In this document: positions 1-64,000 of the stretch, piece by piece | Position numbering within the stretch: position 1 is the stretch's first letter | How the letters are laid out: each line of letters begins with the position of its first letter | IMG/VR virus record: IMGVR_UViG_3300022700_000241 | Origin: an uncultured virus (IMG/VR IMGVR_UViG_3300022700_000241) | Lineage: Duplodnaviria; Heunggongvirae; Uroviricota; Caudoviricetes | Strand: one strand, 5' to 3' | Length of the DNA stretch: 64,000 nt | The notes under the pieces: generated by a model | The model's input: only the letters and a program-made list of their open reading frames with translations | The model's database searches: none | What the model was told of the DNA's origin: nothing | Program-made: the position numbers and the translations under genes

Positions 1-2
1 CC

Positions 3-1175
3 GACCGGGACCCGCCCGCAGAAAACGCCGACACCTTCGCCGAGGACATCCGGTTCGTAGCACAGAAACGGCGGGCGGTCCAGCGGCTTGCAATCTTGGC
101 CATGCAGGCGCAAAACGGGAAAACCCCCAAGGAACTGGCCCGCCTTGCGGAGGAGACTGCCTCGAAGCTCTCCTCCGACGCGGACATGACTACGATCCAC
201 CCGCTCTCCAACTACACCTCCGAAGCCCACGAGAGGATGCAGGAGGACCACGAGCAGCGGGTGACCGGCATTCCCTCGAACCTCGATGCCCTCAACCGAA
301 TCACGAAGGGGTGGCACGACGCCGAACTGACCTACATCGCCGGGCGGCCATCGATGGGGAAAACCAGCCTGTGTCTCGGGTGCGCAAAGCACGCCGCGAA
401 AGAGGGATACAGCGTCGGCTACATCTCCGCAGAGCAGAACCCTCTCCCACTGACGGTTCGGCTCATCAAGCAGGAAGCCCGGGCCAGCTACGACCAAAAC
501 CCGCGCAACCTGTCGATGGAGAAGCGAATGAACATGGTGTCCCGGGCGATTGACACCCTCAACTCCATCCCGTTCTACCTCACCGAGGAGTCGGGGATGG
601 ACATCGACGACCTCAAGGCAATGATCCGTCGGCTCCAGATGGAGCACGGATGCGACATCGTGTTCTTCGACTACTTCCAACTCCTCAAGCAGCCGGAGGG
701 CAATTTCTCCCGCAAGAATCAGTGGATGGGGAATGCCTCTCGGGAGCTAAAGGCGCTGGCGAAAAGCCTCAACATCCCCCTCGTCGTGGCGGCCCAACTC
801 AACCGCGAGGTCGAGAACCGCGGCGGGGCCAAACGCCCGCAGCTTGCAGACCTTCGAGAGGCCGGGCAGATGGAGGAGGATGCCGACATGGTGATCTTCG
901 TCTATCGCGCGGAGCAATACGGGATTAGCCAGGACAAGAAGGGCAACTCCACGGAGGGAAAAGCCGAACTGATCGTCGAGAAAAACCGCAACCGGCCCGT
1001 CGGAACTGCGCACGTGGCCTTCGTCAAGCGGTTCACGCTCTTCGAGGACCTCACGTCTCGTGTTCACGACAACGTGGAGATCGACGAGGACAACGTGCAG
1101 CCCCAGAATAGCGCCTCGCAGGGATCTTCCGGGGGCGGACAGCCCCCGATGGGGCCGCAGGACCCGAAGTTTTAG
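3..1175 (+). CDS. dnaB: Replicative DNA helicase DnaB (5'-truncated by the window edge)
   Basis: Walker A IAGRPSMGKT, VFFDYFQL, AAQLNREVENR, RPQLADLREAGQMEEDADMVIF and KNRN are DnaB motifs. The frame is open from position 3 (..PAENADTFAEDI.., resembling the end of the DnaB N-terminal domain), so the start lies off-window. Confidence 0.95.
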   Translation, partial: DRDPPAENADTFAEDIRFVAQKRRAVQRLAILAMQAQNGKTPKELARLAEETASKLSSDADMTTIHPLSNYTSEAHERMQEDHEQRVTGIPSNLDALNRITKGWHDAELTYIAGRPSMGKTSLCLGCAKHAAKEGYSVGYISAEQNPLPLTVRLIKQEARASYDQNPRNLSMEKRMNMVSRAIDTLNSIPFYLTEESGMDIDDLKAMIRRLQMEHGCDIVFFDYFQLLKQPEGNFSRKNQWMGNASRELKALAKSLNIPLVVAAQLNREVENRGGAKRPQLADLREAGQMEEDADMVIFVYRAEQYGISQDKKGNSTEGKAELIVEKNRNRPVGTAHVAFVKRFTLFEDLTSRVHDNVEIDEDNVQPQNSASQGSSGGGQPPMGPQDPKF

Positions 1176-1784
1176 CCCGAAATCTCCCCGACCGTGGGAA
1201 ATTTCCGACGACCCGGCCCACCCGCAGGGCGTTTTGGGCGAAAGTCGAGGACACTACACGTGCGCGCACGTTGACCCCCCCTCGAACCCGGGTCGGAGCC
1301 CCAAAGACGCCCCGATATTTCTTGGCCAGCCGGGAGAGTGCCCGACGCAGGCACCCCGAAATCACGGTATCGTCGGTAAGACCCGACGATATGAGTGAGA
1401 TCCAGAAAAATCCCGTCGGGTATATGGAGGCGCGAGAGACGCCCTCTCTCGCGTTGACCCCCCTAAGCTGTGCGATGGGTCTAAGACTCCCTGTTTGAGC
1501 CGCTCTGCTTAGCTCTGAGCCCAGAGGAGACGATGAGCCTCGACCCCGACCCTCCTCTCCGATCCCCTCCCAGCGGTGCCGACAAATCCGCAAACCCCCC
1601 GAAATCGGCCTCGCGTGTACGCTCGTTCGAGTAAATAGGCCCACGGTCTGTGTCGGATTCGGCGGTGATTTTTGTGCCGGATGGAACGGGAGACCAAAAT
1701 TCCTATAAACCCCGGTAGGTCCGCGTCCTGGTGGCGCGGGCCGCCCGGACCGCCATCCACTTCTCAACAACCCGAGCCCAACCG
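1176..1784. promoter_or_regulatory. Non-coding repeat/palindrome-rich region (possible origin or promoter region)
   Basis: CCCGAAATC at 1176, 1355 and 1598. CGTTGACCCCCC at 1269 and 1452. Perfect palindrome ACGTGCGCGCACGT at 1258-1271. Inverted pair TATCGTCGG/CCGACGATA at 1368-1391. No convincing ORF. Confidence 0.4.
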
Positions 1785-3497
1785 ATGTCCAGTGACGAAA
1801 CGATCATGCCCAGTGATGTGGGCGCCGACGAAAACTCCTCCACCCCCAACGGGTCTCCGGCCACCACCGAGAGCCGGGTTCAGGAAGCCCCACCGGAAAG
1901 CGACGACGCGCCGTGGGCGACCTCTCACTTTGAGGTGATGATGGGGAAGACCCTGTACGGTGCCATTCTGGACGCGGAGACCGACGACCTTATTGCCCAG
2001 GTCGAAAAGCGCAACTCGACCTCGATTCACGACCTCCGTGAGCGAGAGGGAATCTCCGGGAAGGTCATCTATCTCACCGAGGGGGAGGACGGGGATGAGC
2101 GCCGGATAGAACTGTCGCTCAAGGAGAGCGCCAACAGCAAGGGAGAAGAGACCGAAGAATCCGACATGGAGAAGCTCGTCGGGACGCTCCGCGAGGAAAT
2201 CCGCTCGATGCGCTCGGAGCAGTCCCCGAGCGGTCCCGGCCCGGATGCCGACAAAGACGACCTGTGGGACCAGATCAATACGCTCCGTGAGCGGCTATCA
2301 AAAATGCGGGACGAGAAGCAGAATCTCCTCGATGACCTCGACGAGGCGGAAGGCAAGCTCCGCAAGGTGCGCAACGAAAAACGCTCCGAGATTGCCACGC
2401 TCCGGGACAAGCGGGAGGAGTTTCGGGTCAAGTTCCAGCAGATGAAGCGCGAGCGAGATCGTCTCGAACGCCAACTCGAAGACGCCGAAGAGCGGGCCGA
2501 GGAACTGGAGGATACGGTCACCTCGCTCCGCGACCGGAACGACCGTCTCAAGTCGAAGGTGGCCAACGTCGGGGACGAGGAGGACGGGGCCGCCGACGGG
2601 TTTTGGGCGCGCCTCTTCGAGCGGCTTCTGGGGGAGGATGGGATGCTTTCCGACGTGGACGGGACGGCGATCTCTCGCGTCATGGCCCAGCTTTCCCAGC
2701 AGCAGGCGCAAAGCCAGCCCCAACAGGTCCCCGCAGGCGCCGCCGGACAAATGCAGCGCAGCGCGGGCGCCCCGCAGGTGTCTGCTCAAAATGGCGGAGG
2801 CGCCGTTCACCGCGCCCCCCAGCAGCCGGGCGGACAGGGCGGCCAGCCACCCGGCGCACAGCAAGCCCAGCAGGCGGGGCAGAGCCAGCAGGGCCAACCC
2901 TCACAACAGTCCCAGAACCAACCCGAAGAGATGATGGACCGTGACGAAGCGATTGGCGACCTATTCAAGCGAATCATCGAAGACAGCGTAGGGCGACTCC
3001 AAGGGAGCTTTTCGGAGGAGGACATCCAGGAATCCGCGGCCCTCGTGTCCCAGCGCCTCGACGAGTACCGCACGCAGCAGGGCTTCGAGATCCAGCCCCA
3101 CGAGTGGTCCCAGCTTCTCATCGAGCTTACTGCGGCGGTCGACCGAATGGACATCGAAGGCGGCAAGGCCGAGGTGTTTTGCCACAAGCTGTGGCCGATG
3201 CTCCAGGTGTTTTCCGACCAGCTTGAGGTGGTCAACAACTTCCCGCCCGAGCTTGCGGCGACCACCCTCCAGAACTTCTACGAGTCGAGCGACCAAATGC
3301 TACTGGGCAACAAGATCCAGGTCACCGACTCGATGCACGACGTGCTCGCCGGTGTCATCGGCGTGCTTGCCGATCACCTCGGCACCGGGCAACGACCGGG
3401 CGGCCAGCCCAGCGCCGACGGTTCCGGGAGCGGTGGTGAGGAGGGGCAGGGCGCCCTTCCCGATGATGAACAGAACGAACTGCCCCCTGGCCTCTAA
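1785..3497 (+). CDS. Acidic coiled-coil protein with Q/G/P-rich linker, function unknown
   Basis: Long heptad-like region (LWDQINTLRERLSK...LKSKV), a Gln-rich linker and a helical C-terminal domain. ATG 1785 chosen over upstream GTG 1731. Confidence 0.75.
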   Translation: MSSDETIMPSDVGADENSSTPNGSPATTESRVQEAPPESDDAPWATSHFEVMMGKTLYGAILDAETDDLIAQVEKRNSTSIHDLREREGISGKVIYLTEGEDGDERRIELSLKESANSKGEETEESDMEKLVGTLREEIRSMRSEQSPSGPGPDADKDDLWDQINTLRERLSKMRDEKQNLLDDLDEAEGKLRKVRNEKRSEIATLRDKREEFRVKFQQMKRERDRLERQLEDAEERAEELEDTVTSLRDRNDRLKSKVANVGDEEDGAADGFWARLFERLLGEDGMLSDVDGTAISRVMAQLSQQQAQSQPQQVPAGAAGQMQRSAGAPQVSAQNGGGAVHRAPQQPGGQGGQPPGAQQAQQAGQSQQGQPSQQSQNQPEEMMDRDEAIGDLFKRIIEDSVGRLQGSFSEEDIQESAALVSQRLDEYRTQQGFEIQPHEWSQLLIELTAAVDRMDIEGGKAEVFCHKLWPMLQVFSDQLEVVNNFPPELAATTLQNFYESSDQMLLGNKIQVTDSMHDVLAGVIGVLADHLGTGQRPGGQPSADGSGSGGEEGQGALPDDEQNELPPGL

Positions 3498-3630
3498 GAC
3501 ATAGGGGAGAACGTGACGTGCGGCACCGACGAGGCAGTTGCCTTGTTGTCGGACGCCCGAGGCCGGGCACGTGCGAGAACGCCCAACGCCACCGCCCACT
3601 GTCACGACTGCACTCTCCCCCTTCGAGTCT

Positions 3631-4809
3631 ATGCCTCATAACGGACGGGCACTTGAGCGCTCCGGCGCTCCTCTCAACTCTAACGTATCCACGTACCCGG
3701 GCCTGCGGCCCACCGTGCGTCTCATCGCGGAATTTGCCCTTCGGGGGCAGGGCCGCGACCCGGTTCACAAGGCCGCCCGGAAAGCGCTCCGGAGCGAAGG
3801 AGTGGAACTGATCCCGCTCCAAAAACAGACGCCCGAGTGGCGCGAGCGTGCGGCCCGCGCCATTTATGAATGGATGGGACCGAACGTCACGTACGCCTAC
3901 GACCCGGAAGGTATCGAGCAGGTCCAGGAGCCGACCGCGACGCTCATGCTCGGTCAAGGCGACTGCGACGATATGGTCTCCCTGGCCATCGCCATGCTCA
4001 CGTCCGTAGGGGTCCCGGCCCGCATCAAAGTCATCCGTCAAACCGGCTCGGACGTGTTCAATCACATCTACGCCGAGTACCAGGGGACCACGCGGGGCCG
4101 AGGCCAGTGGAAAGCCTTTGACGCGACGCTCCGGCGACCGGAGAACGGCGAGTATGGCCACGTCGGGGACGCACCCGACCCGTCGCTCATCGCCGAATCG
4201 GTCGAGGTGCCGGTCACCGGCGCCCCTGGGAATTTGGGGCCGCGCACGGAAACGGCCCTTCGGCAATTGCCCGCCGATGCAGGGATTGTACCCGACCGGA
4301 AGCTCCAGCAAGAAACCGCCCAACCCAATCAAAGCGCCCCCTCTGCCATGAGCGGACCGACTTCGAGACGCGGCGCCCCGACGGCCCTGGCCCAGGGCAC
4401 GCCAACCGGACAGCCCACCGGCGGCCAGTCGGAGGCGGAAGACCCCTTTGTAACCTCCAGCGGGGACCTCACCCGGTCGAGCCGACCGCCCGGATCCTCG
4501 AAAGCAACCGGCGTCTCGCCCGGACGCGAGGAAGTTGTCGTCGTCTCTCCCAGCCGCTACGCAGAGCTTATCCAGCAGGCCCAAACCACCGGGGACTTTG
4601 AATGCACCGTGGAGGGCCGCATGGTCATTCGCGACGCGCAGGGGCGAGAGATCCTTCCCTCTTCCGAGGTCGAGGAAGGAGGGATGCTTGCGGCTGGAAT
4701 CCCGGGATGGGTTACGCCGCTTCTTTTTGCGACCGGCGGGGTTGCGCTTATCGCCGCCCTCACCAAGGACGACGAGGAAGAAAGCGGTGGCAATGAGTCG
4801 TCCAGCTAA
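3631..4809 (+). CDS. Transglutaminase-like (papain-fold) cysteine protease with C-terminal membrane anchor
   Basis: GDCDD (Cys codon 3964), NHIYAE (His 4063) and AFDAT (Asp 4120) give a Cys-His-Asp triad with transglutaminase-core spacing. C-terminal hydrophobic helix WVTPLLFATGGVALIAAL. Start placed at ATG 3631. Confidence 0.85.
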   Translation: MPHNGRALERSGAPLNSNVSTYPGLRPTVRLIAEFALRGQGRDPVHKAARKALRSEGVELIPLQKQTPEWRERAARAIYEWMGPNVTYAYDPEGIEQVQEPTATLMLGQGDCDDMVSLAIAMLTSVGVPARIKVIRQTGSDVFNHIYAEYQGTTRGRGQWKAFDATLRRPENGEYGHVGDAPDPSLIAESVEVPVTGAPGNLGPRTETALRQLPADAGIVPDRKLQQETAQPNQSAPSAMSGPTSRRGAPTALAQGTPTGQPTGGQSEAEDPFVTSSGDLTRSSRPPGSSKATGVSPGREEVVVVSPSRYAELIQQAQTTGDFECTVEGRMVIRDAQGREILPSSEVEEGGMLAAGIPGWVTPLLFATGGVALIAALTKDDEEESGGNESSS

Positions 4810-4865
4810 CGGCGGCCTACCGACCGCGAACGCAAATCCCAATCCGGCCCAACATCCTTCTTCCG

Positions 4866-5261
4866 ATGCGCTCTTCTGCGCCTCCCGTTCCGACACGCCC
4901 GACCGGCCTTGGCGCCGACCCCTCTCTGTTTGAGTCGGCCTTCGACCGACTCACCGACGTGGTGGACCAGATTGCCCCGGGTGCCCGTGGGGAGATCGTC
5001 CACCAGTATTTGATGCGGAACGGCTATTTCGACGACCCGGAGCGCGCGGCGGCGCTTTTCCAGGGGGTCCCCGAGATCGATTCCTACCTCGACCAGATCA
5101 ACGTCTCGAAGGCCTCGCAAACGACCAACCAGGGCCTTACCGGCAGTCAGGTCGCCGCCGCGACCATTGGGTTTGGTCTCGGGCTTGGCGTCGCCTACCT
5201 TGTATCCTCCGCGACTTCCTCTGCCCCCAGCAATCGGCAGCGACGACTTGAAGGCCGCTAA
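4866..5261 (+). CDS. Small membrane protein (GLG leader, C-terminal TM helix)
   Basis: N-terminal MRSSAPPVPTRPT-GLG; TM segment VAAATIGFGLGLGVAYLV. Confidence 0.75.
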   Translation: MRSSAPPVPTRPTGLGADPSLFESAFDRLTDVVDQIAPGARGEIVHQYLMRNGYFDDPERAAALFQGVPEIDSYLDQINVSKASQTTNQGLTGSQVAAATIGFGLGLGVAYLVSSATSSAPSNRQRRLEGR

Positions 5262-5284
5262 TCTCTCAAAACAGTCCTCCACCC

Positions 5285-8200
5285 GTGAGCGAGCAACATT
5301 CCTCTACACAGACGGAGGCCCGCGAGGGCGGCCCTGCGGGACCCCAGCGCCAGAATCCGGATACCTCCGGCCCCAACCCGCTCGGCGAAGAGCGCGCGAT
5401 GGTCGGGAAAACCGGTCGGGATCTGGCAGATGGTGAGTACCCCGGTCTCATTTTGCCGAGCCCCTACTTCGACGTGCTCGGGGAGCCGCGGCCCTGGTTC
5501 AAGATGCTTGTCTACGGGCGCGAGGGCTCTGGGAAGTCCACGTTTGTGACCGGGCTTTGCAAGGCGTACATGCCCTATGCCCGGCACATGGACGCCAAGA
5601 TTCTTTACTGCTCCAGCGAGGAGGGACCGTCCGACACGAGCGCCGACCGCGTACAGCGACTCAACATCCGGGATGACCGGTTCGTGGTCACCTCATTTTC
5701 GACGCTGGAGGAGCTAAAGGAGGTGGTCGAGGACATCGACGCCCAGTTCGTCGTGCTCGACTCCGCAAGCGCCCTCCGAGACCAGAGCGGCGAGGGCGTT
5801 GAGATCATGAAGTTTTGCGAGCGGCAAGGCCGCGCGGTCGCCGTCATTGCCCACCAGAACTCGAAGGGCGAGGCGGCGAAGGCCCGCGACATGCGACACG
5901 AGTGCGGGATCGAGATCCAGTGCGTGCAGGAGCAGATGCCGCCCGGCAAAGCCCGCGCCTGGGGCCTCGACATCAAGGCCCCCGAGCGCCAGGGCGAGGG
6001 TGGGGAGATCATCGTGCATCTCGCCAAGAAAAAAAAGAACCGGTTCGGCGGGCGCGTGAAGGCGGCTCCGGTCCCGATGAAGGAGGATGAGATCCGAGAA
6101 ACCATCCCGGACCGCGTGATTGACCGCCGGGTCCGGAAACTCAAAGCCCACAACCAGTGGCCTATGACTGGCGGTGAGCCGGACCCTGCCACGTCCATTC
6201 GGGATAACCAGAACGGGTATTCCGGCATGGAAGGCGAGAGCCGACACCCCGGCGAGCCCCAGCGCCCGAACACTGCCGAGGACCGAGGCGGCCCGGAGAC
6301 CGGCCAGCCGGAGCCCGCTCCAGGGGATGCCGGTCCCAGTGGAATGGCCACCCCAGATGGCTCCGCCGTGGACCGAGCCGTCGAGTCGCCTGTAAATGGC
6401 CAGCAAGGCCCCGGCTCCCAGAATGGCCCCAGCGGCGGGCCGACACCGCGCCCCAATCGTTCGACCCCGAAAAATCCGACCAGTCTCATGGGATTCCCGA
6501 GCTTCATCCGAACCAACCCGGCCCAGAAGGTCGACCTCGACGAGTTCGAGTCCTTCACGCTCCGCGAGTTGATCGAGAACAACGGCAACGCGGCCCGCTC
6601 GGTCAGCTACCTCAACAAGTTCATCGGATGGGAGAGGGGGTGCGTCGCGGAGGTTTCCAACAACGAGAGCCCCGATTACCGGAGTGAGGAGGGCGGGCTG
6701 CTCGACGAGACCGAGACGCTGGAGACCGAGGACGGGGAGGTCGTCAACGGAAAGCTGCTCTCGTTTACGTACGAGCGCTTTCCGAAGTCAACCGCACGCC
6801 CGGACGCGGTAGCGGTCACCCGGATGTACCTCAATGACAAGCTGGTCGATACGATCTGCGCGGACACCGCGAAGGAGACCATCGAGATCGTCAAGGAGAA
6901 GTACGGGGACCTGGAGATCAAGGTGCTCTCCCAGGAGCATCTCCAGGACGCCTTTGGCGTCGAGGAATTTCGGCGGCTCGCTTCCGAGATCCCCAAGCGC
7001 CAAGACGAAGACAAAGGCACGGTCCCGTCGAACGTCCGCACTGAGGGGTTTGCCTCCAACGAGGTCTCCCCGCGCGGGCATATCAACACCGACATGGGAC
7101 TGGTCGACAAGCGAGTCATCAACCTCGCGAAGGAGGCGGCGAATGGCGAGTTTACCGGAATGGATGACGATGAGGGAGAAGTTCTTTCCGAGGGGGAGCT
7201 TCCCGCCAGCGCCGACCACGGGGTTGAGCTATTCGGCACCGAGTACATTTTCTACGAGACCGATCAGTTTGAACTGGAGGTCTCCACCGGAGACACGTTC
7301 TTCGTTGGCAGCCGGTCGACACGCGGGGACACCTCCCTCGCCGAGAGCCTCATGGGGTTCAACTTCGGCGCCGAAACGAACCTGTCCGGCGAGGAGCCCG
7401 AGCAGGTCGAGGAGGAGGTCCAAGAGGAAGAGGAGGAAGAGCCCGATATGACGGAGGAGGTCGAGGAGGCCGGACCGCCGGACGTGATGGCGCAGGTCCA
7501 AGACCTCATCGATCAGATTCCCGGCGACACGGAAGCGGGCTTCTTCGGCACTCACGAGGAGGAGGAAACCCCGACGATTGATTCTGCCGCGCTGGAGATC
7601 CTCACCGAGATGGCCGGTTCGGTAGACCGGGAGCAGGCCGGAAGCCGCGAGTTGGTCACGTTGGAGATTGCTGGGCTGACCGCCCTGGCCACCGAGTCGG
7701 ACCTTGTATTGGACGCCCCGACCGCCGACGACCCGTTCTACCAGCTTTCCGTGAAGGACAACGACGAGGGTGTCGATGCGGACATGCTCGTTCTCGCGCT
7801 CCAGGACGCCAATCTCATGAGCAACACCGTCGCGCGGGAGGAGGAGGCCGAGGAAGAACCGGAATCAGTCGGTGAAGCCCTTGGCCAGCGCGCCGAGGAG
7901 GCCGCAGGCATCGATGACGACATCGTGCCGGGCGGCTTCGCGCAAACCTCCCAGGGCATGTTTGTCGGGGGCGACGGGCTCGCGATCTTGCAGGAGGTGA
8001 GCGACGATTCTACCCAGTCCTCCGTGACGTTCGAGCTTGCGGGCGAGACGCTTCGCTTCTCGGTCGAACCCGCCCCGACGAAGTTCATCGGCAGCGAGGA
8101 AAACGGCGCGTTCCTGCTTACCGCTTCCTCGGAGGCGGCCCAGGACCTTTCGGTTCGCGGCTTGCTTATGGCCTTCGATGAGAGCGGCGCGATGCGCAGG

Positions 8201-8365
8201 CAAGCCGTTAGCGAGCAGGTCACCGAGCCCGCCGAGGAGGAAGAGGAGCCCGAACCGGCCCCGGAGCCTTCCACACCCGAACCGGAAGAGGAGACGGAGG
8301 CCTCCGCTACCGAACAAGCCACCGAGCAGATTGGGCAGATGATGAGTCAACTTGAGGACCTGTAA
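5285..8365 (+). CDS. RadA/Sms-like RecA-fold ATPase fused to long acidic C-terminal domains
   Basis: Walker A GREGSGKS (5516), LYCSSEE, Walker B FVVLDS, VIAHQN and the RadA-family signature KNRFG (6035-6049). Two RxNP motifs. Start uncertain (GTG 5285 or ATG 5399). Confidence 0.8.
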   Translation: MSEQHSSTQTEAREGGPAGPQRQNPDTSGPNPLGEERAMVGKTGRDLADGEYPGLILPSPYFDVLGEPRPWFKMLVYGREGSGKSTFVTGLCKAYMPYARHMDAKILYCSSEEGPSDTSADRVQRLNIRDDRFVVTSFSTLEELKEVVEDIDAQFVVLDSASALRDQSGEGVEIMKFCERQGRAVAVIAHQNSKGEAAKARDMRHECGIEIQCVQEQMPPGKARAWGLDIKAPERQGEGGEIIVHLAKKKKNRFGGRVKAAPVPMKEDEIRETIPDRVIDRRVRKLKAHNQWPMTGGEPDPATSIRDNQNGYSGMEGESRHPGEPQRPNTAEDRGGPETGQPEPAPGDAGPSGMATPDGSAVDRAVESPVNGQQGPGSQNGPSGGPTPRPNRSTPKNPTSLMGFPSFIRTNPAQKVDLDEFESFTLRELIENNGNAARSVSYLNKFIGWERGCVAEVSNNESPDYRSEEGGLLDETETLETEDGEVVNGKLLSFTYERFPKSTARPDAVAVTRMYLNDKLVDTICADTAKETIEIVKEKYGDLEIKVLSQEHLQDAFGVEEFRRLASEIPKRQDEDKGTVPSNVRTEGFASNEVSPRGHINTDMGLVDKRVINLAKEAANGEFTGMDDDEGEVLSEGELPASADHGVELFGTEYIFYETDQFELEVSTGDTFFVGSRSTRGDTSLAESLMGFNFGAETNLSGEEPEQVEEEVQEEEEEEPDMTEEVEEAGPPDVMAQVQDLIDQIPGDTEAGFFGTHEEEETPTIDSAALEILTEMAGSVDREQAGSRELVTLEIAGLTALATESDLVLDAPTADDPFYQLSVKDNDEGVDADMLVLALQDANLMSNTVAREEEAEEEPESVGEALGQRAEEAAGIDDDIVPGGFAQTSQGMFVGGDGLAILQEVSDDSTQSSVTFELAGETLRFSVEPAPTKFIGSEENGAFLLTASSEAAQDLSVRGLLMAFDESGAMRRQAVSEQVTEPAEEEEEPEPAPEPSTPEPEEETEASATEQATEQIGQMMSQLEDL

Positions 8366-8414
8366 CGCCCGTTGCGCGCAGGTCTGACCCTCACGAGAAA
8401 CGATCTCCGTTCCG

Positions 8415-11400
8415 ATGCTTCCCGACGAAGGAATTATCCGCTGGCTCGACCGGCAGGCCCGTAGCGGCCCGCTCCTCAACCGATCTGGGGACCTGCATGA
8501 ACCCCCGGAGTTTTTGGGCGGGAGCGCCGGGATCGAGAGCGTCGAGCCTCGTGAGAACCCCATCGAGGTGGAGGGGCCAGCCCTAAGCGACGAGGAGTAC
8601 CGCGATTCGGTGCGCGATCTGACCGCTGACATGCGGGACCGGGTACTCTTCATCACGCAAGGAATGGGCGAGGAGGAGCTTGCCGTCTTTGCCCGCAAGG
8701 TCAAGCAGCTTCGGAGCAAGGCACTATCGGGCGATCTCTTCGGGGGCTTTATCCGGCAGAACCCGCCCCTCCCCGGTGCTCGGACGACGGTAACCCGCGA
8801 TTACTCCGAGATGCGGGACAACCCAGCGGACAAAGAGATTTCCAGGCGGTCGTTTCGGGAGTTGGTGCAGGGGGTATTCGACCACCTCAACGACGAACTC
8901 CAGGCCCGAACCGAGGCCCTCTCGAAACGGGAGCGCGGATACGTCGTCGAGAAGCTCAAGCACGCACGAAGCGCCCTTTCTACGCCTCGGATGAACCCCA
9001 ACGGCGAAAGCGAAGGCGACGAAGAGGAGAAGCCGTGGTGGGTTGATGAGGGGCCGGAGAACCCCGACCGATTTGCCTCTCGCAACAAGGCCGAACAGCG
9101 CGGTGTGCTTCTCGGCTGCGGGGAGGAGTTTCACGAGCACGAGGAGGACGGAGAGACGTTCTACATGCCCTGTGCCACCCACCGGGAGTGGAAGAAGAAA
9201 ACCGGGCGGGACAACCCCTCGAAAAACTACCACGAGGCCAAGATCCGGAGCACCGGGGGCGACAAATACGAGACGTACCGGCGCGAGGACAATCCGGACG
9301 GGTTTGAGCGCGGAATCCAGGTTCTCTATGGCATTCGCCCCGAAGAGGAAGAGGGTCCGCGCGGAGGCCGCTCCGAGATCGTAAGCGTCTTCTACCCTTC
9401 CGACGAGTGGAACGCGGCCAACGCGCGCCGACACGCGGAAGCGACCTTCGAGAGCTTCGACAGCTTCGGCGAAGCGACCGGCTCTCGGGAGAACCCCGAG
9501 GCCGAATCTCGCACCGTGGAGCTTCGCGTTGAATATGACCTTGAGGCCGGAAACCGGAGCCACAAAGAGGTCATGAACTGGCTCCGGGAGGCGGTCGGTC
9601 GTCTCGGCGGTGAAATCGTCTGGACCGAGAGCTACGGACCGGCAGGCGCACCTGTATCCATCGAGGTTGGAATTGAAGTGTTTGGCGTGCAGGAGGCGGC
9701 GACCCTACAGCACCGATTCGAGGAGCACATGCGCTCGGAGCTTCCCGGCGTCGCCTCCATCCATACCACCGATGTAGGTGTGGCAGAAAATGTGTCGTCC
9801 GACGCCGATACGGTCGTGACCGTTGACGTGCAATACTCGGCGAGCGAACTCCCCCAGGTCGACCCCGGGGACGCCCCGGAGGACGACCGGTTCTACCACG
9901 ACGCAAAGTCGATGGTCAAAGACACGCTCGGGGGCTGGACGATGGGGGCGAGCGAGCTTGCGACTCCTCGGACGATCCGGTTCGGCTTCCCAACGGCCCA
10001 CGAGGCCATTCGAGCGGAAGCGATTCTCAAAGACGCAACCGACCACTACGAAACGGCCCGCGTCTACCTCTCCTCGATCACCGACGAGACGACCGAAGAG
10101 GAGCCGCTTCGCCTTAACCCGCAGACCTCCCACGCCGGAGGGGATTCCCGGCTGGTCCGCGTCACCGAGCAGAGCGGTGACCTCGGGCAGTTTGAGTCCT
10201 CTCCCCGCGTGCGCGGCATGATCGAGCGCACAGCCGATGCGGCGGGCGGGGAAGTCGTCGGCGTGTCCGAGGCCCCGGGAGGGACCGTGCGCGACGTGTA
10301 CGTTGAGTTCGACAGCCCCACCGGGGCGGAGATGTTCACCAACGAATTGAACACGACGTTCTTCACCCGCGGGCTTTCCGACCGCGCTTTGGCGGTCCAG
10401 GAGTCCCCCTCTCGGCTCGCTGCACGCGAGAACCCAACCAGCGGCGACGGTGCGGTGGCCCGGGTTGGCGTAATCGGTAGCGGTGAGGACATGCCCGACA
10501 TTCTCTCGATGGTCGAGGAGGCCGCCGAGGCGGAAGACGGAGAGATCACCGGCGTGCGGCAGTCCGAAAGTGGCGGCGCAAAGGATTACCTTGTTACCGC
10601 GCCGACGACCGATAAAGCGCGCGCAATCATCAACGACCTCAACAACCGGTTCTCTACGCAGGGAATCGGCGAGGCCGCGACCGCGACGCTCCAGCACGAG
10701 GCCCGTGAGAATCCCCCTGCGGAAATGCGTGTGGGGATTAACATGAACCGAATCGACGAAGATGCTCCCGACGTGCTTTCGATGGTCGAGGAAGCCGCCG
10801 AGGAAAACGGAGGCGAGATTTCTGGCGTTCGCCAGTCGGACGACGGGTCCACGAAAGACTACACGGTGACGGCCCCTACGACAGCGAAGGCTCGGTCGAT
10901 CATCGAAGACTTGAGTAGCGAGTTCACGACGCAAGGAATGGCGTCGGCCACGACCGTCACCCTACAGCACGAGGCCCGGGAGAATCCGCCCGGTCATACA
11001 GTTCGCATTGAGGTCCCGCAGTCGCCGAACGTCTATCCAGAGGGCGTGTCTGCGTCGGATTTGCGCGATAAGATCCTGGACACTGCCGGAGGCATGGGCG
11101 GCTCTGTGCGGCGCTCCTCCGAGGAGGTGATTGAGGTCACCTTCGACAACACCGAAAACGCAATCTCCCTCCAGGAGGCGGTCATCGACGACGCAAACGA
11201 CATGGGCGTCTCCAATGTCTTCGTGGTGCGGAAAAACGCGACCGCGCGCCCGAATCCGGCCTCTACGGTTCTGGTTCGCTATCCCAGCGGCCAGTCGGGA
11301 CTCGACGACACGGTACGAAGCGCCGCCGAGGGCGCGGGTGGACACGTCCGCTCCGTCGGTTCGGCGACGGGCTCGAAGTACAGCGGAATGAAAGAGGCGG

Positions 11401-12149
11401 AGATTCGCTTCAACTCCGAGAGCGAATCGTTCAGCGGCGTTGGTCAGATTGAGTCGTCCCTTCGCTCGGAAGGAGTCGGCGAGTTCGAGGCCCGAACGCT
11501 CGCGGACGAGGACGTGCCGCCGGTTCGCCCGAACCCCATTTTCCCCGGTGAGGGCGAAAGTCTCCTGTCCCTCTCCAGTGAAGAGCCGGAAGGCAGCGAC
11601 GAAAGCGCCCTCGGGCTCCAGGACGAGCCGGAGGGGACTGGCGAATCGGCCTTGAGCATGAAATCGCGTGAGGCCCCTGCCGAGGTCGTATCCACGGCGT
11701 ACCGGCTGGGCAAAGAGGAGGGCGAGGAAGACGGCCTGCCCAACTACAACGACGAGGATGAGGCCTTTCGTCACGCCGTACAGACACTCCCCGGAACCGA
11801 CGCGCTGGAGGGGATCGATACGTCGACGCCCGACGGGCTTCTGGCCTTGGAGGAGGCAGCGTCCGCCTGGGTAAACGGGTACGCCGAGTCGACGGGAAGC
11901 AATTGGCCGCGGCTCAACCCACACGCCGGAGAGGAGAGCGAGCCCGACCCGGACACGGATGCCACTGGCATGGCAGCGCCCTCACACGCACCCGCTCGTG
12001 AGAACCCCGAGGGAAAGAAAGGCGGGCGCGAGGCGTTGTCATACCTCGCAATGACCGCCGCACTTCTCGGCGGCGGCGTCTACCTCGCCGATAGCGTCCT
12101 TACCGAACGCGCCGATAGCGCCCCCGCAACTGCAATCGTCAACGAGTAA
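8415..12149 (+). CDS. 1244-aa modular protein with 14 RxNP motifs, ACT/ferredoxin-like repeats and C-terminal TM anchor
   Basis: 14 RxNP motifs. A Cys/His module GCGEEFHEH..YMPCATH. About 7 related beta-alpha-beta-beta-alpha-beta-like units. TM segment LSYLAMTAALLGGGVYLA. Confidence 0.85.
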   Translation: MLPDEGIIRWLDRQARSGPLLNRSGDLHEPPEFLGGSAGIESVEPRENPIEVEGPALSDEEYRDSVRDLTADMRDRVLFITQGMGEEELAVFARKVKQLRSKALSGDLFGGFIRQNPPLPGARTTVTRDYSEMRDNPADKEISRRSFRELVQGVFDHLNDELQARTEALSKRERGYVVEKLKHARSALSTPRMNPNGESEGDEEEKPWWVDEGPENPDRFASRNKAEQRGVLLGCGEEFHEHEEDGETFYMPCATHREWKKKTGRDNPSKNYHEAKIRSTGGDKYETYRREDNPDGFERGIQVLYGIRPEEEEGPRGGRSEIVSVFYPSDEWNAANARRHAEATFESFDSFGEATGSRENPEAESRTVELRVEYDLEAGNRSHKEVMNWLREAVGRLGGEIVWTESYGPAGAPVSIEVGIEVFGVQEAATLQHRFEEHMRSELPGVASIHTTDVGVAENVSSDADTVVTVDVQYSASELPQVDPGDAPEDDRFYHDAKSMVKDTLGGWTMGASELATPRTIRFGFPTAHEAIRAEAILKDATDHYETARVYLSSITDETTEEEPLRLNPQTSHAGGDSRLVRVTEQSGDLGQFESSPRVRGMIERTADAAGGEVVGVSEAPGGTVRDVYVEFDSPTGAEMFTNELNTTFFTRGLSDRALAVQESPSRLAARENPTSGDGAVARVGVIGSGEDMPDILSMVEEAAEAEDGEITGVRQSESGGAKDYLVTAPTTDKARAIINDLNNRFSTQGIGEAATATLQHEARENPPAEMRVGINMNRIDEDAPDVLSMVEEAAEENGGEISGVRQSDDGSTKDYTVTAPTTAKARSIIEDLSSEFTTQGMASATTVTLQHEARENPPGHTVRIEVPQSPNVYPEGVSASDLRDKILDTAGGMGGSVRRSSEEVIEVTFDNTENAISLQEAVIDDANDMGVSNVFVVRKNATARPNPASTVLVRYPSGQSGLDDTVRSAAEGAGGHVRSVGSATGSKYSGMKEAEIRFNSESESFSGVGQIESSLRSEGVGEFEARTLADEDVPPVRPNPIFPGEGESLLSLSSEEPEGSDESALGLQDEPEGTGESALSMKSREAPAEVVSTAYRLGKEEGEEDGLPNYNDEDEAFRHAVQTLPGTDALEGIDTSTPDGLLALEEAASAWVNGYAESTGSNWPRLNPHAGEESEPDPDTDATGMAAPSHAPARENPEGKKGGREALSYLAMTAALLGGGVYLADSVLTERADSAPATAIVNE
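10425..10988 (+). repeat. Tandem duplication of a ~92-aa RxNP-bounded module
   Basis: Units 10425-10703 and 10704-10976 share PD(I/V)LSMVEEAAE..GEI(T/S)GVRQS..G..KDY.VTAPTT.KAR.II.DL...F.TQG...TLQHEARENPP. Confidence 0.9.
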
Positions 12150-12158
12150 CTCAACCCC

Positions 12159-13082
12159 ATGACCCCGACCGCCCCGCTTTCCAAAACTGGTACGTCCAAC
12201 GGGCTCGGCCAATCCCGACAGTCCGGGCTTGGCTTCACCGACAACATCGAGGCCGCCTTCGAGCAGTCAACCAACGGCAAGGTGCGGGCGAAGATTGTCC
12301 CGAACCGAATCATCGACGTGCCCTTCTACGCGGAGGTGACCGTGCCGACGTACGGCGGAACCAACATCGACAACAAGCAGACTTTCCTGGAGGCGGACCT
12401 CACGAGGACGGCCCTGGAGATGCTTATGGAGGACACCGGCCTCAAAGAGATCGAGGTGCTCGGCCCCGCGCAGACGAATGGGCCACCGACGGACGGAGGG
12501 AACGGCGAGCAGAAACAGGCGGGATTCTTCGAGCAGAACTGGCCGTGGGTTCTCGGTGGAGGTGCCGTGGTTTTGGTCGGCGCGCAGCTACTTGCGCGTA
12601 GCGGTCGACGGCAGATGGCCCAAAAGGCAGAGCAGGTGCAGGGCAGCCGCGCCAACCCAGACGGACCGGTCGATGAGGCTGTTGAGACGCTCCAGGAAGG
12701 CATCGAGGAAGCGTCCGCCGAGACGGCAGAGGCGGTCGAAACTGGTGAGGAGACCATCGAGGACCTGGAGGAGGAGACCGAAGAGGCCCTCCCGGAGTCG
12801 CTTGAGGATCGGGGCAATCCCTCCGACTCGAACAATTCGGCGGACTACTGGATTGCCCGAGCGACGGTAGACCAAGATGAGATGGATCGGGGGAACGTCC
12901 ACCGCACGTCGATGGCCGCCAACATCGCGTCCCTCGATATGGAGGATCAGCGTCGCATCGCGTCGAACCTTGCGGTCGCCCCGGGCGGTAAGGTAACCGT
13001 ATGGAAGAACACCGCCGACGGACTCAAGCAGAAGAAGACCTTCACCTGGAACCCTGACAGCGGGTTCTCTCCGACAAGCTAA
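12159..13082 (+). CDS. Membrane protein (GLG leader, central TM helix, two RxNP motifs)
   Basis: NGLGQSRQSGLGF leader; QAGFF..WPWVLGGGAVVLVGAQLL TM segment; RANP and RGNP motifs. Confidence 0.8.
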   Translation: MTPTAPLSKTGTSNGLGQSRQSGLGFTDNIEAAFEQSTNGKVRAKIVPNRIIDVPFYAEVTVPTYGGTNIDNKQTFLEADLTRTALEMLMEDTGLKEIEVLGPAQTNGPPTDGGNGEQKQAGFFEQNWPWVLGGGAVVLVGAQLLARSGRRQMAQKAEQVQGSRANPDGPVDEAVETLQEGIEEASAETAEAVETGEETIEDLEEETEEALPESLEDRGNPSDSNNSADYWIARATVDQDEMDRGNVHRTSMAANIASLDMEDQRRIASNLAVAPGGKVTVWKNTADGLKQKKTFTWNPDSGFSPTS

Positions 13083-13112
13083 CGATCCTATCACTTTCCG
13101 CTCCCGGCGCCT

Positions 13113-13814
13113 ATGCCTGTTCAATCTCCACTCCTCAAGTCGACAAAGGGGCTCTCCCAGTCCAATGGGGTCAAGTACGGCGACGTTGACGGAAGTGGCA
13201 CCGTGACCGCCACTGACGCGCTTATGGCCCAGAAGGCGTTTCTTGGTCAAATCGAACTCACCGACCGACAGAAGCGGGCCGCCGACGTAAACGGTGACGG
13301 CATGGTCAATGCCACCGACGCACTTCTCATCGAGAAGTACGCGCTCGGGGAGATCGACAAATTTCCCGTCGAGAAAGAGGAACGGGAACCCCAGAAAATC
13401 CGGAACCTACGCGCCGACATCGCCACGCTCCAGACAAACATCGCCAAGCTGCGCCCCTTCGACGAGCTTCCCCCGTGGAGGCGAAAGCGTCTCGTGAAGG
13501 CGACCAACCTCGCCGACGAAGCCAATATCCTCGTAGAGGATGAGGATCAGTTCTCCGAGGCGCAGATGAAGTACGACGAGGCGCTTCGGATCTTCAAGGA
13601 CGACGCGCCCCCGGAATCCGGCACTGGCAACGGAGGGTCCTCCACCGGAGGCTCTTCAAACGGTGACCCCTCAAACGAGGGCGGATCTGGAGGGGACGGC
13701 TCCGGCGGAGCCAGCGGAGGCTCCGACCAGATGATTTCCGGCGTCGACGACACAACGCTCGTCCTCGGCGCGGGCGTGGCCGCGACCGGCCTTATCGCTC
13801 TTGCTGCCTCTTAA
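13113..13814 (+). CDS. Dockerin type I domain protein with C-terminal TM anchor
   Basis: Duplicated Ca-binding loops YGDVDGSGTVTATDALM and AADVNGDGMVNATDALLI..YALG.I..FP; Gly/Ser linker; C-terminal TM segment. Confidence 0.85.
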   Translation: MPVQSPLLKSTKGLSQSNGVKYGDVDGSGTVTATDALMAQKAFLGQIELTDRQKRAADVNGDGMVNATDALLIEKYALGEIDKFPVEKEEREPQKIRNLRADIATLQTNIAKLRPFDELPPWRRKRLVKATNLADEANILVEDEDQFSEAQMKYDEALRIFKDDAPPESGTGNGGSSTGGSSNGDPSNEGGSGGDGSGGASGGSDQMISGVDDTTLVLGAGVAATGLIALAAS

Positions 13815-13826
13815 CACCTCTGCCCT

Positions 13827-14525
13827 ATGCGACGATCTACGCACTTGATGGAGGGGTCCGGCGGCCAGGGTGGACTTGCCGCGGCGGGAATCGTGTATGA
13901 GCTTTCGATCCCCCATACGGTCGGGTCCTCCAGCCGAGCAAAAGTCCTCGACACGCTCTCCAGCATGGATCGGGTCGAGGTGCTCCAGAAGCAGTATGGA
14001 TCCGGCTCGCCCCCTTCGATCTTGATCCGGTCCGACCAAAGCAAGGACCGGGGCCTCATGCAAACCATTGCCCGGGCCGGACGACTCGATGTCGACGGAT
14101 TCTTGCTCCAGCCTGCGAGCTACGACCCGCCCCCGAACGGCGACGTTCCGCCCCCTCCGGAACCGAAGCCTCCCTACTACAAGATTGCGCCCGCCCAGCG
14201 GGTCACGATTGGAGAGCTTGAGGAGTCGATTGCACGAGAGTTCTCGCCCAACGTGATCGAAAAGGTCGGGGGCGGCGCCGTGTACGTGCGAAGCTCCGTG
14301 GTTTCATCGGTGAGAGAGATCAACGTGCTCCCCTTCGTTCAAAGCGCCACCGGAACGCGAAACCTCCCCACCGAGATGAACGGGGGAGGCGGAAACGGCG
14401 GTGGCGGCAACGGTGGAAGCGGCGGCAGAAGTGGCCGGATCTTTGCGGGCGTATCGAACACGACCTTGGCCGTGGGCGGTGGGGTGGCCGCCGCGGGGAT
14501 TCTTGCGCTGGTTGCCTCCAGCTAA
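13827..14525 (+). CDS. Membrane-anchored protein (MRRSTHLM leader)
   Basis: Shared leader; Gly-rich linker; C-terminal IFAGVSNTTLAVGGGVAAAGILALV. Confidence 0.8.
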   Translation: MRRSTHLMEGSGGQGGLAAAGIVYELSIPHTVGSSSRAKVLDTLSSMDRVEVLQKQYGSGSPPSILIRSDQSKDRGLMQTIARAGRLDVDGFLLQPASYDPPPNGDVPPPPEPKPPYYKIAPAQRVTIGELEESIAREFSPNVIEKVGGGAVYVRSSVVSSVREINVLPFVQSATGTRNLPTEMNGGGGNGGGGNGGSGGRSGRIFAGVSNTTLAVGGGVAAAGILALVASS

Positions 14526-14566
14526 CCTCCAGTCGCTTTCTTCTTGCAGCTTTTCAACACAGTCCT

Positions 14567-15142
14567 ATGCGACGTTCTACCCATCTCATGAAGTCCGGCC
14601 CCTCTGGGCTCGGTCAGAGCACCCGAACCGTCAAGGTTGGCACGTTCGGATCTCGGTCAATCCCCTCCGGAGAGAAGCGAGACTACACCTTTACCGTCGA
14701 GGAGGGCGGGTCGATTGAACCCGGGCCGGAGTTCAACCCGAACCACGACTCGATCAATGGCCGAACGGCCAGCGGTCGGATCTATGGCCCCGGCGGGTAC
14801 GACGGCTACCGCGTCACCGGTCAAATCATCGATGCGAGTCTCCCCAGTGAACTGACGTTCCAGGAGGCCGACGTGGAAACGGGTTCTGGCGGCGGAAATG
14901 GCTCCGGCGGCGGTGGCGGCTCGCAGAACGGATCCCAAAATGGATCCCAGAACGGGTCCGGCGGCAACGGCTCGGGAGGGGGCGGAGGAGACTTCACCTC
15001 CGGCGGTGGCGAAACCGTAGGCGCGGGCCAGACGCAGCAGGCCGGAATGTCCACGACGACCCTTCTGGTTGGCGGGGGCATCCTCGCCGCTGCGGGCGTG
15101 GCGGCCTTTGCGATGGGCGGGTCCAACAACCAGTCCAATTGA
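14567..15142 (+). CDS. Membrane-anchored beta-rich protein (MRRSTHLM leader, GSQN repeats)
   Basis: Leader plus GLGQ; beta-rich domain DYTFTVEEGGSI..TASGRIYGPGGYDGYRVTGQI; (GSQN)3 linker; QQAGM followed by a TM segment. Confidence 0.8.
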   Translation: MRRSTHLMKSGPSGLGQSTRTVKVGTFGSRSIPSGEKRDYTFTVEEGGSIEPGPEFNPNHDSINGRTASGRIYGPGGYDGYRVTGQIIDASLPSELTFQEADVETGSGGGNGSGGGGGSQNGSQNGSQNGSGGNGSGGGGGDFTSGGGETVGAGQTQQAGMSTTTLLVGGGILAAAGVAAFAMGGSNNQSN

Positions 15143-15155
15143 CCGCACCGAACCG

Positions 15156-15359
15156 ATGCGACAGCGACCCCGCCTTACCGGCCCTCGCTCTCGTGGGCTT
15201 TCCGACACGACCAGCACGGAGGGATCCCAGCCGGACCAGTCCGTTGGACCGGTTCCTTCCGGCGATGTGGGGAGTGAGGTCCTTTTTGGGATTGGCGTGG
15301 CCCTGACCGGTCTCGCGGCCCTTTCTCTTCTGGGCAACGGTCGCTCCGGTCACCAGTAA
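15156..15359 (+). CDS. Small membrane protein
   Basis: MRQRPRLTGPRSR-GLS leader; TM segment VLFGIGVALTGLAALSLL. Start moved to ATG 15156. Confidence 0.7.
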   Translation: MRQRPRLTGPRSRGLSDTTSTEGSQPDQSVGPVPSGDVGSEVLFGIGVALTGLAALSLLGNGRSGHQ

Positions 15360-15396
15360 GAGCGCCCCCACAAGAAACCGAACGTACCGACACACC

Positions 15397-15630
15397 ATGC
15401 AGCGATCTACGCACTTGATGAAGGCGAGGGGGCTCGGTCGAACCCGCGCGCCCAGAGCCCGACCCGGCTTCTTGAACTCCGGACTTGCGGAGAATGGCGA
15501 CTCGAACCAGTCGGGCCAGCAGACCTCGGCGCTCACAATGACGATTTTCGTTGCGGGCGGCATCGCCTTTGCATGGTGGCTAAGCCAGGAGCCACAGGAG
15601 GTCGTTCCGTCGGCTCCCGGCCCGGCGTAG
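15397..15630 (+). CDS. Small membrane protein (MQRSTHLM leader)
   Basis: Leader nearly identical at DNA level to the one at 13827; TM segment MTIFVAGGIAFAWWL. Confidence 0.75.
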   Translation: MQRSTHLMKARGLGRTRAPRARPGFLNSGLAENGDSNQSGQQTSALTMTIFVAGGIAFAWWLSQEPQEVVPSAPGPA

Positions 15631-15660
15631 CACGCTCTTTCACCGACACTGACGGTCACA

Positions 15661-15909
15661 ATGCGACACTCTCGCACCTCGAACGCTCGCGGCCTTAGCA
15701 AGCCGGTCGTCTACGGCAGCGCCCGATACCGCCGCAATGCCGGGCTTGCCCAATCAAACGGATCCTCCGGGTCCGGCGAACAGATCATTAGCGGCGTCTC
15801 GAACACGACCCTCTACATCGGCGGGGGTGCCGTGGTCGGAGGGCTCCTGCTTTGGACGCTTTTCTCCGGCGGCTCCAGCGGCAAGGCGGATCTTCCAACC
15901 CGCGCGTAA
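15661..15909 (+). CDS. Small membrane protein
   Basis: Basic leader with GLS and GLAQSNG; C-terminal IISGVSNTTLYIGGGAVVGGLLLWTLF. Confidence 0.75.
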   Translation: MRHSRTSNARGLSKPVVYGSARYRRNAGLAQSNGSSGSGEQIISGVSNTTLYIGGGAVVGGLLLWTLFSGGSSGKADLPTRA

Positions 15910-15915
15910 CCCACT

Positions 15916-16131
15916 ATGAACAGCTTCGATGACGTTCGATCCAAGGGAGACCTCGCCCGAGAAGTCGGGGAGGGCCTCGCCGATGAGGTCGAGCGCAAAG
16001 CCACCGAGATCGATACGCGCGAGCTTGCCGAGACGAGCGTGTACCTCTTTAGCGCTACCGCCGTCGGCATTGTGGTGGTGGGCGGGGCGTTTCGCGTTTA
16101 CGACTGGGCAACTCAAAACACACGCAGATAA
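15916..16131 (+). CDS. Small membrane protein
   Basis: Acidic N-terminus, TM segment VYLFSATAVGIVVVGGAF; tight packing with neighbours. Confidence 0.7.
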   Translation: MNSFDDVRSKGDLAREVGEGLADEVERKATEIDTRELAETSVYLFSATAVGIVVVGGAFRVYDWATQNTRR

Positions 16132-16133
16132 TC

Positions 16134-16925
16134 ATGCCAGGAACTATGGGAAACTCTGCGCCGGGCTCCAGAACCAACCCCGCAGAGAAAACGACCCCTT
16201 CGTCCAACGGCTCCGATAACGGGTCCGTCTCGTCTTCGTCCCCCACTGTACCGAAAGCCGGAATGGGACAGCCGGAAGAAGAGAAGGAAAGCGGACCGGC
16301 GCCCAGCGTCATCCGTCGGGCGCAGCTACCGGCCCCCTCCGAGATCGACGACGAGGAGGTTTACATGGCCACCTTCCGCAGCGGGAATACCGTTCCACTG
16401 ACGGGTCGAGAACTAAAAGAGACGCTCACGACGGACCGCCCGCCCGGAATGTCCCTCGGTCAAAACGGCACCGATACCTCGACAAACGGATCCGGGGACG
16501 GTGGCTCCGGGGACGAGCGTAAATGGTGGCACGACGTGCTTTTGGGCATCGGTCGGATCGGCGGCATCTTTCTTCGCGACCGCCTTGGCGACGGCCAGGA
16601 GCTTAGCCAGGAGGAGCGAGAGGCGCTCCGCGAGATTGCCCAGCGGCGGCGCGAGGAGCGCCTTCGCCGACAACGGCGCAACCGGTGGCTTATGATCGGA
16701 GGCGTCGTCGTGATCGGAGGGCTCGGGCTCTGGCTCGCGACACGCTCGTCTTCGGCCCCGGCCCCGCCCCCACCGCCGCCCCCTGAACCGGATGAACCCG
16801 AACCGCAGGAGCCGGAAGAGGTGGAGATCACCGATCCCGAACGGGAGAATGCCGAGCAGGAGGGCTCCGCGGAAAGTGAGGGCGACGGACCTCAAGCACA
16901 AGGCACCACCACGGACAACGAGTAA
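16134..16925 (+). CDS. Membrane protein with Arg-rich juxtamembrane segment and poly-Pro tail
   Basis: RTNP, GMGQ and SLGQNG motifs; RRREERLRRQRRNR followed by TM segment WLMIGGVVVIGGLGLWL. Confidence 0.75.
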   Translation: MPGTMGNSAPGSRTNPAEKTTPSSNGSDNGSVSSSSPTVPKAGMGQPEEEKESGPAPSVIRRAQLPAPSEIDDEEVYMATFRSGNTVPLTGRELKETLTTDRPPGMSLGQNGTDTSTNGSGDGGSGDERKWWHDVLLGIGRIGGIFLRDRLGDGQELSQEEREALREIAQRRREERLRRQRRNRWLMIGGVVVIGGLGLWLATRSSSAPAPPPPPPPEPDEPEPQEPEEVEITDPERENAEQEGSAESEGDGPQAQGTTTDNE

Positions 16926-16933
16926 CCGATCCG

Positions 16934-17590
16934 ATGAGCAATCGTCCCACGCGACTTACATCTAACGGGCCGGTCGGCGGCCCCTCGAAAGAGAGCCTCA
17001 CGGGCATCGGTGCCCGGAGCGTGGGAGAAGACTCCGAAACTGGGATGTCGGAGTCCTCCTCGCAGGCGACCAGCGATAATCTCAACCAGGAGGCGAAGGC
17101 CCTAATCGACCGGGCCGAGGTGCTTATCGAGCGCTTCAAGGACCTGTCCGAGGCCCTCGTCAACCTGCGAGACTACCTCCCCGACAACGTGTCGTCCCGC
17201 GCGAACGAAATGAAAGAGCGGGTCGACCGGATGATTGCGGACCTCAAGGACATCCGAGATGAGATCCGCCAGCAAGGGGCGCTGGACACTTTCCAGGGCG
17301 TCCTCGAAGACTACTCCGAAATCGCCCAGGGCATTGCGGCAAAAGCCGATGCGCTTCGCTCGACCGGTGGGGCCAGCGAAAGCACCCCGAAGATCCCCGA
17401 GGAGGGCGCGCAAGAGGCCACAGGCGGAACAGCTACGGCTCTAATGTTTTTTGGCGGTGCAGCCTTGACCGCTTGGTTTCTTTTTCGCGAGTCGGGCAGT
17501 CAAGGAGATAGCTCCAACGAGGCCGGAAACCAGCAGCAAAGTCCCGGAGATGTGGTCCCCGCAGGAGGGGCCTTGGTCGGGCAGTTTTAA
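16934..17590 (+). CDS. Helical-bundle membrane protein
   Basis: Amphipathic helices; TM segment ALMFFGGAALTAWFLF. Confidence 0.75.
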   Translation: MSNRPTRLTSNGPVGGPSKESLTGIGARSVGEDSETGMSESSSQATSDNLNQEAKALIDRAEVLIERFKDLSEALVNLRDYLPDNVSSRANEMKERVDRMIADLKDIRDEIRQQGALDTFQGVLEDYSEIAQGIAAKADALRSTGGASESTPKIPEEGAQEATGGTATALMFFGGAALTAWFLFRESGSQGDSSNEAGNQQQSPGDVVPAGGALVGQF

Positions 17591-17642
17591 CGCCACGATT
17601 AGCACTCCTCACGAGTCTTTCCACTTACAACCGGCTCTCGCT

Positions 17643-18101
17643 ATGAAGCCTCTTTCCTTCAACCAACTCGCGAAGCTAACCGCTGGCGCGAGCGGTGGCC
17701 TCATCGTCACGAACGCCGCGACCTCCGTGTCGGTCATGGCCACGCAAGGCCCCTCCACGATGTTTGGTCGCGTGATGCGCGTTGGCGTGCCTCTTCTCGC
17801 CACCGGCGGCATCATCTACGGCCTTCCCCGGAACGAGTGGACGCAGGGCGCAGCGGTCGGCGCGGCTCTCGTGTCCGTCTCGCAGATGATGTCGATGGTC
17901 ACCATGATGCTCGGCGGTGGCGGCTCTGGCGGAAACGGAAACGGCCAGTCCGGAATGGGGGCGGCCACGACGACCGCGGCTATGGGCGGCGGCGTTCCGG
18001 CCTCGCAAGCTCTCTCTCGCGGCACCGCCGGAATGGGCATTGACCGCTCCACCGAGCTTCTGGAGGAGGAAAACCGCACCGCCCGCGTCGAGATGGACTA
18101 A
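17643..18101 (+). CDS. Hydrophobic multi-helix membrane protein, paralog of 41114-42016
   Basis: Three hydrophobic segments; C-terminus GVPASQALS..GMGIDRSTELLEE..ARVEMD. Start at ATG 17643. Confidence 0.75.
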   Translation: MKPLSFNQLAKLTAGASGGLIVTNAATSVSVMATQGPSTMFGRVMRVGVPLLATGGIIYGLPRNEWTQGAAVGAALVSVSQMMSMVTMMLGGGGSGGNGNGQSGMGAATTTAAMGGGVPASQALSRGTAGMGIDRSTELLEEENRTARVEMD

Positions 18102-18154
18102 CCCATCTCTCCTCCCTTCCCGCTCTCAAAGACGAGTAAGCCCGCCCCGTAGCT

Positions 18155-18700
18155 ATGGCTGACAAAGCCCTTATCCCCGTTACGCCTGCCCTCAAGGCCA
18201 AGGCGTCGAACAACCCGAACAGCATGGTCCGCGTCCGTATGACGATGGGACCTGCCCTCACCGGCGCCTCGAAGACGACCTTGATTGAGGACGTTCGGGA
18301 GATGACCTCCAACTTCACGAAGGCGGGAGGCATCGCCAATTTTGAGATCAAGGGAAAGCGCATCCAGGACCTCCCCCAGCCGGAGGGGGTCCAGTACGAT
18401 GTGGTGGCAAAAGCCTGCACCCAGGTCGTTGCGGAGATGATCCACCCGGAGACGGGCGAGCGCCGGACGGCTACGGACGGGTGTGAGATCAACAGCTTGC
18501 AGGAGCAGGGCTTCGTGAAGGCCCGTAACTACTCCGGCCCCCCAATCTCCGACAATGGGGGCGGCTCCGGAGGTAACGGGTCCGGAGGCAACGGCTCGGG
18601 CGGCGGGTCCCAGCAGGCCGGGTTCTCCGGCACCGACGTGGCGATTGCCGCTGCGGGCGCGCTCGTCATCGGCGGCCTCGCGTGGAGCAGTTCTTCCTAA
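18155..18700 (+). CDS. Membrane-anchored protein
   Basis: Gly/Asn/Ser linker, QQAGF followed by TM segment VAIAAAGALVIGGLAW; two Cys. Confidence 0.75.
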   Translation: MADKALIPVTPALKAKASNNPNSMVRVRMTMGPALTGASKTTLIEDVREMTSNFTKAGGIANFEIKGKRIQDLPQPEGVQYDVVAKACTQVVAEMIHPETGERRTATDGCEINSLQEQGFVKARNYSGPPISDNGGGSGGNGSGGNGSGGGSQQAGFSGTDVAIAAAGALVIGGLAWSSSS

Positions 18701-18718
18701 CTCCAGCCTCACCATCCC

Positions 18719-19690
18719 ATGATCTCGCTTTTGAAGATTGTACCCCGAACCTCGAAAACGGCCAATTACGAGGTCGTGGTTAACGGGGACGTATTTCGCG
18801 CAGAGGACGGGTCCTACGGCTCGGCCACTTCGCGCCCGGGGCAAACCGTCATTACCGGTGCGATCTCCCCTGCGGAGCACACCCACAAGTTCTTGGTGCG
18901 CCACGAGGGGCCGCTCAATGTCGACACCCGCGGTCCGGTGACCAAGCAGATTGAACGGAACGTGCAGGGCTTTAGCCCCACGTCCGTTGAGCGTCCCAGT
19001 CGCGTGCCGGTCGGCCCGCCCGAACGTGCAGGTGGGGGCGGCTCTCAAGGGAGCCCGCCACCGCAGGCCCCGGCCTTCGGCATCCCCGGTCGCGATCCGG
19101 TCCCCAACGACCGAGTGAAGCGTGGGATGCCTTTTTCCGACAACCTGCTGGCCGACAAGTCAGCGATCAAGAACTCGCGCGTCGGTGGCCTCATTCAGTG
19201 GCAGGCCAACCAGAACCCCTCGAAGGAGATACCGGTCAAGGCCGTGCTCTCGGCCAACAACCCGGAGCGCCCGCTCCAGGCCATCAAACAGGCCGTGGGC
19301 GGCGGTTCCGCACAGTCCGGCACCTCGGGGCTCGGGCTCGGGGCATCCACGGTTGAGCGCACCTCGGAAACGCAGGTCCGGTTCACGATCACTGGGCAAC
19401 AGGCCGAGAAGCTCGAAAGCATCGAGGGGGCGACGTTCTACCTTGAGGGAACCGAGGCGATGGCGGTCGGAAACGCTGGAGTACCTGTCAACGGCGGGAC
19501 CTCGGGTGGCACCACCGCGAACGGGTCGAACGGCTCCGCCACAACCGGCGGGTCTTCCAACGGCGGCTCCTCGAAGCCCGCGTCCCAGGACCGCATCATC
19601 GGCGGGATCCCGGATGCTTTGCTTGGGGCAGGACTCTTCGCTGCGGGCGCGACAGTTCTGGTTCTGACCTCCTCCGGCGGCGAAGGGTAG
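18719..19690 (+). CDS. Membrane-anchored beta-rich protein
   Basis: Beta-rich N-terminal domain; C-terminal DRIIGGIPDALLGAGLFAAGATVLVL. Confidence 0.75.
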   Translation: MISLLKIVPRTSKTANYEVVVNGDVFRAEDGSYGSATSRPGQTVITGAISPAEHTHKFLVRHEGPLNVDTRGPVTKQIERNVQGFSPTSVERPSRVPVGPPERAGGGGSQGSPPPQAPAFGIPGRDPVPNDRVKRGMPFSDNLLADKSAIKNSRVGGLIQWQANQNPSKEIPVKAVLSANNPERPLQAIKQAVGGGSAQSGTSGLGLGASTVERTSETQVRFTITGQQAEKLESIEGATFYLEGTEAMAVGNAGVPVNGGTSGGTTANGSNGSATTGGSSNGGSSKPASQDRIIGGIPDALLGAGLFAAGATVLVLTSSGGEG

Positions 19691-19720
19691 GGCGGCAGAC
19701 CATTTCGTCGAGAGTACCGT

Positions 19721-19760
19721 AGGCCTCCCTGCGTGCCCTTTGGGCCGGGGAGGCCTTTTT
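19721..19760 (+). terminator. Rho-independent terminator
   Basis: Stem AGGCCTCCC/GGGAGGCCT followed by a T run, at the end of the membrane-protein cluster. Confidence 0.75.
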
Positions 19761-19787
19761 GCTTTGTAGACCAACGCTTCCGAAGCT

Positions 19788-22700
19788 ATGGCAACAGATG
19801 AGGATGCTTCCCGCGCAGGACTCGAACGCGCCGAGGTGGGCGACTGCGACATTTCCGGACTTACACCGTCGGACCCGCAGGTCTACACGAAGCCACAAAT
19901 GCGCGACCGCATCAAGGCGGAAATTTACTGCTCCGACAAGGGTGGGGACCCCGGCGAATGGTCCGCCCGGAAGGCACAGCTAACGGTCCAGCGCTACGAG
20001 GCGGAGGGCGGAGGGTACAAGAATGAGGGCGAGTTTGAACGGTCCCAGGAAGACCTCATGATCTGGACCGAACAGGAGTGGCAAACCGAGGACGGTACCC
20101 CGTCCTTGCCGGAGGGGGACCGATACCTTCCGAGGGACTTCTGGGACACCTTGTCGGAGGAGGAGAAGAGAAAGGTAAACGAGACGAAGGAGGAGGGCAC
20201 CGAAGAGGGAAAACAGTTCGTGTCGCTTCCGGAGGAGATCAGCGAAAAGTTTGCCGAGTGGCGGGAGGAGAACCGAGAGAAGTACCTGGAAGAAGCCCGA
20301 GAGAACCCGAACCCAAAGCGCGAGCGTCGGCAGCGAGAGATGGCCCGTGAGGCGCACAACATTCTCCTCGGCTACGTCCAGGGGTGGAGCCCCGTCCGGG
20401 AGCCCGAGAAGATGCAGCAGACCACGTACTACTCCGGGCGGGGTGAGTGGCACAACGTCCTGTACGCCGATGCGGATCTGGTTGGGTTCGATGAGGAGGT
20501 GCGCCCGCTGCACTTCGGGTTTCACGGCACGCGGCGAATTGCCGAACATGCGATTTACAAGGGGGATGCCGGAGCGCTTCGCGTCGCCGAACCGGGGGAG
20601 CCGGGCATCTTCATTCGGATTACCGGCTCGTTTGACTACCCCGACTCCCTCAAGAAAGTCGAGCCGGAGGCGCTGACCGACAGCGACTTTCTGTTCGAGC
20701 ACGGGGCCTCGGATCTCCGAGACGGGCGCGGTCCGCCGGTGTTGGAGGCGTCTTTCGCGACCGTGCAGGCTGGGGTCGAAGAAATCACGACGCCCAGGCC
20801 GATGTACGTCCAGGAGTCGGACATCCCGCTTCTGGGCCTCGGGGATGACGACACGTTCGGCCCGGACCCCTCCGAGGTTACTGACGAAGACGTGCGGGAC
20901 GCATTGCTCCAGGTGGCCCGGCTCATGGCGACGAACACTCGCAAGCTGCAAACCGACGATCCGGATAGGGCCGAGCGGGCGATGCGCGAGGCAGTCTCGA
21001 ACCTCCGGTCCGCAAAGGAGCAGGTCATCTACGTGCTCGGGCAGGAGAAGTCGACCTTCATTCACGAGTTCCAGCACCATCTCGACGTACTTCGCTCCGA
21101 GGGGCCGGTACGCGGCTCCGCCTCTCTTATGGAGCACGGCATCCCGACGGACGAATACTTCAACGTCGCCCCCGAAGTCAACGCGCGATACCAGGAGGGC
21201 CTTGCCGACTTCGAGGAGACGATCCTATCGAACGAGTCGGACCTGCGGCGGCGCATGGAAGGGGGCTTTTCGGCCCGTGACCTGTTTCGCGTGCTTGAGC
21301 GATTTACCCCCCAGTTCGAGAAGCTAAGCGAGGAGAACCAGAGGCGCCTCTACAAGCGGTGGTTCCGGTATTGGAAGGAGATTGTCGAGCCGCGCCTGGA
21401 GGAGATCCGCGAGCAGGCAGGTGAAGAAGCGGCGGGCAGCGGGCTCCCGGAGGATCTCAAGACCCTCCTACAGGCCGCCGAGACCCTCGCCGACGCGCAA
21501 CAAACCCTGGAGGACGAGATTGAGGAGGCGCCCGGGCCGCTCGGTCGGTCGATGGAGACGGATCGAAAGCTAAGCGCCCTGGAGGAAAAGATCAGTGAGG
21601 GACTTGAGACCCTTCGCGAGAAGGCCGACGCGCGGGGCTACGACTTCGACACGATTGTCGAGCGGACGGCTCTCTCCGTCCCGCGGGAGAACCCCCCGGA
21701 CCCTGGCGGGAAGCGACATCTGGAGCGCGACGGAGAAATTCTCGATCCGGATCTGTACGTGACCGGCTTTCCGGGAGAACCGGAAAACACGATGACCGAA
21801 GAGGGCATCGAGGGCGCGAAGTTCAAGCTGTGGTTCGGCGACTGGGAAAGCCCAGACGCCGACCATTCGGTCGTCACCGGTGAGGAGGGGCGCCCTCTTC
21901 CGGTTTATCACGGCACGCAGAACGGGGGCTTCAATCGCTTCATGGTTGGAGAGGAACTGCGCGACGACGGCAGCCCGGGCGTTTTCTTTACCGACAGCCG
22001 CCGACACGCCGAAAGCTACTCGGGGTCGAATGAGGACATCGGCCCGTCGGTCATCGGCCCTGCGGAGCTAACCGACCCGGAGTTTGGGTTCGAGGTAGAG
22101 GTGCAGCGAATCGAGAAGCGGGCCTACGACGTGATTGATGAAGACGGAGAGACCGTGGCCACGGTGCTGGAAGATAGCCCGCGCTTCCCCGACACGCTCG
22201 CACAATACGAGGAAGAGGGGTACGACACCGAAGAAACCCTCGTCGACCGGTACAACGTCACCCATCGCGGGGTGTGGGTGCTCTCGAACGGGACGGAGAA
22301 AGAGAAAATCGTGGCCCTGGAGAAAATCGCAGACGAGGCCAATGACCGCGCGGAGATCCCACCCCGACAGGACAAAGGCATCCTCACTGCCTACCTGAAC
22401 GTCCGTGATCCGCTCGTGCTGGACTTCAAGGGCCAGCCCTGGGAGGACCCCCCGGAGCACATCGACTTCTTCTCTATCGACGAGGCGTCCCGTTTTGCGA
22501 AAAACGCCGGATACGACGCCCTTGTGGCGAAGAACATCCACGATCCGGGCGGGGAGACTCGATACGCGGGCACAGCCACCGAGTATATCGTCTTCAATGG
22601 GGACCAAGTGGCCGTCAAGGGATTCCGTGGCGGACAAATCGCAATTCCTCGCTCACAGACAGACGTTCGCCTCAACCCCGCCATGCTTGCAAAGCGCACC

Positions 22701-25700
22701 CGAGTCAATCCACCCTCGGAAGCCACCGTCGACGTGCCGGGCGGCCCCACCTACACCGTCGAGCCCGACGACATCATTTTGCGGGAAGGAGTGAGCCACG
22801 AGGAGCTTTCTCGGGAGAAGGTCGCTGCCCCGCCGGTTGAGGCGCGAGAGCTTGCGCAAAAGGCCCGCAAGTGGAAAGAAAAGGGCGCGCCGGGAATGCA
22901 CGAGACCGGGCTTCGCCGAATGCTCCAAATTGGGGCGGGGTACCAGCTTTCCCCGGCGGAAATGGAGGTCGTCAAAAACTGGTTCGCCCGCAAGAAGAGC
23001 GAGAAAGAAAAGGGGTATCACAAGATGGAGGCGTGGTCGGGCCACGACGAGGAGCGGCCCAGCGAAAGCCTTCTGTCCTGGTGGGGGTGGGGCGGAGAAC
23101 CCATGATGGAATGGGTCGAAAAGAAGCTCGCCGAGATGCCCGACCGCGTTCGGTTGACCGATGAGGCCCTGGCCGACCGGGAAAACCCCCTCGTCGAGCC
23201 TCAAGTCGAGACGGGCGAAGATCCTCCAATTGTGGTCGATTCCTACTTCGTGGATCTGACCACGGAGGTGGTCTACCCGTCCCCCGGGACGGACTATGGC
23301 TTTCGTCTGGAAACCGGGACCCTCGGGGAGACCTACGCCTACGGCTTCTCTCGACGCGGGGACTTTGGCGGGGAGGACTACGAGGGCCTCGCCGAGCTAT
23401 CCTGGATCCAGGTCGATGAGGCTTACCGCGGGCAGGGCGTTGGCCTTCGGCTCTTGGGGGACGTGCTTCGCTTCCTGTCCGCTACCGGGGCCTCGCACGT
23501 GGCGGTGCGCGCACTTTCCGATGAGGCCCACGGTCTCAACGAGCGTGCCGAGGACCTCGGGCTCTGGCACCGGACGATGGAGTCGGAGGAAGGGATGGAG
23601 ATGTACGCCATTGACGTAGGCGCGAAAAGCAGGCTCGGGGTACCTGTCACTGGTTCCAGCTTCGAGTTCGACGCGGACCGAGACGACGTTGAGGACGCAA
23701 TCCGGTTTCTGTACGACCCCTCCGATGTCGTGTGGCGCGCGGCGGCGCAGCCGACCGACGCCCGCCCCTACACCTACGCCCAGCCCTTGCGCCCGGCCTC
23801 TTCGTCGGGGGATCTGGAAGGGGAGTACAACCGCGACGTGGAAATCTACGAGACGTTTGACGATGCCCCCGACGTGCAGCAGACCAACGGGTTCTTTTTC
23901 CGGACCGATGCCCCGATCACCGTCCGTGACCTCACCCGCACGAGCGCCGAGCCGTTGGGGATCGACACCCGCACATGGACGCTCGTAAATGCAGTCAACT
24001 CCTACCAGGACACGCCTGGGCTTCCCGAGTTTGCGATCATCAACCGCGATAAGCGGTGGGTTATGGAGATCGAACAGGGCGAAGGCGAGGCCGACGGCAA
24101 AACCCTGGTGACATTCTCCCGCGTCGGAAGCCGCAACATCGAGACGCACGAGCACCCCTCGATCTACGACGCCCTCGAAGAAACGCTTCGGTTCCGTGAC
24201 CGCGGGGACCGGGTAGAGTATCTGCCCCTGGAGTTTGTGGATACGGCCCTCGATCAGTGGGAGGAAGACGAGCGCGAAAATCCGGCGGAGGGACTCACGC
24301 GAGAGGGCGTTGCCCAGGCCACACGGATGCTCGCCTATGAGCTTCGCCGCCACCTCTGGGAGCGCGGGCGACTCACGTTCAACGACAACGAGGCCACAGA
24401 GGACCTCCTCCAAGTGGCCGAGGGCATTGAGGAGGGAGGCGTTGAGGTCGACCCGCTTTCGTTCCAGCCGATCCCGGTGGAGGAGATTCCGAAGGGCATC
24501 AAGCGAGACGTGCAGTCTGCCCTCGAAGCGGTTGGAGACCTCCGCACCCTCGAAGAGTTTGCGGAAGAGGAGGTCATGCCGTTCGTCGAGGAGGGCATGG
24601 AGGTCGAGACCTTCGACCCGTACGGCGAGACAGACGATCCGGTAGAGCTTCTCAAGCGGCAGCTTCCGGTCGCGTCCTCGTGGCAGCAAACCGGATACTT
24701 GACTCCCGACGGAACGCCTCTCTCCCTTGGCGGGTCTGGTGCGGCGCGCTTCAAGGACCACCGGGACCCGCACGTGCCGGACCGACTCATTCCCGACTGG
24801 CTCAACCCCGAGAAGAACTTTGCGTCGATGGTTGCGCTCATGGAGGCCGGTGTAATCCGAGTGCTTGACCCCGGAGGCGGATTGGGGATGGACATGAACC
24901 GGGAGCCTACCCCCGCGCAAAAGCAGTGGATCCGCGAGGCAATTCTAAGCACCCGCGCCCCGAGCGAAGTCATCGTCGACGTGAAAAAGCCCGGAGAGGA
25001 AGCCGATGAGTCCGATAGCGCGGTCCTCGAACCCCTCCCGCGCAAGGTGATCCGCTTCATCGAGGACTTCTACTCGGAGGGCGGCGGGTCGAAGGTGGCG
25101 CGCTTCCGCCGCCGCAACCCGGAGGACACGATCTCGGAGGCGATGGCGCGGCGATACCCGACCTGGAAGCTCCGCGGGTCTCGCGACCGGATTCCGGCGA
25201 TGAACGTGAAGTGGATCATGCCGGGCGGGCAGGCCATCGGTGCCGAAGATGAGGGGACCCGCGACACCCACCACAACCACTTTGAGCTTCCACAGGAGTT
25301 TGAAACTGACAAGATGCCCCGGCGCGAACTTGTCGACCGGCACGCGCTTCGCGTCTGGGTGACCTCCCTCTCTTCCATCGACCACAAGACAATCAACCTC
25401 GAATCGCACTTTCCGCCCACGACTGCACAGGAAGAAGCGCTCCGCGACTTGGCGGCGGCCACCGGCGCGGACAAGATCGTCGGCGACCTTGCCGATCACC
25501 GCGGCGACACGAACGGCGGGGTCCCGACCCGCCGGGTAAACGCCGACAGCGCAGAGCGCTTCATTGAGCAGGCGCAGAGCTTCTACGGCGGGGAAGGGGG
25601 CTTCTCCTCGAAGCTCCAGCGATTCCGGGGCGGGCGCGCCAACCCCTCTGGTGAGGCCTCCTACGTCCTGGCCGTCGGCGACGCAGAAGACGCGAACCTC

Positions 25701-26210
25701 CAGAACTTCAAGCCGGAGAGTCAGCGGCTCGTCGTCATGAGCCCGAGCAAGTACCTCAAGCACGCGCGGAAGCATTTCGAGGACGTGCCCGGCGGCACCT
25801 ATGAGGACGCGCGCCTCTCGGTCAGCCGCGACTCGGTACACATTAGCGGAGAGCGTATCGAGGAGCTAAAGGAACGGATGGTCGAGGGCAAACCCATCGA
25901 CGCACTTTGGTTCGACGTGCGCCTCGACCAGCAAGGCACCGACTCCCCGATCATCGGACAGGAGGGGCGCCACCGCGCCCTCGCGGCCAAAGAACTGGGG
26001 CTCCGTCACGTGCCGGTGATCCTGTTTGCGCATCGGCAGAAGAAGGGCTCCGGCATGTTCGGTGGGGTGTCCAATGTCAAGGTGCCCGCCGACGGAGAAA
26101 CCTTCCCCGAGCGGATCATGGCCGGGGCCACCGAGGTCCAGTGGCCTTCCTCGCCGACGCCGGTGAAGACCCTCTGGCGAGAGGCACGGTTTGGCCGAGA
26201 GTTTGCGTAG
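19788..26210 (+). CDS. 2140-aa polyvalent protein: DUF5872-like, HExxH metallopeptidase-like, ART-PolyVal-like, GNAT and ParB-like modules separated by RxNP
   Basis: YTKP..KGGDPGEWSARKAQ..YEAEGGGYK..RYLP (DUF5872-like). FIHEFQHH (21063). WFGDW..RPLPVYHGT..VFFTD..YLNVRDP..GYDAL..EYIVF (ART-like). IQVDEAYRGQGVG (GNAT). MSP..EGRHRALAAKELG..VPV (ParB-like). 8 RxNP motifs. Confidence 0.85.
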   Translation: MATDEDASRAGLERAEVGDCDISGLTPSDPQVYTKPQMRDRIKAEIYCSDKGGDPGEWSARKAQLTVQRYEAEGGGYKNEGEFERSQEDLMIWTEQEWQTEDGTPSLPEGDRYLPRDFWDTLSEEEKRKVNETKEEGTEEGKQFVSLPEEISEKFAEWREENREKYLEEARENPNPKRERRQREMAREAHNILLGYVQGWSPVREPEKMQQTTYYSGRGEWHNVLYADADLVGFDEEVRPLHFGFHGTRRIAEHAIYKGDAGALRVAEPGEPGIFIRITGSFDYPDSLKKVEPEALTDSDFLFEHGASDLRDGRGPPVLEASFATVQAGVEEITTPRPMYVQESDIPLLGLGDDDTFGPDPSEVTDEDVRDALLQVARLMATNTRKLQTDDPDRAERAMREAVSNLRSAKEQVIYVLGQEKSTFIHEFQHHLDVLRSEGPVRGSASLMEHGIPTDEYFNVAPEVNARYQEGLADFEETILSNESDLRRRMEGGFSARDLFRVLERFTPQFEKLSEENQRRLYKRWFRYWKEIVEPRLEEIREQAGEEAAGSGLPEDLKTLLQAAETLADAQQTLEDEIEEAPGPLGRSMETDRKLSALEEKISEGLETLREKADARGYDFDTIVERTALSVPRENPPDPGGKRHLERDGEILDPDLYVTGFPGEPENTMTEEGIEGAKFKLWFGDWESPDADHSVVTGEEGRPLPVYHGTQNGGFNRFMVGEELRDDGSPGVFFTDSRRHAESYSGSNEDIGPSVIGPAELTDPEFGFEVEVQRIEKRAYDVIDEDGETVATVLEDSPRFPDTLAQYEEEGYDTEETLVDRYNVTHRGVWVLSNGTEKEKIVALEKIADEANDRAEIPPRQDKGILTAYLNVRDPLVLDFKGQPWEDPPEHIDFFSIDEASRFAKNAGYDALVAKNIHDPGGETRYAGTATEYIVFNGDQVAVKGFRGGQIAIPRSQTDVRLNPAMLAKRTRVNPPSEATVDVPGGPTYTVEPDDIILREGVSHEELSREKVAAPPVEARELAQKARKWKEKGAPGMHETGLRRMLQIGAGYQLSPAEMEVVKNWFARKKSEKEKGYHKMEAWSGHDEERPSESLLSWWGWGGEPMMEWVEKKLAEMPDRVRLTDEALADRENPLVEPQVETGEDPPIVVDSYFVDLTTEVVYPSPGTDYGFRLETGTLGETYAYGFSRRGDFGGEDYEGLAELSWIQVDEAYRGQGVGLRLLGDVLRFLSATGASHVAVRALSDEAHGLNERAEDLGLWHRTMESEEGMEMYAIDVGAKSRLGVPVTGSSFEFDADRDDVEDAIRFLYDPSDVVWRAAAQPTDARPYTYAQPLRPASSSGDLEGEYNRDVEIYETFDDAPDVQQTNGFFFRTDAPITVRDLTRTSAEPLGIDTRTWTLVNAVNSYQDTPGLPEFAIINRDKRWVMEIEQGEGEADGKTLVTFSRVGSRNIETHEHPSIYDALEETLRFRDRGDRVEYLPLEFVDTALDQWEEDERENPAEGLTREGVAQATRMLAYELRRHLWERGRLTFNDNEATEDLLQVAEGIEEGGVEVDPLSFQPIPVEEIPKGIKRDVQSALEAVGDLRTLEEFAEEEVMPFVEEGMEVETFDPYGETDDPVELLKRQLPVASSWQQTGYLTPDGTPLSLGGSGAARFKDHRDPHVPDRLIPDWLNPEKNFASMVALMEAGVIRVLDPGGGLGMDMNREPTPAQKQWIREAILSTRAPSEVIVDVKKPGEEADESDSAVLEPLPRKVIRFIEDFYSEGGGSKVARFRRRNPEDTISEAMARRYPTWKLRGSRDRIPAMNVKWIMPGGQAIGAEDEGTRDTHHNHFELPQEFETDKMPRRELVDRHALRVWVTSLSSIDHKTINLESHFPPTTAQEEALRDLAAATGADKIVGDLADHRGDTNGGVPTRRVNADSAERFIEQAQSFYGGEGGFSSKLQRFRGGRANPSGEASYVLAVGDAEDANLQNFKPESQRLVVMSPSKYLKHARKHFEDVPGGTYEDARLSVSRDSVHISGERIEELKERMVEGKPIDALWFDVRLDQQGTDSPIIGQEGRHRALAAKELGLRHVPVILFAHRQKKGSGMFGGVSNVKVPADGETFPERIMAGATEVQWPSSPTPVKTLWREARFGREFA

Positions 26211-26303
26211 GCGCTCGCGCGGATCCTTAATGGTGGAAAACAGGGAGGGCTCGCAGGCATACACGCACGTAGCGCCTCCCTCATTTTCCCGACCGCGTGG
26301 CCT

Positions 26304-29300
26304 ATGGAGACCGCCGACACAGAGGACGCCCGCTTCCCGCCCCTCGACCCGGACGCCCCCGGCGACCCGTTTTCCGACGTGTCGTATCCGCGCCGTTCGG
26401 GGGTCGCAGACATCGAGCCGCCCCCAGTGATCCACACGAAGGAGTTTCGCCGGTGGTTTGGGGACTGGAAGAACCCGGACGCGGACCACTCGGTCATCGT
26501 CGACGAGCGGGGGCGCCCCGACGTGCTCTTTCACGGGACGCTCCTCCAGCCGGATGCCGAGATCGAAGGGTTCGAGCCCGGCAGCTTTGGGGTCTCTCGG
26601 TCGATTGGCGTCCACCTCGCGTTCGACAACCGCGTGACCGACGCCTTTACCGTGGGGCGAGAGGCAAAGGATCAGTCGAAGCGCGGCCCCTCCTCGTTTC
26701 GAGAGACGACGCCGGGAGAGGATGCGATGACCCGGATCAAGCCCGGCGGGCGCGTCCTTCCGGTTTTTGCCAACGTGCGCAGACCCCTCGATCTTGCGGG
26801 CGGGTTTGAGCCGTTGGGCTACAGCGCCGAGGAGGTGTGGGAGGGCCGGGTCCACGACGACCATCTCATCCAGCACGCAGTCACCTACCTCGCGCTGGAG
26901 GCAGAGCCGGACCTCCTCGATGTGATCGGGCTCAACATTGATCGGGAGCAGATTATCCGGGAAGTCGAGGAGCGCATCCGTAAGATTGAGGCCGGGGAGG
27001 CCTACGAGGACGAGGTGCCGCCCGGTGGCATGAATGCCATCATTGCGACGAATCGCAGCGCCTCCGTATCCACCGTCGACGAGAAGCGCGAGCGGTTTCT
27101 GGAGGTGTTTTACGAGTCCTACCCCTACGACGGCATCATCTACGTGAACACCTCTGGCCAGGAGGTCATGCGGGATGAGATCGACCCGCTGAGCCTCATT
27201 GTGTTCGACCCGGCCAACGTGAAGTCAATCTACGCCGAGTCGTTCGAGCCCGGAGACCCGACACTTGGGGTTCGGGGCAACCCGCCCTTTATCGGCGACC
27301 GACCGACTGCCGAGGATCTTCGCGGTTCGGTCTCCCTTGAAGCGACCGACCCGCACCGCACGAATCCTCTCAACGACCAGACACAGCCCGGCGCGATGAG
27401 CGACACCACCGATACCCGCGAAAACGAGCGTCTCGAAGACCGGCTCCGTCGACAAAATCCCGGTGACCCGCGGGAAGCCCACTCTGGTGACGGACGGCGC
27501 GGCGCCGAGCCCGAACGCCCGAACCCCTCTGCCGAAGAGACCGGCAGCAAAGACGGCTCGGAGCAGGAGGTGCGGCAGAATGACCGCGAGGACTTCGTAG
27601 AGCTTATGCAGGCGGCGGCTCGCCTCCGTGAGCTTTTCCTGGAGAAGCGGGAGCGGATCATCGAAAAGGGGGACGAGGAGACCGCCCGGCAGTTCGCCGA
27701 GGGGTTCGGCCCCCTGTTCGATCTTCTTCGGGAGGCCGCAGACGAAAACAACGCCGACTTTGATACGGTCAAGGAAGAGGTAGGGCTCGTCGAGACGATT
27801 CCCGAGGCCGTACCGGAGCGCGGCCCGTTCGGCTTCCCCGAGGAGAGCTTCGACGACAACTTCTACCTCACCGCCGAGGGGGAAACCAACGGGCATCTCG
27901 CGATTCACACCTCCGAAAGCGGCGAAGACCTTGCCGAGGAGGACATCGAGGACACCTCGATCACCGCGTCTGTCAGCAAGCAAGTTACCGACGCGCTCCG
28001 AGACGGAGAGCTTGACATTGAGGTCGAGGAGTGGACGAAGAAAGGGCAGAAGTGGGAGGTTGCGATTGGAGAGCCCTACGGACTGGACCTCCAGATCAAG
28101 TTTGGGGACCGTCAACTTCCAGAGGCCGACAAGGCCTACACGGTCATCCAGAAGGGATCCACCAGCCCCGACGCCTTCGCCCGATTCCTGGTAGACTTGA
28201 CCAAAGAGTTGGCCCCGGCCCTCCAGGAGGTTCGGGCGTCGGACGTGCAGTGGCGCGTGGCCGACTTTGCGAGCGCCCTCATCCAGCGGGGTACCCGTGA
28301 AGGCACGGCACCGGAAGAGTACGTTGAGCCGCGACCGCGGCAGTCCTACATCCTGGGCCGCCCGACCGAACAGGGAGCGGACCCGACCATCGTGCTCCGA
28401 TCCGGAGGCGTGTTTGGGGTTTCCCAGGACGGGGTTCTCCCCGAGCAGGAAGTTGAGCTTGCGATCCGACGGGCACGACAGACGGGAATCAAGACAGCAA
28501 TCTTCGTCGGTCACGGCGTTTCTGCCGTCGGCCAGCCCCAGCAGGTCTCCCGCATCGTGATCGGGGAGAAAGACCTCAAGACGAAGCCCCGCTACGACCA
28601 CAAGCCGGGGACGCTCTCGATGGTTCACAGCCGTTCGCCCCAGACGATCTCGATGGTGGCCGATCATGACCGGCGAGAAGACACCGAGCGCGGCTCGCCC
28701 GAGAAGATCCGCGAGCTACTCGGAGAGGTCTCGGATCTGGAGACCTACCGCGTCTTTCCGGTCCAGCAGCCCGACGGAGAGACCGTCGACACGTTCTACC
28801 GCTGGCACGAGCCGACGATGCCGGAGAACGCCGTCAATGCCGAGTCGGAAGAGGACCTCGGGTTCTCCAGCGGAGAGACGGTGCAGGCCAGCCGGGCAGA
28901 CATCGAGCGCACCTTCCGACCGGAAGACATGGGCGGAGAGGAGTTCGAGAACGTCGAAAGTGACGTGGACCTTACCGGGCGCGATCCTCTTGTGCTCACG
29001 CCCGAGGATCGGCGTGTGGCGAATCGCCGGGCGATAGACATCATCACGAACAAAGAGCCCGCGCAAATTACCGATAAGGACCGTGAGGTGCTCCTGGAGT
29101 ACACCGGGGCCGGAGGCCTTGGCACGGATACCGGGACGGGCTCGGTGCGCGGAGAGCGCACGGAGCACTACACCGATTACCGCCTCATTCGGGCGATGTG
29201 GTCGGCGATGGGGAACGTCGGGCAGGAGGGCAACATCCTGGAGCCCGGCGCCGGAATCGGCAACTTCGCGGGCCTTCGCCCGAACGACCAGACCGGGCAC

Positions 29301-32300
29301 ATGGTCATGGTCGAGCAAAGCTCCACGACCTACGACATCCTGGAGGTCCTCTATCCCGAGCAGCAAACCCTCCACCGCAACCTTGCGGCGGTGGACCTGC
29401 GCCCCTACCAGCTACAGGGAGCCATCGGCAACGTGCCGTTCGCCGACACGCAGGTCCACACGAAGAACGATCCGGTCGTGCAGGGACTTCGCGCGGAGCC
29501 GAAGATCCACGATTACTTTATTCTCCGCGCGCTCCACGAGGTCGAGGCCGGGGGCGTAGTGATGCTCATCACCTCGACGACGACTGCCGACCGGCAGGAC
29601 GCGACGCTCCGCCGCGCGATGGTCCGCGGCGTAGACGCGCCCGGCGCTCCGATGTCGAACCACCGCGCGGCCTTCCTCGGAGGCTTCCGGCTTCCGAGCG
29701 GTGCCTTTGAGGCGAGCGCCTCGACGGCGGTGACGACTGACCTGCTGGCGTTCCAGAAGCTCCCGGACGGGATGCCGATGGACGATCTGCCCGCCGAGAT
29801 TTTCGAGCGGACGAATCAGTTCGCGGAGAACCCGGCCACACGTACCGACGTGCTGCGGGCCGACCGTACCCAGGCGTCCCAGGAGGCAGTCGAGACGGCC
29901 CAAAAGATCGAGTCCCAGGAGGAGCGTGTCGGCGAACTGCGCAACCGAATGCAGCACATCTCGGAGAAGATTACCGAGATCCGAGAACGGCGCCACGATC
30001 TTTCGTGGCAGGACGACGAGTATGATGAGCTTGGCTCCAGGATGCGCGAGCTTCGCGACGAGCGCCGGGACGTGAAAGAGCGCGGTCGTGAGGCGAAGCG
30101 GGAGCTTGACAACCTCAAGGGCCGCCTCGAAGAAATGGACGGCCAGCAGGTGTCGGCTCACCTCAACCGCTTCTTCGATGAGAACGAGGAGTTCATCCTG
30201 GGGGACCTCAAGTTCGGCTACAAGCGTCCCGCTCTGGACCTCTTCGGCGTCGAAGGGGACCTGGACGATGCCGTAGACCGGATTGCGGACTTCGATCCGA
30301 ACCTTCCGGTCGAAACGGCTCGCCCGAAGGCCATCTTTGCGGAGGGGACCGGGCAGCGGCTCGGGATTGACCGGCAGCACCCCGACGGCGCTATCGTCTT
30401 CCGGGACGGCCAGTTCTACGAGAGCCAGCCGGTCGGATACGACCCGATTACCGTCGAGGAGGAGTTCGAGGAGAAAGCCCGTTCGGCGGTTGACATCCTG
30501 GAGACCTACGAGGCCTTCACCCGCGCGCTTGCTCGGGAGGACGAAGAGACCGAAACGGTCCGGGAGAGCCTCAAGGTGAAGCTCCGAAACCACGTCCGGC
30601 GCTTTGGCGTGCCCGGCGACGACCCGGACCTCATGGAAGAGGTCTTTCGGTTCGACCCGCGGCGCCCGACGCTCGCGGCGCTGGTGGAGACCAATGCCGT
30701 GGGCAACGTCCAGTTTGCCGACGTGCTCGACTTCAACGACTGGTACCGAAACGACCAGAAGTCCTCCATCGAGGACGACGAGAATCTGGAGGCAATTTCC
30801 CAGTTCCTCCGCGCCCAAGGCGAGAAGCTCTCTGCCGAGTCCTACGCCCGGTTCTACAAGGGCGGGGAGCTATCGGTGGGGGAGATGGAGGACCTCCTGG
30901 AGGAGTCGGATAGCTTCTACTTCATTCCCCAGGTTGGCCCGGTCGAAGTGGTCGACCTCTCGGAGGCTGTTATCGACGAGGTACTCGATCACGTCAACCT
31001 TGAGGAGGTCGATGAGGACCTTACTGCCATCGACGTGGTTGCGGAGCGTGCCGCCGAGGCGTACATGGAGCGCGAGGGCTCTTACATGCCGGAGGTCTTT
31101 TTCACGTCTGGCGAGATTTGGTCCCGCATTGACCTGTACGAGGAGATTCGCGAGCGAAGCAGCGATGCCGAGGTCCAGGACCGGATGTCCTCGATACTGG
31201 AGACCCTTCGCGAGGCGCTCCCCGAGCAGAAGGAATACTGGGACATCGCCATCGATCCGCGTCACTACCGCTCATGGCTCCCAATCGAGATCCTCCAGGA
31301 GTGGATCGAGGACGAGACCGGCTACGACACCGAAATCGAGTGGATCGACGCGCCGGACAACCCCGATGACAGAAAGCTCATCCTCCGGTACCGCAACAAC
31401 GGCACGTACGTTAGCGGATTCTCCGACGACAACTATAGCCAGGAGGACCTTTCGCGAGGGTGGCACGGAATCCCGTACTCCAACATCCTTGCCCGATACC
31501 TCAAGGGGCAGCACTTCCCGATCAAGCACGGCGGCAACGCCTACGTCGATCCGGAGACGAAGGAACCGATTCCCGACGTAACGACGCAGGAAGAGGCCAA
31601 AGAGCGGGGTATCTACACCCAAAACAAGCGCATCCAGTCTCAAAACGAGACCGAGATGCGGGAAACGATGAAGTCCGATTTCGAGGAGTGGGCCGACTCG
31701 GCAAGCTCCGAGATGCGAAGCCGAATCGCCGAAGCGTACAACCGCACGTACCGGTCCCGGTCCTTCCCCGACTTCGACGGGTCGACGCTCAACCTGCCCG
31801 GGTTCAACTTCCCGAAGCCAATTTTCGAGCACAACCTTGCCGCCGCCGAGAAGATGGTGTTCAACCAGGGCGGTGGGGACAACCACAGTGTCGGTGCTGG
31901 AAAGGCCCAGCCGCTCGACGCTACGGTAATGACACCGGAGGGGCCGACGAAGATGGGCGAGATCGAGGTCGGTGACATGGTGATGGGCGAGGACGGGAAG
32001 CCCACCGAGGTTACCGGCGTCTTCCCGCAGGGCGAGATGGACATCTTCGAGGTCACGTTCTCGGACGGCTCGACGACCCGCTGCACGCGAGACCACCTGT
32101 GGCTTACGCAAACGCAAGCCGAGCGGGATAATGCCAGCGAAGCGGCGGCAAAGGGTAAGGATTGGGATTGCGCCAAGCCGGAGGCCCGCACAACGGAGGA
32201 GATTATGGAAACGATGGAAAGCCGTCACGGCGGACCGAACCATACGGTGCCGGTCACCGAGCCGGTCGAGTTTACCGAGTCGATGCTCACCGTTGACCCC

Positions 32301-35300
32301 TACGTCCTTGGGGCTCTAATTGGCGACGGTATGATGCACAGCCGTCGCATCGTGCTCTCGACCGGCGATGAGGAAATTGCCAACGAAGTACGCGCGGCGA
32401 CCCCGGCGGGGATCACGCTAAACGACACCGAGGATCGGGAGGGTGGGTGCCCCAGCTATACTCTCCGCACTGCCGACGACAACACCGGGTCGGCAAACCC
32501 GATCATGCGGGAGACCAAGGCCCTCGGCCTCTACGGAAAGCGCTCCGACGAGAAGTTCATCCCGGAGCGCTACCTGTACGGCTCCGTCGAGCAGCGCACG
32601 GCGCTTCTCCAGGGCCTAATGGATACGGACGGGGAGGTCGACCACAAGGGCACGTCTGTCTACTTCACGACGGTGAGCGAGAAACTCGCTGGACAGGTAC
32701 AAACCCTCGTGCAGAGCCTCGGCGGGACCGCTGTGAAAAACGAAAAGGTGCCGCGCTACAAGTACGACGATGAGGTGCGCGTGGGCAAGACCTCGTACCG
32801 CCTCACTCTCCGGCTTCCGCCCGAGATCGACATCTTCCGTCTTGGCCGGAAGGCCGATGCCCGCCAGCCGAAGACCAAGTATCCGGCACGTCGGGCCATC
32901 ACCGACATCGAAAAGGTTGGCCACGAAGAGGCGCAGTGCATCCGTGTCGATTCGGAGTCGAGCCTATACCTCACCGACGACTTCGTGGTGACGCACAACA
33001 CGTTCGCTTCGATTATCGCCATCGAGACGCTTCGCCAGCGCGGGCTCGTGAACAAGCCGATGTTCGTGGTGCCGAGTCAGGTGGTGGAGAAGTGGATGAA
33101 GGAGTACCAGGAGCTTTTCCCGGACGCTTCGATCCTCGTCCTCCGTGGCAAGAGCGAAGGGCTCGAAGAGGAGCTATTCCGCGCGCAGGTCTACGACTAC
33201 GACGCGATCTTCATCACGCAGACAGGCTTCAAGGCCCTGGAGCTTAGCCCCGACGCCCGGCGCGAGCGCATCAACGACCGGATCGAGAAAAACGCCGAGA
33301 TTGCCGAAAACCTCCGGGAGGATCTGGAGAGCGACTATCCTACCTCGATGGTGTCCGGCGTCCCCGACGGGATTGAGGACCGCATCAACGAGTGGGCCGA
33401 CGACATCGAACAGATCCAGGAGGAGGCCGCCGAAGAACAGGTGGACCGCATCTTCCTCGATGAACTCGGGGTCGATGCCTTCATCTTCGATGAGGCGCAC
33501 GCCTACAAGAACGCCTCTGCACCCTCACAACTGGCCGCCGAACTTGGAATTGTGGGAGACGTGAGCCAGCGGGCCGTCGACACGAAAACCAAGGTCGATT
33601 GGCTCTTCTGGAAGCAAGGGGACGACGTGAACTCGTTCATTTTGACCGCCACACCCCTGGAGAACAACCCCCTGGAGGTGTGGCACATGCTCCAGCTTTG
33701 CGGCCCCTCGGTCCTGGAGAAGTTTGGCATCGAGAGCCTCGATGCGTTCATCGACCTCTACGTCGAGGTGCAGCGCCGGATCGAGCGGAAGGTAGACGGC
33801 TCGTTCGACTCGGAGGAAGTGGTGACCGGCTTCCAGAACGTCACCGAACTCCAGCGAGTCCTCGACGAGCGGCTGGACATCATGTCCTACGACGAACTCA
33901 TCAACTTCTACACCGACCCCGAGGAGGAGGGCGGCCTGGGCCTCGACGCGGACGACATTCCGTTTGGGCGCCCGGACGCGGAGGTTCACCACGACGTGCT
34001 GGAGCCGAGCGAGATTCACGAGGTGCTGCTTGAGGACATCCGGCTCCGTGCCGACATCATCCGGCAGGCCCTTCGCAACGGCGTGAAGCTGACGGACAAT
34101 TACCTGTCCCTCACTACCGACGGCGGAGCGATGGCCGAGGACCTGCGGCTCTACCAGCCGGGGTTCTGGGGCTACGACGGTCCGGGACTCAAGGTCGACA
34201 CGATTGCCGAAGAGGTGGCCGCCGAGTACAAGCGGACCGGCCTTCCGCTCGACGACAAGGGCGACCCCATTTACCCGCCGGAGGACGCTCCCACGGACCT
34301 CGAACCCACGACGCCGACCACGGCCCGCGCGAACCCCTCCGTGGTGACCGACCGGTTCGGCGCCCCGATTGGCCGAGAGCCCGACCGTGACGAGGAGCGG
34401 GAGAACCCCTCCGGCCCGAACCTCGGGCGCAGCGCGCATCGGGCAGCCCGGACCAACCCCACGGAGTCAGAAGAGGCCTTCATCGAGTCGCTCGAAGAGG
34501 GCGACGAGGTGCCTCTGGACCCGGACTTCGCGCCGGGCACCTCCGAGGGAGAGACCGTAGAGGTCGACAGCTTCGCGCCGCGCAACCAGATCATCTTCAC
34601 CTCGTCGGCCAGCTTCAAGGACGGCCCCTACTACTCGGAGAACCCCGCCGAGGAGCTTCCCTACGTGGAGAGCGTCGAGCGATACGACACCAACGACATG
34701 GAGCCGCCCCTCTACGTGAGGTTTGAGTCCGACTCGTGGCTCCGCGAGATCAAGCGGCTCCTGGTCGAGCAAGGCATCCCCGCGGAGGACATCGCCATCG
34801 TCTCCGGGACGATCATTGGCCTGGAGGAAGGCCCCGACGGAGAGATGCAAGACCGCTACGTCGAGTCCGACGACGACAAGAACAAGTTCAAGGCGCAGGT
34901 CCAGGAGAAATTCCAGCGCGGTGAGATCAACGTCATCATCGGGACCAATGCCATTAGCGAGGGGATGAACCTCGACCGGTACACGACGGCACTCTACCAC
35001 ATGGACGTGCCCTGGAAGCCGTCCAACGTCGAGCAGCGAAATGGCCGCGCCCTTCGCCAGGGCAACATCTACGGCGAGATGGACATCACCTTCAAGCTCC
35101 TGGAACGCAGCTTCGACAACTACCGCCTCAAGCTGGTCAACAAGAAGCAGTCGTGGATCGACGACGTGCTCTACGGGGACTTTGATCTCTCGGAGGGGGA
35201 CGACGATAAGGTCCGCACGCAGGACGAGACGGGCGGACAGTCGCAGTCGATGGACTACCAGGAGATGATGGTGGCCACCTCCGAGTCCGACGTGATAAAG

Positions 35301-38162
35301 AACTTCTTCGAGGCGGTCCACGACGTGCAGCAGCTTGACCCCAAGCTCGACCGCCTGGAGTCGGAGCGCAAGACAAGAAAGCGGAAGCTGCGCTCGGCTA
35401 AGGAAGAGATCGAAGAGTGGTCCGACCAGCTTGAGGTCCAGCAGAGCGAGTTCAACGACGTGCTCACCACCGACCTTCCGGAGTCCAGCGAGTTTGAGGA
35501 GGGCATCCACTACGACGCCGACCTGCGGTATAACCGCGGCAAAGAGTGGCGCGGGGAGGTCCGCATGATGGTTGCTGGCGACCGCAGCTTTGAGTTCACC
35601 GGCGGCGCGGGGCTCTCGGGGGCGAACATCGGGAGTAATGCAAACGTCGGCACGAAGCTCATCACGGCGCGCGTGACGGACGGCTCTCCAAAGGTAGAGG
35701 TCCGCTATGCGTGGTCGAAGCGCTCGGCCAGGAACCGCGGGCAGAAAGCCCGGTCCTCCGAAACCTACCTCCAGCGTAACCTCAACGGCGTCGCCGCCGA
35801 CCACGAGGACTGGATGGACTACTGGCGGTCCGATGTGGACGAGCTTATCGAGGGAGAGATCCGCGAGCAAGTCAAGGAGAACCTCGGCGAGGAAGAGAGT
35901 CTCGACGAGGGAAACTTGCCGGAGATCCCCGACCCGCTGACCATTGAGGCTCTGTACTCGCTCTTCTCAAACCAGAACGACAACCGGCTGGACGACCTCA
36001 CCTACTCGGAGGTCAAGCAGATGATTGGCATCGAGCCGGGCGGTCGCTTCGCCAGTGAAGAGTGCTGGCAGCGGTGGACACCGGTAATCGAGCGCGGCGT
36101 CGCGGAGGGGCTTCTGGGCTACGCCCACACCTACGAGTCGCTCGCCAGCGAGATGATCTCCGAGATCGAGTCGAAGCGAGACAAGGCTCGCCAGCAGCGC
36201 GACCTCATGGAGCGCTCCATCTCCGACATCGAAGAGCAGATCGAGGAGACCGAAGCGCGGCTCGAAGAGGCCAAGCAGGAGGTCGACGATCTCCGAGGAG
36301 AAGTCAACGACGAGCTTGCCTCCCGCTTCGACGGGCGAGGCGGCCTCTACCAGTACCTCAACCAGATCCGTGAAGAGTTCGGGATCGACACGGAAATTCC
36401 GATGCGGGTCGTCGGAGTGGATACCGGCTCCGACACCGAAGAGGACGACGAGCCCGATGATGACATTCTCGTAGACGCCACCCTCGATGACGTAACCGAG
36501 GAGGGGGAGGAGGCCTTTGAGATCGATGAAGGCGAAGAGAGCGGCGGGCAGGACGAGCCCGAGTCGGAGCCGCCTCCCTCCAGCGCAGACGAGCCCGAAG
36601 AGGTGTCCCCGGGCCGCCTGGAGGCGACCCTGGAGAAGACCGACGACTCGGCCACTGGCCACTACATCGTCGACGATGAGTCGGACTTTATTGCCTGGGC
36701 AGGGACCAGAATGAACACGTCCCTGGAGGTCGACCCGGCAGTTCTGTTTGACGAGGACCGCGAGGTGCCCAGCTTCGACAGTCCGGCTCTTTCCGACCGC
36801 CTACGCTCGGTGGTCGTGGAGGGGCGCGGGCAAATCTTCTCCCACTTCGGGAGCAGCTTCGCGAAGCGGCTCCCCTCCCCGGTCCCGTACATCCCCAGTG
36901 AGGATGACCGGATGAAGGCCATCGTCGGGCAAGGCAACAAAGGCGCCTACGCCGACGAGATGGTTGCGGTGGCGGACCCGATTGGGGAGGATGCCTTTGA
37001 GCTTTGGCTCTTCGGCTACGCCCAGCGGCAGATGGCACTGGGCAGAGCCGATTCGGTGGCCGAGGTGCGCTCTCGCCTGCAAAACGAGTACGGCGACTTT
37101 GAGCCGCGCGGCACGCCCTCACAGGTTATGCCGTCGGAGGTGCAAAACAAGATGAAGGCGACGGGGCTCGTCGTTCCCCAGGGGGCGACCCTTCACGCGA
37201 CGCAGGGTGTCTCTCCGCGGCAGGTCCCCCGCCACGCGCTTCTGGATGCCTTCGTGGCACTGGTGCCCCAAAGCGGGGCGAGCGACTATTCGGAGGTGCA
37301 GTACATCTACGCCGATCACTGGCAGTTCGTGATGCAGGCGCTTACGACCGGCAATACCGACACCGTAAGCGCGGAGAACGTCGTGATGGGCGTCCTCCCC
37401 GAGGAGGAGCGCCAGATGGAGCGACCGGCGGTCTACTTCTCGACCCCGACCGGCGTACAGGCCTTCGTGAAGGTGGCCGCAAGCGGGGATCCCCTCATCA
37501 ACCCCTTCGACGACGACTCGTCGGCGGACAACCTGTTCAAAACCTCTCTCCCGATGACATTCGGAGAGCGGGTCAACCCGTCCCCGAACGGGGCCTCGAC
37601 AGACCGGCGCGACATCTTCCCGGCCTCCCCGATTGGGCAGGGCCACGTTCGCTCGAACCCGGGACAGTCGCCGACCGACGTGGCCAGCGTCGACACCGAC
37701 CATGCGCTAAGCTACCTCGCGCGCACCGAGCCCGGAACCTTCAAGGTCAACGTCGGGGAGAAACAGGTCCGCGCCAACGAAGAGGAGGTCCACCACATCT
37801 TCACGGACCCGAACGGCACCCTCCTCCTTATCGTGCCCGACAGTCGCGTGGACATGGTGGAGGTGCCGGAAGGTACCGCGACCGACGCGGAGGAGATGCA
37901 CGAGGAGTTCACCCACTACGAGGCGGACGGGGAGTCGATGGTGATGGACCTTCCGGACTCGGACCCCGACGAGGCTCCGGTCGTTGGGCACGCCGAGGAG
38001 ATCATCTACGAGTCGGACAAGGTGATGCGCCCCGGCGACGAGAAGGGTGAGATCCACACCTACGTCCACGAGTTTGACGACGGCCAGCGCCCAGTGCGGC
38101 AATGGGAGGATGTGGCCATCGTCGACGAGGTAGCCGTCGATGGGCGAGGCATCCTCAACTGA
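26304..38162 (+). CDS. 3952-aa DarB-like polyvalent protein: ART-like domain, N6-adenine methyltransferase and SNF2-family helicase (intein-containing)
   Basis: WFGDW..LFHGT (ART-like). YTGAGGL, ILEPGAGIGNF and AIGNVPF (methyltransferase). HSVGAGK[intein]T, DEAHAYKN, TATPLEN, EGMNL and QRNGRALRQGN (SF2/SNF2). 9 RxNP motifs. Confidence 0.9.
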   Translation: METADTEDARFPPLDPDAPGDPFSDVSYPRRSGVADIEPPPVIHTKEFRRWFGDWKNPDADHSVIVDERGRPDVLFHGTLLQPDAEIEGFEPGSFGVSRSIGVHLAFDNRVTDAFTVGREAKDQSKRGPSSFRETTPGEDAMTRIKPGGRVLPVFANVRRPLDLAGGFEPLGYSAEEVWEGRVHDDHLIQHAVTYLALEAEPDLLDVIGLNIDREQIIREVEERIRKIEAGEAYEDEVPPGGMNAIIATNRSASVSTVDEKRERFLEVFYESYPYDGIIYVNTSGQEVMRDEIDPLSLIVFDPANVKSIYAESFEPGDPTLGVRGNPPFIGDRPTAEDLRGSVSLEATDPHRTNPLNDQTQPGAMSDTTDTRENERLEDRLRRQNPGDPREAHSGDGRRGAEPERPNPSAEETGSKDGSEQEVRQNDREDFVELMQAAARLRELFLEKRERIIEKGDEETARQFAEGFGPLFDLLREAADENNADFDTVKEEVGLVETIPEAVPERGPFGFPEESFDDNFYLTAEGETNGHLAIHTSESGEDLAEEDIEDTSITASVSKQVTDALRDGELDIEVEEWTKKGQKWEVAIGEPYGLDLQIKFGDRQLPEADKAYTVIQKGSTSPDAFARFLVDLTKELAPALQEVRASDVQWRVADFASALIQRGTREGTAPEEYVEPRPRQSYILGRPTEQGADPTIVLRSGGVFGVSQDGVLPEQEVELAIRRARQTGIKTAIFVGHGVSAVGQPQQVSRIVIGEKDLKTKPRYDHKPGTLSMVHSRSPQTISMVADHDRREDTERGSPEKIRELLGEVSDLETYRVFPVQQPDGETVDTFYRWHEPTMPENAVNAESEEDLGFSSGETVQASRADIERTFRPEDMGGEEFENVESDVDLTGRDPLVLTPEDRRVANRRAIDIITNKEPAQITDKDREVLLEYTGAGGLGTDTGTGSVRGERTEHYTDYRLIRAMWSAMGNVGQEGNILEPGAGIGNFAGLRPNDQTGHMVMVEQSSTTYDILEVLYPEQQTLHRNLAAVDLRPYQLQGAIGNVPFADTQVHTKNDPVVQGLRAEPKIHDYFILRALHEVEAGGVVMLITSTTTADRQDATLRRAMVRGVDAPGAPMSNHRAAFLGGFRLPSGAFEASASTAVTTDLLAFQKLPDGMPMDDLPAEIFERTNQFAENPATRTDVLRADRTQASQEAVETAQKIESQEERVGELRNRMQHISEKITEIRERRHDLSWQDDEYDELGSRMRELRDERRDVKERGREAKRELDNLKGRLEEMDGQQVSAHLNRFFDENEEFILGDLKFGYKRPALDLFGVEGDLDDAVDRIADFDPNLPVETARPKAIFAEGTGQRLGIDRQHPDGAIVFRDGQFYESQPVGYDPITVEEEFEEKARSAVDILETYEAFTRALAREDEETETVRESLKVKLRNHVRRFGVPGDDPDLMEEVFRFDPRRPTLAALVETNAVGNVQFADVLDFNDWYRNDQKSSIEDDENLEAISQFLRAQGEKLSAESYARFYKGGELSVGEMEDLLEESDSFYFIPQVGPVEVVDLSEAVIDEVLDHVNLEEVDEDLTAIDVVAERAAEAYMEREGSYMPEVFFTSGEIWSRIDLYEEIRERSSDAEVQDRMSSILETLREALPEQKEYWDIAIDPRHYRSWLPIEILQEWIEDETGYDTEIEWIDAPDNPDDRKLILRYRNNGTYVSGFSDDNYSQEDLSRGWHGIPYSNILARYLKGQHFPIKHGGNAYVDPETKEPIPDVTTQEEAKERGIYTQNKRIQSQNETEMRETMKSDFEEWADSASSEMRSRIAEAYNRTYRSRSFPDFDGSTLNLPGFNFPKPIFEHNLAAAEKMVFNQGGGDNHSVGAGKAQPLDATVMTPEGPTKMGEIEVGDMVMGEDGKPTEVTGVFPQGEMDIFEVTFSDGSTTRCTRDHLWLTQTQAERDNASEAAAKGKDWDCAKPEARTTEEIMETMESRHGGPNHTVPVTEPVEFTESMLTVDPYVLGALIGDGMMHSRRIVLSTGDEEIANEVRAATPAGITLNDTEDREGGCPSYTLRTADDNTGSANPIMRETKALGLYGKRSDEKFIPERYLYGSVEQRTALLQGLMDTDGEVDHKGTSVYFTTVSEKLAGQVQTLVQSLGGTAVKNEKVPRYKYDDEVRVGKTSYRLTLRLPPEIDIFRLGRKADARQPKTKYPARRAITDIEKVGHEEAQCIRVDSESSLYLTDDFVVTHNTFASIIAIETLRQRGLVNKPMFVVPSQVVEKWMKEYQELFPDASILVLRGKSEGLEEELFRAQVYDYDAIFITQTGFKALELSPDARRERINDRIEKNAEIAENLREDLESDYPTSMVSGVPDGIEDRINEWADDIEQIQEEAAEEQVDRIFLDELGVDAFIFDEAHAYKNASAPSQLAAELGIVGDVSQRAVDTKTKVDWLFWKQGDDVNSFILTATPLENNPLEVWHMLQLCGPSVLEKFGIESLDAFIDLYVEVQRRIERKVDGSFDSEEVVTGFQNVTELQRVLDERLDIMSYDELINFYTDPEEEGGLGLDADDIPFGRPDAEVHHDVLEPSEIHEVLLEDIRLRADIIRQALRNGVKLTDNYLSLTTDGGAMAEDLRLYQPGFWGYDGPGLKVDTIAEEVAAEYKRTGLPLDDKGDPIYPPEDAPTDLEPTTPTTARANPSVVTDRFGAPIGREPDRDEERENPSGPNLGRSAHRAARTNPTESEEAFIESLEEGDEVPLDPDFAPGTSEGETVEVDSFAPRNQIIFTSSASFKDGPYYSENPAEELPYVESVERYDTNDMEPPLYVRFESDSWLREIKRLLVEQGIPAEDIAIVSGTIIGLEEGPDGEMQDRYVESDDDKNKFKAQVQEKFQRGEINVIIGTNAISEGMNLDRYTTALYHMDVPWKPSNVEQRNGRALRQGNIYGEMDITFKLLERSFDNYRLKLVNKKQSWIDDVLYGDFDLSEGDDDKVRTQDETGGQSQSMDYQEMMVATSESDVIKNFFEAVHDVQQLDPKLDRLESERKTRKRKLRSAKEEIEEWSDQLEVQQSEFNDVLTTDLPESSEFEEGIHYDADLRYNRGKEWRGEVRMMVAGDRSFEFTGGAGLSGANIGSNANVGTKLITARVTDGSPKVEVRYAWSKRSARNRGQKARSSETYLQRNLNGVAADHEDWMDYWRSDVDELIEGEIREQVKENLGEEESLDEGNLPEIPDPLTIEALYSLFSNQNDNRLDDLTYSEVKQMIGIEPGGRFASEECWQRWTPVIERGVAEGLLGYAHTYESLASEMISEIESKRDKARQQRDLMERSISDIEEQIEETEARLEEAKQEVDDLRGEVNDELASRFDGRGGLYQYLNQIREEFGIDTEIPMRVVGVDTGSDTEEDDEPDDDILVDATLDDVTEEGEEAFEIDEGEESGGQDEPESEPPPSSADEPEEVSPGRLEATLEKTDDSATGHYIVDDESDFIAWAGTRMNTSLEVDPAVLFDEDREVPSFDSPALSDRLRSVVVEGRGQIFSHFGSSFAKRLPSPVPYIPSEDDRMKAIVGQGNKGAYADEMVAVADPIGEDAFELWLFGYAQRQMALGRADSVAEVRSRLQNEYGDFEPRGTPSQVMPSEVQNKMKATGLVVPQGATLHATQGVSPRQVPRHALLDAFVALVPQSGASDYSEVQYIYADHWQFVMQALTTGNTDTVSAENVVMGVLPEEERQMERPAVYFSTPTGVQAFVKVAASGDPLINPFDDDSSADNLFKTSLPMTFGERVNPSPNGASTDRRDIFPASPIGQGHVRSNPGQSPTDVASVDTDHALSYLARTEPGTFKVNVGEKQVRANEEEVHHIFTDPNGTLLLIVPDSRVDMVEVPEGTATDAEEMHEEFTHYEADGESMVMDLPDSDPDEAPVVGHAEEIIYESDKVMRPGDEKGEIHTYVHEFDDGQRPVRQWEDVAIVDEVAVDGRGILN
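31905..32999 (+). mobile_element. Intein (Ala1, class-3 type) with LAGLIDADG homing endonuclease, inserted in helicase Walker A
   Basis: GAGK|AQPLDA...VTHN|T, 365 aa. Block B CTRDHLW, block F AQCIRV and block G VVTHN give the W-C-T triplet. Endonuclease motifs LGALIGDG and LQGLMDTDG. Confidence 0.92.
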
Positions 38163-38198
38163 CGTTCTTTCTGCGCACTCCAAGAGACAGCGAGACAC

Positions 38199-38492
38199 AT
38201 GGCCACGCGAACGGTCGAGGTCCCGGTCGAGGTGCTGAACGAAGCGCGGAGGCGGGCTGGCAAGGAGCCGCTCGACGCCACCGGCACGGTTACGCTGGAG
38301 GTCGAGGAGGCGCAGCCCTCCAATCCCGCGGCCCCCGGCGCCCCAAGCCCGTCGATCTCGTCGAGCTTCCCGAAGGCCCGGACGCTCGCCTCGACGGTCC
38401 TCACCTATTCGGCAGTGGGGGCGGGTGTGGCTCTCGGGTCGTTTCTGGTGTCGTACTTTAGCGGAACCAAGTCGGCAGGCCCAGTGTCGTGA
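38199..38492 (+). CDS. Small membrane protein
   Basis: TM segment VLTYSAVGAGVALGSFLVSYF. Confidence 0.7.
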   Translation: MATRTVEVPVEVLNEARRRAGKEPLDATGTVTLEVEEAQPSNPAAPGAPSPSISSSFPKARTLASTVLTYSAVGAGVALGSFLVSYFSGTKSAGPVS

Positions 38493-38609
38493 AAGGACGA
38501 GCCAACCACCGAGACACGCTACTTCCCAGAGGGGTGGTCGTGCTACAAGCGGCGGCCCGCGTCTCGGGGCTCCTTTCGCAGTAAGGGGACCTCTCACTAC
38601 ACGACCCTC

Positions 38610-39242
38610 ATGGAGTTTGAGTCATATCAAGATGCTCTCCTGTACCTCAAAGACCACTACGGGGGCCTCCACGAGGTCGCCAAGGCGTGTGGCCTGGATG
38701 TCGGAGGGCGCTGGCTCCACCAGACGCTCAAGGATCAGCACCGAAAGGCTTCCGATGGCGTACGGAACGCAGTTATCGAGCACGCGGAGGGTCTCCGCGA
38801 GAAGGAGTTGAAGGGCCGGGGCGACGTTGACGGGGACATGATCCGCAAGATCAAGGCCCTCCACGAAGAGTATGGAAGCTGGCAGCGGGCGGGCCGCCGT
38901 ATAGGGGCGCCCCCGAGTGCGCTTCGCCTTGCGGTAAAAGAGGGGGTGGGACTTCCGGAGGAAACCCGCCAGAAAATTATCGATGCCTCCCGCCGAAGCG
39001 ACCTGGAGGAGCTAATTGGCTTCCTCTGTGTCGGGATCGGGCTCCAGATGGTCGATGCCCTTCGCGACACGAGCCTTTCGGCGGACCAGAAGAAAATCCT
39101 TGACAAAGCGGAGGGACAACTCCAAGATTACAACCGCCTGTTGCAGACCGGCAACATGCAGGAGCTTCGGGACAAGATTCGCGACGGCATCGACACGCTC
39201 AACGAACCGATCCAGAACGGCCATGAGGCCTCCAAGTCGTAG
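38610..39242 (+). CDS. Putative DNA-binding protein with two HTH-like units
   Basis: HYGGLHEVAKACGLD..WL and EYGSWQRAGRRIGAPPSALRL resemble Cro/Xre-like HTH motifs. Confidence 0.55.
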   Translation: MEFESYQDALLYLKDHYGGLHEVAKACGLDVGGRWLHQTLKDQHRKASDGVRNAVIEHAEGLREKELKGRGDVDGDMIRKIKALHEEYGSWQRAGRRIGAPPSALRLAVKEGVGLPEETRQKIIDASRRSDLEELIGFLCVGIGLQMVDALRDTSLSADQKKILDKAEGQLQDYNRLLQTGNMQELRDKIRDGIDTLNEPIQNGHEASKS

Positions 39243-39717
39243 AAATCTCCAGCGCCCCTCCTCCGGGTCTCTCTCGACCGGGGCGACGCGCCCCATTGTC
39301 GGTCGGAGAATGGGCCTCGGCGTGCCAGAGGATCCGAACATCGCGACCTTTGCCCCGACGGGCACGACGGATCTCACGTCGTCTCGGTCACTGGCGGCTC
39401 AGATCGAGAACATGGGGCTCCCTGCCGTCGTGGCCGCCTCTCCCGTCAAGGCCGTTCGGCCCAACGGGTCGGAAGCGTGGATGGTGCGTTTGGCCTACAC
39501 CTCCGAAGAGGTCCCTCACCCGGTTGCCGCGCTTCCAAACGCGAGGCCCGTAAGCTGGGAACTCAAAACGACCTCGAACAAAGAGCAAGCCCGGGCGTGG
39601 ATCAAACTGGGCATTTTCTCTGCTCTCATGTGGACGGGAATCGCCGTGGCCGGAGGGACTGCGATCTGGTGGGCGGTCTCGTCCGCAACTGGCGACCGGT
39701 CACCCTCTTCCGAATAA
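39223..39717 (+). CDS. Membrane protein (basic leader, GLG)
   Basis: MRPPSRRNLQR..RRM-GLG; C-terminal TM segment. Start at ATG 39223. Confidence 0.65.
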   Translation: MRPPSRRNLQRPSSGSLSTGATRPIVGRRMGLGVPEDPNIATFAPTGTTDLTSSRSLAAQIENMGLPAVVAASPVKAVRPNGSEAWMVRLAYTSEEVPHPVAALPNARPVSWELKTTSNKEQARAWIKLGIFSALMWTGIAVAGGTAIWWAVSSATGDRSPSSE

Positions 39718-39733
39718 AACTGATTCGCCCTCC

Positions 39734-40351
39734 ATGCCTTCCCATCCCGAAAAGCAGCAAGACAGCAGCCCCGACAATATCGAGCGCGTTTTTCTCGGCC
39801 TCCCTCCCAACGCCCAGCTTCCCCAGGTTGTCGGCGCGAGGGAGGACTGGGCCAAGCAGATGGCCCAGAAGGTTCGCCGCCAAGCTGGAGACGAATCGGT
39901 GGGGGTCGCCATTGCTCGCATCGGGAGGCCAGTGCTCAAGCTCCCCGACGAAATGCACACCGACCCCGGGGTCGACCCGGTGGGGGAAAACCCGGTGCAG
40001 GCCGGGCAGTCCGGCGGGGCCACGGCGACGGTGCCCCACGCAGACGTGTCCTACGTCGACACTGAACCGGTGATCGTGGTTACCCTCGACACGTCAAAGC
40101 TCAGTAGCCTTCCGGCGTGGATGGGCGAGCTTGCGGTCCGCGTGGTCGACCGCCCGGACGCGCAAATCATACCGTCCTCGTACGGGCTCACTGGCGAGCC
40201 CCCGGACGCGCCCGAGTTTGACCCCGGGAATGGCGGCGGGAATGGCTCGGTGTTCGAGGCGTCTCTCGGGTCGGCAACGACATTCATGCTGGTTGCCGGA
40301 GGGTTTGGGGCGGCCTACTGGTGGTTCGGCCCAGATGGAAGCTCTTCATAG
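39734..40351 (+). CDS. Membrane-anchored protein
   Basis: GNGGGNG linker followed by TM segment FMLVAGGFGAAYWWF. Confidence 0.75.
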   Translation: MPSHPEKQQDSSPDNIERVFLGLPPNAQLPQVVGAREDWAKQMAQKVRRQAGDESVGVAIARIGRPVLKLPDEMHTDPGVDPVGENPVQAGQSGGATATVPHADVSYVDTEPVIVVTLDTSKLSSLPAWMGELAVRVVDRPDAQIIPSSYGLTGEPPDAPEFDPGNGGGNGSVFEASLGSATTFMLVAGGFGAAYWWFGPDGSSS

Positions 40352-40378
40352 GCTCGGCGAACCTACCCCGGCAGGACG

Positions 40379-40729
40379 ATGAATCTCTACAACTCAATCC
40401 AGTGGCTTCTGGGCAAGGTGCTTCCAGAGTCGTGGCCCTGGAGTCAGGGGGCGACGGCGAAGCATCTGGTCTGGATGGTTCACGTTCTCATTGTGGCCGG
40501 AGCCGTAGGGTTTGCGGCGTGGCTCGTTTACGCCTTGGTCGCAGGCCCCGAACCTGCGCAGGTGCCCGACCCCTCACCGGAGAGTGCGAAGGGGACGCCG
40601 ACGGTCCAGTCCGAACCGCCCCCGCTTCCGATGTGGGTACGCACGCTCAAGTCGCTCGCGCCCCTTTTGGCGCCGGTTGTCAGCTACAGTCTTTACCGTT
40701 ACCTTCCGGAACCCAGCGAAGATAAGTAG
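40379..40729 (+). CDS. Membrane protein
   Basis: TM segment LVWMVHVLIVAGAVGFAAWLVYALV and a second hydrophobic segment. Confidence 0.7.
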   Translation: MNLYNSIQWLLGKVLPESWPWSQGATAKHLVWMVHVLIVAGAVGFAAWLVYALVAGPEPAQVPDPSPESAKGTPTVQSEPPPLPMWVRTLKSLAPLLAPVVSYSLYRYLPEPSEDK

Positions 40730-40879
40730 CTATCTCGTGTAGAGCAGGTGGCGTTAGTCTCATGGGGCACACTGGGCCTGCCCGGCCCGCATCTCGCCCC
40801 CCCGCCATGCTGCGCGAGGCCTCCTCGGCCCCTGGCTCAGGCAGAGGAGGCTTGCTGGTGCCCTCTCCACCAGCGCCCG

Positions 40880-40918
40880 GCCCCCGTCCGTCTGGTCCAC
40901 GGTCAGGGGGCTTTTTTT
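40880..40918 (+). terminator. Rho-independent terminator
   Basis: GCCCCC...GGGGGC stem with inner pairing, followed by T7. Confidence 0.65.
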
Positions 40919-41113
40919 GCGGGGACCCGTGTAGAGGTATCTGGGAATATCACTCTTTTTCCCCCGTCTATGCACGATGAGGGCGGAAAGTGTGAAGTCG
41001 TGTATTACGTGATCGGGCGCTCGAATCAACACGCGCGCCTGGGCAATACACCACCACAGATTTTGCGCCCGAGAGGGACACGATAGCCCTTCCTCGAATG
41101 ACGGTCTTCTGCG

Positions 41114-42016
41114 ATGCGCGTCCTTGGCCGCAATCCGGCGCCGGAGCAGCTTCGATCTGTTGAAGTTGACCCGGACGCGCTCGACGGAGCCGAGGTTGAA
41201 CCGCCGAACAGCGGGCAAGGCCCCACTCGGCAAAATCCCGGCTCTCCGGACGGAATGGCCGAAGGGTCCCTCAAAGAGCGCATCATCGGATCTGGCGGTC
41301 CCGACACTGCTGGATCCGACAACGGGTCCCCCCAAGACGGCACGAGCGATACTTCTCAAAAAAGCAGGTCGAATCCAACCTCCCTCTCGGAGGTGGCGGA
41401 CGAGACCAACGACACACAGATGTCTGACTCCCAGTCCCGCGAAAACCCCGACGCCGTAACCGACGTGGATGCCCAGATCCAGAACGCCGCGCAGGTCTTC
41501 TTGCCTGCCCTGGCGGTTGAGACGGGCTCCCGCGCCTCCACCCTCATTACGGGTGGCGTCGCGACCTCCAACATGGTCGGCACGGGCACCTTCCAGAAGG
41601 TTGTGGAGGTTGGCCTGCCGGTCGTCCTCGGAATCGCGACCTTCATGATCGGCGAGAGGATGGACAATGTTTATGTCAAACAGAGCGCGGTCGGTATGGC
41701 GATCCCCGCCGCCGACGCTCTGCTGAACCCGATCCTCAACCCGGTCGAGTCCGCCCTTACCGGCCAGCCCGCCTCTGGCGGTGGCGGAAATGGAGGTGGC
41801 GGGAACGGCCAGCAGGGAATGGCTCGCGCTGGCATGGGCTACGGGGAGTTCCTCACCGAGAACCGCATGAGCGGTATGGGCGCCAACAGTGGCGTCCCGG
41901 CCAACCGGCAGCTTTCCGGTGGCGGCGAGGACGGCATGGGCATTGACAAGTCCACCGACCTCGTGGAAGAAAGTGAGGAGGGCAGCCGCTTCGCCAAGGT
42001 CGCGATGGACGAGTAA
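41114..42016 (+). CDS. Candidate major internal-membrane protein (3 RxNP motifs in N-terminal part, several GMG motifs)
   Basis: RQNP, RSNP and RENP precede a hydrophobic core. C-terminus paralogous to 17643-18101. First gene of the terminator-bounded capsid-like operon. An internal start at 41420 is possible. Confidence 0.7.
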   Translation: MRVLGRNPAPEQLRSVEVDPDALDGAEVEPPNSGQGPTRQNPGSPDGMAEGSLKERIIGSGGPDTAGSDNGSPQDGTSDTSQKSRSNPTSLSEVADETNDTQMSDSQSRENPDAVTDVDAQIQNAAQVFLPALAVETGSRASTLITGGVATSNMVGTGTFQKVVEVGLPVVLGIATFMIGERMDNVYVKQSAVGMAIPAADALLNPILNPVESALTGQPASGGGGNGGGGNGQQGMARAGMGYGEFLTENRMSGMGANSGVPANRQLSGGGEDGMGIDKSTDLVEESEEGSRFAKVAMDE

Positions 42017-42117
42017 CCCCGTAGGCGACCTTCCGGATTGAGAGAATCGCCCCGGCGCCCTCGGCCCTGGGCACCCAACCGACCGCAAAACTTCAAAAGA
42101 TCGACTCCCCCCCTGCT

Positions 42118-42702
42118 ATGCCTCTCGTCAAAGAGATCAGCGAAGAAGAGCTTGAGAGCATCGCCGAGCTTTACGATGTTCGCCAGTTCTACTCGGGCAC
42201 CACGACGCTTCGGTTCTTTGCGCCGAACCCGTCGGGGACCGTGCTGGACAACAACTACAACAGCAACCCCCTGCCCGGGCAGACGCCCTACGACCTGCTG
42301 AGCCTCGGGCTCGAACTTGGCCCGACGCCGCTGGTCGAGGAGACGGGCCAGAACATCGATCCGCTGGCGATTGCCAACACGTTCCTCTCCGGGATCGTCG
42401 AACTCCAGGTCGACGGCGGGAAGGAGCAGGCCTTCGTGCATCCGATCAGCGATTACGTCGACACCGAAAACTTCGACTGGGACGAGACCTCCAACACCCT
42501 GTCCATCGGGTCCAAGCAGCTTGCGAAGATCATGGACCCCTTCCTGGTGCGGCGCAATCGCCAGTTCGACCTCACGCTCCGGTGGCAGGACACCTCGGCG
42601 CTGCCGAGTCAGTCCGACTGGAGCGGGGCGAGCAACCAGCACGCCTCGGACCTCAAGATTGCCGCGACCATGCAGGTCAACGACTACGGCGATAATTTCT
42701 AA
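42118..42702 (+). CDS. Candidate single jelly-roll major capsid protein 1
   Basis: 194 aa, beta-strand-rich, no TM segment, strongly C/G-ending codons. Paralogous to the next gene (YD.R.F..L..F.PNP..NYN.NPLPG..Y..N.DP.AI..QFD.T). The CDS is secure; the capsid role is inferred. Confidence 0.55.
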   Translation: MPLVKEISEEELESIAELYDVRQFYSGTTTLRFFAPNPSGTVLDNNYNSNPLPGQTPYDLLSLGLELGPTPLVEETGQNIDPLAIANTFLSGIVELQVDGGKEQAFVHPISDYVDTENFDWDETSNTLSIGSKQLAKIMDPFLVRRNRQFDLTLRWQDTSALPSQSDWSGASNQHASDLKIAATMQVNDYGDNF

Positions 42703-42819
42703 GTCGTCCGGGGCCGCGCCCCGCACGTGCTCTCAAGTCCTCCGAGCGGGCGGGCACACTCCCGCCCCGGGGGCAGAAAGTTTCTTGCTTGACACTCCAA
42801 AAGACGCTCGCTCGACACT

Positions 42820-43449
42820 ATGTCCCGCCTTAAAAAGTCTCCCGCGCTGGAAGGCGTAAACCTCGACGCGGAACTGGACCTGTACTACGACCGGCGCCCG
42901 TTCGAGGACGCCAACGCGGACGATGAGCTTACGCTCTTCCCGCCGAACCCGCAGAACTCGGATCTGGTGAGCAACTACAACCAGAACCCGCTGCCGGGCA
43001 CCGAGGAGTACCGCATCATCGCCGCCCGAGTGCGCCCGACGTTCATGCTGCTCCGCGAGGACAGCGGCAACAACGTCGACCCCGAGGCCATCGGCGCGCA
43101 ACTCAAAGACGCGGTGCTCACGATCCGCGACCGCGGCGGCCAGAACCGTGTGGTCCAGAACCGGCTGCCCAGCCACTTCGACACGAACGACTTCGTGGTC
43201 AAACGCTTCCGGGACAACCGGGGCACCGGCGACGAGTCGGACACGTCGTACCTCTTCTACGGAGGATTCGAGATTGCCTCGCTGCCGGAGTGGTTCACTC
43301 TGAGCGCCACGCAGCAGTTCGACTTCACGGTCAAGTTCCCCGACTCCTCGGTCTTCCCGACGCAGAGCGAGATCGAGTCGAGTGGCCAGGGGATCCAGAG
43401 CCACCCGTTCGGCCTCGAAGCCGTCTTCCAGTACGCGACGCTCAACTAA
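42820..43449 (+). CDS. Candidate single jelly-roll major capsid protein 2
   Basis: 209-aa paralog of 42118-42702; followed by a structured region and a strong terminator. Confidence 0.55.
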   Translation: MSRLKKSPALEGVNLDAELDLYYDRRPFEDANADDELTLFPPNPQNSDLVSNYNQNPLPGTEEYRIIAARVRPTFMLLREDSGNNVDPEAIGAQLKDAVLTIRDRGGQNRVVQNRLPSHFDTNDFVVKRFRDNRGTGDESDTSYLFYGGFEIASLPEWFTLSATQQFDFTVKFPDSSVFPTQSEIESSGQGIQSHPFGLEAVFQYATLN

Positions 43450-43654
43450 GCGGGTCTCCCCGCTTGGGGCCTTTGGCCTGCCTCGTCGCTGGCTCGGAGC
43501 ATTCTCCGATGCGACATTGCGCGGTCCGGGCGCGCTTCGGCCAAGGCCCCTGCCATACAGGCGGAATGGAGGCCCCGTGTCGATCCGCCTCGCGCCTCCG
43601 TACTGACAGGCCCGCCCACGCTCGCCTGTTCGCCCTTCGTGGCGCGCGACCTGC

Positions 43655-43694
43655 AAGCAGCCTCCTACCGACCCGTGTAGGAGGCTGCTTTTTT
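43655..43694 (+). terminator. Rho-independent terminator closing the capsid-like operon
   Basis: Perfect 14-bp stem AAGCAGCCTCCTAC/GTAGGAGGCTGCTT running into a T tract. Confidence 0.85.
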
Positions 43695-43803
43695 ACTGCG
43701 CCCCCATCATTGCTTGATGGTGGAGAGAAGAGAGCAGGCGCCGAACTCACATCGAGCCCGCACGTTCGGCCCACGATCCTTCCTCGAACCACTCTTGACC
43801 GCC

Positions 43804-44583
43804 ATGCCCCGAGTTTTCGACGACTTTCCGCCGACCGAGGAGTTTTTCCAGCCGAGTCAGACGGTTGAGGTCGCGTCCAACGACAGCGAGACCGTCCAGC
43901 TTACCGGTCGCGGCGACCGCCCTCTCGGCTTCGCTCGCATGTTCGTTCACTCCGATGGAGACCCGACCGACATTCTGCTGACGGCAGAGCCGTCCGCCGG
44001 TGGGTTTACCTTCTTCGAGAACGTGCAAGCGGGCGCGATCCAGGATCTCTTCCGGCACCGCCAACTCCAGGCGCCCCTGGTCCTCGATGAGAGCCGAAAC
44101 CTGGACGTGACCATCGAGAACCTCGACGGGGCAAACGCCCGCGAGGTAACCGTGGAGCTTTCGGCGCTGCCGCAACCGGTGCTGGAGAAGCGTTTGTCAG
44201 CGGTTCGCGAGGAGTTTGGCGCGCGGCTCGTTCCGGTCTTCCTCTACGTGACCGGCACCGTGGGGGCCGGGGCAACTGACCGGCAGGATCTTCTCTCCTA
44301 CCGGACCGAAACGGAGCTTCTGCGCTTCGCGGTCGAGGCGGACGCCCCGGTGGTCGACGACCTCAAGTTCGACATCCGGCTCCCCCGGGAGACTCCGATT
44401 CGCGACAAGCGGAAGCGAACGGTGCTCGATCAGTTCATTAGCGGGGAGCTTCCGGTGCCCCTCGAAATCAACACGCGCAAGGAGGCGAAGCTGGTAGCCG
44501 ACAATACGACCGGTACCCAGCAGGCGCGGTACACCTTCCTCGGGGAGTGCTACTCGCTTCCGGGTGGCCCACTTATCGGGTAA
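43804..44583 (+). CDS. Two-domain beta protein (tandem jelly-roll-like halves; candidate minor capsid/vertex protein)
   Basis: The halves end similarly: LQAPLVLDESRNLDVTIENL..VTVEL vs LPVPLEINTRKEAKLVADNT..YTFLG. Start at ATG 43804. Confidence 0.5.
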   Translation: MPRVFDDFPPTEEFFQPSQTVEVASNDSETVQLTGRGDRPLGFARMFVHSDGDPTDILLTAEPSAGGFTFFENVQAGAIQDLFRHRQLQAPLVLDESRNLDVTIENLDGANAREVTVELSALPQPVLEKRLSAVREEFGARLVPVFLYVTGTVGAGATDRQDLLSYRTETELLRFAVEADAPVVDDLKFDIRLPRETPIRDKRKRTVLDQFISGELPVPLEINTRKEAKLVADNTTGTQQARYTFLGECYSLPGGPLIG

Positions 44584-44637
44584 CCTGGGCCTGCCTCCCT
44601 GGCCTCGACACGCCTCGCACCAACCGCCAAGAGTCCG

Positions 44638-45060
44638 ATGGAAACCCGAACCCTCACGCGCCGCCAGCGACGGGAGCGCCGCTCGGAGTGCCCCGATGAC
44701 ACGGAGATTGATTTCCTCCAGCGCATCGCGCAGGCACTCGAAGAAGGGCCGTCCCCGGCGCAGACGACGCGGATCTCCGTGTTCGACCTCGACGACAAGA
44801 ACCCGGACAAAATCCTCTCGCGAAATGATCGGAGGATCGGCATCGTCGTTCACAACGACACGGAGGACTCCGAGCTTCTTCTTCGGTTCGACGACAAGAA
44901 CCCGACCAACTCGAAGTTCTCCGACCGGATTGCCCCGGGGGAAACGCGACGCTACTTCATGGAGGACGTGGGGCGATGGAAGGGCGACGTGACGGCCCTC
45001 TGGCGAAAAGGCCCGACGAACAACAACGGCAAGGCCGTCTTCACGGAGTTCATCGCGTAG
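44638..45060 (+). CDS. Small beta-rich protein, candidate penton/spike component
   Basis: ILSRNDRRIGIVVHN..LLLRF..IAPGE..WKGDVTALW all-beta pattern; adjacent to the capsid-like genes. Confidence 0.45.
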   Translation: METRTLTRRQRRERRSECPDDTEIDFLQRIAQALEEGPSPAQTTRISVFDLDDKNPDKILSRNDRRIGIVVHNDTEDSELLLRFDDKNPTNSKFSDRIAPGETRRYFMEDVGRWKGDVTALWRKGPTNNNGKAVFTEFIA

Positions 45061-45097
45061 CCCTCTCGCTCGAACTGCCTACAGTTGACTACAGATT

Positions 45098-45751
45098 ATG
45101 CCCAGCTTGCAGCAAGTCCAGCGGCAGGTCAATTTGGCGAAGGGCCGGAAGATCGGGAATAATCCGATTCTCGATACGGTCAAAGCCCGCGCCGACCAAA
45201 GCCTCATTCCGAATGCGTTTTCCTTCGGCGTGGCGATCTTGAGCGTAGAGGGCCGCATCGCAGACCCGGCGGCCTTCCGCAACGGGTGGCGCGGCGCCAA
45301 CGGCCCGGAGAAGTCCCCCTGGCAGATCCACCCGGAGTGGCACGAGTTTGCCCAGAACACGCCGGTCAGCAACTTTGCCGCCTACACCGACTACGCCTAC
45401 GGCCTGTTGGAGGAGGCTTTCTTGGAGACCGGCACGCTTTTCGGTACCGCCCGCCGGTACAACTCATTCAACGCCTGTGAGGCCGGTCGGACGCAGGCGT
45501 GCCGCAATGGCCGAGACTACGCCCGGGCGGTCATGTCGCGGCTGCCGAAGATCCAGGAGGCGCTCAAACAGGTCGGATACCAAGTCGGCCCCGACGTGAC
45601 CGGGCGGCCCGTGGCCGGTGGCGGTGGTGGGGGAACGTCTGTTGCGGGCTTTGGCGTCCTTCCGACGCTGCTCGTCGCAGGTGCGCTCGGTGGCACAATC
45701 CTCTTTGTCGCGAACTCGAATGCGGGGCAGCGCCCCCAGCAACTTGAATAA
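45098..45751 (+). CDS. Divergent lytic transglycosylase (SLT/lysozyme-like) with C-terminal TM anchor
   Basis: AILSVEG (catalytic Glu, ES-like), SPWQI (GLMQ-like), ARRYNS (AYNG-like) and DYARAV; C-terminal TM segment. Confidence 0.6.
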   Translation: MPSLQQVQRQVNLAKGRKIGNNPILDTVKARADQSLIPNAFSFGVAILSVEGRIADPAAFRNGWRGANGPEKSPWQIHPEWHEFAQNTPVSNFAAYTDYAYGLLEEAFLETGTLFGTARRYNSFNACEAGRTQACRNGRDYARAVMSRLPKIQEALKQVGYQVGPDVTGRPVAGGGGGGTSVAGFGVLPTLLVAGALGGTILFVANSNAGQRPQQLE

Positions 45752-45765
45752 GTACCTACACCCTT

Positions 45766-46524
45766 ATGTCTGCCTCAATCGCAGCCGACGACCGCGTAAA
45801 GTTCATCCATCAACTCAAGAAGCTGACTCCATCCCCGAACCTTACGGTTCGCGTGGAGGCCTACGAGTCAGACCGCTTCCCAGACCACTCGGTCTTTATT
45901 TGGGATGACACCATGTCTGCGCCGAGTCGGGACACTGACCAGCGCGTTGAGTCTTCGGTCGATGGATATGGTGCCGGTGGCGCAAACGAGGGGGCGTGGG
46001 CGCTGATCGGCCCGGTGGACCCCACCGATGCCTCAAACATCGTCGCGGTTCCGGTAAGCGGAACGGCTCGTGGGTATCTCCCCGAAAACTACCAGAGCCC
46101 CCAGCACGCCATAAACGCGGCTGCCGCCTACGTGGACGGTACAGGGAAGGGGTGGGTTCGGGTGCCCGAGCCCGTGTTGCCGATTGACTACGACATCGTG
46201 ACGGTCCCGAGCGACGTGCAACTCGTCGTAAAGAAGGAAAGCTGGCTGGAGCGGTTCGACGATACCTTCAACACCAAAAACGCAGACCGTCAGGGCGTTT
46301 ATCTTGGAGACACCTCCAGCGGGGCCGCAAACCTCGAACTCCAGGAGGAACTGGAGGTGGACGGCACGGTCGTAACTGTCAAGCGGAATGGTGCAAACAC
46401 CCTTACGGTCAGCACCGCGAGCGACGCGACGGTCAAGGGGTCCGCAAGTCATGACATTAGCGCGGACGGCACCGCAATACGACTCGTTTACGACCGTGAA
46501 AACGACAACTGGGAGGAAATCTAA
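45766..46524 (+). CDS. Candidate spike/receptor-binding protein
   Basis: C-terminal beta domain DTSSGAANLEL..GTVVTVKR..NTLTV..AIRLVYD..NWEEI resembles phage fibre-type domains. Confidence 0.5.
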   Translation: MSASIAADDRVKFIHQLKKLTPSPNLTVRVEAYESDRFPDHSVFIWDDTMSAPSRDTDQRVESSVDGYGAGGANEGAWALIGPVDPTDASNIVAVPVSGTARGYLPENYQSPQHAINAAAAYVDGTGKGWVRVPEPVLPIDYDIVTVPSDVQLVVKKESWLERFDDTFNTKNADRQGVYLGDTSSGAANLELQEELEVDGTVVTVKRNGANTLTVSTASDATVKGSASHDISADGTAIRLVYDRENDNWEEI

Positions 46525-46569
46525 AGCGCCTCCCCATCGCCCCGCCCCTCGAACATCATCCCAAACGCC

Positions 46570-46995
46570 ATGCACCGACGAGTCAACCCGCCCGCCCACG
46601 AGTGGCAGACGAATGGCCAGTCGAATGGACAATTCTATGGCCTCGGCCAGACCCTCCGCGAGCGCATTCGCCAGGGCAATCTCCCGGACTCAATCCAGGA
46701 GATTATCGGTCCCATCGAGGAGAAGGACATTGACCTCGTGATCGACATTCTGGAAACGCTCAAGGGTGAGGGCACCCGCTTCGAGGACCTCACGCCCGCC
46801 GAGAAGCGCGCCTTCGCGCAGGCCTACCTGGAGCGGACCGGCCAGCGCCGGTCTGGTCTTGGGGGCGGGGTATTCGTGCTCGGTGCGCTCGCCGTCGTTG
46901 GCGGGATGGTCTGGTGGCAAAGCACGCGGGGGCGAGAGATGGAGCCTCCACCGCGCCCGCCCGGTCGTAAAGGCGAGGACGACGAAGACGAATAG
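46570..46995 (+). CDS. Membrane protein (RVNP plus GLGQ leader)
   Basis: MHRRVNP..FYGLGQ; TM segment VFVLGALAVVGGMVWW. Confidence 0.75.
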   Translation: MHRRVNPPAHEWQTNGQSNGQFYGLGQTLRERIRQGNLPDSIQEIIGPIEEKDIDLVIDILETLKGEGTRFEDLTPAEKRAFAQAYLERTGQRRSGLGGGVFVLGALAVVGGMVWWQSTRGREMEPPPRPPGRKGEDDEDE

Positions 46996-47043
46996 AACTT
47001 CCCTTTCTTCGATACGTCACGCTCCAATCACGACCCGAAGCCG

Positions 47044-47334
47044 ATGGCACAAGGATGTGGATGCGGCTGCAACGGCCAGAAGAAAACCGCAATGACCCGC
47101 ACCGCCCGAGGGCTTGGGCGCGCTCGACCCGGCCTTTCTCGGGGCGGGCTCTCCCAGTTTGAACGGCAGGATCCGTGGCTCACGGTCGGCCCGCGCGGCG
47201 TGCAGGTCGCCGGTCGCAACTTCACATGGCAAACAGTTGGCGGGTTTGTGATGCAGGGAGCGCTCCTCTACCTTCTCTGGACAACGATCCGCCACGGTCC
47301 AGAGGCGGTCCAGCCAAGAGGCCAGTCGGCCTAA
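47044..47334 (+). CDS. Small membrane protein with GCGCGC N-terminus
   Basis: MAQGCGCGCNG; GLG/GLS three times; C-terminal hydrophobic helix. Confidence 0.65.
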   Translation: MAQGCGCGCNGQKKTAMTRTARGLGRARPGLSRGGLSQFERQDPWLTVGPRGVQVAGRNFTWQTVGGFVMQGALLYLLWTTIRHGPEAVQPRGQSA

Positions 47335-47361
47335 CTCTCCTACCACCAAGGCGATAGCACC

Positions 47362-47703
47362 ATGAGTCTTTGGGAACGAATTACCGGAAGCCGCCCGAAA
47401 CGCATCGGCTTCGTTCTTGCCGTGGGCGGAGCGGTCTCTACTCTCGCCCTCGTGTTCTTCCTGCTTTACAGCGTCGAGCTTTCCGGGCTCGCCGCGGGAG
47501 CTTGGATTTCGTTCTTGGCCTTTGGCCTCTGGGCGGCTCTTGACTGGTCGATCAAGGACATCGACACGATAGCGGCCCTCCAGCACCAGTTCGTCGAGAC
47601 GGACGACGGCGTGCGGGAGTATCCCCCGAACCTCGCCTGGGCGATGGTTCTTGCCGGGTTCATGGTGATGCTTGGGCTCGCGATGCTCGCCGGACACTCA
47701 TAA
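47362..47703 (+). CDS. Holin-like protein (3 TM helices)
   Basis: 113 aa with three hydrophobic helices, immediately upstream of the endolysin. Confidence 0.55.
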   Translation: MSLWERITGSRPKRIGFVLAVGGAVSTLALVFFLLYSVELSGLAAGAWISFLAFGLWAALDWSIKDIDTIAALQHQFVETDDGVREYPPNLAWAMVLAGFMVMLGLAMLAGHS

Positions 47704-47716
47704 GCCACAGGGGCCG

Positions 47717-48802
47717 ATGCGCACGCTCTACGTCGCACTTATCTCGGCCTGCGTGGCAGCGATACTTGGCGGATTCGGCGGGTACCTCTACGGCACGGGC
47801 TCTTTTTCGGAAGGCCCTCGGACCGCCAACCCAGAGGCGCTCAAGCACGCGAGTGATGAAGTCCGCATGGCCGCCCTCACCGGCGACCAAAAGGGCACGT
47901 CTCGGGACTTCCGACCTGCTCGCCAAATTGGGTTCGTGGATGCAGAGTGGGCACAGGCGCGCGCTGGGGGTTCCTCGCGGGCCGACACGACGGGCGCGGC
48001 CCTTGACACGCTTCTCTCCTACGTTGGCACCACCGAGATCGGTGACAACCGAGGCCCCGCCATCGAGCGGTTTCTGGCTCACGTCGGCCTCGGGCCAGGG
48101 TACGCCTACTGCGCCGCGGCAGTCTCCTACTGTCTCGACGCGCCCCCGGACTCGATGTCTCCGATCTTGCCGACGGTCCGCTCGGCTACCGCACAGGACT
48201 TTGCGACCGGCATCTCCGTTGACGCGGACGTGGCAATGAAGGTCGGAATTGTGCCCCAAGGCTGGATCCACGTCTACCAGAAGGGCAACGGCCCCTACGG
48301 GCACAATGGCATGGTTCAACACTGGCGAGGGCAGTGTGGGCGCACCGTGGAGGCCAACACGTCGAGGGGTCAGTACGGCAACCAGCGAGACGGGCAAGGA
48401 ATTTGGGAGCGTCGCCGCTGCTACAACCCCGAGTCGTACTTTCATCTCGATGCGTTTACTCCTGTCATTTACCAGAGGAAGACGTTCTCGGGAGGGACTG
48501 CAAAACGAAGGGCCGATCATATCCAGGGAGAGGCCATTGAACAGGACAAAACCGCCCGGGCCGTCTCATTGGCACAACCTCTCGAATCGTCCGCATCGGC
48601 AGTGGCACAATGGAGATATGGCCCTTTATCCAAAACAACGCGATCCCGGTCATTACGGCCATTGTCACTGCCGTGGGCGCGTACTTCGGCGCTCGGTCGT
48701 ACTTCCTCGCTGAGCGAAAGAAGCAGCGAGAGGAGATTAGCCGGATCAAGCAGCTTCTCGTCGGCTCCAGTGAAGTTAGCGTACAGAACCTCACCGACGT
48801 AA
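47717..48802 (+). CDS. CHAP-type endolysin with N-terminal signal/anchor
   Basis: YVGTTE..NRGPAIERFL..AYCAAAVSY (Cys), GHNGMV (His) and TVEANTS; N-terminal hydrophobic segment. The 3' end overlaps the next gene by 193 nt. Confidence 0.8.
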   Translation: MRTLYVALISACVAAILGGFGGYLYGTGSFSEGPRTANPEALKHASDEVRMAALTGDQKGTSRDFRPARQIGFVDAEWAQARAGGSSRADTTGAALDTLLSYVGTTEIGDNRGPAIERFLAHVGLGPGYAYCAAAVSYCLDAPPDSMSPILPTVRSATAQDFATGISVDADVAMKVGIVPQGWIHVYQKGNGPYGHNGMVQHWRGQCGRTVEANTSRGQYGNQRDGQGIWERRRCYNPESYFHLDAFTPVIYQRKTFSGGTAKRRADHIQGEAIEQDKTARAVSLAQPLESSASAVAQWRYGPLSKTTRSRSLRPLSLPWARTSALGRTSSLSERSSERRLAGSSSFSSAPVKLAYRTSPT

Positions 48803-49104
48803 TCGAGTCGCTCCGGAGTCGCGTCGACCGGCTGGAGGAGGACCGGTCGCGCCTCCAGGGCCTTCTTGATGACGAGCGGGGCCGGGCTCGTCGCCTGGAA
48901 GAGGAAAAGTCGAAGCTCGTCGATGAGGTTGAAGAGGGGCGCGAGCGCCTCGAACAGATGGAGAAGAGAACCCGTCGGCTCTCCCGAGAGCTTGAGGCGG
49001 CCAAAGACGAGCTTGAGCAGTTAGAACACGACGAGGGACGTGCCCTCTACGTCACCGAGGGATACGATTGGGCGAGTCCTCCCTACCAGGAATCGGACCA
49101 GTAG
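48610..49104 (+). CDS. N-terminal TM plus coiled-coil protein (lysis-associated, spanin/holin-like)
   Basis: TM segment IPVITAIVTAVGAYFGA followed by a long coiled coil. Confidence 0.65.
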   Translation: MEIWPFIQNNAIPVITAIVTAVGAYFGARSYFLAERKKQREEISRIKQLLVGSSEVSVQNLTDVIESLRSRVDRLEEDRSRLQGLLDDERGRARRLEEEKSKLVDEVEEGRERLEQMEKRTRRLSRELEAAKDELEQLEHDEGRALYVTEGYDWASPPYQESDQ

Positions 49105-49106
49105 CC

Positions 49107-49856
49107 ATGTCGGTACTCAATCAGTTCTTTCGGGGCATGGGCACGAGCGTGGGCCGTGCAGTCGGCTACCTCGTGGTTGGGGTCCTGCTGATCGGGGGCG
49201 GCTATGCGCTCTATCGCGCCTGGACGCCTGGGCCGGAGACCACCCCAAGTGAGGTCCCCGAGGTGGCGCCGGGACTTCCGCCCATCTTCGACGAGTCGAC
49301 CATTGTGCGCCCAGATTCGTCGGGCGATTGGATTATTGAGGAGGTGCCCGGGGACTTTGACGCCACGCTCACGATTGACCTTCCTGCCGACTCAAACGAT
49401 CTTGCAGGTGGGGGCTACGTGTCTATCGGCTTGCGGGAGGGGGCAGAGCAGTTTTTCCCCGAATTACCCGGACAGCGGAAGCTGCCTCTGGAAGCGGAGG
49501 TGATCGGCCCCTATGAAACCGATAGGGTGCGGATCAAGGCACAACCCCAGCCGATTATTGACTTTGACCTCCAGGCGGAAATTGGCCTGTCCGTGTTTGC
49601 TTCCAGCGCCGAGGTCGGAGGCATCGTCGGAGTGACCGGCGGTCGTCTGTTTGGGGTACGGCTTGGCGGGTTTGCCGCCGCGGCCCCGCGGCCTACCGGC
49701 GAGAGCTTGGGCGTAGTCTTCGGTGCCGGTCCCTACGCGAGCCTTCGCGTGTACGGCCCATTCGGGGTCGGTGTCGGCAAAGACGTTCTTAGCGCTCCGC
49801 TCGCCAACCTGGAAGGACTCACGTTCACGATTACGGCGGACCTTCCGCTCCCATAA
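49107..49856 (+). CDS. N-terminal TM protein with C-terminal amphipathic beta strands (possible spanin-like protein)
   Basis: TM segment VGYLVVGVLLIGGGYAL; Gly-rich alternating strands at the C-terminus. Start at ATG 49107. Confidence 0.6.
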   Translation: MSVLNQFFRGMGTSVGRAVGYLVVGVLLIGGGYALYRAWTPGPETTPSEVPEVAPGLPPIFDESTIVRPDSSGDWIIEEVPGDFDATLTIDLPADSNDLAGGGYVSIGLREGAEQFFPELPGQRKLPLEAEVIGPYETDRVRIKAQPQPIIDFDLQAEIGLSVFASSAEVGGIVGVTGGRLFGVRLGGFAAAAPRPTGESLGVVFGAGPYASLRVYGPFGVGVGKDVLSAPLANLEGLTFTITADLPLP

Positions 49857-49885
49857 CAAGACGCTCAAAAAGACTCCTCGACGCC

Positions 49886-50608
49886 GTGGCCCAGCCGACC
49901 GAGCGCGAAATCGACTCGACTGCCTTTTCTGCTCTCGTTGAAATGACCGGCGGGGTCACCTGGACGGAGATCCCCGCGGACATCCGGGAGAAGTACAAGT
50001 TTCGCCAGCGGACTGATCTTCCTGGGGCGGAGGAGTTCGGAACCCCCGTACAGGTGAAGGTAAGCGCCCGTCCGCCGGATGGAGGCCCGCGGTTCACCTC
50101 GTGGATCTGGAATCCGGACTTTCCGCTCGCCCGGAAACAGCAGGACGCGCTTCTTATTCCGTGGGGCGCGCAGGAGGAGCGCCCGCCCTCCTACGCGCAA
50201 AACGTGCCCGCGGCCCCACCGCTCACGCTCCCCACCGGTGAGATCAACATCCCCGGTGGCGGATCGGTACAGCCGCCCCCGCTCCCAGACGAGCCGACCT
50301 CCGGCACTGGCACCTCAAACGGGTCCGAGGACGACGGCTTCGAGATCGGAGAGGCCATCGCCGTGTTCGCCGAAGGAATCTTCCAGGACCGCCAGCGCCG
50401 CGGGTCTCGGCTCCCGACGCGCCCGCAGGCGCCAATGGCACGAACCGCAGGCATCGGGTCGACGCTCGGCATCGTTGCGCTCGTCGGTGGCGTGGGCCTT
50501 GCGGCCTACCTCGTTACGTCGTCAGTGTCCCAGCCTGCCCCTCCGCCACGTCGCGCGCTCCCCCGCGAAAACAAGTGGGGAGAGGATGAGGAAGAAGATC
50601 AATCTTAA
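49886..50608 (+). CDS. Membrane-anchored protein
   Basis: Pro-rich linker; TAGIG followed by TM segment LGIVALVGGVGLAAYLV. GTG start. Confidence 0.7.
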   Translation: MAQPTEREIDSTAFSALVEMTGGVTWTEIPADIREKYKFRQRTDLPGAEEFGTPVQVKVSARPPDGGPRFTSWIWNPDFPLARKQQDALLIPWGAQEERPPSYAQNVPAAPPLTLPTGEINIPGGGSVQPPPLPDEPTSGTGTSNGSEDDGFEIGEAIAVFAEGIFQDRQRRGSRLPTRPQAPMARTAGIGSTLGIVALVGGVGLAAYLVTSSVSQPAPPPRRALPRENKWGEDEEEDQS

Positions 50609-50629
50609 CCCCGCAGACCCCGCCCTGTC

Positions 50630-51508
50630 ATGAATCGTTACCCGAAAGCTCGCCCCAACCCGAACGTCCTGGCACGCGGACGACCGCCCCAAGACGGCAT
50701 GGCCGGGCCGACGGCCCCAACGTCCGGACGTGCTCGGACGAATCCATCCCCCCAGGCTGGCCTTTCCGGCCAAACCGGGCTCGGTGCTCCAATCAAGCAA
50801 ACGGGGTCGATGACCCTCAAGGTGACCGGCGCGTCGTTCCCGTCGCCGGGGCGCGTTCTGGTGGACATGGAGGCAGACACCTCGCCGACGATCACGACTG
50901 CGTGCTGGTCGTTCTACGCGGCCCTGGTTGGGTATCCCGGTCAGGTGCTTATCGACACGTACTTAGAGCCGATTACCTACGGGACCTGCTACCACCGGTG
51001 GCAGTTTTCCGGAGAGATGCCCCAGGGGGTCCAGGAGGCAGAAGTGTGGATCTGGTGGGCCGATGACATTCGGGGGTGGTTCGAGGCGCCTCCGGCGTTT
51101 GAGCAAGGCGTCGGCACGGAGGACCTTACGAGCCCGCCGCCTGCCTTTCGCTCCGACCGGTTCCCGCTCCTCAATACGCAAGAGGGCCGTGACCGGGGCA
51201 TCTACGAGGAGAAGACCGAACCGACGATTGATGCAGTCGGAGACTTCGGGGCGGAGTTCGGAAGCGCCCTCAAGGACACGCTCATTACCGCTGCCCTCAT
51301 CGCCGGTGGTGGCGCACTTCTCTGGTACGGCGCCCCGGTGATTACTGCCGCTTCCGAGCAGGCCGCCGAATCGATCCGGGAGGACTCCGATGAGGCGGGC
51401 GGTGACGATGAACAAGAAGCTCTCCCCGAGCCCGACGACTCCCGCGAGAACCCCGGCGAAAAGAAACCGCCCTCCGCAGAGAAGATTCTATCGGAGAACA
51501 GAAGCTAA
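50630..51508 (+). CDS. Membrane-anchored protein carrying both RxNP (3 copies) and GLG leader motifs
   Basis: RPNP, RTNP, GLSGQTGLGA, a beta domain, TM segment LITAALIAGGGALLWY, then RENP. Confidence 0.75.
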   Translation: MNRYPKARPNPNVLARGRPPQDGMAGPTAPTSGRARTNPSPQAGLSGQTGLGAPIKQTGSMTLKVTGASFPSPGRVLVDMEADTSPTITTACWSFYAALVGYPGQVLIDTYLEPITYGTCYHRWQFSGEMPQGVQEAEVWIWWADDIRGWFEAPPAFEQGVGTEDLTSPPPAFRSDRFPLLNTQEGRDRGIYEEKTEPTIDAVGDFGAEFGSALKDTLITAALIAGGGALLWYGAPVITAASEQAAESIREDSDEAGGDDEQEALPEPDDSRENPGEKKPPSAEKILSENRS

Positions 51509-51576
51509 CGGGCTCGCTCACGCGCGCTCCGCACGCCTCACAGACGACTGCCTCAAACAGACCCCAACGTACCGAC

Positions 51577-51834
51577 ATGCCACGCATTCGCTCAGAGAAG
51601 CCACAAGGCGCTCTCACGACGGAGAGCGAGGAGGAACCTAACAACCTCGTTCCCGCAAACGCAGGCCTAAATCGCGGCGTCCCCGCCCGCCGAAACGCCG
51701 GAGGTCTTGCACAAGAGGGGTCCGGTGGGATGATCTCGCAGATCCGGTCCCACTACCAGTCCAACAGCCGCATCTACAACCTTGCGGGCGCGGCCATTGG
51801 TGGGTTCGTTCTCGGGATGCTCGTGAAAGGATAA
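51577..51834 (+). CDS. Small membrane protein
   Basis: RRNAGGLAQ; C-terminal TM segment. Confidence 0.7.
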   Translation: MPRIRSEKPQGALTTESEEEPNNLVPANAGLNRGVPARRNAGGLAQEGSGGMISQIRSHYQSNSRIYNLAGAAIGGFVLGMLVKG

Positions 51835-51844
51835 CATCCCTGCC

Positions 51845-52300
51845 ATGAGCAAAGCGCGTGACACGCTCCAGAGGGGCGCATTCTTCATCTTTCTCCTCCT
51901 GCTTCTGCTGGTAGCCAGCGGGGCGCTGCCCTCGGCATACGGCCAGCCGACGAGAGGCATTGAGGGAGTGTGGTTTCCAGTCGACTCGTCGCAGGCCGAC
52001 GCTCTCTTCGTCGTAGACGAGACAATTTATCGACTCCAGCGCGGGGTATCCCCGTGCGTGCTCCGGCCTACAAGCGTTCGGTGGGAGGGGCGAACGGCTC
52101 TGTCGGTTGAGGAGGACACCTCTCGGGGAAATCGGCAGAAGTGGCGCTTCCAGCTAACGACCGACGGAGATACTGCCATCGTTCGTCACAACTTCCGACC
52201 GATTCTCTACCGTCGGAATCGGTCCGTCCGAGACCCGCTTGAGAACTGCATGATTGATCGGGCCGAGCCGGAATCCCCGTTTGCGGATAGCATCCCGTGA
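51845..52300 (+). CDS. Exported protein with signal peptide
   Basis: FFIFLLLLLLVASGALPSAYG|Q signal peptide; beta-rich mature part with two Cys. Confidence 0.65.
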   Translation: MSKARDTLQRGAFFIFLLLLLLVASGALPSAYGQPTRGIEGVWFPVDSSQADALFVVDETIYRLQRGVSPCVLRPTSVRWEGRTALSVEEDTSRGNRQKWRFQLTTDGDTAIVRHNFRPILYRRNRSVRDPLENCMIDRAEPESPFADSIP

Positions 52301-52311
52301 GGTCGGTGTTC

Positions 52312-53190
52312 TTACTCGGGCTGTTTGGTGACCGGGATGGTCGACCGTGAACGGATGTCGTCGAGCCGCTCGTCAGCGGTTTCGTCGTCGGAGTCGACCA
52401 CGGAGATGGCCGTGATCGGAAGCGAAAAGGCAATCCCCGACTTGAACGCCGCGTCGACCGGCCCCGTCTCTCCCCTGGATTCTTCCAGCGGGCCACCGTG
52501 CGTGCGGAAACCCGTATCGCCGATGCTTCGGGTGCCCTGCTTTACGTAGCGTCTGCCGTCCTCACCGACGGGGTACGGAAACTTGAGGCCGCCAACGTAC
52601 TCCGGAGACTCAAGGTTACCCTCACCATCTTCTTCGGCAGGAGAGGAGCGGTTGACGGGGCGCTCCCATCCGGCATCAAGCCACCAGAACCGCGTGCATC
52701 TCGGGGGATGGTCGCCCCCGTGCTCGAAGTGAGTCGTATTTTCGCCCTGCGTCTTGCGGTACAACATGCAGTGCTGGCGGTGGGACGGCATGTTTTGTAG
52801 GCCCAGCTTCCGCTCGATCTTTGCAAGTGCCTTCACCGGAAGCGGGTATGCCCTCGGGTGAACGAGGATAAGTCGAGAGTCCGGCCCCAAAAGCTCGAAC
52901 TGTTGGTTCGGCGACGTGCGACGAGAGGCGCCGTGGCGGCGGACCTCCTCGAAGATGTCAGCGGCAGTTGGGTAGTGTGCCTTTCCAACGTGATCGAAAA
53001 GGTGGTATGTGCCGTTTCGCTCTCGCACTTCCTGGCCCCGTTTGGTCTGGATCTCGAACCGTGGCACAGGGTCGCTAATGAAGTTGGAGATGTCGATCCC
53101 CTTATCGGAGAGGCCGCACTCTACGTAGACGCCACCGGCTTCCCGGGATCCACATCCTCTCCTTATTCCTCCTGTTGCTGTAGCAGGCAT
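52312..53190 (-). CDS. Hypothetical protein (Cys/His motifs)
   Basis: 292-aa ORF, last gene of the convergent minus-strand block; RRGCG.R..GGVY N-terminus. Confidence 0.7.
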   Translation of the reverse strand: MPATATGGIRRGCGSREAGGVYVECGLSDKGIDISNFISDPVPRFEIQTKRGQEVRERNGTYHLFDHVGKAHYPTAADIFEEVRRHGASRRTSPNQQFELLGPDSRLILVHPRAYPLPVKALAKIERKLGLQNMPSHRQHCMLYRKTQGENTTHFEHGGDHPPRCTRFWWLDAGWERPVNRSSPAEEDGEGNLESPEYVGGLKFPYPVGEDGRRYVKQGTRSIGDTGFRTHGGPLEESRGETGPVDAAFKSGIAFSLPITAISVVDSDDETADERLDDIRSRSTIPVTKQPE

Positions 53191-53193
53191 GGC

Positions 53194-53451
53194 TCATGGG
53201 TTGTTTTGTGATTGGTCGATTTCGTCGCCGTCCAAGATGGACGGGTATCCCTCTCCGGTCAAATTGATGCTGGCAATCTCTTCTCGAACGCCGAACCCCA
53301 CGCCGAGCCAAAGCAAAGCGATGCCGATCTTTCCGAGCCAAAGCGGCTCGCTATGCTCGACATTGAGCGTCAGCGCGATGGCCATCATGAGCGAGACCAT
53401 CAGTATCGTTCGGTCCAGGGTCAGGCGGTCCTCGTGTGGGCTCCAGGGCAT
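53194..53451 (-). CDS. Small 2-TM membrane protein
   Basis: Two hydrophobic helices; tight packing with neighbours. Confidence 0.65.
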   Translation of the reverse strand: MPWSPHEDRLTLDRTILMVSLMMAIALTLNVEHSEPLWLGKIGIALLWLGVGFGVREEIASINLTGEGYPSILDGDEIDQSQNNP

Positions 53452-53464
53452 CGGTTTTTCTCTG

Positions 53465-53695
53465 CTATTCGATGTGCTCGATCTGCCTCAACTTCGCCCA
53501 ATCGGAAATAGCCTCGGAGCGAGAGTCTCGTTTCGGGCCTCGCGTGCCGCAGCCTCGGCACCGGCACTGATAGCGGGACGGGTTGTTGTTCGGTAGCTCC
53601 ACGACCGTGGCGGCATTGAGCTTTGGGTGAGGGTCTTCGATGAACTGCGTATCACAGGTCGGGCAGGCAAGGTCCTCGTCGTTAGAGGAAGGCAT
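53465..53695 (-). CDS. Lar-like (restriction alleviation) zinc-ribbon protein
   Basis: LACPTC...CRGCGTRGP...EAISDW matches the Lar-family pattern. Confidence 0.6.
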   Translation of the reverse strand: MPSSNDEDLACPTCDTQFIEDPHPKLNAATVVELPNNNPSRYQCRCRGCGTRGPKRDSRSEAISDWAKLRQIEHIE

Positions 53696-53700
53696 AGCGG

Positions 53701-54210
53701 TCAAATCGAGTAGGCGGTAGCGTTGATGTCGATGATGCTTTCGGGGCGGTCCTCAAGAGGCATTCCTACGCGAGGCGCGAGCAACTCGAAGTCGTAGTAC
53801 GTGCCGTCCTTGCGGTGGACCTCCAGGTGGTCGATACCGTCCTTCCCGAGCAGTTCGTCGATTCCGTCGACGACCTCCGGGCATTCGCTCTGCGCGAGAG
53901 GAAGGATCCAGACGAAGGCCTCTCCAAGCTCGTGCGAGTCCTGGAGGCGTTTTTCCACCTTCCAGACCGGCTCATCGCCCTCTGGGATAGGGATGCCGAG
54001 ATCACGGCGCATGAGGACCGGCGCTACGACACTCGGGGGAATGCGGGCCTTGAACCACGCTTCCATATTCGTGTCGAAGTGGTCGAATAGGTCCTCTCCG
54101 TCGTAGCCGCGGAGGTCGATCTGGGAGCGAACCGTCTCGCAAAATGCGAAAAGCTGCCCCTTGGTATGCTCGGAAGTAGTGTCCGGATTAGAAGACTTGT
54201 GCGTAGCCAT
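53701..54210 (-). CDS. Hypothetical protein
   Basis: 169-aa acidic ORF in the operon. Confidence 0.65.
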   Translation of the reverse strand: MATHKSSNPDTTSEHTKGQLFAFCETVRSQIDLRGYDGEDLFDHFDTNMEAWFKARIPPSVVAPVLMRRDLGIPIPEGDEPVWKVEKRLQDSHELGEAFVWILPLAQSECPEVVDGIDELLGKDGIDHLEVHRKDGTYYDFELLAPRVGMPLEDRPESIIDINATAYSI

Positions 54211-54255
54211 AAGAAAAAAATGGGGTTTAGAAAAAAAGTGGGTGGGGGTCTGGCG

Positions 54256-55194
54256 TTAGTCGCGATGCGCCTGGAGCGCGTCGTGGACCTTCCGGAGGAT
54301 GGCCTGCTCGGAGAAGCCCTCCTCACGGGCCGCCTCGACCGCAAGGCGGACCGCCGGAAGCGGGCTGGTCGTCTCTCCGACCTCATCCATGTTTGTGTCG
54401 AGGTCGAAGTCGGTGTGCTCTACGGTCGGTCCTTCGGGGACGGAGCCGTCGCCGCCCGGCCCCTCTTCAAGCTCCTCGGCTCCGGGGGCCTCTTCAAATA
54501 GCTCTGTGTCGAGGCTCTCTGCCTCGGCGCGCCGATACTCTTGCCGTATCCGCGTGATGTCTTTGTGCCGCAGCTCCCCGGCCTCTCGGTAGTGTTCGGC
54601 ACACCGGCGCTGCATGGCCGCCTCCATGTTGCCAACCTTTCGGGCGGCCCCGACGGATATGTCTCCACTGCGGACGCCCTCGATGATGTCGTCGGGGGCA
54701 AGGGCAAGGCGGAGCGCCTTCTTTTGCCGCTGGGCAGGGATCCCGTACGCAACGAGATCCTCTTCGCTGTGCCCATTCTCACGGAGAGTGTAGATTTCAA
54801 GCGCCTCCCGTAAGGGGTTCGGGTCTCGGGCGATATTCTCGGCCAAGGCAATGATTGGCGCGTAGCTCTTGGCCTCCTTCGGCAAAATCATCGCCGGGAC
54901 GCGCTCGATGCCGCTTTCCTTGGCCCGTTTCACACGCCGTTCTCCGGCTACAACCTCGTAGGCGACTCCCTCTTCCTCCATCGTTTCTGGGCCGAGAGAT
55001 CGTAGCGTTACGCTCGTAAAGAACGGCAGCTTCTCTAAGGACTTTCGGAGGCGAGAGTCTGGGCCGCTGGCCTCCGGGACGCGAATCATATCGACCGGGA
55101 CCCGCTCTAAGGCTATTTCCTCCTCATCGGTGTCGATGTCGAGGGTAAGCTGCGGGCGCTCGTTATCGGTTCCCTTGGACTTGGGCTGGCTCAT
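54256..55194 (-). CDS. parB: ParB/RepB/Spo0J-family protein
   Basis: YEVVAGERRVKRAK (GxRR motif), ALAENIAR..NPLREA, an HTH region and GDISVGAAR. Confidence 0.85.
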   Translation of the reverse strand: MSQPKSKGTDNERPQLTLDIDTDEEEIALERVPVDMIRVPEASGPDSRLRKSLEKLPFFTSVTLRSLGPETMEEEGVAYEVVAGERRVKRAKESGIERVPAMILPKEAKSYAPIIALAENIARDPNPLREALEIYTLRENGHSEEDLVAYGIPAQRQKKALRLALAPDDIIEGVRSGDISVGAARKVGNMEAAMQRRCAEHYREAGELRHKDITRIRQEYRRAEAESLDTELFEEAPGAEELEEGPGGDGSVPEGPTVEHTDFDLDTNMDEVGETTSPLPAVRLAVEAAREEGFSEQAILRKVHDALQAHRD

Positions 55195-55272
55195 GGCGCA
55201 GGTCGTTTTTCCCAGAAAGTGCGCCTATTATAAGAGCTACAATACCAGACGTTTCAACTGGAATTGAGAGGC

Positions 55273-56067
55273 TTACGCGGAGGCTCGCTCCTGCTGCGCC
55301 TCGTAGGCCAGCTTGAGGAGCTTTTTGGTCCGCTGTTCTGTTTTCTCATCGTCAATTTTGGGGGCCTTCGGCATTCCCCTCGCGAGCCCACGGCGGAAGG
55401 CCTTGTAAAGCTCCTCGACATGCTCAAAGCGCTTCGGGTCGTTCAGCACCTCCAGGGGGCGTTCGGTGAGGGTGAGCGCGCTCCCGATTCCTTCGTACTC
55501 GGGATCTCGGGCGTGAAGGGTTACGAAGCGGGCTACGGCCCGGTGCAGGCGCCGCGTCCGGCGGTAGACCTTGACCTCCGAGAGGAGCCACCGCTCGTGG
55601 TCGTTCATGTTCTCGATGACCTTCCGGCGCCGCTCTCGCTCCCGTTTGCGCCGGAGCTTTGCTTTTCGGCGTTTGCGCTCCCGTTTAATGGCCGCCACGC
55701 GCGAGCGGACGATATTCCACTTTTTGACCTGGAGGGCGGCATTGGGGGCGCGTTTTTCGTTTTCGATGCGACGGTCCTCCTCCGTCTGCCCGCCGTACTT
55801 CTCCAGCTTCTCCTCGAACCCGAGCTTCTCGCAGGCTTCTACCCAGTCGAGGTCGTGGTACTCGCGGAGGAATTTGATGGCGTCCCCGCTTTTCCCGCAG
55901 CCGCGTCCTGGGTTATCAAAGCACTTGTACGCGCCCTTTCCCTCTCCTTCGTCGACAAAGACGACGAACCTGTCCTCTCCCCCACACCAGGGGCATGGTC
56001 CACTGACCCGTTTTTGGTTGCTGGTGGACGGGAATGACGGTACGTAGTCGAGCAGATGGTCCGACAC
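55273..56067 (-). CDS. Primase-type zinc-binding domain protein without recognisable catalytic domain
   Basis: GPCPWCGGEDRF..YKCF..GCGKSGDAIKFL..WVEACEKL, followed by a basic helical region. Confidence 0.75.
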   Translation of the reverse strand: MSDHLLDYVPSFPSTSNQKRVSGPCPWCGGEDRFVVFVDEGEGKGAYKCFDNPGRGCGKSGDAIKFLREYHDLDWVEACEKLGFEEKLEKYGGQTEEDRRIENEKRAPNAALQVKKWNIVRSRVAAIKRERKRRKAKLRRKRERERRRKVIENMNDHERWLLSEVKVYRRTRRLHRAVARFVTLHARDPEYEGIGSALTLTERPLEVLNDPKRFEHVEELYKAFRRGLARGMPKAPKIDDEKTEQRTKKLLKLAYEAQQERASA

Positions 56068-56178
56068 GAGTGCGCGAGGACATTCGACATGAGGTGGGCT
56101 CTGTGAGAGCGAACTAAGATCCCCCTCCCCCGGGGGTTGGTTGGTTTCGTCCGCTCTCTGGCGGGTCCGGCTGTCAGC

Positions 56179-56544
56179 CTACCCGAAGAGAGTGCGTTGC
56201 GGTTGGCTCGACGGGTCGTACTCCGACTCGAAGGCTTCTTTTAGCGTTCGGGCCTTCTTCTCAATACCTCGGATTCGCGCGTTGTAGTCGTCGAGGCATT
56301 CCTGTAGCTCCTCTCTGGTGGTGATAAAGAAGAACCCGTCGTTGCAGGAGCCGATGGGCTTTTCCCACTCTCCAATGAGCGTTTCCTTGATCGTTTTTCG
56401 GACGCCTGGAAACGTCGAGTCCGTCGAGTCGATTCCTGCGCGCCGGGCGATCTCCGCCGCCGTGCGGGCATTCTCTCTTCCCTTGGGGATGTGGTCCAGG
56501 ATTTCCTTCGCTTCGGGGTTGGTCCCGTCGTCGGGGTAGCTCAT
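56179..56544 (-). CDS. Winged-HTH DNA-binding protein
   Basis: IPKGRENARTAAEIARRAG..VRKTI..PIGS..GFF..EEL pattern. Confidence 0.65.
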   Translation of the reverse strand: MSYPDDGTNPEAKEILDHIPKGRENARTAAEIARRAGIDSTDSTFPGVRKTIKETLIGEWEKPIGSCNDGFFFITTREELQECLDDYNARIRGIEKKARTLKEAFESEYDPSSQPQRTLFG

Positions 56545-56609
56545 GGCTCAAGACTACAAGTGCGAAAGAATCGGTACAGGTGGACGCCCCGGCAGAGGCG
56601 ACCGTCTCT

Positions 56610-56816
56610 TTATCCGACTTCGCCGACGTGCTCGCGGAGGTCAACGGTTTCGTGGTACGGGCACGCCGGGCAGTCGATAGATACGTCTCCGCAGAACTGG
56701 TCCATGTCCACCCAGCCCGCGTGCCCGCATCCTGGGCATCGGACGTAGGCGGTTTTGTCTGGGTTGTTGGGGAAGAAGTACCCCTCCCCTACGAGGGTGG
56801 GTACGTCGTTGCTCAT
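56610..56816 (-). CDS. Small zinc-ribbon protein
   Basis: CPGC..CPAC. Confidence 0.6.
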   Translation of the reverse strand: MSNDVPTLVGEGYFFPNNPDKTAYVRCPGCGHAGWVDMDQFCGDVSIDCPACPYHETVDLREHVGEVG

Positions 56817-57424
56817 TCTTCTTTTTCCTCCTGCGTATTGGATGGGAGCTTGCGAATTTCTCCCTCGGGGCCAACGTACTCGTAGAGCGTCGAGTCGCTA
56901 ATGCCGAACTGATCGGCGATCTCTGCGACCGTGAGATCGTTGTCCTGTCGGTTGGCCATGAGAGTGGCGATTTGCTTCACCTCACTGTCGTCAACCTTCG
57001 ATGGCCGACCGCCCATGCGCCCGCGCTCCCGAGCGCTCTCAAGTCCCTCCTGCACCCGCTCGTTGATGCGTTCTCGCTCGAACTGCGCAAGCGCACCGCT
57101 CACGTGAAACCAGAACCGGCCTTGCGGGGTCTCCAGGTCGATCATCTCCTGGACGACATAAAGGTCTGCCCCGATCTCATGGGTGATCCGTTCGGCCTTC
57201 AAGATGAGATCCTTGAGGTCCCGGCCCATGCGCTTGAGGCGGGTAATGACGAAGGTATCCCCCTCACGAAGGGCGTCGAGCGCCTTCTGTAGCTCGGGTT
57301 TCACCTTTGCGGCCCCGGAAATTTCTTCCGAGTAGATACGGTCGCAGTCCTCCCCTTCGAGGGCGTCGATCTGCCGGTCCAGGTTTTGCTTCGAGGTCGA
57401 TACTCGGGCGTAGCCAATCTTCAT
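56813..57424 (-). CDS. Serine recombinase (resolvase/invertase family)
   Basis: MKIGYARVST..QNLDRQ, EEISGA, LREGD, RMGR, AQFERERINERV..GL..AR.RGRMGGRP, and a C-terminal HTH. Confidence 0.95.
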   Translation of the reverse strand: MKIGYARVSTSKQNLDRQIDALEGEDCDRIYSEEISGAAKVKPELQKALDALREGDTFVITRLKRMGRDLKDLILKAERITHEIGADLYVVQEMIDLETPQGRFWFHVSGALAQFERERINERVQEGLESARERGRMGGRPSKVDDSEVKQIATLMANRQDNDLTVAEIADQFGISDSTLYEYVGPEGEIRKLPSNTQEEKEE

Positions 57425-57444
57425 GGTGGGCTCGGGGCTATCGG

Positions 57445-57753
57445 TTACGGATACGCTTCAAGGTCGTGCTCTCCGTTGAGCGTGCGGAGCGCGTCAAAAA
57501 GCCGCTTGCAGGCGGATTCCTCTGCCTGGAGCGCGGCGTGCTCGTGTACGCGCATCGGCTCCAGAACGGCGTCGCAAAAGGCAAGCTGCGGCTCGTAAAG
57601 GTCATCTTCGGTCTGCACGACCAGCAGGGGCACGCCCTCCACCTCGCGCTTCCAGATGAATGGCGGTCCCTTGCGGACTACGATCCAGCCGTCTGGGAGG
57701 GCCGGGTCTTGCTCGCCTTCGGTCAGATGCGGAAAGTCGGTAAGGTCGCTCAT
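57445..57753 (-). CDS. Hypothetical protein
   Basis: ORF in the co-directional array; acidic composition. Confidence 0.6.
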   Translation of the reverse strand: MSDLTDFPHLTEGEQDPALPDGWIVVRKGPPFIWKREVEGVPLLVVQTEDDLYEPQLAFCDAVLEPMRVHEHAALQAEESACKRLFDALRTLNGEHDLEAYP

Positions 57754-57765
57754 GTCAGTAAGGAG

Positions 57766-58128
57766 TTATTCGGGGTGAGTGTCGCGGTCCTCCAGGCCGA
57801 CGCCCTTGCGGGCAAGGTACCCCTGGAGGACGGAAGTGAGATTGTCCTGTAGTAAGTCGGTAGTCTCCCAGGCACCATCCACGTGATCTGGGCAGACGTG
57901 CAGGTAGGCGCAGTCGTCTTCGTCTGTCTCACCGGAGCCCGGGGACGCAGAGATTTTGACCTCAATCCAGCCGTCGAGTCCGGGGACAGCGCGGGCAAAG
58001 GAGGCCGAGAGGCGGTCTGGAAGGCCGGAGCGAGCGGGGCGGGCAGTCTTCCCGCAGCCCTCGACATCGCACCGTACTTCCTCAACTTCTGCTTCGACCT
58101 CGATGATTTCGGTTTCGGTAGTTCGCAT
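57766..58128 (-). CDS. Hypothetical Cys-containing protein
   Basis: CDVEGC..HVCPDH; start placed at ATG 58128. Confidence 0.6.
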   Translation of the reverse strand: MRTTETEIIEVEAEVEEVRCDVEGCGKTARPARSGLPDRLSASFARAVPGLDGWIEVKISASPGSGETDEDDCAYLHVCPDHVDGAWETTDLLQDNLTSVLQGYLARKGVGLEDRDTHPE

Positions 58129-58148
58129 AGTGGCAGCGGCGTTCGAGA

Positions 58149-58400
58149 TTAAAAGGGCAGTTCGGGGTCGTTGGCCTCGTCTCGGTAATCCTTCCGAAAG
58201 CCAATGTCCTCCATCTCGATAAACTGGCGACGCGCCCGCGATTCCATGTCCTCCACAGGCTGCACGCATGTAATCTCGTGGCCTCTATTTTCTGCCAGCG
58301 TACGGATGACCTCCTCCTCTCGGGGGAGCCGCGCGACGGCGTGCATCTGCTTCCCCCACCGACCGCCCATACGGTAGCAAATGTGTTTTGGGTAGCTCAT
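58149..58400 (-). CDS. Hypothetical protein
   Basis: Start overlaps the upstream stop; ends in ELPF. Confidence 0.55.
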   Translation of the reverse strand: MSYPKHICYRMGGRWGKQMHAVARLPREEEVIRTLAENRGHEITCVQPVEDMESRARRQFIEMEDIGFRKDYRDEANDPELPF

Positions 58401-58774
58401 TGGTGGGGCTCCATTTGTCGGATTCGCTTATCGGTGTCCCGGTTTTTATCGCCGCGCTCGGGCATTTCTTCGAGGCGCTCCGGGAGCGTCGGCGTCGGTG
58501 CCCAGTGCGTCACTCGGGCATAGAGCCCGTTTTTGTCAGGGCGCACTGCAAAGTGGGCCGCCTCGCCCGGAACGTCGAACTGCTCATCGCCGACGTACGT
58601 GGCGCGAAGGGTCGTGCGGTCTTCGTCGAGATGCCCTCGTATGACCGTAGCTGCTACCTCTACCTCGGTCCCGGGCTCTGGAAGCTCATCGGTTGCATTT
58701 CGCCAGCCCCCGGGAATCAACTCTCTTTCGGGTTCGACTTGCTCGCTTTCCTCTTCATTCTGCGATTGGCTCAT
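58397..58774 (-). CDS. Hypothetical protein (DUF551-like ends)
   Basis: WRNATDELPEPG...VTHWAP.P.LP pattern. Confidence 0.6.
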   Translation of the reverse strand: MSQSQNEEESEQVEPERELIPGGWRNATDELPEPGTEVEVAATVIRGHLDEDRTTLRATYVGDEQFDVPGEAAHFAVRPDKNGLYARVTHWAPTPTLPERLEEMPERGDKNRDTDKRIRQMEPHQ

Positions 58775-59204
58775 CCGTCGTCTGGTGGTTGGTTCGCAAG
58801 ATGCCGAATGACAGGGCGCCGAACCGGACGCCCTTCAATTCCTCTCTGTCCCGAGAAAAGGTCTCCTTCTCCTCAAGGATGGTATGTACCTCGATTCCCT
58901 CTGGGAGGTGCTGGTACCAGTGAGCAGGAAAGAGCCACAGGACAGATCCGTCGTCGTAGGTTCGGAAAATTTGCATCCCGACCCTCTCAAGGTATTCTGG
59001 AGGCGCGACACGGAGTGCAGCAATGTCGGCCCGGTCGGTGGGAACCCACTCCGGGTCCTCAATCTCGTCGGGGCGCTCCCGCGGGGCAAAGTTGAACTCA
59101 ATGTCTCCCGGATCAACATCCTCCCCTACCAGATCGTTGTCCGCGAGAAACCTCTTGAGGCTACCAAGAAACCCAGGGTCGAGGGGCGGTTCTTTGTCGG
59201 TCAT
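58755..59204 (-). CDS. Hypothetical protein
   Basis: Start placed at ATG 59204; LWLFP..WY..LPEG..RFGALSFG. Confidence 0.6.
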   Translation of the reverse strand: MTDKEPPLDPGFLGSLKRFLADNDLVGEDVDPGDIEFNFAPRERPDEIEDPEWVPTDRADIAALRVAPPEYLERVGMQIFRTYDDGSVLWLFPAHWYQHLPEGIEVHTILEEKETFSRDREELKGVRFGALSFGILRTNHQTTDEPIAE

Positions 59205-59205
59205 G

Positions 59206-59439
59206 TCAGTTTTGGCTCGTTGGGCTGTAAAGGTCCATGCTCGATTCGATGTAGGCCTCCTCCATGCGCTCGGAGATCCCGACAAACGGGACCTTGAACG
59301 TGTCCTCTCGGGAGGTGTCCCACTGCGGCTCATCTACGTCCTTCGTCACGATCAACTCCTTCCCCGAGAGGTCGTAGTGGGCATATCCCTTTTCTCCGTC
59401 GGGGAAGATGATCTTCTGTACGATCCTTGGCTTTTCCAT
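59206..59439 (-). CDS. Hypothetical protein
   Basis: 77-aa ORF filling the gap in the operon. Confidence 0.55.
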   Translation of the reverse strand: MEKPRIVQKIIFPDGEKGYAHYDLSGKELIVTKDVDEPQWDTSREDTFKVPFVGISERMEEAYIESSMDLYSPTSQN

Positions 59440-59445
59440 CGGTGG

Positions 59446-60381
59446 TCACAGTAGCGGTTCAGAGCGCCGCTCTACGGTGAGAGTGGCGCCGATACGTCGA
59501 AGGTTGTCTCCAGGCCCCTTCCCCCAGCCTGGGTCCGAAAGGTGGTCGCTTGCCGTCAGTCCGATTCGCAAAAAGGGCACCGGTGGCACGTCGACATCAA
59601 CCCCAAAGGCGCTGAACTCCACACCGGGAATAGATCGGGAAACCTCTACGTCATAGCCGAACCCGGCAGGGCCGAAGGCCTCTCCGCGGGCTTCTACGCG
59701 CCACTCTCCTGGTCGGAGCGTCAAGAAATACTGCATCCGGGGGTAGGGTAGTGTAAGAGTTTTCCAGGTCCGCATCGGCGCCTCAACGCGGGCGGTAAGC
59801 CCCGGGCTCTCCAGGATGAGGAGCGGCGCTACGGTATCCCAGTAGCCGATGGACGGGCACTGCGGTGCGTCGGGCGGCCAGTTTGGCGCCCGGCCCCCAT
59901 TGCATCCAGAGACGCCGACCTCCCACCGCGCCGCGAAATAGTCGTGCCGTCCCTCACGAGACTTGTACTGCCAGATGTGGTGAACGCCGCGCCGCTGAAC
60001 AACCCCGCCGAGACGGAGCGCCCAGTCCGCAATGAGATCCACTGACAACGCCAATGCGAAGGAGCGCCTGTATTCGAGCACCTTCCCGGCCTCCACATTC
60101 CAGAGCGATCCGGCAATTTTTGCCTCATCGGCGCCCCACCAGACTCCGCCAATTGACGCTTCGCTCCACACGAGTCCCCAGGCGCCCTCCACCGATGCGT
60201 CGATGGACATCCGGTTCATGTAGGTCTTATCTCCCCCACCCCATTGCTCTACAGTAAACCCGAGGTCGGCTTTCGCTGTCTGTCCAGAGCTTAGGTCCGC
60301 CAGAAGCGCCCAGAGCAAAACCAGGGCGGCGGCGACAACGATGGCTCGCCACAAGTTCTTGTACGTGAGAAGGCTGTTCAT
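59446..60381 (-). CDS. Exported, possibly outer-membrane beta-strand protein
   Basis: N-terminal signal peptide; many aromatic alternating strands; a Cys pair. Confidence 0.6.
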   Translation of the reverse strand: MNSLLTYKNLWRAIVVAAALVLLWALLADLSSGQTAKADLGFTVEQWGGGDKTYMNRMSIDASVEGAWGLVWSEASIGGVWWGADEAKIAGSLWNVEAGKVLEYRRSFALALSVDLIADWALRLGGVVQRRGVHHIWQYKSREGRHDYFAARWEVGVSGCNGGRAPNWPPDAPQCPSIGYWDTVAPLLILESPGLTARVEAPMRTWKTLTLPYPRMQYFLTLRPGEWRVEARGEAFGPAGFGYDVEVSRSIPGVEFSAFGVDVDVPPVPFLRIGLTASDHLSDPGWGKGPGDNLRRIGATLTVERRSEPLL

Positions 60382-60671
60382 GGGCCTGTGATGTTCGTCG
60401 GAAGGTGCTCAAAGTCATCCGGGGAAGCACTCGTCCCGTGCCAGGACTTCCTCGGGCGAATAATGTACTCAAATGGATCCCGAAGAAGCCGAGCGCAGGC
60501 GAGGATTGCGCCCTCTTCCGACTCGAAGAAGCGGGGCCGTTTGTCGGCGGGCTCGGGGACAACCCACGGATTTTTGAGTCGCAGTTCCCAGGGCCACCTC
60601 TCCATCGATTCCTGGATAATGTCGGGGGCCGACTCGTAAGCCCGCGGGTCCGGGGCGGGCGGGTCGTACAT
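60378..60671 (-). CDS. Hypothetical protein
   Basis: ORF whose stop overlaps the downstream start. Confidence 0.55.
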   Translation of the reverse strand: MYDPPAPDPRAYESAPDIIQESMERWPWELRLKNPWVVPEPADKRPRFFESEEGAILACARLLRDPFEYIIRPRKSWHGTSASPDDFEHLPTNITGP

Positions 60672-60673
60672 GG

Positions 60674-60961
60674 TCACTTGCTTTGCTCGGTGGCAGAGAC
60701 AACGGATTCCTCCTCGCCGGAGCCCGGCCAGAACGCGCCCTCGATGTACTTCTGGACGGCCTTCGGGGCAAACGCGCCGACAATCCAGACGAGCACGAGG
60801 TTGAAGAGGAAGCTCAAGTTTCCGGGCTCTTGCCCCTGGTACACAATAAGGCCGATGAGGCCAGTCAGGGCAACGCCCACGAAGAGTGAAACGAGAGAGG
60901 CGAGCCGCATCGAGGAGGGCTTGCCCTGGTGGTCGGTAAGGTATCCGTTCTTGGACTTCAT
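60674..60961 (-). CDS. Small 2-TM membrane protein (holin-like)
   Basis: GKPSSMRLASL-TM..TM-GAFAPKAVQKY.E; start at ATG 60961. Confidence 0.6.
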   Translation of the reverse strand: MKSKNGYLTDHQGKPSSMRLASLVSLFVGVALTGLIGLIVYQGQEPGNLSFLFNLVLVWIVGAFAPKAVQKYIEGAFWPGSGEEESVVSATEQSK

Positions 60962-60962
60962 G

Positions 60963-61403
60963 TCACTGGTTGGGGCTTTCGTCGAAGAATGATGACGGGA
61001 GGTATCCGGGCGGCTCCCGGAGAAGGTCGTCCTTGAGCAATAGACGGGCCATCTCGGCGGCGGTCTTCTCACCGACATTTGCCCGGCGCATGATCGATCC
61101 TTTCTGGACCGAGCGGGCCATCTCACCGGGCGTATCGAACTTGAGTGCCGCGGTAACCACGCGCTCGCTGACGGGAATGTGCCGGTCGATCCAGGTGTCG
61201 ATGTCTTCATCCCCGTCCGGGCGAACATGCGGGGCCACGATCTGCTCGAAGCACCGCTTGTGGAAGATGCCACGGTGCCCAGTCACGGAAAAGAGGGGAC
61301 CGTCACCGTAGTTGTTGATCTCGCCTTTCCTGGTAGCGATGGCAGGGGATCCCTCTTCGATCTCTTTCCGGCAAATCCCACAGGTGGGCCGGTCAGTGTC
61401 CAT
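60963..61403 (-). CDS. Zn-finger plus RNA polymerase alpha-CTD-like protein
   Basis: CGIC..HKRC; C-terminal VSERV..RRANVGEKTAAEMARLL resembles the alpha-CTD NLGKKS helix-hairpin-helix motif. Confidence 0.5.
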   Translation of the reverse strand: MDTDRPTCGICRKEIEEGSPAIATRKGEINNYGDGPLFSVTGHRGIFHKRCFEQIVAPHVRPDGDEDIDTWIDRHIPVSERVVTAALKFDTPGEMARSVQKGSIMRRANVGEKTAAEMARLLLKDDLLREPPGYLPSSFFDESPNQ

Positions 61404-61572
61404 AGAGCGCGCGTTTTGCTTCTCGATAGATGGCCACATTGATGGCCGTGAGTACGGCCACAAATAAGGTGGCGTGGTGGAAGATCCCCTCCAGTCGGGC
61501 CGACGAGTAGGTCAGTCCGGCAAGGGCGAAGATGAGCCCAAGCAGGAGGGCGTGCGGCTTGGTCTCGGGCAC
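61393..61572 (-). CDS. Small 2-TM protein (59 aa, below the ORF-track cutoff)
   Basis: Read manually: GTG start, (M)PETKPHALLLGLIFALAGLTY..ATLFVAVLTAINVAIY..GH*. Fills the gap between neighbouring genes. Confidence 0.5.
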   Translation of the reverse strand: MPETKPHALLLGLIFALAGLTYSSARLEGIFHHATLFVAVLTAINVAIYREAKRALYGH

Positions 61573-61578
61573 GGGCTT

Positions 61579-61839
61579 TTAGTTTTGCGAGGCAGGGCGA
61601 TCTGCGTCCTCTGGGTCCCCGTCCGTGGTGTAGAAGACCGATACCTCTACATCTCTCGGGTGAAGGACCGAGGCCTTTGCGTCGAGTTTATCGCGGTCGA
61701 TAGCGATGTCAAAATGGAGAGAGGCCTTCCGCGGGTCGAGCCCGAGGTAGTAAATCGACGCCACGACAAAGGTGGAAATGGCCTGCTCGGCGAAAGCCTT
61801 GGCCTGCTCGAAGGCGGTTTCGGAGACAGAGTTTGCCAT
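61579..61839 (-). CDS. Hypothetical protein
   Basis: 86-aa ORF in the array. Confidence 0.5.
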   Translation of the reverse strand: MANSVSETAFEQAKAFAEQAISTFVVASIYYLGLDPRKASLHFDIAIDRDKLDAKASVLHPRDVEVSVFYTTDGDPEDADRPASQN

Positions 61840-62026
61840 TGTCAGTTGGAGTGCAGAAGCATGATAGCGATCATGGAGAGCACAAACAGGAGGACCAGGG
61901 TGAACTCAATCGGGTCCTCGATTCTCTTTCGGCTTCGGTTGTGCATCGTACTGGAGGTCGAGAGAAGAGGACTCTCTGGGGCCGCTGGTAAGCGGACGCC
62001 TCGGACGCGACCGTGTTCGGCGGCCC

Positions 62027-62407
62027 TCAAATCTCATCCGGCCAGTCTTCGGCGAACTGGTGGTCTTCGGTGATACCTCTTATCCCGAGACGTTGGGCAA
62101 CCTCATTCTGCACGCGCTGGGAGTACCAGCCGCGCGGCTTCTGGTCGGACCGGAACTCCGCGGCAACCTCCTCGAACGTCTCCAGCACGTCGGACACGGT
62201 GATGTCGGAGTCCTCCAGGCGGCGATGCTGGAGTAGAAACCGGATGAATCTGGACGCTGCCCCGATGGCGTGCTGGAAGCCACGCCGGAAGGCCTTTTCC
62301 TCTTCAACGAGATTTCCGTCTTCGTCGGTTTGGTTCTCTGGGAGTTGCGTCATGCTTCCTCGGATCTGGTTCGAGAGGCGGTTCGCAATCTCTTCTGGGA
62401 TCGGCAT
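62027..62407 (-). CDS. Hypothetical protein
   Basis: Start placed at ATG 62407; EEKAFRRGFQHA motif. Confidence 0.6.
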   Translation of the reverse strand: MPIPEEIANRLSNQIRGSMTQLPENQTDEDGNLVEEEKAFRRGFQHAIGAASRFIRFLLQHRRLEDSDITVSDVLETFEEVAAEFRSDQKPRGWYSQRVQNEVAQRLGIRGITEDHQFAEDWPDEI

Positions 62408-62420
62408 GGTCGACTGGAAT

Positions 62421-62855
62421 CTATGGGTGTGTCGGCGCAACCTCCGTTCCGGTCTCGTCTACGATCTCCAGAGCGCGGACCAACGAGGACGCTTGGACCT
62501 CCTCGCGCATCTTCTCGTCGCCCTGGATTGCGTCGTAGGTCGCCCAGCCTTCCTCATCGAGAATGCGCTTTTTGGCCACATCGTGACGGTCCTCCTCGAA
62601 GCCGTCGAGCAGAGACCGAATCCGCCGGATGATTTGAACCTTACTCTCCTGGACCTGCACCTCCAGGGTCGGGTTCTCTACCTGCGACTCGTCAAACTCG
62701 ACGCTGACCTTGGTGAACGGCTCGTCGAAGAATACGTCCGGGATTTCGACGCTCATCTCTACGCCACGTTGCCCGGACTTGAGAGACGGCTTCTGGACCT
62801 TGTTCATCTTCTCAATGCCGTCCTCGGAGAAGACAAGGAAAAAGGAATCTTTCAT
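62421..62855 (-). CDS. Hypothetical protein
   Basis: 144-aa acidic ORF. Confidence 0.6.
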   Translation of the reverse strand: MKDSFFLVFSEDGIEKMNKVQKPSLKSGQRGVEMSVEIPDVFFDEPFTKVSVEFDESQVENPTLEVQVQESKVQIIRRIRSLLDGFEEDRHDVAKKRILDEEGWATYDAIQGDEKMREEVQASSLVRALEIVDETGTEVAPTHP

Positions 62856-62873
62856 GGTCTGGGTTGGTCTTGG

Positions 62874-63509
62874 TTATTCGGCTCGTGCATAGTCGTAGGC
62901 GCTCGGGTCGGCATCCCGGCCCAGTATGAGCGCTTGGTTGTCGACCGGAATGAAGGCAGAGTGCCCCAGCCTGCCAATCCACCGGTAGATTTCCTCGGCG
63001 TGGTCCCCGAGTCGGTCGACTGGAGCGTTGGCAAGCCAGTTGAGTTGGGCTGCCGTGATGATGTCGTGGTGATCTCGGAGGATCACCTTCGCACGGCGTT
63101 GGGCGGACCCGCTTAGAGCGGATAAATCATGCTCGGCCTGGGCCTCTACCCATTTAGGCGCTCTCTGAGCGGCCCTCATTTTCTTCCGTAGCCCTTGACC
63201 GCCCGCATCGTACTCCTCCGACAACGGACCGGCCATAATCGAGGGACTGTAGGGCTGGGTGATGGTCCATCGCGTCGGATCGATGACTTGCGATCCGCGC
63301 TCGATCCATCCGTGAGGGATGATTGGCCGATTAGCAAACTGGGACTCCGGATGGACCGGGCCGTTGTACGTCCCATACCGCGGCGCGCCTTCCACAATCT
63401 CAAGGCGAAGCATCCCTGCGGCCACTGCGAAGCAGTTACCCGGCCAGTTGCGGACGGGAATGTCGATCTTTCTCGCTACGTTCTTCGGGTCGAGTCGGGA
63501 CGGGTGCAT
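62874..63509 (-). CDS. Hypothetical protein with possible papain/transglutaminase-like Cys-His-Asp triad
   Basis: GNCF..PHGWI..VIDPT. Confidence 0.6.
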   Translation of the reverse strand: MHPSRLDPKNVARKIDIPVRNWPGNCFAVAAGMLRLEIVEGAPRYGTYNGPVHPESQFANRPIIPHGWIERGSQVIDPTRWTITQPYSPSIMAGPLSEEYDAGGQGLRKKMRAAQRAPKWVEAQAEHDLSALSGSAQRRAKVILRDHHDIITAAQLNWLANAPVDRLGDHAEEIYRWIGRLGHSAFIPVDNQALILGRDADPSAYDYARAE

Positions 63510-63523
63510 CGGGCTGGCGTTGA

Positions 63524-63754
63524 CTACTGGATAGAAACGACCTCGAAATCGGTGGCCTCCAGATCGTCGGGGATTGAATCGGGGTGACAGTCGAACACGT
63601 AGTCGAACTCCGAGCCCCGGACCTTAGATCGAGCGTAAGAACGTAGCCTCTCCCCCTCTCGCGGGACCGGTTCTTTGGTCCCGAGAGGCACCTGGACGAG
63701 TGCCTTGAACGTGATCTCGACGATGGCTTCGCGTTCGTGCTTTTCTTGGCTCAT
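63524..63754 (-). CDS. Hypothetical protein
   Basis: Start moved to ATG 63754 because the longer ORF overlaps the tRNA-like gene. Confidence 0.55.
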   Translation of the reverse strand: MSQEKHEREAIVEITFKALVQVPLGTKEPVPREGERLRSYARSKVRGSEFDYVFDCHPDSIPDDLEATDFEVVSIQ

Positions 63755-63783
63755 CGGTCCTGTAGCTTTGGAAAAGAGAACAG

Positions 63784-63914
63784 CGCCCCAGGTCGGACTC
63801 GAACCGACAATGTGGGTGGGAATATCATCCCGAAGGTGAACCAGCGCTTCCCCGGTCATTGCCAACTCTACCACAGGACAGCATCCCGCGTATCACCAAT
63901 TCCGCCACTGGGGC
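63784..63914 (-). tRNA. tRNA-like gene (possibly Asp-GUC) with ~50-nt insertion in the anticodon loop
   Basis: Acceptor stem GCCCCAG/CTGGGGC with discriminator G. D arm TGGCGGAATTGGTGATACGC. T arm GTCGG-TTCGAGT-CCGAC. GGATG-CT-GTC at the anticodon position. No encoded CCA. Confidence 0.7.
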
Positions 63915-64000
63915 CGGAGGTGCGTCTACCAGCACACCTTCACATCTGTTGCTTCCTTAATCCATCCCCGCGTTACGTACGGGGGCCAATCTTCTGGCCA

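Follow-up and report, generated by a model that had tools for sequence, protein, structure and literature searches.

Introduction

Tailed phages and adenovirus use a maturation protease in assembly; tailless phages with a membrane, of the PRD1 and SSIP-1 types, are not known to do so, and a search of the literature gave no paper that says otherwise. In phage T4 and in adenovirus, gp21 and the adenovirus protease respectively cut numerous virion proteins at short motifs. Among transglutaminase-like proteases with defined cleavage sites are the leader peptidases of lasso peptides and LapG, which acts site-specifically to release a protein tethered to the membrane. The literature search also returned no paper tying a transglutaminase-like enzyme to a maturation step in bacterial jelly-roll phages.

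SSIP-1 (Salisaeta icosahedral phage 1) is a tailless membrane phage from a salt lake, reported in PMC6356626 to have two major capsid protein types. Its gp34 gene (JN880423, 21296-22210) carries the record annotation 'structural protein', and codes for a protein of 304 aa with a transglutaminase core and a C-terminal membrane helix at aa 282-300. ORF33 lies directly upstream of it.

Here, we compare with SSIP-1 a locus from an uncultured virus, contained in a 64,000-nucleotide stretch of DNA (the window) whose contig measures at most 136 kb. This locus encodes a membrane-anchored relative of gp34, within a set of late genes, some of whose products are rich in the short motif RxNP. We tentatively favor a role for this enzyme in processing virion proteins, and weigh that role against four others.

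Results

An SSIP-1-like late block

The enzyme gene (3631..4809; this and all features below are on the plus strand) encodes a protein of 392 aa, recognized as a gp34 homolog from its open reading frame, Pfam and tblastn matches and relatives. There are two possible starts for the reading frame (3538 or 3631), of which the ATG at 3631 is supported by the family alignment, the aligned methionine beginning 15 of the 18 members. By tblastn, gp34 is the sole match among 50,697 phage records (28.8% identity over aa 22-167, E 2e-9), and the top match in BFVD is a 304-aa protein (28% identity, E 1.5e-9); gp34 is the enzyme's only cultured relative. Its annotation as a structural protein bears out the preliminary description, which had cited transglutaminase-fold proteins from tailless jelly-roll viruses and had also placed the gene near the head of the structural block, where it is second in the late block.

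The gene order is shared with SSIP-1. Immediately upstream of the enzyme is its syntenic partner, a 588-aa coiled-coil protein (1731..3497) homologous to SSIP-1 ORF33 (BLASTP E 7e-5, aa 69-239), whose Pfam matches are to coiled-coil families only and all under cut-offs. Downstream, as in SSIP-1, are ATPase, giant-protein and capsid genes. The product of 4866..5261, of 131 aa, has a C-terminal anchor and GLG at aa 14; it is followed by a 1026-aa protein (5285..8365; RxNP at aa 22 and 409) with an N-terminal ATPase that matches SSIP-1 gp40, a structural protein (phrog_6891 E 1.2e-17; tblastn to the gp40 region E 2.7e-17), and by a protein of 1244 aa, likewise anchored at the C-terminus, in which RxNP occurs 14 times (8415..12149). 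Two polyvalent proteins follow, one of 2140 aa with an ART-PolyVal domain and eight RxNP sites (19788..26210), and one of 3952 aa with a DarB-like methyltransferase/helicase containing an intein and nine RxNP sites (26304..38162); the C-terminal domain of the latter is homologous to SSIP-1 gp43 (BLASTP E 1e-11). Two genes for proteins of about 200 aa (42118..43449) are homologs of the structural genes gp45 and gp46 (tblastn E 2e-12 and 1e-9), and are probably the two capsid proteins. A gp47 homolog is also present downstream of the enzyme, so that the six further window genes matching SSIP-1 are the virion genes gp40, gp43, gp45, gp46 and gp47, and ORF3, a resolvase. The window is part of a much larger SSIP-1-like, tailless, membrane-containing phage.

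Architecture of the enzyme

The enzyme has a transglutaminase (papain-like) fold with an intact, invariant Cys-His-Asp triad, after which come some 70 aa of disordered tether, a conserved domain and one C-terminal membrane helix. The catalytic domain (aa 23-231; 3697..4323) is delimited by the span over which the AF2 model is confident and by VIA-align. Within it are the codons for catalytic Cys112 (3964..3966, inside GQGDCDD), His145 (4063..4065) and Asp164 (4120..4122), which lie in the three strings (GDCDD, NHIYAE and AFDAT) that had been singled out beforehand as a triad and that are all present in the translation. All three residues are invariant in the 18 aligned family members; G[QE]GDCDD and the histidine are also invariant in 12 of 12 distant viral relatives, Asp164 is replaced by Glu in several relatives from small elements, and DCDD is found in 146 of the 150 best library matches. 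The protein is apparently an active cysteine enzyme.

The tether (aa 232-300; 4324..4530) is of low complexity, with pLDDT below 50 across aa 232-301 of the AF2 model, and differs in both length and sequence among the 18 aligned relatives. The small membrane-proximal domain that follows (aa 301-346; 4531..4668) has many invariant positions in the same alignment (V302, P307, Y310, Q316, G321, C325, I333, R334, G338 and E340-P343), and a Pfam search with it gives zero matches even at E 10. A Kyte-Doolittle scan finds a single C-terminal hydrophobic segment, the predicted membrane helix at aa 357-375 (4699..4755; window score 1.59), ahead of a short acidic tail. A hydrophobic C-terminal stretch is kept in all 18 family members, and 24 of 42 long relatives have a hydrophobic segment at the C-terminal end. 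The enzyme lacks a hydrophobic N-terminus and a signal peptide, and its catalytic domain precedes the anchor. The earlier suggestion that the putative substrates share this kind of helix agrees with the Kyte-Doolittle profiles of 13 further plus-strand proteins, including that of 1244 aa, which have a hydrophobic segment ending no more than 45 residues from the C-terminus.

The same layout of core and helix, with the same Cys, His and Asp, is seen in gp34, although gp34 has no recognizable counterpart of the aa 301-346 domain. As judged from sequence similarity, the domain-then-helix layout and the gene neighborhood, the enzyme belongs to the gp34 family.

Fold and family relationships

The enzyme is a member of the transglutaminase-like superfamily (PF01841, papain-like clan), from its profile match, its ordered and conserved triad and its core fold. 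The Pfam Transglut_core match covers aa 70-164 (E 2.6e-10; its 41 bits exceed the cut-off of 23), and the only other Pfam match in a search run to E 0.1 is a sub-threshold one to PF04473. VIA-align places the model closest to 3isr_B (Z 11.1), 3kd4_A (Z 11.0) and factor XIII (1qrk_A, Z 10.8), and Foldseek matches 3kd4 (E 4e-6) and also 4fgq. Proteases, amidases, a cell-wall isopeptidase and true transglutaminases are matched about equally well, and the fold does not reveal the substrate or single out proteases.

The family is large: 17 full-length relatives share 41-83% identity with the enzyme, and 895 cluster representatives match at E ≤ 1e-30. PHROGs and NCBIfam contain no family for it and Pfam offers the general transglutaminase-core model only; sequence searches of the PDB give no family, the profile finding 3isr alone at E 1.4; and the PeiW/PeiP and BTLCP family models do not match at E 0.1. 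Neither the enzyme nor the ATPase domain, nor a capsid-type protein, nor two alignments gave a usable match when scanned against IMG/VR, and a genome scan returned generic transglutaminase-like proteins only. As a lead only, the ESM Atlas contains viral Transglut_core clusters with a score of 0.88.

An over-represented and conserved RxNP motif

The proteins of the window contain 43 RxNP sites where 2.6±1.6 are expected and where the maximum among 300 shuffles is eight, an over-representation of about 16-fold; in thirteen unrelated loci the motif is found seven times with 6.0 expected. The sites are carried by nine of 34 plus-strand proteins and by none of 20 minus-strand proteins; the 588-aa upstream partner has none, and the enzyme itself lacks even the NP dipeptide. 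Site positions are kept in relatives although the surrounding linkers vary; in the 1244-aa protein the sites are kept in relatives down to 41% identity, and examples of conserved sites there are PPVRPNPIFP (aa 1035-1044) and RENP (aa 1195-1198). Synonymous codons vary at the sites, so selection acts on the protein, and a DNA-level signal is ruled out.

Of the two motifs that the preliminary description named for cleavage only RxNP is enriched; GL[GSA] is found 32 times against 29.5±5.4 expected and is ruled out as a proteome-wide tag. The broader G[LVFIM]G is found 45 times (36±6 expected). Any enrichment of it in N-terminal leaders is weak at best, since it occurs there in eight of 34 proteins with 4.5 expected, a count reached in 29 of 500 shuffles. 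In SSIP-1 late genes such leaders are not significantly frequent (four of 24, 2.6 expected), and DFG, RG[LMI]G and [AI]F..G[LVF]G show no enrichment in the window proteins.

Co-occurrence of enzyme and RxNP across viral contigs, put forward earlier as a check, is seen in some genomes and not in others. SSIP-1 has five sites with 1.1±1.0 expected, four of them in ORF41-43; RENP is present at aa 2-5 and 254-257 of gp41 and at aa 2153-2156 of gp43. Two of its placements resemble those in the window: the distance from RxNP to the gp43-type C-terminal domain that both share is 34 aa in SSIP-1 and 49 aa in the window, with RxNP coming first, and the motif is 12 aa before the membrane helix in both gp41 and the 1244-aa protein, where it is the last of the 14 sites. 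Among distant small elements that carry the enzyme, L003 has six sites (0.9 expected, more than in all 200 shuffles), while L002 and L005 have two each, numbers that some shuffles equal or exceed, with R[RK]NP at the ends of basic arms; NP is invariant in the aligned families. L006 and L007 carry the enzyme and have no RxNP, and L013 and L017 show no excess. The gene of about 400 aa upstream of the enzyme in small elements has no profile similarity to the partner in the window or in SSIP-1; its model is poor, with a pLDDT of 54 and an uninformative best fold match to a small RbcS-like domain (Z 8.2).

The placement of the sites within proteins is varied, and most do not adjoin an anchor. In the protein encoded at 12159-13082 they are at aa 164 and 218, beyond a membrane helix at aa 128-146, and in the 292-aa membrane protein (50630..51508) they are on both sides of the predicted helix, with two RxNP and then GLGAPIKQTG in a conserved leader and RENP beyond the helix. 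One enzyme bound to one face could not reach all these sites after membrane insertion. In the 3952-aa protein, RxNP at aa 2675, 2699 and 2716 falls between the SNF2 and Helicase_C matches, so that cutting there would split the helicase, and some sites fall within residues 2-8 of a protein, so close to the start that cleavage would take off next to nothing.

Other protease candidates

The enzyme had been described as the only clear protease candidate of its class in the block, which no longer holds, because a 376-aa protein (47672..48802) with an N-terminal membrane helix (TM aa 19-37) has a weak CHAP/endolysin-like stretch and is a second papain-like candidate. It matches the endolysin family phrog_21825 (E 5.8e-4) and, by tblastn over aa 116-164, a 'CHAP domain containing protein' from a Microcystis phage (E 1e-4). 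The HExxH module previously noted in the 2140-aa protein is present as HEFQH at aa 426, the only such motif in the 54 proteins examined. The segment does not match MPTase-PolyVal, and its best match, to Peptidase_M90 (E 0.089), is unconvincing.

Discussion

Our preferred reading, which we advance tentatively, is that the enzyme is a virion processing peptidase. It would be seated in the internal membrane of the virion, its catalytic domain sharing a face with the N-terminal portions of the many other virion proteins anchored at their C-termini. While particles assemble or mature it would cleave site-specifically, trimming leaders and linkers wherever a membrane or packaged protein bears short linear tags. 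RxNP would be the best candidate tag, possibly together with the Gly-hydrophobic-Gly ends of some leaders. The cysteine would attack the scissile carbonyl to form a thioester resolved by water, as in other transglutaminase-like proteases.

Several characterized enzymes offer partial parallels. The adenovirus protease and T4 gp21 resemble the proposed arrangement of one virion enzyme, one short tag and many structural or packaged proteins, but have other folds and catalytic types, and the cleavage role of the present enzyme is only a proposal. LapG may be the closest working analogy for an anchor-adjacent tag. LapG and the BTLCP family (C93) share the fold (4u65_E, Z 8.1, a likeness at the superfamily level only, and 4fgq in Foldseek); their family model is nonetheless unmatched, LapG is periplasmic with a signal peptide, and its cleavage motif is unrelated to RxNP.

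The main rival to processing is that the enzyme is a cell-wall peptidase acting at entry or lysis, opening cross-links (peptide or isopeptide) in the host wall once the internal membrane touches the envelope. PRD1-type phages carry virion lytic enzymes, gp34 is annotated as a virion protein, and Pfam finds neither a lysozyme nor a transglycosylase in the window. PeiW and PeiP (MEROPS C71, PF12386), which cleave a cell-wall isopeptide bond (PMC10318531), are likewise phage-encoded and transglutaminase-like with a Cys-His-Asp triad, and the fold matches include PeiP (8z4f, Z 8.4 over 130 aa at rmsd 3.7, similarity at the superfamily level only; psiM2 PeiP in BFVD). However, PeiW and PeiP are soluble lysins of archaeal phages, whereas this enzyme is membrane-anchored, without wall-binding repeats, and unmatched by either their family model or that of BTLCP. 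A wall-binding domain is absent from 41 of 42 long relatives, the exception being a PG_binding_1 match exactly at its cut-off. The lack of a signal peptide and the position of the catalytic domain ahead of the C-terminal anchor also weigh against a wall role, and the product of 47672-48802, whose membrane helix is N-terminal, is a further, though weak, candidate for a wall hydrolase in the window; on balance we regard a cell-wall peptidase as unlikely. It is improbable that an amine, from a lysine side chain or a lipid head group, resolves the thioester, which would make the enzyme an acyl-transferase (a transamidase or a sortase-like transpeptidase), with virion proteins being cross-linked, or cut at a tag beside the membrane anchor and re-attached. 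Factor XIII, TG2 and TG3 align over about 181 residues (Z 10-10.8), but at 12-18% identity and with flanking beta-sandwich and barrel domains that the enzyme does not have. Sorting signals have a motif-helix-tail layout, which the tag about 12 aa before the helix in gp41 and the 1244-aa protein resembles; against this, most RxNP sites are away from anchors, and sequence does not separate transfer from hydrolysis.

RxNP and the enzyme could also be unrelated, the motif being a binding or packaging tag, or being cut by the HExxH module of the 2140-aa protein or by a host enzyme, and the gp34-type enzyme having some other target. This is suggested by the sites that stand to either side of membrane helices, within the helicase or at the very start of a protein, by the two enzyme-carrying elements that have no RxNP, and by the presence of HEFQH, since metallopeptidase domains have been put forward (PMC5512222) as candidates for processing polyvalent proteins. 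The match of HEFQH to Peptidase_M90 is too poor to strengthen that route, RxNP is also found in many non-polyvalent proteins, and the motif recurs in viruses that otherwise share, as far as detected, only the enzyme family; we doubt that the two are unconnected. Finally, the enzyme may be an effector delivered with the genome – a deamidase, peptidase or counter-defense factor that modifies or cuts a host protein – like the neighboring polyvalent proteins, whose ART-PolyVal and DarB-like anti-restriction modules are encoded in the same block. Many effectors occur among papain-like folds, as related in PMC10318531, but a membrane anchor and conservation as a hallmark gene heading the structural module, even in elements of 7-20 kb, better fit a core virion role, and delivery as an effector seems a slim prospect.

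The preferred reading, a virion processing peptidase, has a broader form that we consider possible but rather doubtful, in which gp34-type enzymes are the maturation proteases throughout a lineage, for the most part uncultured, of tailless phages with a membrane, and in which the enzyme of this giant member reads an RxNP code. The code would then serve to trim leaders, to free anchored ectodomains and to dice giant packaged polyvalent proteins into working units. If true, bacterial jelly-roll viruses would gain their first described maturation protease, a convergent counterpart of the adenovirus protease on a different fold. A conserved virion cysteine enzyme together with an over-represented, conserved tag would make the assumption of assembly without a maturation protease directly testable, and cultured SSIP-1 has both the enzyme and a few RxNP tags. 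A processing role would also bear on how giant packaged anti-defense proteins are released.

Enzyme gene and predicted structure

The open reading frame at 3631-4809 (+) is real, as the preliminary description had it: its codon pattern is GC3-rich like that of neighbouring genes, its ATG (3631) encodes the aligned start in 15 of 18 family members, and its 392-aa product matches Pfam Transglut_core (E 2.6e-10; 41 bits, cut-off 23). The Cys-His-Asp triad and C-terminal transmembrane helix claimed there are also borne out; the quoted strings contain C112, H145 and D164, invariant in all 18 aligned members (41-100% identity), and residues 357-375 form a hydrophobic helix with a short acidic tail behind it. 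Nothing signal-like is seen at the N-terminus.

AF2, run on 18 sequences, gives a model (mean pLDDT 61.8) that is confident for residues 23-231, disordered for 232-301, moderately confident for a small alpha/beta unit at 301-346, and poor beyond. The disordered tether varies in length and sequence among the 18 members, and the small unit has 13 invariant residues. Foldseek and VIA-align place the modelled core in the transglutaminase fold, assigned to no subfamily, with VIA-align Z scores of 11.1 and 11.0 for putative proteases 3isr and 3kd4, 10.8 for factor XIII, 9.1 for PNGase, 8.4 for pseudomurein isopeptidase PeiP and 8.1 for LapG. Because its matches span all of these, the predicted fold denotes an 'active thiol enzyme' and names no substrate. 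Matches to viral models are headed by a 304-aa protein (28% identity); behind it come two unnamed proteins and, after these, the PeiP of psiM2.

Relationship to SSIP-1

The enzyme matches gp34 of SSIP-1 (Salisaeta icosahedral phage 1; JN880423), annotated in its record as 'structural protein', and the two have a common plan of catalytic domain and C-terminal helix. The gene just upstream encodes a 588-aa coiled-coil protein in the window and ORF33, outside the set annotated as structural, in SSIP-1; their homology covers the coiled coil and the domain N-terminal to it (E 7e-5). Besides the enzyme, six of the 54 proteins defined in the window match SSIP-1: the ATPase domain of the 5285-8365 (+) product matches structural gp40, the C-terminus of a 3952-aa protein (26304-38162, +) structural gp43 (E 1e-11), two ~200-aa proteins at 42118-43449 (+) structural gp45 and gp46, the product of 43714-44583 gp47, and a serine recombinase at 56813-57424 (-; Resolvase E 1.3e-35) ORF3, at 41% identity. 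No other gene is as well conserved as the recombinase between window and SSIP-1. SSIP-1 gp45 and gp46 (L001, 33241-34565) and both window capsid-type proteins (42118-43449) have in common, around residues 50-70, the stretch N-Y-x-x-N-P-L-P (NYNSNPLPG, NYNQNPLPG, NYTDNPLPY, NYIRNPLPR).

SSIP-1 is a tailless 44-kb phage with an internal membrane and, by report, two major capsid protein types (PMC6356626, PMC6260650). Contigs carrying window proteins, the enzyme among them, reach 135,993 bp, which implies an SSIP-1-like tailless phage some threefold larger than SSIP-1, its sole cultured relative.

The plus-strand block (1-52,300) encodes DnaB and then late genes, and the minus-strand block ParB-like, primase-like and resolvase genes. 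A 2140-aa protein (19788-26210, +) and the 3952-aa protein are polyvalent; their modules are of the ART-PolyVal and DarB-like methyltransferase/helicase kinds. The 3952-aa protein, itself DarB-like, is interrupted at residues ~1860-2240 by an intein (Hom_end_hint and LAGLIDADG_3), and several PHROG 'terminase' and 'primase' matches there are probably intein matches. A 233-aa C-terminally anchored protein (13113-13814) bears a dockerin domain of type I (E 7.8e-17), unusual for a phage membrane protein.

RxNP and other candidate tags

RxNP occurs 43 times in the 18,447 aa of window proteins, a 16-fold excess over the 2.6+-1.6 expected (300 shuffles, maximum 8); across 13 unrelated loci (59,649 aa) there are 7 sites with 6.0 expected. 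Carriers comprise nine of 34 plus-strand and none of 20 minus-strand proteins: 14 sites lie in an anchored 1244-aa protein (8415-12149, +), 8 in the 2140-aa protein, 9 in the 3952-aa protein, and 12 in six others. All carriers are late-block proteins, spanning 5285-51508. The Arg, Asn and Pro codons vary, and selection therefore acts on the peptide; flanking residues are polar and unconserved. Relatives of the 1244-aa protein have 14, 14, 13, 14, 13, 12, 12, 11, 10, 7, 5 and 5 sites, which stay aligned while linkers differ. Where sequences of the 50630-51508 family have their N-terminal leader, the first RxNP is retained in 5/5, and the second, with GLG(A/E)P(I/V)KQTG, in 6/6; four other members are called from a Met just behind the leader. 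RxNP is thus a real motif by its excess, conservation and codon variation. Between residues ~566 and 1038 of the 1244-aa protein it recurs every 90-105 aa, each time closing one sequence unit, an arrangement like that of a polyprotein or of beads strung on a membrane anchor.

GL[GSA], also proposed as a cleavage tag, is not enriched in window proteins (32 versus 29.5 expected) and is dropped. For Gly-hydrophobic-Gly, N-terminal leaders show a weak excess at most.

Distant relatives of the enzyme

A metagenome scan recovered 16 distant loci with 27-41% identity, confined to the catalytic domain. In six of these (L002, L003, L005, L006, L007 and L013) the enzyme ORF comprises the transglutaminase domain alone (163-215 aa) and comes immediately after, usually overlapping, a conserved ~400-aa gene; a DNA polymerase gene (phrog_1907) is present in five of the six and lies upstream in four, and an SSB gene does so in four as well. 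These 7-21 kb contigs are syntenic, with the ~400-aa gene and enzyme in 6/6 followed by unknown genes, some of whose products have basic arms that close with R[RK]NP. With a profile of these viral enzymes, 23,018 library proteins matched at E <= 1e-3, and 895 still did so at E <= 1e-30. Among the best 150 matches, DCDD is kept in 146; by length they divide into 108 short proteins and 42 long ones (260 aa or more), 24 of the latter having a hydrophobic C-terminal segment.

Possible roles of the enzyme

The preliminary description proposed that the enzyme cleaves at RxNP and/or GL[GSA], or cross-links Gln-bearing linkers; its observations are confirmed and its interpretation is partly supported. 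Several findings favour a link. SSIP-1, which has gp34, contains 5 RxNP (1.1+-1.0 expected), four of them in ORF41-43, and L003 has 6 (0.9 expected; maximum 4 in 200 shuffles). In gp41 and the 1244-aa protein alike, ~12 aa separate an RxNP from the membrane helix that follows it, and RxNP precedes the shared gp43-type C-terminal domain by 34 aa in SSIP-1 and 49 aa in the 3952-aa protein. R[RK]NP ends the basic N-terminal arms in L002, L003 and L005, where NP is invariant in the aligned families even without Arg, and NP is absent from the window enzyme itself. Since the catalytic domain, like most of the tagged ectodomains, precedes a C-terminal anchor, both should lie on one side of the membrane. 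Against the link, RxNP is absent from enzyme carriers L006 and L007 and shows no excess in L013 and metagenome locus L017. Moreover, RxNP follows the membrane helix in 12159-13082, flanks it on both sides in 50630-51508, has three sites in the 3952-aa protein that fall between its SNF2 and Helicase_C matches, and in places stands at residues 2-8 of a protein. Published work on polyvalent proteins assigns their processing to metallopeptidase domains (PMC5512222); the 2140-aa protein does contain one HExxH, the alternative raised earlier, but this segment matches no peptidase family convincingly.

On balance we tentatively regard a virion processing peptidase as the most likely role. That the RxNP tag has nothing to do with the enzyme is a less probable reading, favoured among other points by L006 and L007. 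The main alternative, also rather unlikely, is an enzyme that cuts the wall at entry: this would suit a virion enzyme and has a precedent in PeiW/PeiP (PMC10318531), but 41 of the 42 long relatives lack a wall-binding domain, and a separate, weak CHAP/endolysin-like candidate of 376 aa with an N-terminal membrane helix is encoded at 47672-48802 (+; E 5.8e-4 to phrog_21825 and E 1e-4 to a CHAP protein of a Microcystis phage). That product is itself a candidate lysis or entry enzyme, and the transglutaminase-like protein, described earlier as the only clear protease candidate of its class, is therefore not the sole papain-like one. Transfer chemistry, by cross-linking or sortase-like re-attachment, is improbable, and so, to a similarly marked degree, is delivery as a host-targeting effector; the fold comparisons, which include factor XIII, fix none of these substrates.

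Literature searches found no paper assigning a function to gp34 or the gp34-type family, on which the SSIP-1 paper's own protein data may bear, and nothing for transglutaminase, double jelly-roll and phage combined. The window enzyme is a new member of this uncharacterised gp34 family. RxNP, which counts as a short linear motif independently of the enzyme, stands out most in these results and lends itself best to testing.

Follow-up and report, generated by a model that had tools for sequence, protein, structure and literature searches.

Why should at least 14 non-homologous proteins encoded in one stretch of viral DNA share a common architecture of basic leader, G-L/M-G/S/A motif, passenger domain, Gly-rich linker and single helix? 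The stretch analyzed here (the window) is 64,000 nucleotides long and comes from an uncultured virus. An earlier note on it had pointed out the leaders and proposed that they are removable propeptides or targeting signals of virion membrane proteins.

The virus is a giant phage that contains a membrane and infects a salt-loving bacterium. The window is best explained as the region of virion genes in a large relative of Salisaeta phage SSIP-1, which is tailless and icosahedral and has a lipid membrane beneath its capsid. Phages of the SSIP-1 kind have two vertical single jelly-roll capsid proteins, and the element is identified as SSIP-1-like by two plus-strand major capsid protein genes of the jelly-roll type, g42118 (42118..42702) and g42820 (42820..43449). 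Their ∼200-aa products are paralogues (E 9e-19), and each matches both gp45 and gp46 of SSIP-1 (E down to 7e-13), gp45 being the sole phage record matched by the capsid protein. An AlphaFold2 model of the capsid protein (pLDDT 89.8) is all-beta, and its best viral structure match has a TM score of 0.75 (E 2.9e-10). Other SSIP-1 virion homologues are present in the same order, namely, gp34 (E 5e-15), the gp40 ATPase (2e-18), gp47 (6e-12) and gp48 (4.5e-5), and the giant protein gp43 is also matched at its C-terminus (E 6e-8). Pfam and PHROGs detected no HK97-fold capsid, portal, terminase or prohead protease in the window. The two viruses also differ: protein identity is just 23 to 32%, and the SSIP-1 genome is 43.8 kb, whereas the element studied here is ∼3 times larger, since contigs that reach 136 kb in length carry proteins identical to those of the window. 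Many SSIP-1 proteins have a single C-terminal membrane helix, and homology together with the many small membrane proteins suggests that the present virion also contains a lipid membrane.

All 14 motif-carrying genes previously noted, and every tripeptide in them, were recovered at the reported starts; all are on the plus strand. Three open with a MRRSTHLM-type octapeptide: g13827 (13827..14525; 232 aa) has MRRSTHLM, GLA at residues 16 to 18 and a C-terminal helix at 212 to 230; g14567 (14567..15142; 191 aa) has MRRSTHLM, a spacer, GLG at 14 to 16, a beta-sandwich at 19 to 101, a Gly-rich linker and a C-terminal helix at 166 to 184; and g15397 (15397..15630; 77 aa) has MQRSTHLM, GLG at 12 to 14, a basic stretch, GLA at 29 to 31 and a helix at 44 to 62. 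The last is one of five genes with two or three motif copies in the leader. The others are g12159 (12159..13082; 307 aa; GLG at 15 to 17 and 23 to 25, membrane helix at 128 to 146), g15661 (15661..15909; 82 aa; GLS at 11 to 13, a basic stretch, GLA at 28 to 30, helix at 50 to 68), the basic protein of g47044 (47044..47334; 96 aa; GLG, GLS and GLS at residues 23, 30 and 35) and g50630 (50630..51508; 292 aa; GMA at 23, GLS at 44, GLG at 50 and a conserved domain from Met61). A single copy is listed for g4866 (4866..5261; 131 aa; GLG at 14 to 16 in the leader, membrane helix at 96 to 114), g13113 (13113..13814; 233 aa; GLS at 13 to 15, dockerin type I domain at 22 to 76, C-terminal helix at 214 to 232), g15156 (15156..15359; 67 aa; GLS at 14 to 16, helix at 42 to 60), g16134 (16134..16925; 263 aa; GMG at 43 to 45, helix at 185 to 203), g39223 (39223..39717; 164 aa; a basic leader, GLG at 31 to 33, helix at 125 to 143), g46570 (46570..46995; 141 aa; GLG at 24 to 26, helix at 96 to 114) and g51577 (51577..51834; 85 aa; GLA at 43 to 45, C-terminal helix at 66 to 84). 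The products of g15661 and g51577 are weakly similar to each other.

A second motif, RxNP, had been reported alongside the first in four of these genes and is present in all four: g12159 (residues 164 and 218), g16134 (13), g46570 (4) and g50630 (8, 36 and 272). Gene g41114 likewise carries RxNP and G[LM][GSA].

The description of the leaders as basic segments in an acidic proteome holds: the net charge per 100 aa is +10.6 for the 14 leaders, −5.2 for the remainder of the same proteins and −6.2 for all plus-strand proteins. That the carriers are membrane proteins applies to most of them. A Kyte-Doolittle scan (19-residue window, threshold 1.5) found one hydrophobic segment in 12 of 14, g47044 and g50630 falling under the threshold. 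In most carriers the helix is at or near the C-terminus; in g12159 it lies mid-protein (128 to 146 of 307).

Motif frequency was assessed in 43 plus-strand ORFs, which, with their start codons, we picked by eye. G[LM][GSA] occurs in the first 60 residues at 27 sites in 19 proteins. When these 60 residues were shuffled protein by protein, keeping the composition of each N-terminus, 7.08±2.53 sites in 6.41±2.19 proteins were expected and 0 of 5,000 shuffles reached either observed value. The strict form GL[GSA] gave 22 sites against 5.9±2.3 (0/5,000). Past residue 60, the motif occurs 2.4 times per 1,000 aa, compared with 2.3 expected from composition. Its position is also restricted: it starts at residues 11 to 16 in 8 proteins, when 0.74±0.85 are expected (0/5,000). 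Both motifs keep to the virion module, G[LM][GSA] being found in the first 60 residues of 1 of 16 minus-strand replication/partition proteins and RxNP in none of the 16. In SSIP-1 the enrichment is weaker, with 7 sites in the 24 proteins of its virion module (gp34 to gp57) against 2.64±1.57 (70 of 5,000 shuffles reach 7); its remaining 33 ORFs show no enrichment (2 sites; 2.93 expected). SSIP-1 proteins that bear the motif include gp37 and gp53. The motif is thus far commoner in the element studied here, and no MRRSTHLM-type tag was seen in SSIP-1.

The earlier note had named a motif frequency explained by Gly-rich composition as one finding that would undo its reading; the shuffles never reach the observed counts. 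More broadly, the motif might reflect no common function at all but Gly-rich composition, post hoc motif choice or a few duplicated N-termini, an explanation already largely refuted and, in our judgment, highly improbable. The motif is short and degenerate, the three MRRSTHLM genes may all carry one leader copied by recombination, and the weak similarity of g15661 and g51577 points in the same direction. Against this, the excess persists once the possible paralogues g13827, g15397 and g51577 are removed (23 sites against 6.1±2.4; 0/5,000), and an unbiased scan of the N-terminal 60 residues, taking tripeptides seen at least 5 times, ranks GLG, GLA and GLS third to fifth, behind SNG and VEV; the motif is also conserved in orthologues. 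Codon usage indicates that the feature is selected at the protein level: motif codons vary at third positions, and the differences among the three MRRSTHLM genes include synonymous changes. The motif Leu codon is CTT or CTC in 22 of 22 cases; these two make up 70% of all Leu codons.

To judge from orthologous sequences of three families, the leader is kept as a unit. In the g12159 family (A1), the GLG at the leader-domain junction is present in all 12 sequences with an N-terminus and is followed by Phe or Leu, while an upstream GL[GSA] is present in 7 of 12. In the g14567 family (A4), the octapeptide M-[KRQ]-[RK]-S-x-H-L-x is kept in 11 of 11 sequences with an N-terminus and is followed by a Gly/Ser/Pro spacer of ∼4 to 20 residues; nine of the 11 have GL[GA] at the junction, Gln is the next residue in nine, and 2 of 11 lack a proper GL[GSA] there. 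In the g50630 family (A5), the junction GLG is found in all six sequences that have the leader, followed by Ala or Glu, but 4 of 10 orthologues are called from an invariant Met just past it; should those start calls be correct, these proteins can do without the leader. In some carriers of the window, too, the leader opens with an octapeptide, after which comes a spacer whose length varies. This order of address, variable spacer, motif and domain resembles a propeptide junction. The claim that the folded part begins right after the motif is supported in the three families and by the AlphaFold2 model of g14567, in which residues 1 to 3 and 6 to 14 have a pLDDT of <50, block means for residues 21 to 100 are ≥95 and the first strand is at 19 to 25, placing the motif (14 to 16) just ahead of the fold, two residues before that strand.

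The leaders were compared with several known classes. A Sec or Tat signal peptide, which has a hydrophobic core of ∼10 to 20 residues behind its basic N-terminus, was rejected, as the Kyte-Doolittle scan found no hydrophobic segment in the first 40 residues of any of the 14 carriers. G-L-G, G-L-S and G-L-A do satisfy the −3/−1 small-residue rule of signal peptidase I, but a hydrophobic core that would present such a site is absent from the leaders. Type IV prepilin (class III) leaders have Gly at −1 and a hydrophobic helix of ∼20 residues straight after, whereas here the motif is followed by polar or charged residues and the membrane helix is well downstream. Double-glycine bacteriocin-type leaders end in GG, GA or GS and go with a co-encoded C39 peptidase transporter, whereas the present motif has Leu or Met in its center, and neither a C39 peptidase nor an ABC transporter turned up among the 43 plus-strand and 19 further proteins of the window. 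NCBIfam models of C-terminal sorting signals (PEP-CTERM, PGF-CTERM, GlyGly-CTERM and LPXTG) matched 0 of 18 small proteins at an E of ≤1, although such short signals are easily missed.

These results bear on the idea of an unconventional export signal: the leader would take the passenger domain through the host membrane to the periplasm and, from there, to the virion lumen. An N-terminal tag combined with a C-terminal anchor recalls the bipartite sorting of surface proteins, and one passenger is a dockerin, a usually extracellular domain. We nonetheless consider export very improbable: the leaders lack a hydrophobic core, no sorting-signal family matched in the search just described, with its caveat on short signals, and the short uncharged C-terminal tails would fit insertion by the C-terminal helix, leaving the N-terminus in the cytoplasm.

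Just upstream of the first carrier, the plus strand encodes a transglutaminase-like (papain-fold) cysteine enzyme (3538..4809), a candidate processing enzyme. It matches Pfam Transglut_core (PF01841; E 3e-10; 40.8 bits against a cutoff of 23) and has readable, intact Cys, His and Asp motifs, which the motifs typical of the family would assign to the catalytic triad; by its domain it belongs with the transglutaminase-like cysteine peptidases. Translation probably begins at the ATG of residue 32. It is the homologue of the SSIP-1 structural protein gp34 (E 5e-15) and has the same type of anchor as the motif carriers, a C-terminal membrane helix at 390 to 408. Transglutaminase-like domains are frequent in tailed phages and some proteins with them are cell-wall peptidases, so the enzyme may instead serve entry or lysis, unrelated to the leaders.

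If the enzyme were a true transglutaminase, it might cross-link a Lys of a capsid or membrane protein to the Gln often found after GL[GSA]. Of the 27 sites, 8 have Gln directly after the motif, which is a 7-fold excess, and Gln recurs at that position in the A4 orthologues as given above, and the domain itself is a transglutaminase core. Such cross-linking is improbable, however, since Gln is missing after most sites, including the junction GLG of A1 (Phe/Leu) and A5 (Ala/Glu), and most transglutaminase-core proteins of prokaryotes are regarded as hydrolases.

We infer instead that the leader is a virion-sorting tag on membrane-anchored proteins and that the likewise membrane-anchored enzyme encoded with them removes it at GL[GSA], a reading to which we give slightly less than an even chance. 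The tag would select proteins for the virus membrane patch, with the bulk of each protein facing the cytoplasm and later the capsid, and GL[GSA] is predicted to be the junction at which it is removed during maturation. A cut at the motif would place Leu or Met at P2, with a small residue occupying P1, as papain-fold proteases typically prefer. The most likely cutter would be the transglutaminase-like enzyme, whose SSIP-1 homologue is a virion protein. The earlier propeptide proposal is supported in part by what was found: a membrane-containing virus, a virion module, membrane anchors, a conserved leader and a co-encoded cysteine enzyme. Its link to NCLDV and adenovirus proteases stands only as an analogy.

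Some observations suit cleavage less well. Two of 11 A4 orthologues lack the proper junction, and the repeated copies in five leaders suit a binding motif as well as redundant cut sites. In the part of the account of the archaeal relative HCIV-1 cited here, virion proteins are reported to lose the initiator Met only (PMC4958249). The same repeats and the same HCIV-1 report favor an uncut docking motif, in which the basic tag and GL[GSA] would tether the cytoplasm-facing ends to a common partner and so select proteins for the virion. The partner could be a scaffold, an assembly factor or, through its acidic inner face, the jelly-roll capsid lattice, and such docking would tie membrane to capsid. 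The charges are suited to this, as the leaders are basic and the capsid proteins acidic (29 acidic and 11 basic residues in g42118; 32 and 19 in g42820), and conservation of the octapeptide hints at a function of the tag itself. Docking fits the data almost as well as cleavage, but it has no need for the precise leader-domain junction position seen in three unrelated families; we hold it as a serious minority possibility.

Two groups of viruses offer comparisons for sorting followed by cleavage. In T4 internal proteins and phiKZ-like head proteins, unrelated virion proteins carry short N-terminal capsid-targeting or propeptide sequences that end in a three-residue consensus and are removed at maturation by the prohead protease. 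Those phages have an HK97-fold capsid, a dedicated prohead protease and sites ending in Glu, whereas here the capsid is of the jelly-roll type, the carriers are membrane proteins and cleavage is proposed. Propeptides of the tailed-phage kind were rejected on the capsid type and the lack of those genes in the window. Adenoviruses, poxviruses and African swine fever virus (ASFV) have jelly-roll shell proteins and a membrane, internal or precursor. In them, several virion proteins, one of them a membrane protein, are cut close to the N-terminus by a cysteine protease that acts on short Gly-containing sites; in vaccinia, the I7 protease trims the membrane protein A17 in this region and so releases the D13 scaffold. 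Their proteases are of another clan (adenain/Ulp1-like), with a consensus unlike G-L-[GSA], and no adenain/Ulp1-like protease was matched by Pfam or PHROGs in the window, which is part of a roughly 136-kb element. We know of no prokaryotic member of this virus lineage with a maturation protease.

The leader and candidate enzyme give a direct handle on how membrane-containing phages choose their virion membrane proteins; because SSIP-1 is cultured, the idea is testable. Tentatively, we suggest that SSIP-1-like phages may possess a dedicated sorting-and-maturation system, in which a common N-terminal tag on a dozen or more membrane proteins is trimmed at G-L-[GSA] by a virion-carried, membrane-anchored papain-fold enzyme, as a prokaryotic counterpart of adenovirus, poxvirus and ASFV maturation, with the equally frequent RxNP as a second signal of the same system. 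If true, this would be a system of a kind new among prokaryotic jelly-roll viruses, would provide a sequence signature for spotting virion membrane proteins in uncultured relatives and would extend the protease-driven maturation of eukaryotic viruses in the lineage to their bacterial relatives.

The basic N-terminal leader that closes in G-[LM]-[GSA], attributed in an earlier note to about 15 small membrane proteins, is present with the listed tripeptides in all 14 genes given there, and its frequency is not explained by composition. Counts were made over the first 60 residues of 43 plus-strand proteins (our own set), with each N-terminus shuffled 5000 times. The motif occurs at 27 sites in 19 proteins, against 7.08±2.53 sites and 6.41±2.19 proteins after shuffling, and none of the 5000 composition-preserving shuffles equalled the observed count for either sites or proteins. 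It lies at residues 11 to 16 in eight proteins (0.74 expected; 0/5000 shuffles), and past residue 60 its rate is 2.4 per 1000 aa versus 2.3 expected. The excess persists without three possible paralogues and for GL[GSA] only, and GLG, GLA, and GLS rank third to fifth in a scan of all tripeptides with no prior choice. In 16 minus-strand control proteins there is a single site, and there are no copies of RxNP (R-x-N-P), the other motif of the earlier note. Set beside these counts, a chance origin of the pattern is a minor alternative. The most enriched tripeptide in the same plus-strand N-termini is SNG (6 versus 0.9 expected), often after the motif (as in GLSQSNG and GLAQSNG), and the most enriched dipeptide is NP (20 versus 8.8).

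The leaders are basic, as had been proposed, with a charge of +10.6 per 100 aa versus −5.2 in the rest of the same proteins. Codons for the motif differ at third positions. The start MRRSTHLM or MQRSTHLM opens three nonhomologous genes (starting at 13827, 14567, and 15397), and synonymous differences among them indicate that the tag is translated and selected as a peptide. A DNA-level or regulatory motif is ruled out by the varying codons and by the coding-frame specificity of RxNP. There is one mild oddity of codon use: the Leu codon in N-terminal GL[GSA] sites is CTT or CTC in 22/22 cases, versus 70% overall, and CTG, which makes up ∼20% of Leu codons overall, is absent from these 22.

Orthologue families retain this arrangement. 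In the family of the gene at 14567, M-[KRQ]-[RK]-S-x-H-L-x is kept in all 11 sequences that have the N-terminus and is followed by a Gly/Ser/Pro spacer of ∼4 to 20 residues. The junction is GL[GA] in 9 of the 11 (GLR and GGG in the other two), the next residue is Gln in 9 of the 11, and the conserved domain begins straight past the junction. That the Gln following the motif serves in cross-linking is a minor alternative. In the family of the gene at 12159, the GLG adjoining the domain is present in 12/12 sequences with an N-terminus and an upstream copy in 7/12; in that of the gene at 50630, the junction GLG is present in 6/6 leader-bearing sequences and an upstream GL[GS] in 5/6. The remaining 4 of 10 orthologues of the gene at 50630 (P0081, P0082, P0083, and P0085) have their called start at a Met (residue 61) that is invariant and lies just past the leader, which may be a gene-calling difference or artefact or may reflect a real leaderless form made from a second start.

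An AlphaFold2 model of the 14567 product, built on a 13-sequence alignment, has pLDDT values of <50 at residues 1 to 3 and 6 to 14 and a predicted beta-sandwich with block means of ≥95 over residues 21 to 100; the remainder is disordered. As the motif occupies residues 14 to 16 and the first strand residues 19 to 25, the model places the motif two residues ahead of the fold. The earlier claim that the folded part starts right past the motif is thus supported in all three families by the junction motif and in the 14567 family also by the model. The sandwich itself gave generic beta-sandwich matches only (VIA-align; top Z of 5.5, with an rmsd of 3.3 over 77 residues).

Most carriers are membrane proteins, as the earlier note held: a hydropathy scan found one membrane helix in 12 of the 14, at or near the C-terminus in most, and an N-terminal hydrophobic segment in none of them. 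Many other proteins of the module share this topology, including a transglutaminase-like protein (3538 to 4809; helix at residues 390 to 408 of 423) and a 1244-aa protein (8415 to 12149). In several carriers the helix is preceded by a C-terminal signature, a Gly/Ser/Asn-rich linker followed by G-[VMF]-S-x-T-T-L-x-x-G-G-G. Linker, signature, and helix form a cassette common to several unrelated small proteins (13113 to 15909 and 18155 to 19690), so that these proteins have shared modules at both ends. Searches of NCBIfam with 18 small proteins returned no sorting-signal family, including the known C-terminal ones, and 12 larger proteins gave nothing above the cutoffs. A leader of the Sec, Tat, prepilin, or double-glycine type is ruled out, as the hydrophobic core or, within the window, the partner genes are missing; an unconventional export signal is a minor alternative. 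The product of 47044 to 47334 is small and very basic (3 acidic and 12 basic residues) and opens with a Cys-Gly repeat (C-G-C-G-C) followed by three tandem GL[GS] copies, and in that of 13113 to 13814 a dockerin type I domain (E value of 8e-17) adjoins the leader and a membrane helix lies at the C-terminus, with no cohesin partner found.

The G+C content of the window is 63%. As far as ∼52.3 kb its genes are plus-strand genes, and those beyond are minus-strand genes. Pfam assigns a DnaB helicase (96 to 1175), the transglutaminase-core protein (3538 to 4809), a 1026-aa protein with a RecA-like ATPase domain at its start (5285 to 8365), the dockerin (13113 to 13814), and two giant “polyvalent” proteins, one of 2140 aa with ART-PolyVal (19788 to 26210) and one of 3952 aa with ART-PolyVal, an SNF2 helicase, and a LAGLIDADG intein (26304 to 38162), all on the plus strand, and ParB, a primase zinc finger, and a resolvase on the minus strand. 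The intein (Hint plus LAGLIDADG) spans approximately residues 1880 to 2150. Neither Pfam nor PHROGs searches of the window detected a capsid, portal, or terminase protein of the tailed-phage type, or a conjugation protein. Two capsid-type paralogues of ∼200 aa each (42118 to 42702 and 42820 to 43449; E value of 9e-19 to each other) fall in a family that comprises 50 representative clusters. The confident model of the second (AlphaFold2; pLDDT of 89.8) is all-beta, with a top viral structural match at a TM score of 0.75 (E value of 2.9e-10), and Foldseek against the PDB gave generic jelly-rolls only, none at an E value of ≤0.001.

[quoted passage not shown] In a blastp comparison of the 43 plus-strand proteins with the 57 SSIP-1 proteins, matches were found for the gene products at 3538 (gp34; 5e-15), 5285 (gp40; 2e-18), 42118 and 42820 (gp45/gp46), 43714 (gp47; 6e-12), and 44638 (gp48; 4.5e-5) and for the C-terminus of that at 26304 (gp43; 6e-8), whose last ∼120 residues match the C-terminus of this SSIP-1 structural giant protein. 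All of the matched SSIP-1 proteins carry a structural-protein annotation. Two reports describe SSIP-1 as a membrane-containing phage of PRD1-adenovirus-type architecture with two capsid protein types (PMC6356626; PMC4958249). Given these homologues and this architecture, the window represents the virion and accessory genes of a far larger, distant SSIP-1 relative. Contigs encoding proteins identical to those of the window reach 135,993 bases, and relatives have contigs of 53 to 128 kb. The acidic proteome and the lack of purine-rich sequence ahead of start codons would fit a Salinibacter- or Salisaeta-like host. A DNA search of phage records with 12000 to 19900 gave no match; collections of viral and genome contigs contained no relative of the gene products at 3538, 5285, 14567, and 42820, the 12159-family alignment, or a capsid protein alignment (A6), a broader capsid alignment (A2) being too diverse for such scans; and a metagenome scan returned two short loci only (L001 and L002), both set aside.

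The leader seems to be older than this one genome, though it is weak in SSIP-1. The SSIP-1 virion module (gp34 to gp57; 24 proteins) has seven motif sites in the first 60 residues, versus 2.64±1.57 (70 of 5000 shuffles reach seven), and this enrichment suggests that the feature predates the window's virus; the remaining 33 ORFs have 2 sites versus 2.93 expected. Among the carriers are two structural proteins (gp37 and gp53) as well as ORFs 35, 36, 39, and 52, several with a C-terminal helix.

RxNP has a distribution of its own. It occurs a total of 43 times across the 43 plus-strand proteins (5285 to 51508; 2.5 expected), with 14 copies in the 1244-aa protein, six of them at ∼90- to 105-residue spacing, and with eight and nine copies in the two giant proteins. 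By frame, there are 56 occurrences in the three plus frames and 9 in the minus frames, with varying codons. It is kept in most orthologues of the genes at 12159 and 50630 (in the former alignment R218 and N220 are invariant and P221 nearly so), and in leaders with both motifs it lies upstream of GL[GSA]. SSIP-1 has five RxNP (1.4 expected), four of them in gp41 to gp43.

We tentatively favor the reading that the leader is a sorting tag, putatively trimmed at GL[GSA]. First, the order of parts (conserved tag, variable spacer, G-L-small residue, and domain) resembles that of a removable address peptide. Second, papain-fold proteases usually prefer a hydrophobic P2 and a small P1, which the motif would offer. 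Third, a candidate enzyme is coencoded: the membrane-anchored protein of 3538 to 4809 is transglutaminase-like, of the papain fold, and has Cys, His, and Asp motifs, and its SSIP-1 homologue, gp34, is a virion protein. Its C-terminal anchor, like that of the putative substrates, would put the leaders on the side of the membrane where its catalytic domain lies. A sequence search of the PDB with this protein gave no matches. Its true start is probably not the TTG used but an ATG that lies 31 codons downstream, because a public record has the protein begin at that Met. Alternatively, the enzyme may be a peptidase that acts on the cell wall in entry or lysis; proteins of the transglutaminase-like kind occur commonly in tailed phages.

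The chief competing reading, which we consider somewhat less likely, is a docking motif that is never removed, by which the basic leaders would be tied to the acidic capsid shell or a scaffold. Repeated motif copies in five leaders fit it, and so does the archaeal relative HCIV-1, whose virion proteins reportedly lose only Met (PMC4958249).

The trimmed sorting tag would have functional analogues, as our reading suggests, in several virus groups. The closest are the leaders that T4 and phiKZ-like phages use for capsid targeting and as propeptides, the maturation by cysteine proteases seen in adenoviruses, poxviruses, and ASFV, and the vaccinia membrane protein A17, which is trimmed at its N-terminus. 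In contrast to these systems, the window has a different capsid fold, protease family, and site consensus, and its leader system belongs to none of them. A limited literature search, covering SSIP-1 structural proteins and internal-membrane and tail-anchored phage proteins, turned up no account of a leader of this kind. The earlier observation is confirmed, and the interpretation given with it is partly supported. The leaders form a genuine, conserved family in a virus group about which little is known, and their proposed mechanism is testable in a cultured phage, SSIP-1.

What the first reader, a model, noticed from the sequence alone, without database searches (positions are those of the whole stretch)
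5348..51454. Genome-wide R-x-N-P motif punctuates virion-block proteins at domain boundaries: candidate polyprotein-processing or cargo-sorting system
Seen: 43 RxNP copies counted by eye in 9 plus-strand proteins (1026 aa: 2; 1244 aa: 14; 307 aa: 2; 263 aa: 1; 2140 aa: 8; 3952 aa: 9; 300 aa: 3; 141 aa: 1; 292 aa: 3). RENP is the commonest form. I found none in DnaB, the capsid candidates or the minus-strand genes. Codons vary freely (cgt gag aac ccc; cgc gaa aat ccg; cgg cag aac ccg), so selection acts on the peptide, not the DNA. The motifs sit in linkers between recognisable domains. Assuming roughly R 7%, N 3% and P 6%, only about 2 copies would be expected by chance in this block. Inference: RxNP is a recognition site used either by a viral protease to cut giant precursors into separate effectors, or by a packaging factor to load cargo into the virion. 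I know of no described system using this motif, but could not search the literature.
Basis: partly seen in the sequence, partly recalled or inferred. Interest (0 to 1): 0.93.

Follow-up and report, generated by a model that had tools for sequence, protein, structure and literature searches.

The report
Arg-x-Asn-Pro seams in viral proteins
A large uncultured relative of a salt-lake, membrane-lined, tailless phage marks the joints and ends of its giant multi-enzyme proteins and several membrane proteins with a conserved four-residue tag (Arg-x-Asn-Pro), most likely a cutting site, though no cutting has been shown.

Summary
There are 43 R-x-N-P copies in the nine named plus-strand proteins against 2.3 expected. 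It is the strongest three-residue pattern in the block (19-fold, Poisson 3e-39; the next non-repetitive pattern is about 5-fold). Codon use matches the background. R, N and P are kept at aligned positions in relatives of two proteins down to about 41% identity, while x and the flanks drift. In an AlphaFold2 model of the 1244-aa protein, 13 of 14 motifs lie in low-confidence joints between small folded domains. In relatives, an extra RelA/SpoT module enters the 2140-aa protein flanked by RxNP. [quoted passage not shown] Best reading (0.45): a protease recognition seam that turns the modular proteins into polyproteins. Rivals are a docking tag, Asn-Pro self-cleavage and a structural turn. The enzyme is unknown. 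The neighbouring transglutaminase-fold cysteine enzyme is only a candidate. Nothing shows cutting. This scan noted the same motif earlier on related DNA.

The parts
8415..12149 (+). 1244-aa tail-anchored modular protein with 14 RxNP (aa 46, 114, 134, 192, 265, 358, 566, 671, 764, 855, 945, 1038, 1166, 1195). It has N-terminal helices, a Cys/His-rich small domain, about seven tandem beta-alpha-beta-beta-alpha-beta domains, and a C-terminal membrane helix at aa 1207-1229.
19788..26210 (+). 2140-aa polyvalent protein (ART-PolyVal at aa 699-813, weak GNAT match) with 8 RxNP at module seams (aa 171, 633, 961, 972, 1131, 1496, 1775, 1950).
26304..38162 (+). 3952-aa DarB-like polyvalent protein (ART-PolyVal, methyltransferase-like region, SNF2 helicase carrying an intein). 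Its 9 RxNP form three clusters: after the ART domain (aa 324-408), in the helicase hinge (aa 2675-2719), and before the C-terminal domain shared with SSIP-1 gp43 (aa 3756, 3783).
5285..8365 (+). 1026-aa protein whose N-terminal ATPase matches SSIP-1 gp40. RxNP at aa 22 and 409.
12159..13082 (+). 307-aa membrane protein with RxNP at aa 164 and 218, after the membrane helix at aa 128-149.
16134..16925 (+). 263-aa membrane protein with RTNP at aa 13.
41114..42016 (+). 300-aa membrane protein with RxNP at aa 39, 85 and 109 in its N-terminal low-complexity arm.
46570..46995 (+). 141-aa tail-anchored protein with RVNP at aa 4.
50630..51508 (+). 292-aa membrane protein with RxNP at aa 8, 36 and 272. 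It has a weak match to SSIP-1 ORF 35.
3631..4809 (+). Transglutaminase-fold cysteine enzyme with invariant Cys-His-Asp, a long low-complexity linker and a C-terminal membrane helix. It is homologous to SSIP-1 structural protein gp34. It is a candidate protease only, and carries no RxNP itself.
42118..44583 (+). Three capsid candidates without RxNP: 194-aa and 209-aa paralogues (jelly-roll, matching SSIP-1 gp45 and gp46) and a 289-aa protein (matching SSIP-1 gp47).

Best explanation
R-x-N-P is a short recognition site for site-specific proteolysis. It marks where modular virion and cargo proteins of this SSIP-1-like membrane-containing phage are cut: between modules of the giant polyvalent proteins, between the tandem small domains of the 1244-aa protein, just before a membrane anchor, and after short N-terminal leaders of small membrane proteins. 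Shown here: the enrichment, its conservation, its position in joints and at ends, and the module-cassette behaviour. Inferred: that the site is cut, which bond is cut, and by what. The enzyme is unknown. The membrane-tethered transglutaminase-fold cysteine enzyme at 3631-4809 is the only protease-like candidate visible in the window, and about half of the roughly 136-kb genome could not be read.
For: Enrichment: 43 copies against 2.3 expected, the top pattern by far. The signal is in the peptide, not the DNA. Conservation: R, N and P are invariant at aligned seams in 8 aligned homologues of the 1244-aa protein, while x and the flanks vary. The 11 homologues carry 5-14 copies each against 0.14-0.25 expected. 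The 6 homologues of the 2140-aa protein carry 5-10 against 0.18-0.34 expected, with most sites aligned. Placement: 13 of 14 motifs of the 1244-aa protein fall in pLDDT<50 segments that cover 282 of 1200 residues (binomial 7e-8), and by my reading of the model 12 of 13 inter-domain joints carry a motif. Flanks are poor in bulky hydrophobic residues (0.187 against 0.266, Mann-Whitney 2.6e-8). Modularity: in relatives P0015 and P0016 a RelA/SpoT module sits in different places in the 2140-aa protein, each time bounded by RxNP. One motif per joint fits separators better than a single address tag. Cross-lineage conservation: 'RENP + about 10 residues + membrane helix' ends both this 1244-aa protein and SSIP-1 gp41, and RENP precedes the C-terminal domain shared by SSIP-1 gp43 and the 3952-aa protein. 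Candidate enzyme: a conserved Cys-His-Asp enzyme is encoded next to the substrates. For three relatives the longest-contig sizes listed for its homologues and for the 1244-aa homologues coincide (127,878, 25,472 and 52,936 bp). Precedent: Iyer et al. 2017 (PMC5512222, passages read) predict that polyvalent proteins are processed by peptidases.
Against: No cleavage product, proteome or N-terminal sequence was available. The SSIP-1 paper (PMC3344969) is not held. No protease is tied to the motif, and the complex prediction of the enzyme core with a two-motif linker gave no verdict. From general protease knowledge, Pro next to the scissile bond is disfavoured by most endopeptidases. Three motifs lie in the hinge between the two helicase lobes of the 3952-aa protein, where a cut would split an enzyme. 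Motifs at residues 4, 8 and 13 of small proteins, and at residue 2 of SSIP-1 gp41, would release only tiny peptides, which fits a tag as well as a cut. Residues 410-2674 of the 3952-aa protein have several domains and no motif. SSIP-1 has the enzyme homologue but only 5 RxNP (1.45 expected, P=0.016). Earlier notes of this scan tie that enzyme family to a Gly-hydrophobic-Gly tag.
Confidence: 0.45

Rival explanations
1. Docking or packaging tag. RxNP is a short linear motif bound by a virion component (coat underside, membrane protein or packaging factor). It recruits membrane proteins and giant cargo proteins into the particle without being cut, and many copies give avidity.
For: The motifs lie in exposed, flexible, acidic segments, as linear motifs typically do. 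They occur at extreme N-termini (aa 4, 8, 13; SSIP-1 gp41 aa 2) and in C-terminal tails. They occur in an enzyme hinge where a cut seems harmful. They cluster in twos to fours with 7-27-residue spacers. They are absent from coat candidates and replication genes. The giant SSIP-1 homologue gp43 is annotated as a structural protein.
Against: One tag per protein would suffice, yet almost every joint of the 1244-aa protein carries one, including joints only about 7 residues long between two beta-strands. Inserted modules bring their own flanking motifs. No binding partner was identified.
Confidence: 0.25
2. Asn-Pro self-cleavage. The Asn side chain attacks its own peptide bond (asparagine-lyase chemistry), so the seams break without a protease, perhaps triggered by assembly or environment.
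For: The Asn-Pro pair is strictly kept, and R.N with another residue is not enriched. Asn-Pro is the scissile bond in RsgI and in the reovirus mu1 and aquareovirus VP5 coat proteins, and the P98A and P95A mutants show no cleaved fragment in RsgI (PMC10328401, passages read). No dedicated protease was found for the motif.
Against: In RsgI the Asn-Pro sits in a defined turn between two beta-strands of a folded domain. Here it lies in low-confidence, variable linkers with only Arg at -2 conserved. From recall, uncatalysed Asn-Pro cleavage in peptides takes weeks to months.
Confidence: 0.08
3. Structural linker cap. Asn-Pro forms a turn that ends one module and starts the next, and Arg pairs with the acidic surroundings. 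There is no recognition by another protein.
For: The motif sits 2-4 residues after the last strand of one domain and 3-12 residues before the first strand of the next. Earlier notes of this scan read related Arg/Asn-Pro units as turn-capped segments (unchecked).
Against: A turn does not explain invariance of three spaced residues in otherwise drifting disordered linkers. It does not explain motifs at residues 2-8 of proteins or in tails. It does not explain the restriction to a subset of proteins.
Confidence: 0.08
4. Modification site. Arg or Asn of the motif is the target of an enzyme carried by the same proteins, for example Arg ADP-ribosylation by the ART-PolyVal domains.
For: Both giant proteins carry ART-PolyVal domains. 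From recall, the packaged T4 Alt enzyme modifies Arg residues.
Against: No test was possible. The motif also marks proteins and relatives with no visible link to the ART domain. A fixed Pro is not a known ART determinant (recall).
Confidence: 0.04

Closest known systems
Polyvalent proteins of phages and conjugative elements (Iyer, Burroughs, Anand, de Souza, Aravind 2017, PMC5512222; passages read)
   Same: These are giant multi-domain proteins with ART-PolyVal, methyltransferase and SNF2-helicase (DarB-like) modules that travel with the DNA. Processing by peptidases is predicted.
   Different: That work proposes embedded zincin, assemblin-like or LonC peptidases. The terms 'linker', 'transglutaminase' and 'papain' do not occur in its text, and the passages read name no junction motif. 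No embedded peptidase family was detected here.
[quoted passage not shown]
   Same: Eleven BLASTP rows link nine window proteins to nine SSIP-1 proteins, in the same gene order from gp34 to gp48 (the ORF 35 match, E 0.002, lies out of order). The SSIP-1 proteins are gp34, gp40, gp43, gp44, gp45, gp46, gp47, gp48 and ORF 35. SSIP-1 carries RENP before the anchor of gp41 and before the C-terminal domain of gp43.
   Different: The window's own protein is recorded on a contig of 135,993 bp, about three times the size of SSIP-1. Here there are 43 motifs against 5 in SSIP-1, and much larger polyvalent proteins.
Prohead-protease cleavage motifs of tailed phages (T4 gp21; SPN3US gp245: PMC5694885 and PMC10052503, search listing and abstract starts only)
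   Same: A short motif shared by many head and ejection proteins, at N-terminal leaders and inside large proteins, cut by one phage protease.
   Different: The virus type differs (jelly-roll, membrane-containing). No such protease family was detected in the window. The motif differs. The T4 and SPN3US motifs themselves are recalled, not read.
Core and polyprotein processing by cysteine proteases in eukaryotic jelly-roll viruses (adenovirus protease, ASFV pS273R, poxvirus I7; recalled)
   Same: These are jelly-roll capsid viruses with internal membrane or core proteins trimmed at short Gly-containing motifs. ASFV makes structural polyproteins.
   Different: The protease fold differs (Ulp1-like) and the motifs differ. 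Nothing here was tested against them.
Asn-Pro autoproteolysis: RsgI anti-sigma factors and reovirus mu1 / aquareovirus VP5 (PMC10328401, passages read); FlhB/YscU NPTH (recalled)
   Same: An Asn-Pro pair is the conserved core, and Pro is required.
   Different: Those sites are single and lie in folded contexts. Here there are dozens of sites in flexible linkers.
LapG-type bacterial transglutaminase-like cysteine proteinases (recalled; lead from earlier notes)
   Same: A transglutaminase-fold Cys-His-Asp enzyme acting as a site-specific protease on a large repeat protein.
   Different: From recall, LapG cuts at a di-alanine site in the periplasm. The substrate of the enzyme here is unknown.

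Membership tests
Polyvalent proteins (Iyer et al. 2017) | A large protein of a phage or mobile element combining several conflict-related enzyme domains, such as ART-PolyVal, methyltransferase and SNF2 helicase | tested here: met
   ART-PolyVal PF18760 scores 44.1 bits (cut-off 31.2) in the 2140-aa protein. The 3952-aa protein has a weaker ART-PolyVal match, DarB-like phrog_10089 at 1.7e-106, phrog_11801 at 7e-125, and Helicase_C and SNF2 matches.
Polyvalent proteins (Iyer et al. 2017) | An embedded peptidase (zincin MPTase in about 36% of members) | tested here: inconclusive
   No peptidase family appeared in Pfam scans of the whole proteins or of 18 inter-motif segments. Divergent domains could be missed.
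SSIP-1-like tailless membrane-containing phages | Homologues of SSIP-1 structural proteins in conserved order | tested here: met
   BLASTP of 32 window proteins against the 57 SSIP-1 proteins gave 11 rows with E from 2e-18 to 2e-3, covering gp34, gp40, gp43 to gp48 and ORF 35. tblastn of the enzyme against 50,697 phage records hit only the two SSIP-1 records.
SSIP-1-like tailless membrane-containing phages | Two small vertical jelly-roll coat proteins | tested here: inconclusive
   The AF2 model of the 209-aa protein (pLDDT 90.3) is a beta-sandwich. The best solved matches are jelly-rolls, including HHIV-2, SPV1, HCIV-1 and P23-77 VP16/VP17, but only at Z 5.0-6.7, below the tool's caution line of 8. 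The best viral model match is a 211-aa protein, I1ZBH9, at E 8e-11 and TM 0.75. A 194-aa paralogue lies next to it.
SSIP-1-like tailless membrane-containing phages | Internal membrane with many virus-encoded membrane proteins | tested here: inconclusive
   A simple hydropathy scan gives a hydrophobic helix in 27 of 40 plus-strand ORFs, 26 without the transglutaminase-fold enzyme's core-domain stretch, and most of them are C-terminal. A membrane in the particle itself cannot be shown from sequence.
Asparagine peptide lyases (Asn-Pro self-cleaving sites) | Asn at the scissile bond followed by Pro | tested here: met
   All 43 sites have Asn-Pro by definition of the motif, and R.N with another residue is not enriched.
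Asparagine peptide lyases (Asn-Pro self-cleaving sites) | A folded context that positions the Asn (a turn between beta-strands in RsgI; PMC10328401) | tested here: not met
   13 of 14 sites in the modelled protein lie in pLDDT<50 linkers, and the flanks are variable.
Asparagine peptide lyases (Asn-Pro self-cleaving sites) | Demonstrated self-cleavage | not testable with these tools
   This needs protein chemistry.
Transglutaminase-like cysteine proteinases (ORF 3631-4809) | Transglut_core domain with the Cys-His-Asp triad | tested here: met
   PF01841 scores 40.8 bits against a cut-off of 23. C112, H145 and D164 are invariant in 14 aligned homologues down to 26% identity.
Transglutaminase-like cysteine proteinases (ORF 3631-4809) | Acts on RxNP | tested here: inconclusive
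   The complex prediction gave no verdict. There is no other evidence.
2A-like ribosome-skipping peptides (NPGP) | Gly-Pro directly after Asn-Pro | tested here: not met
   Gly follows Asn-Pro in only 4 of 43 sites. Ser (8), Pro (7) and Ala (6) are commoner.
Prohead-protease maturation systems of tailed phages | A prohead protease gene (T4 gp21, HK97 or assemblin type) in the head module | tested here: inconclusive
   No such family appeared among 34 + 25 ORFs scanned with Pfam and PHROGs. More than half of the genome was not available.

The most novel reading that the evidence does not exclude
RxNP is the cut-here code of a polyprotein system in a lineage of large, membrane-containing, jelly-roll phages. 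Giant virion-delivered proteins would be strings of plug-in effector modules released at Asn-Pro seams, either by a dedicated enzyme or by Asn-driven self-cleavage. That would be the first proteolytic maturation or polyprotein system in prokaryotic jelly-roll viruses, paralleling adenovirus, ASFV and poxviruses.
Probability: 0.35. Interest if true: 0.85.

Novelty: new variant of a known kind. Interest (0 to 1): 0.7.

Why it matters
It has been predicted, but not located, that polyvalent proteins are cut into separate effectors. A conserved four-residue seam gives exact positions to test. The motif also occurs in a cultured phage, SSIP-1 (gp41, gp43), so virion mass spectrometry could settle the question directly. 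If the seams are cut, tailless membrane-containing phages would have a maturation step so far known, to my recall, only in their eukaryotic jelly-roll relatives and in tailed phages. The seams would also explain how effector modules are swapped between viruses. If they are docking tags instead, they would be a cargo-loading code for a membrane-lined capsid.

Tried and rejected
- Whole-genome search was impossible because no genome is held for the window.
- No relatives of the 1244-aa protein were found in 50,697 phage records, 72,556 plasmid records or the GTDB genome collection.
- IMG/VR and the metagenome collection gave one true fragmentary relative (L014). Otherwise they gave only tailed-phage contigs sharing a roughly 50-residue Cys/His-rich domain. 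Those contigs show no RxNP system.
- The complex prediction of the enzyme core (aa 20-215) with a two-motif linker (aa 104-146 of the 1244-aa protein) scored 0.00. The tool's verdict is 'no answer', so it is neither support nor evidence against.
- phmmer of the enzyme against PDB sequences gave 0 matches.
- Foldseek of the 1200-residue model returned only generic tandem beta-alpha-beta-beta-alpha-beta folds (RRM, ACT, AcrB subdomains) with no functional lead.
- A literature search for 'RxNP' returned 9 papers, all unrelated.
- A search for 'Asn-Pro' + autocleavage + virus returned 3 papers, of which RsgI was useful.
- The SSIP-1 description (Aalto et al. 2012, PMC3344969) is not held. Its N-terminal sequencing data, if any bear on gp41 or gp43, could not be seen.
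- A DNA-level origin was rejected because codons follow background usage.
- A 2A-like skip was rejected because NPGP is not kept.
- A GC3 filter for gene calling did not discriminate frames.
- A G[LMI]G motif over whole proteins is not significant: 33 against 19.7 expected, with a shuffle maximum of 39.

Full report
**Observation.**
There are 43 R-x-N-P in nine proteins, the first at 5348 and the last ending at 51454.
- Composition predicts 2.3 copies. In 2000 shuffles per protein, none reached the observed count for the 1244-, 2140-, 3952-, 300- and 292-aa proteins.
- R.NP is the most enriched a.bc pattern: 18.8-fold, against 3.9-fold for the next. It also ranks first over six pattern shapes, at Poisson 2.8e-39.
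- In raw six-frame translation, only the two frames that hold these genes exceed expectation (38 and 13 copies).
- Codons for R, N and P mirror the block's usage.
- R.N followed by any residue other than Pro is not enriched (30 against about 33.7 expected).
- Flank preferences are weak: Ala or Ser before Arg, and Ser, Pro or Ala after Pro.
- None occurs in DnaB, the coat candidates or 22 minus-strand ORFs, where only about 0.5 was expected.

**Conservation.**
- The 1244-aa protein has 11 relatives in the large protein collection, with best local identities of 41-75% and query coverage falling from 100% to 8%. They carry 5-14 RxNP each against 0.14-0.25 expected.
- In an 8-sequence alignment, R, N and P are invariant at eight seams and partly kept at the others, while x changes freely (E, D, Q, G, S, T and others) and the flanks drift.
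- Pro is occasionally replaced by Ala or Gln.
- Six relatives of the 2140-aa protein (51-71% identity) carry 5-10 copies against 0.18-0.34 expected, most at aligned sites.

**Position.**
- An AlphaFold2 model of residues 1-1200 of the 1244-aa protein was built from 12 sequences (mean pLDDT 66.6). It shows N-terminal helices, a small Cys/His-rich domain and about seven tandem beta-alpha-beta-beta-alpha-beta domains.
- 13 of 14 motifs fall in pLDDT<50 segments, which make up 282 of 1200 residues (binomial 7e-8). Two of those segments are exactly the motif (764-767 and 855-859).
- By my reading of the model, 12 of 13 inter-domain joints carry a motif. The joint near 457-464 does not.
- Across all nine proteins, the 24 flanking residues hold fewer bulky hydrophobics than average (0.187 against 0.266, P 2.6e-8).
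- In relatives P0015 and P0016, a RelA/SpoT module (PF04607) is inserted at different places in the 2140-aa protein. Each insertion is bounded by RxNP, and module order differs.
- The 3952-aa protein does not fit 'every boundary'. Its nine motifs form three clusters: after the ART domain, in the hinge between the SNF2 and Helicase_C lobes, and before the C-terminal domain. Residues 410-2674 have none.
- Seven motifs lie within the first 50 residues of a protein and two within the last 50.

**What the element is.**
- The giants are polyvalent proteins (ART-PolyVal; DarB-like methyltransferase plus helicase with an intein).
- A simple hydropathy scan gives a hydrophobic helix in 27 of 40 plus-strand ORFs. 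One of these counts only if the stretch in the transglutaminase-fold enzyme's core domain is dropped from its two, which leaves 26. Most helices are C-terminal. The three giants have none.
- Following a lead from earlier notes of this scan, I tested kinship with Salisaeta icosahedral phage 1.
  - The transglutaminase-fold enzyme hits only SSIP-1 gp34 among 50,697 phage records.
  - BLASTP links nine window proteins to SSIP-1 gp34, gp40, gp43, gp44, gp45, gp46, gp47, gp48 and ORF 35. The gp34-gp48 matches lie in the same order in both genomes; the ORF 35 match (E 0.002) does not.
  - The record annotates the gp proteins as structural.
- The 209-aa protein models as a beta-sandwich (pLDDT 90.3). 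Its best viral match is a 211-aa model (E 8e-11, TM 0.75). Jelly-roll coat proteins (HHIV-2, SPV1, HCIV-1, P23-77) are among the best solved matches, but only at Z 5.0-6.7, which is suggestive and not decisive.
- ESM Atlas neighbours of the 209- and 289-aa proteins are viral clusters and jelly-roll families (leads only).
- SSIP-1 is described as a T=49, 44-kb, internal-membrane phage with two coat protein types (PMC6260650, PMC6356626, PMC4958249; passages read).
- The window's own protein is recorded on a 135,993-bp contig. This would therefore be a much larger relative.
- The 'virion block' label is thus supported.

**The motif in SSIP-1.**
- SSIP-1 has 5 RxNP against 1.45 expected (P 0.016).
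- Two of them mirror this window. gp41 ends 'RENP + about 10 residues + membrane helix', like the 1244-aa protein. RENP precedes the gp43 C-terminal domain that aligns with the end of the 3952-aa protein, which has RVNP and RSNP just upstream.
- gp41 also starts M-RENP.

**Mechanism.**
- The motif is regular, with about one per joint, and it travels with inserted modules. It sits just before a membrane anchor and after short N-terminal leaders. These features fit a protease recognition site best. That reading also matches the predicted processing of polyvalent proteins (PMC5512222, passages).
- Several points count against it:
  - the helicase-hinge cluster;
  - motifs so close to the N-terminus that a cut removes only a few residues;
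  - the general reluctance of endopeptidases to accept Pro beside the scissile bond (knowledge, not a call);
  - the lack of any identified enzyme.
- The neighbouring Cys-His-Asp enzyme is conserved. The triad is invariant in 14 homologues, and the closest homologues are 83% identical. For three relatives, the longest-contig sizes listed for its homologues coincide with those listed for the 1244-aa homologues.
- However, the complex prediction gave no verdict. SSIP-1 has the enzyme with few motifs. Earlier notes of this scan connect this enzyme family to a Gly-hydrophobic-Gly tag. I also see that tag near the N-termini of 8 of 33 proteins here (mean 2.8 in shuffles; 10 of 2000 shuffles reach 8).
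- A docking tag explains the terminal and hinge sites better, but not the one-per-joint regularity.
- Asn-Pro self-cleavage has real precedents (RsgI; reovirus mu1 and aquareovirus VP5; PMC10328401, passages). In RsgI the site sits in a turn between beta-strands, unlike the flexible linkers here.

**Novelty.**
- No paper uses 'RxNP' in this sense. The polyvalent-protein paper does not contain the words 'linker', 'transglutaminase' or 'papain'.
- This scan has noted the same or related Arg/Asn-Pro seams before on other DNA: e1-5345282, e1-5275858, e1-5988266, e1-6024466 and others. Those are unchecked notes.
  - the full count and statistics for this window;
  - the structural placement;
  - the RelA/SpoT cassette evidence;
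  - the tested SSIP-1 kinship, with motif positions conserved in a cultured phage.
- I rate it a new variant of a known kind, namely a punctuation or processing motif of viral multi-domain proteins. Cutting is unproven.

Noticed in passing
window 3631-51508, plus strand (e.g. 13113-13814, 13827-14525, 14567-15142, 18155-18700, 18719-19690, 39734-40351, 45098-45751): A hydropathy scan finds a hydrophobic helix in 27 of 40 plus-strand ORFs, most of them C-terminal. Many share the same tail format: a Gly/Asn/Ser-rich spacer, a Gly/Ala-rich helix, and a short Ser-rich end with no basic cluster.
   Followed up: partly
window ORFs 4866-5261 (aa 14), 12159-13082 (aa 15, 23), 14567-15142 (aa 14), 16134-16925 (aa 43), 16934-17590 (aa 24), 46570-46995 (aa 24), 49068-49856 (aa 8, 23), 50630-51508 (aa 50): A second short tag, Gly-Leu/Met/Ile-Gly (often GLGQ), lies near the N-termini of small membrane proteins. 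It occurs in the first 55 aa of 8 of 33 proteins, against a shuffle mean of 2.8 (10 of 2000 shuffles reach 8). Over whole proteins it is not significant. SSIP-1 proteins show it too, and earlier notes of this scan link it to the transglutaminase-fold enzyme.
   Followed up: partly
window about 31896-33011 (aa 1865-2236 of the 3952-aa protein): An intein (Hint plus LAGLIDADG homing-endonuclease domains) is inserted in the SNF2 helicase module.
   Followed up: no
window 13176-13340 (aa 22-76 of ORF 13113-13814): A type I dockerin domain (PF00404, 61.7 bits) sits in a small tail-anchored virion-block protein.
   Followed up: no
window about 9060-9224 (aa 216-270 of the 1244-aa protein); loci L001-L030: A roughly 50-residue Cys/His-rich domain (PWWV...C..H.H...MPC..H) is shared with 580-640-aa ORFs of low-GC marine tailed-phage contigs. 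In several of those contigs a portal-like ORF lies close by.
   Followed up: partly
relatives P0015 and P0016 of ORF 19788-26210: Relatives carry an extra RelA/SpoT (PF04607) nucleotide-pyrophosphokinase module in the polyvalent protein, at different positions.
   Followed up: partly
whole window; The window's own protein is recorded on a contig of 135,993 bp. SSIP-1 is 44 kb, and Yutin et al. 2018 (PMC5894146, passages) give 7-18 kb for prokaryotic double-jelly-roll viruses. This would be an unusually large tailless membrane-containing phage.
   Followed up: partly
window 17550-18101 and 41114-42016, C-termini: Two otherwise different membrane proteins end in the same acidic tail, 'GMGID.ST.L.EE....A.V.MD'. 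The first also matches SSIP-1 gp44 weakly.
   Followed up: no
window 52312-63509, minus strand: This is a separate, lower-GC, opposite-strand block with a ParB-like protein, a primase-like protein and a serine invertase/resolvase. It has no RxNP.
   Followed up: no
window 47672-48802: A 376-aa protein with an N-terminal membrane helix and a weak endolysin match (phrog_21825, E 6e-4). It is possibly the lysis or entry enzyme.
   Followed up: no
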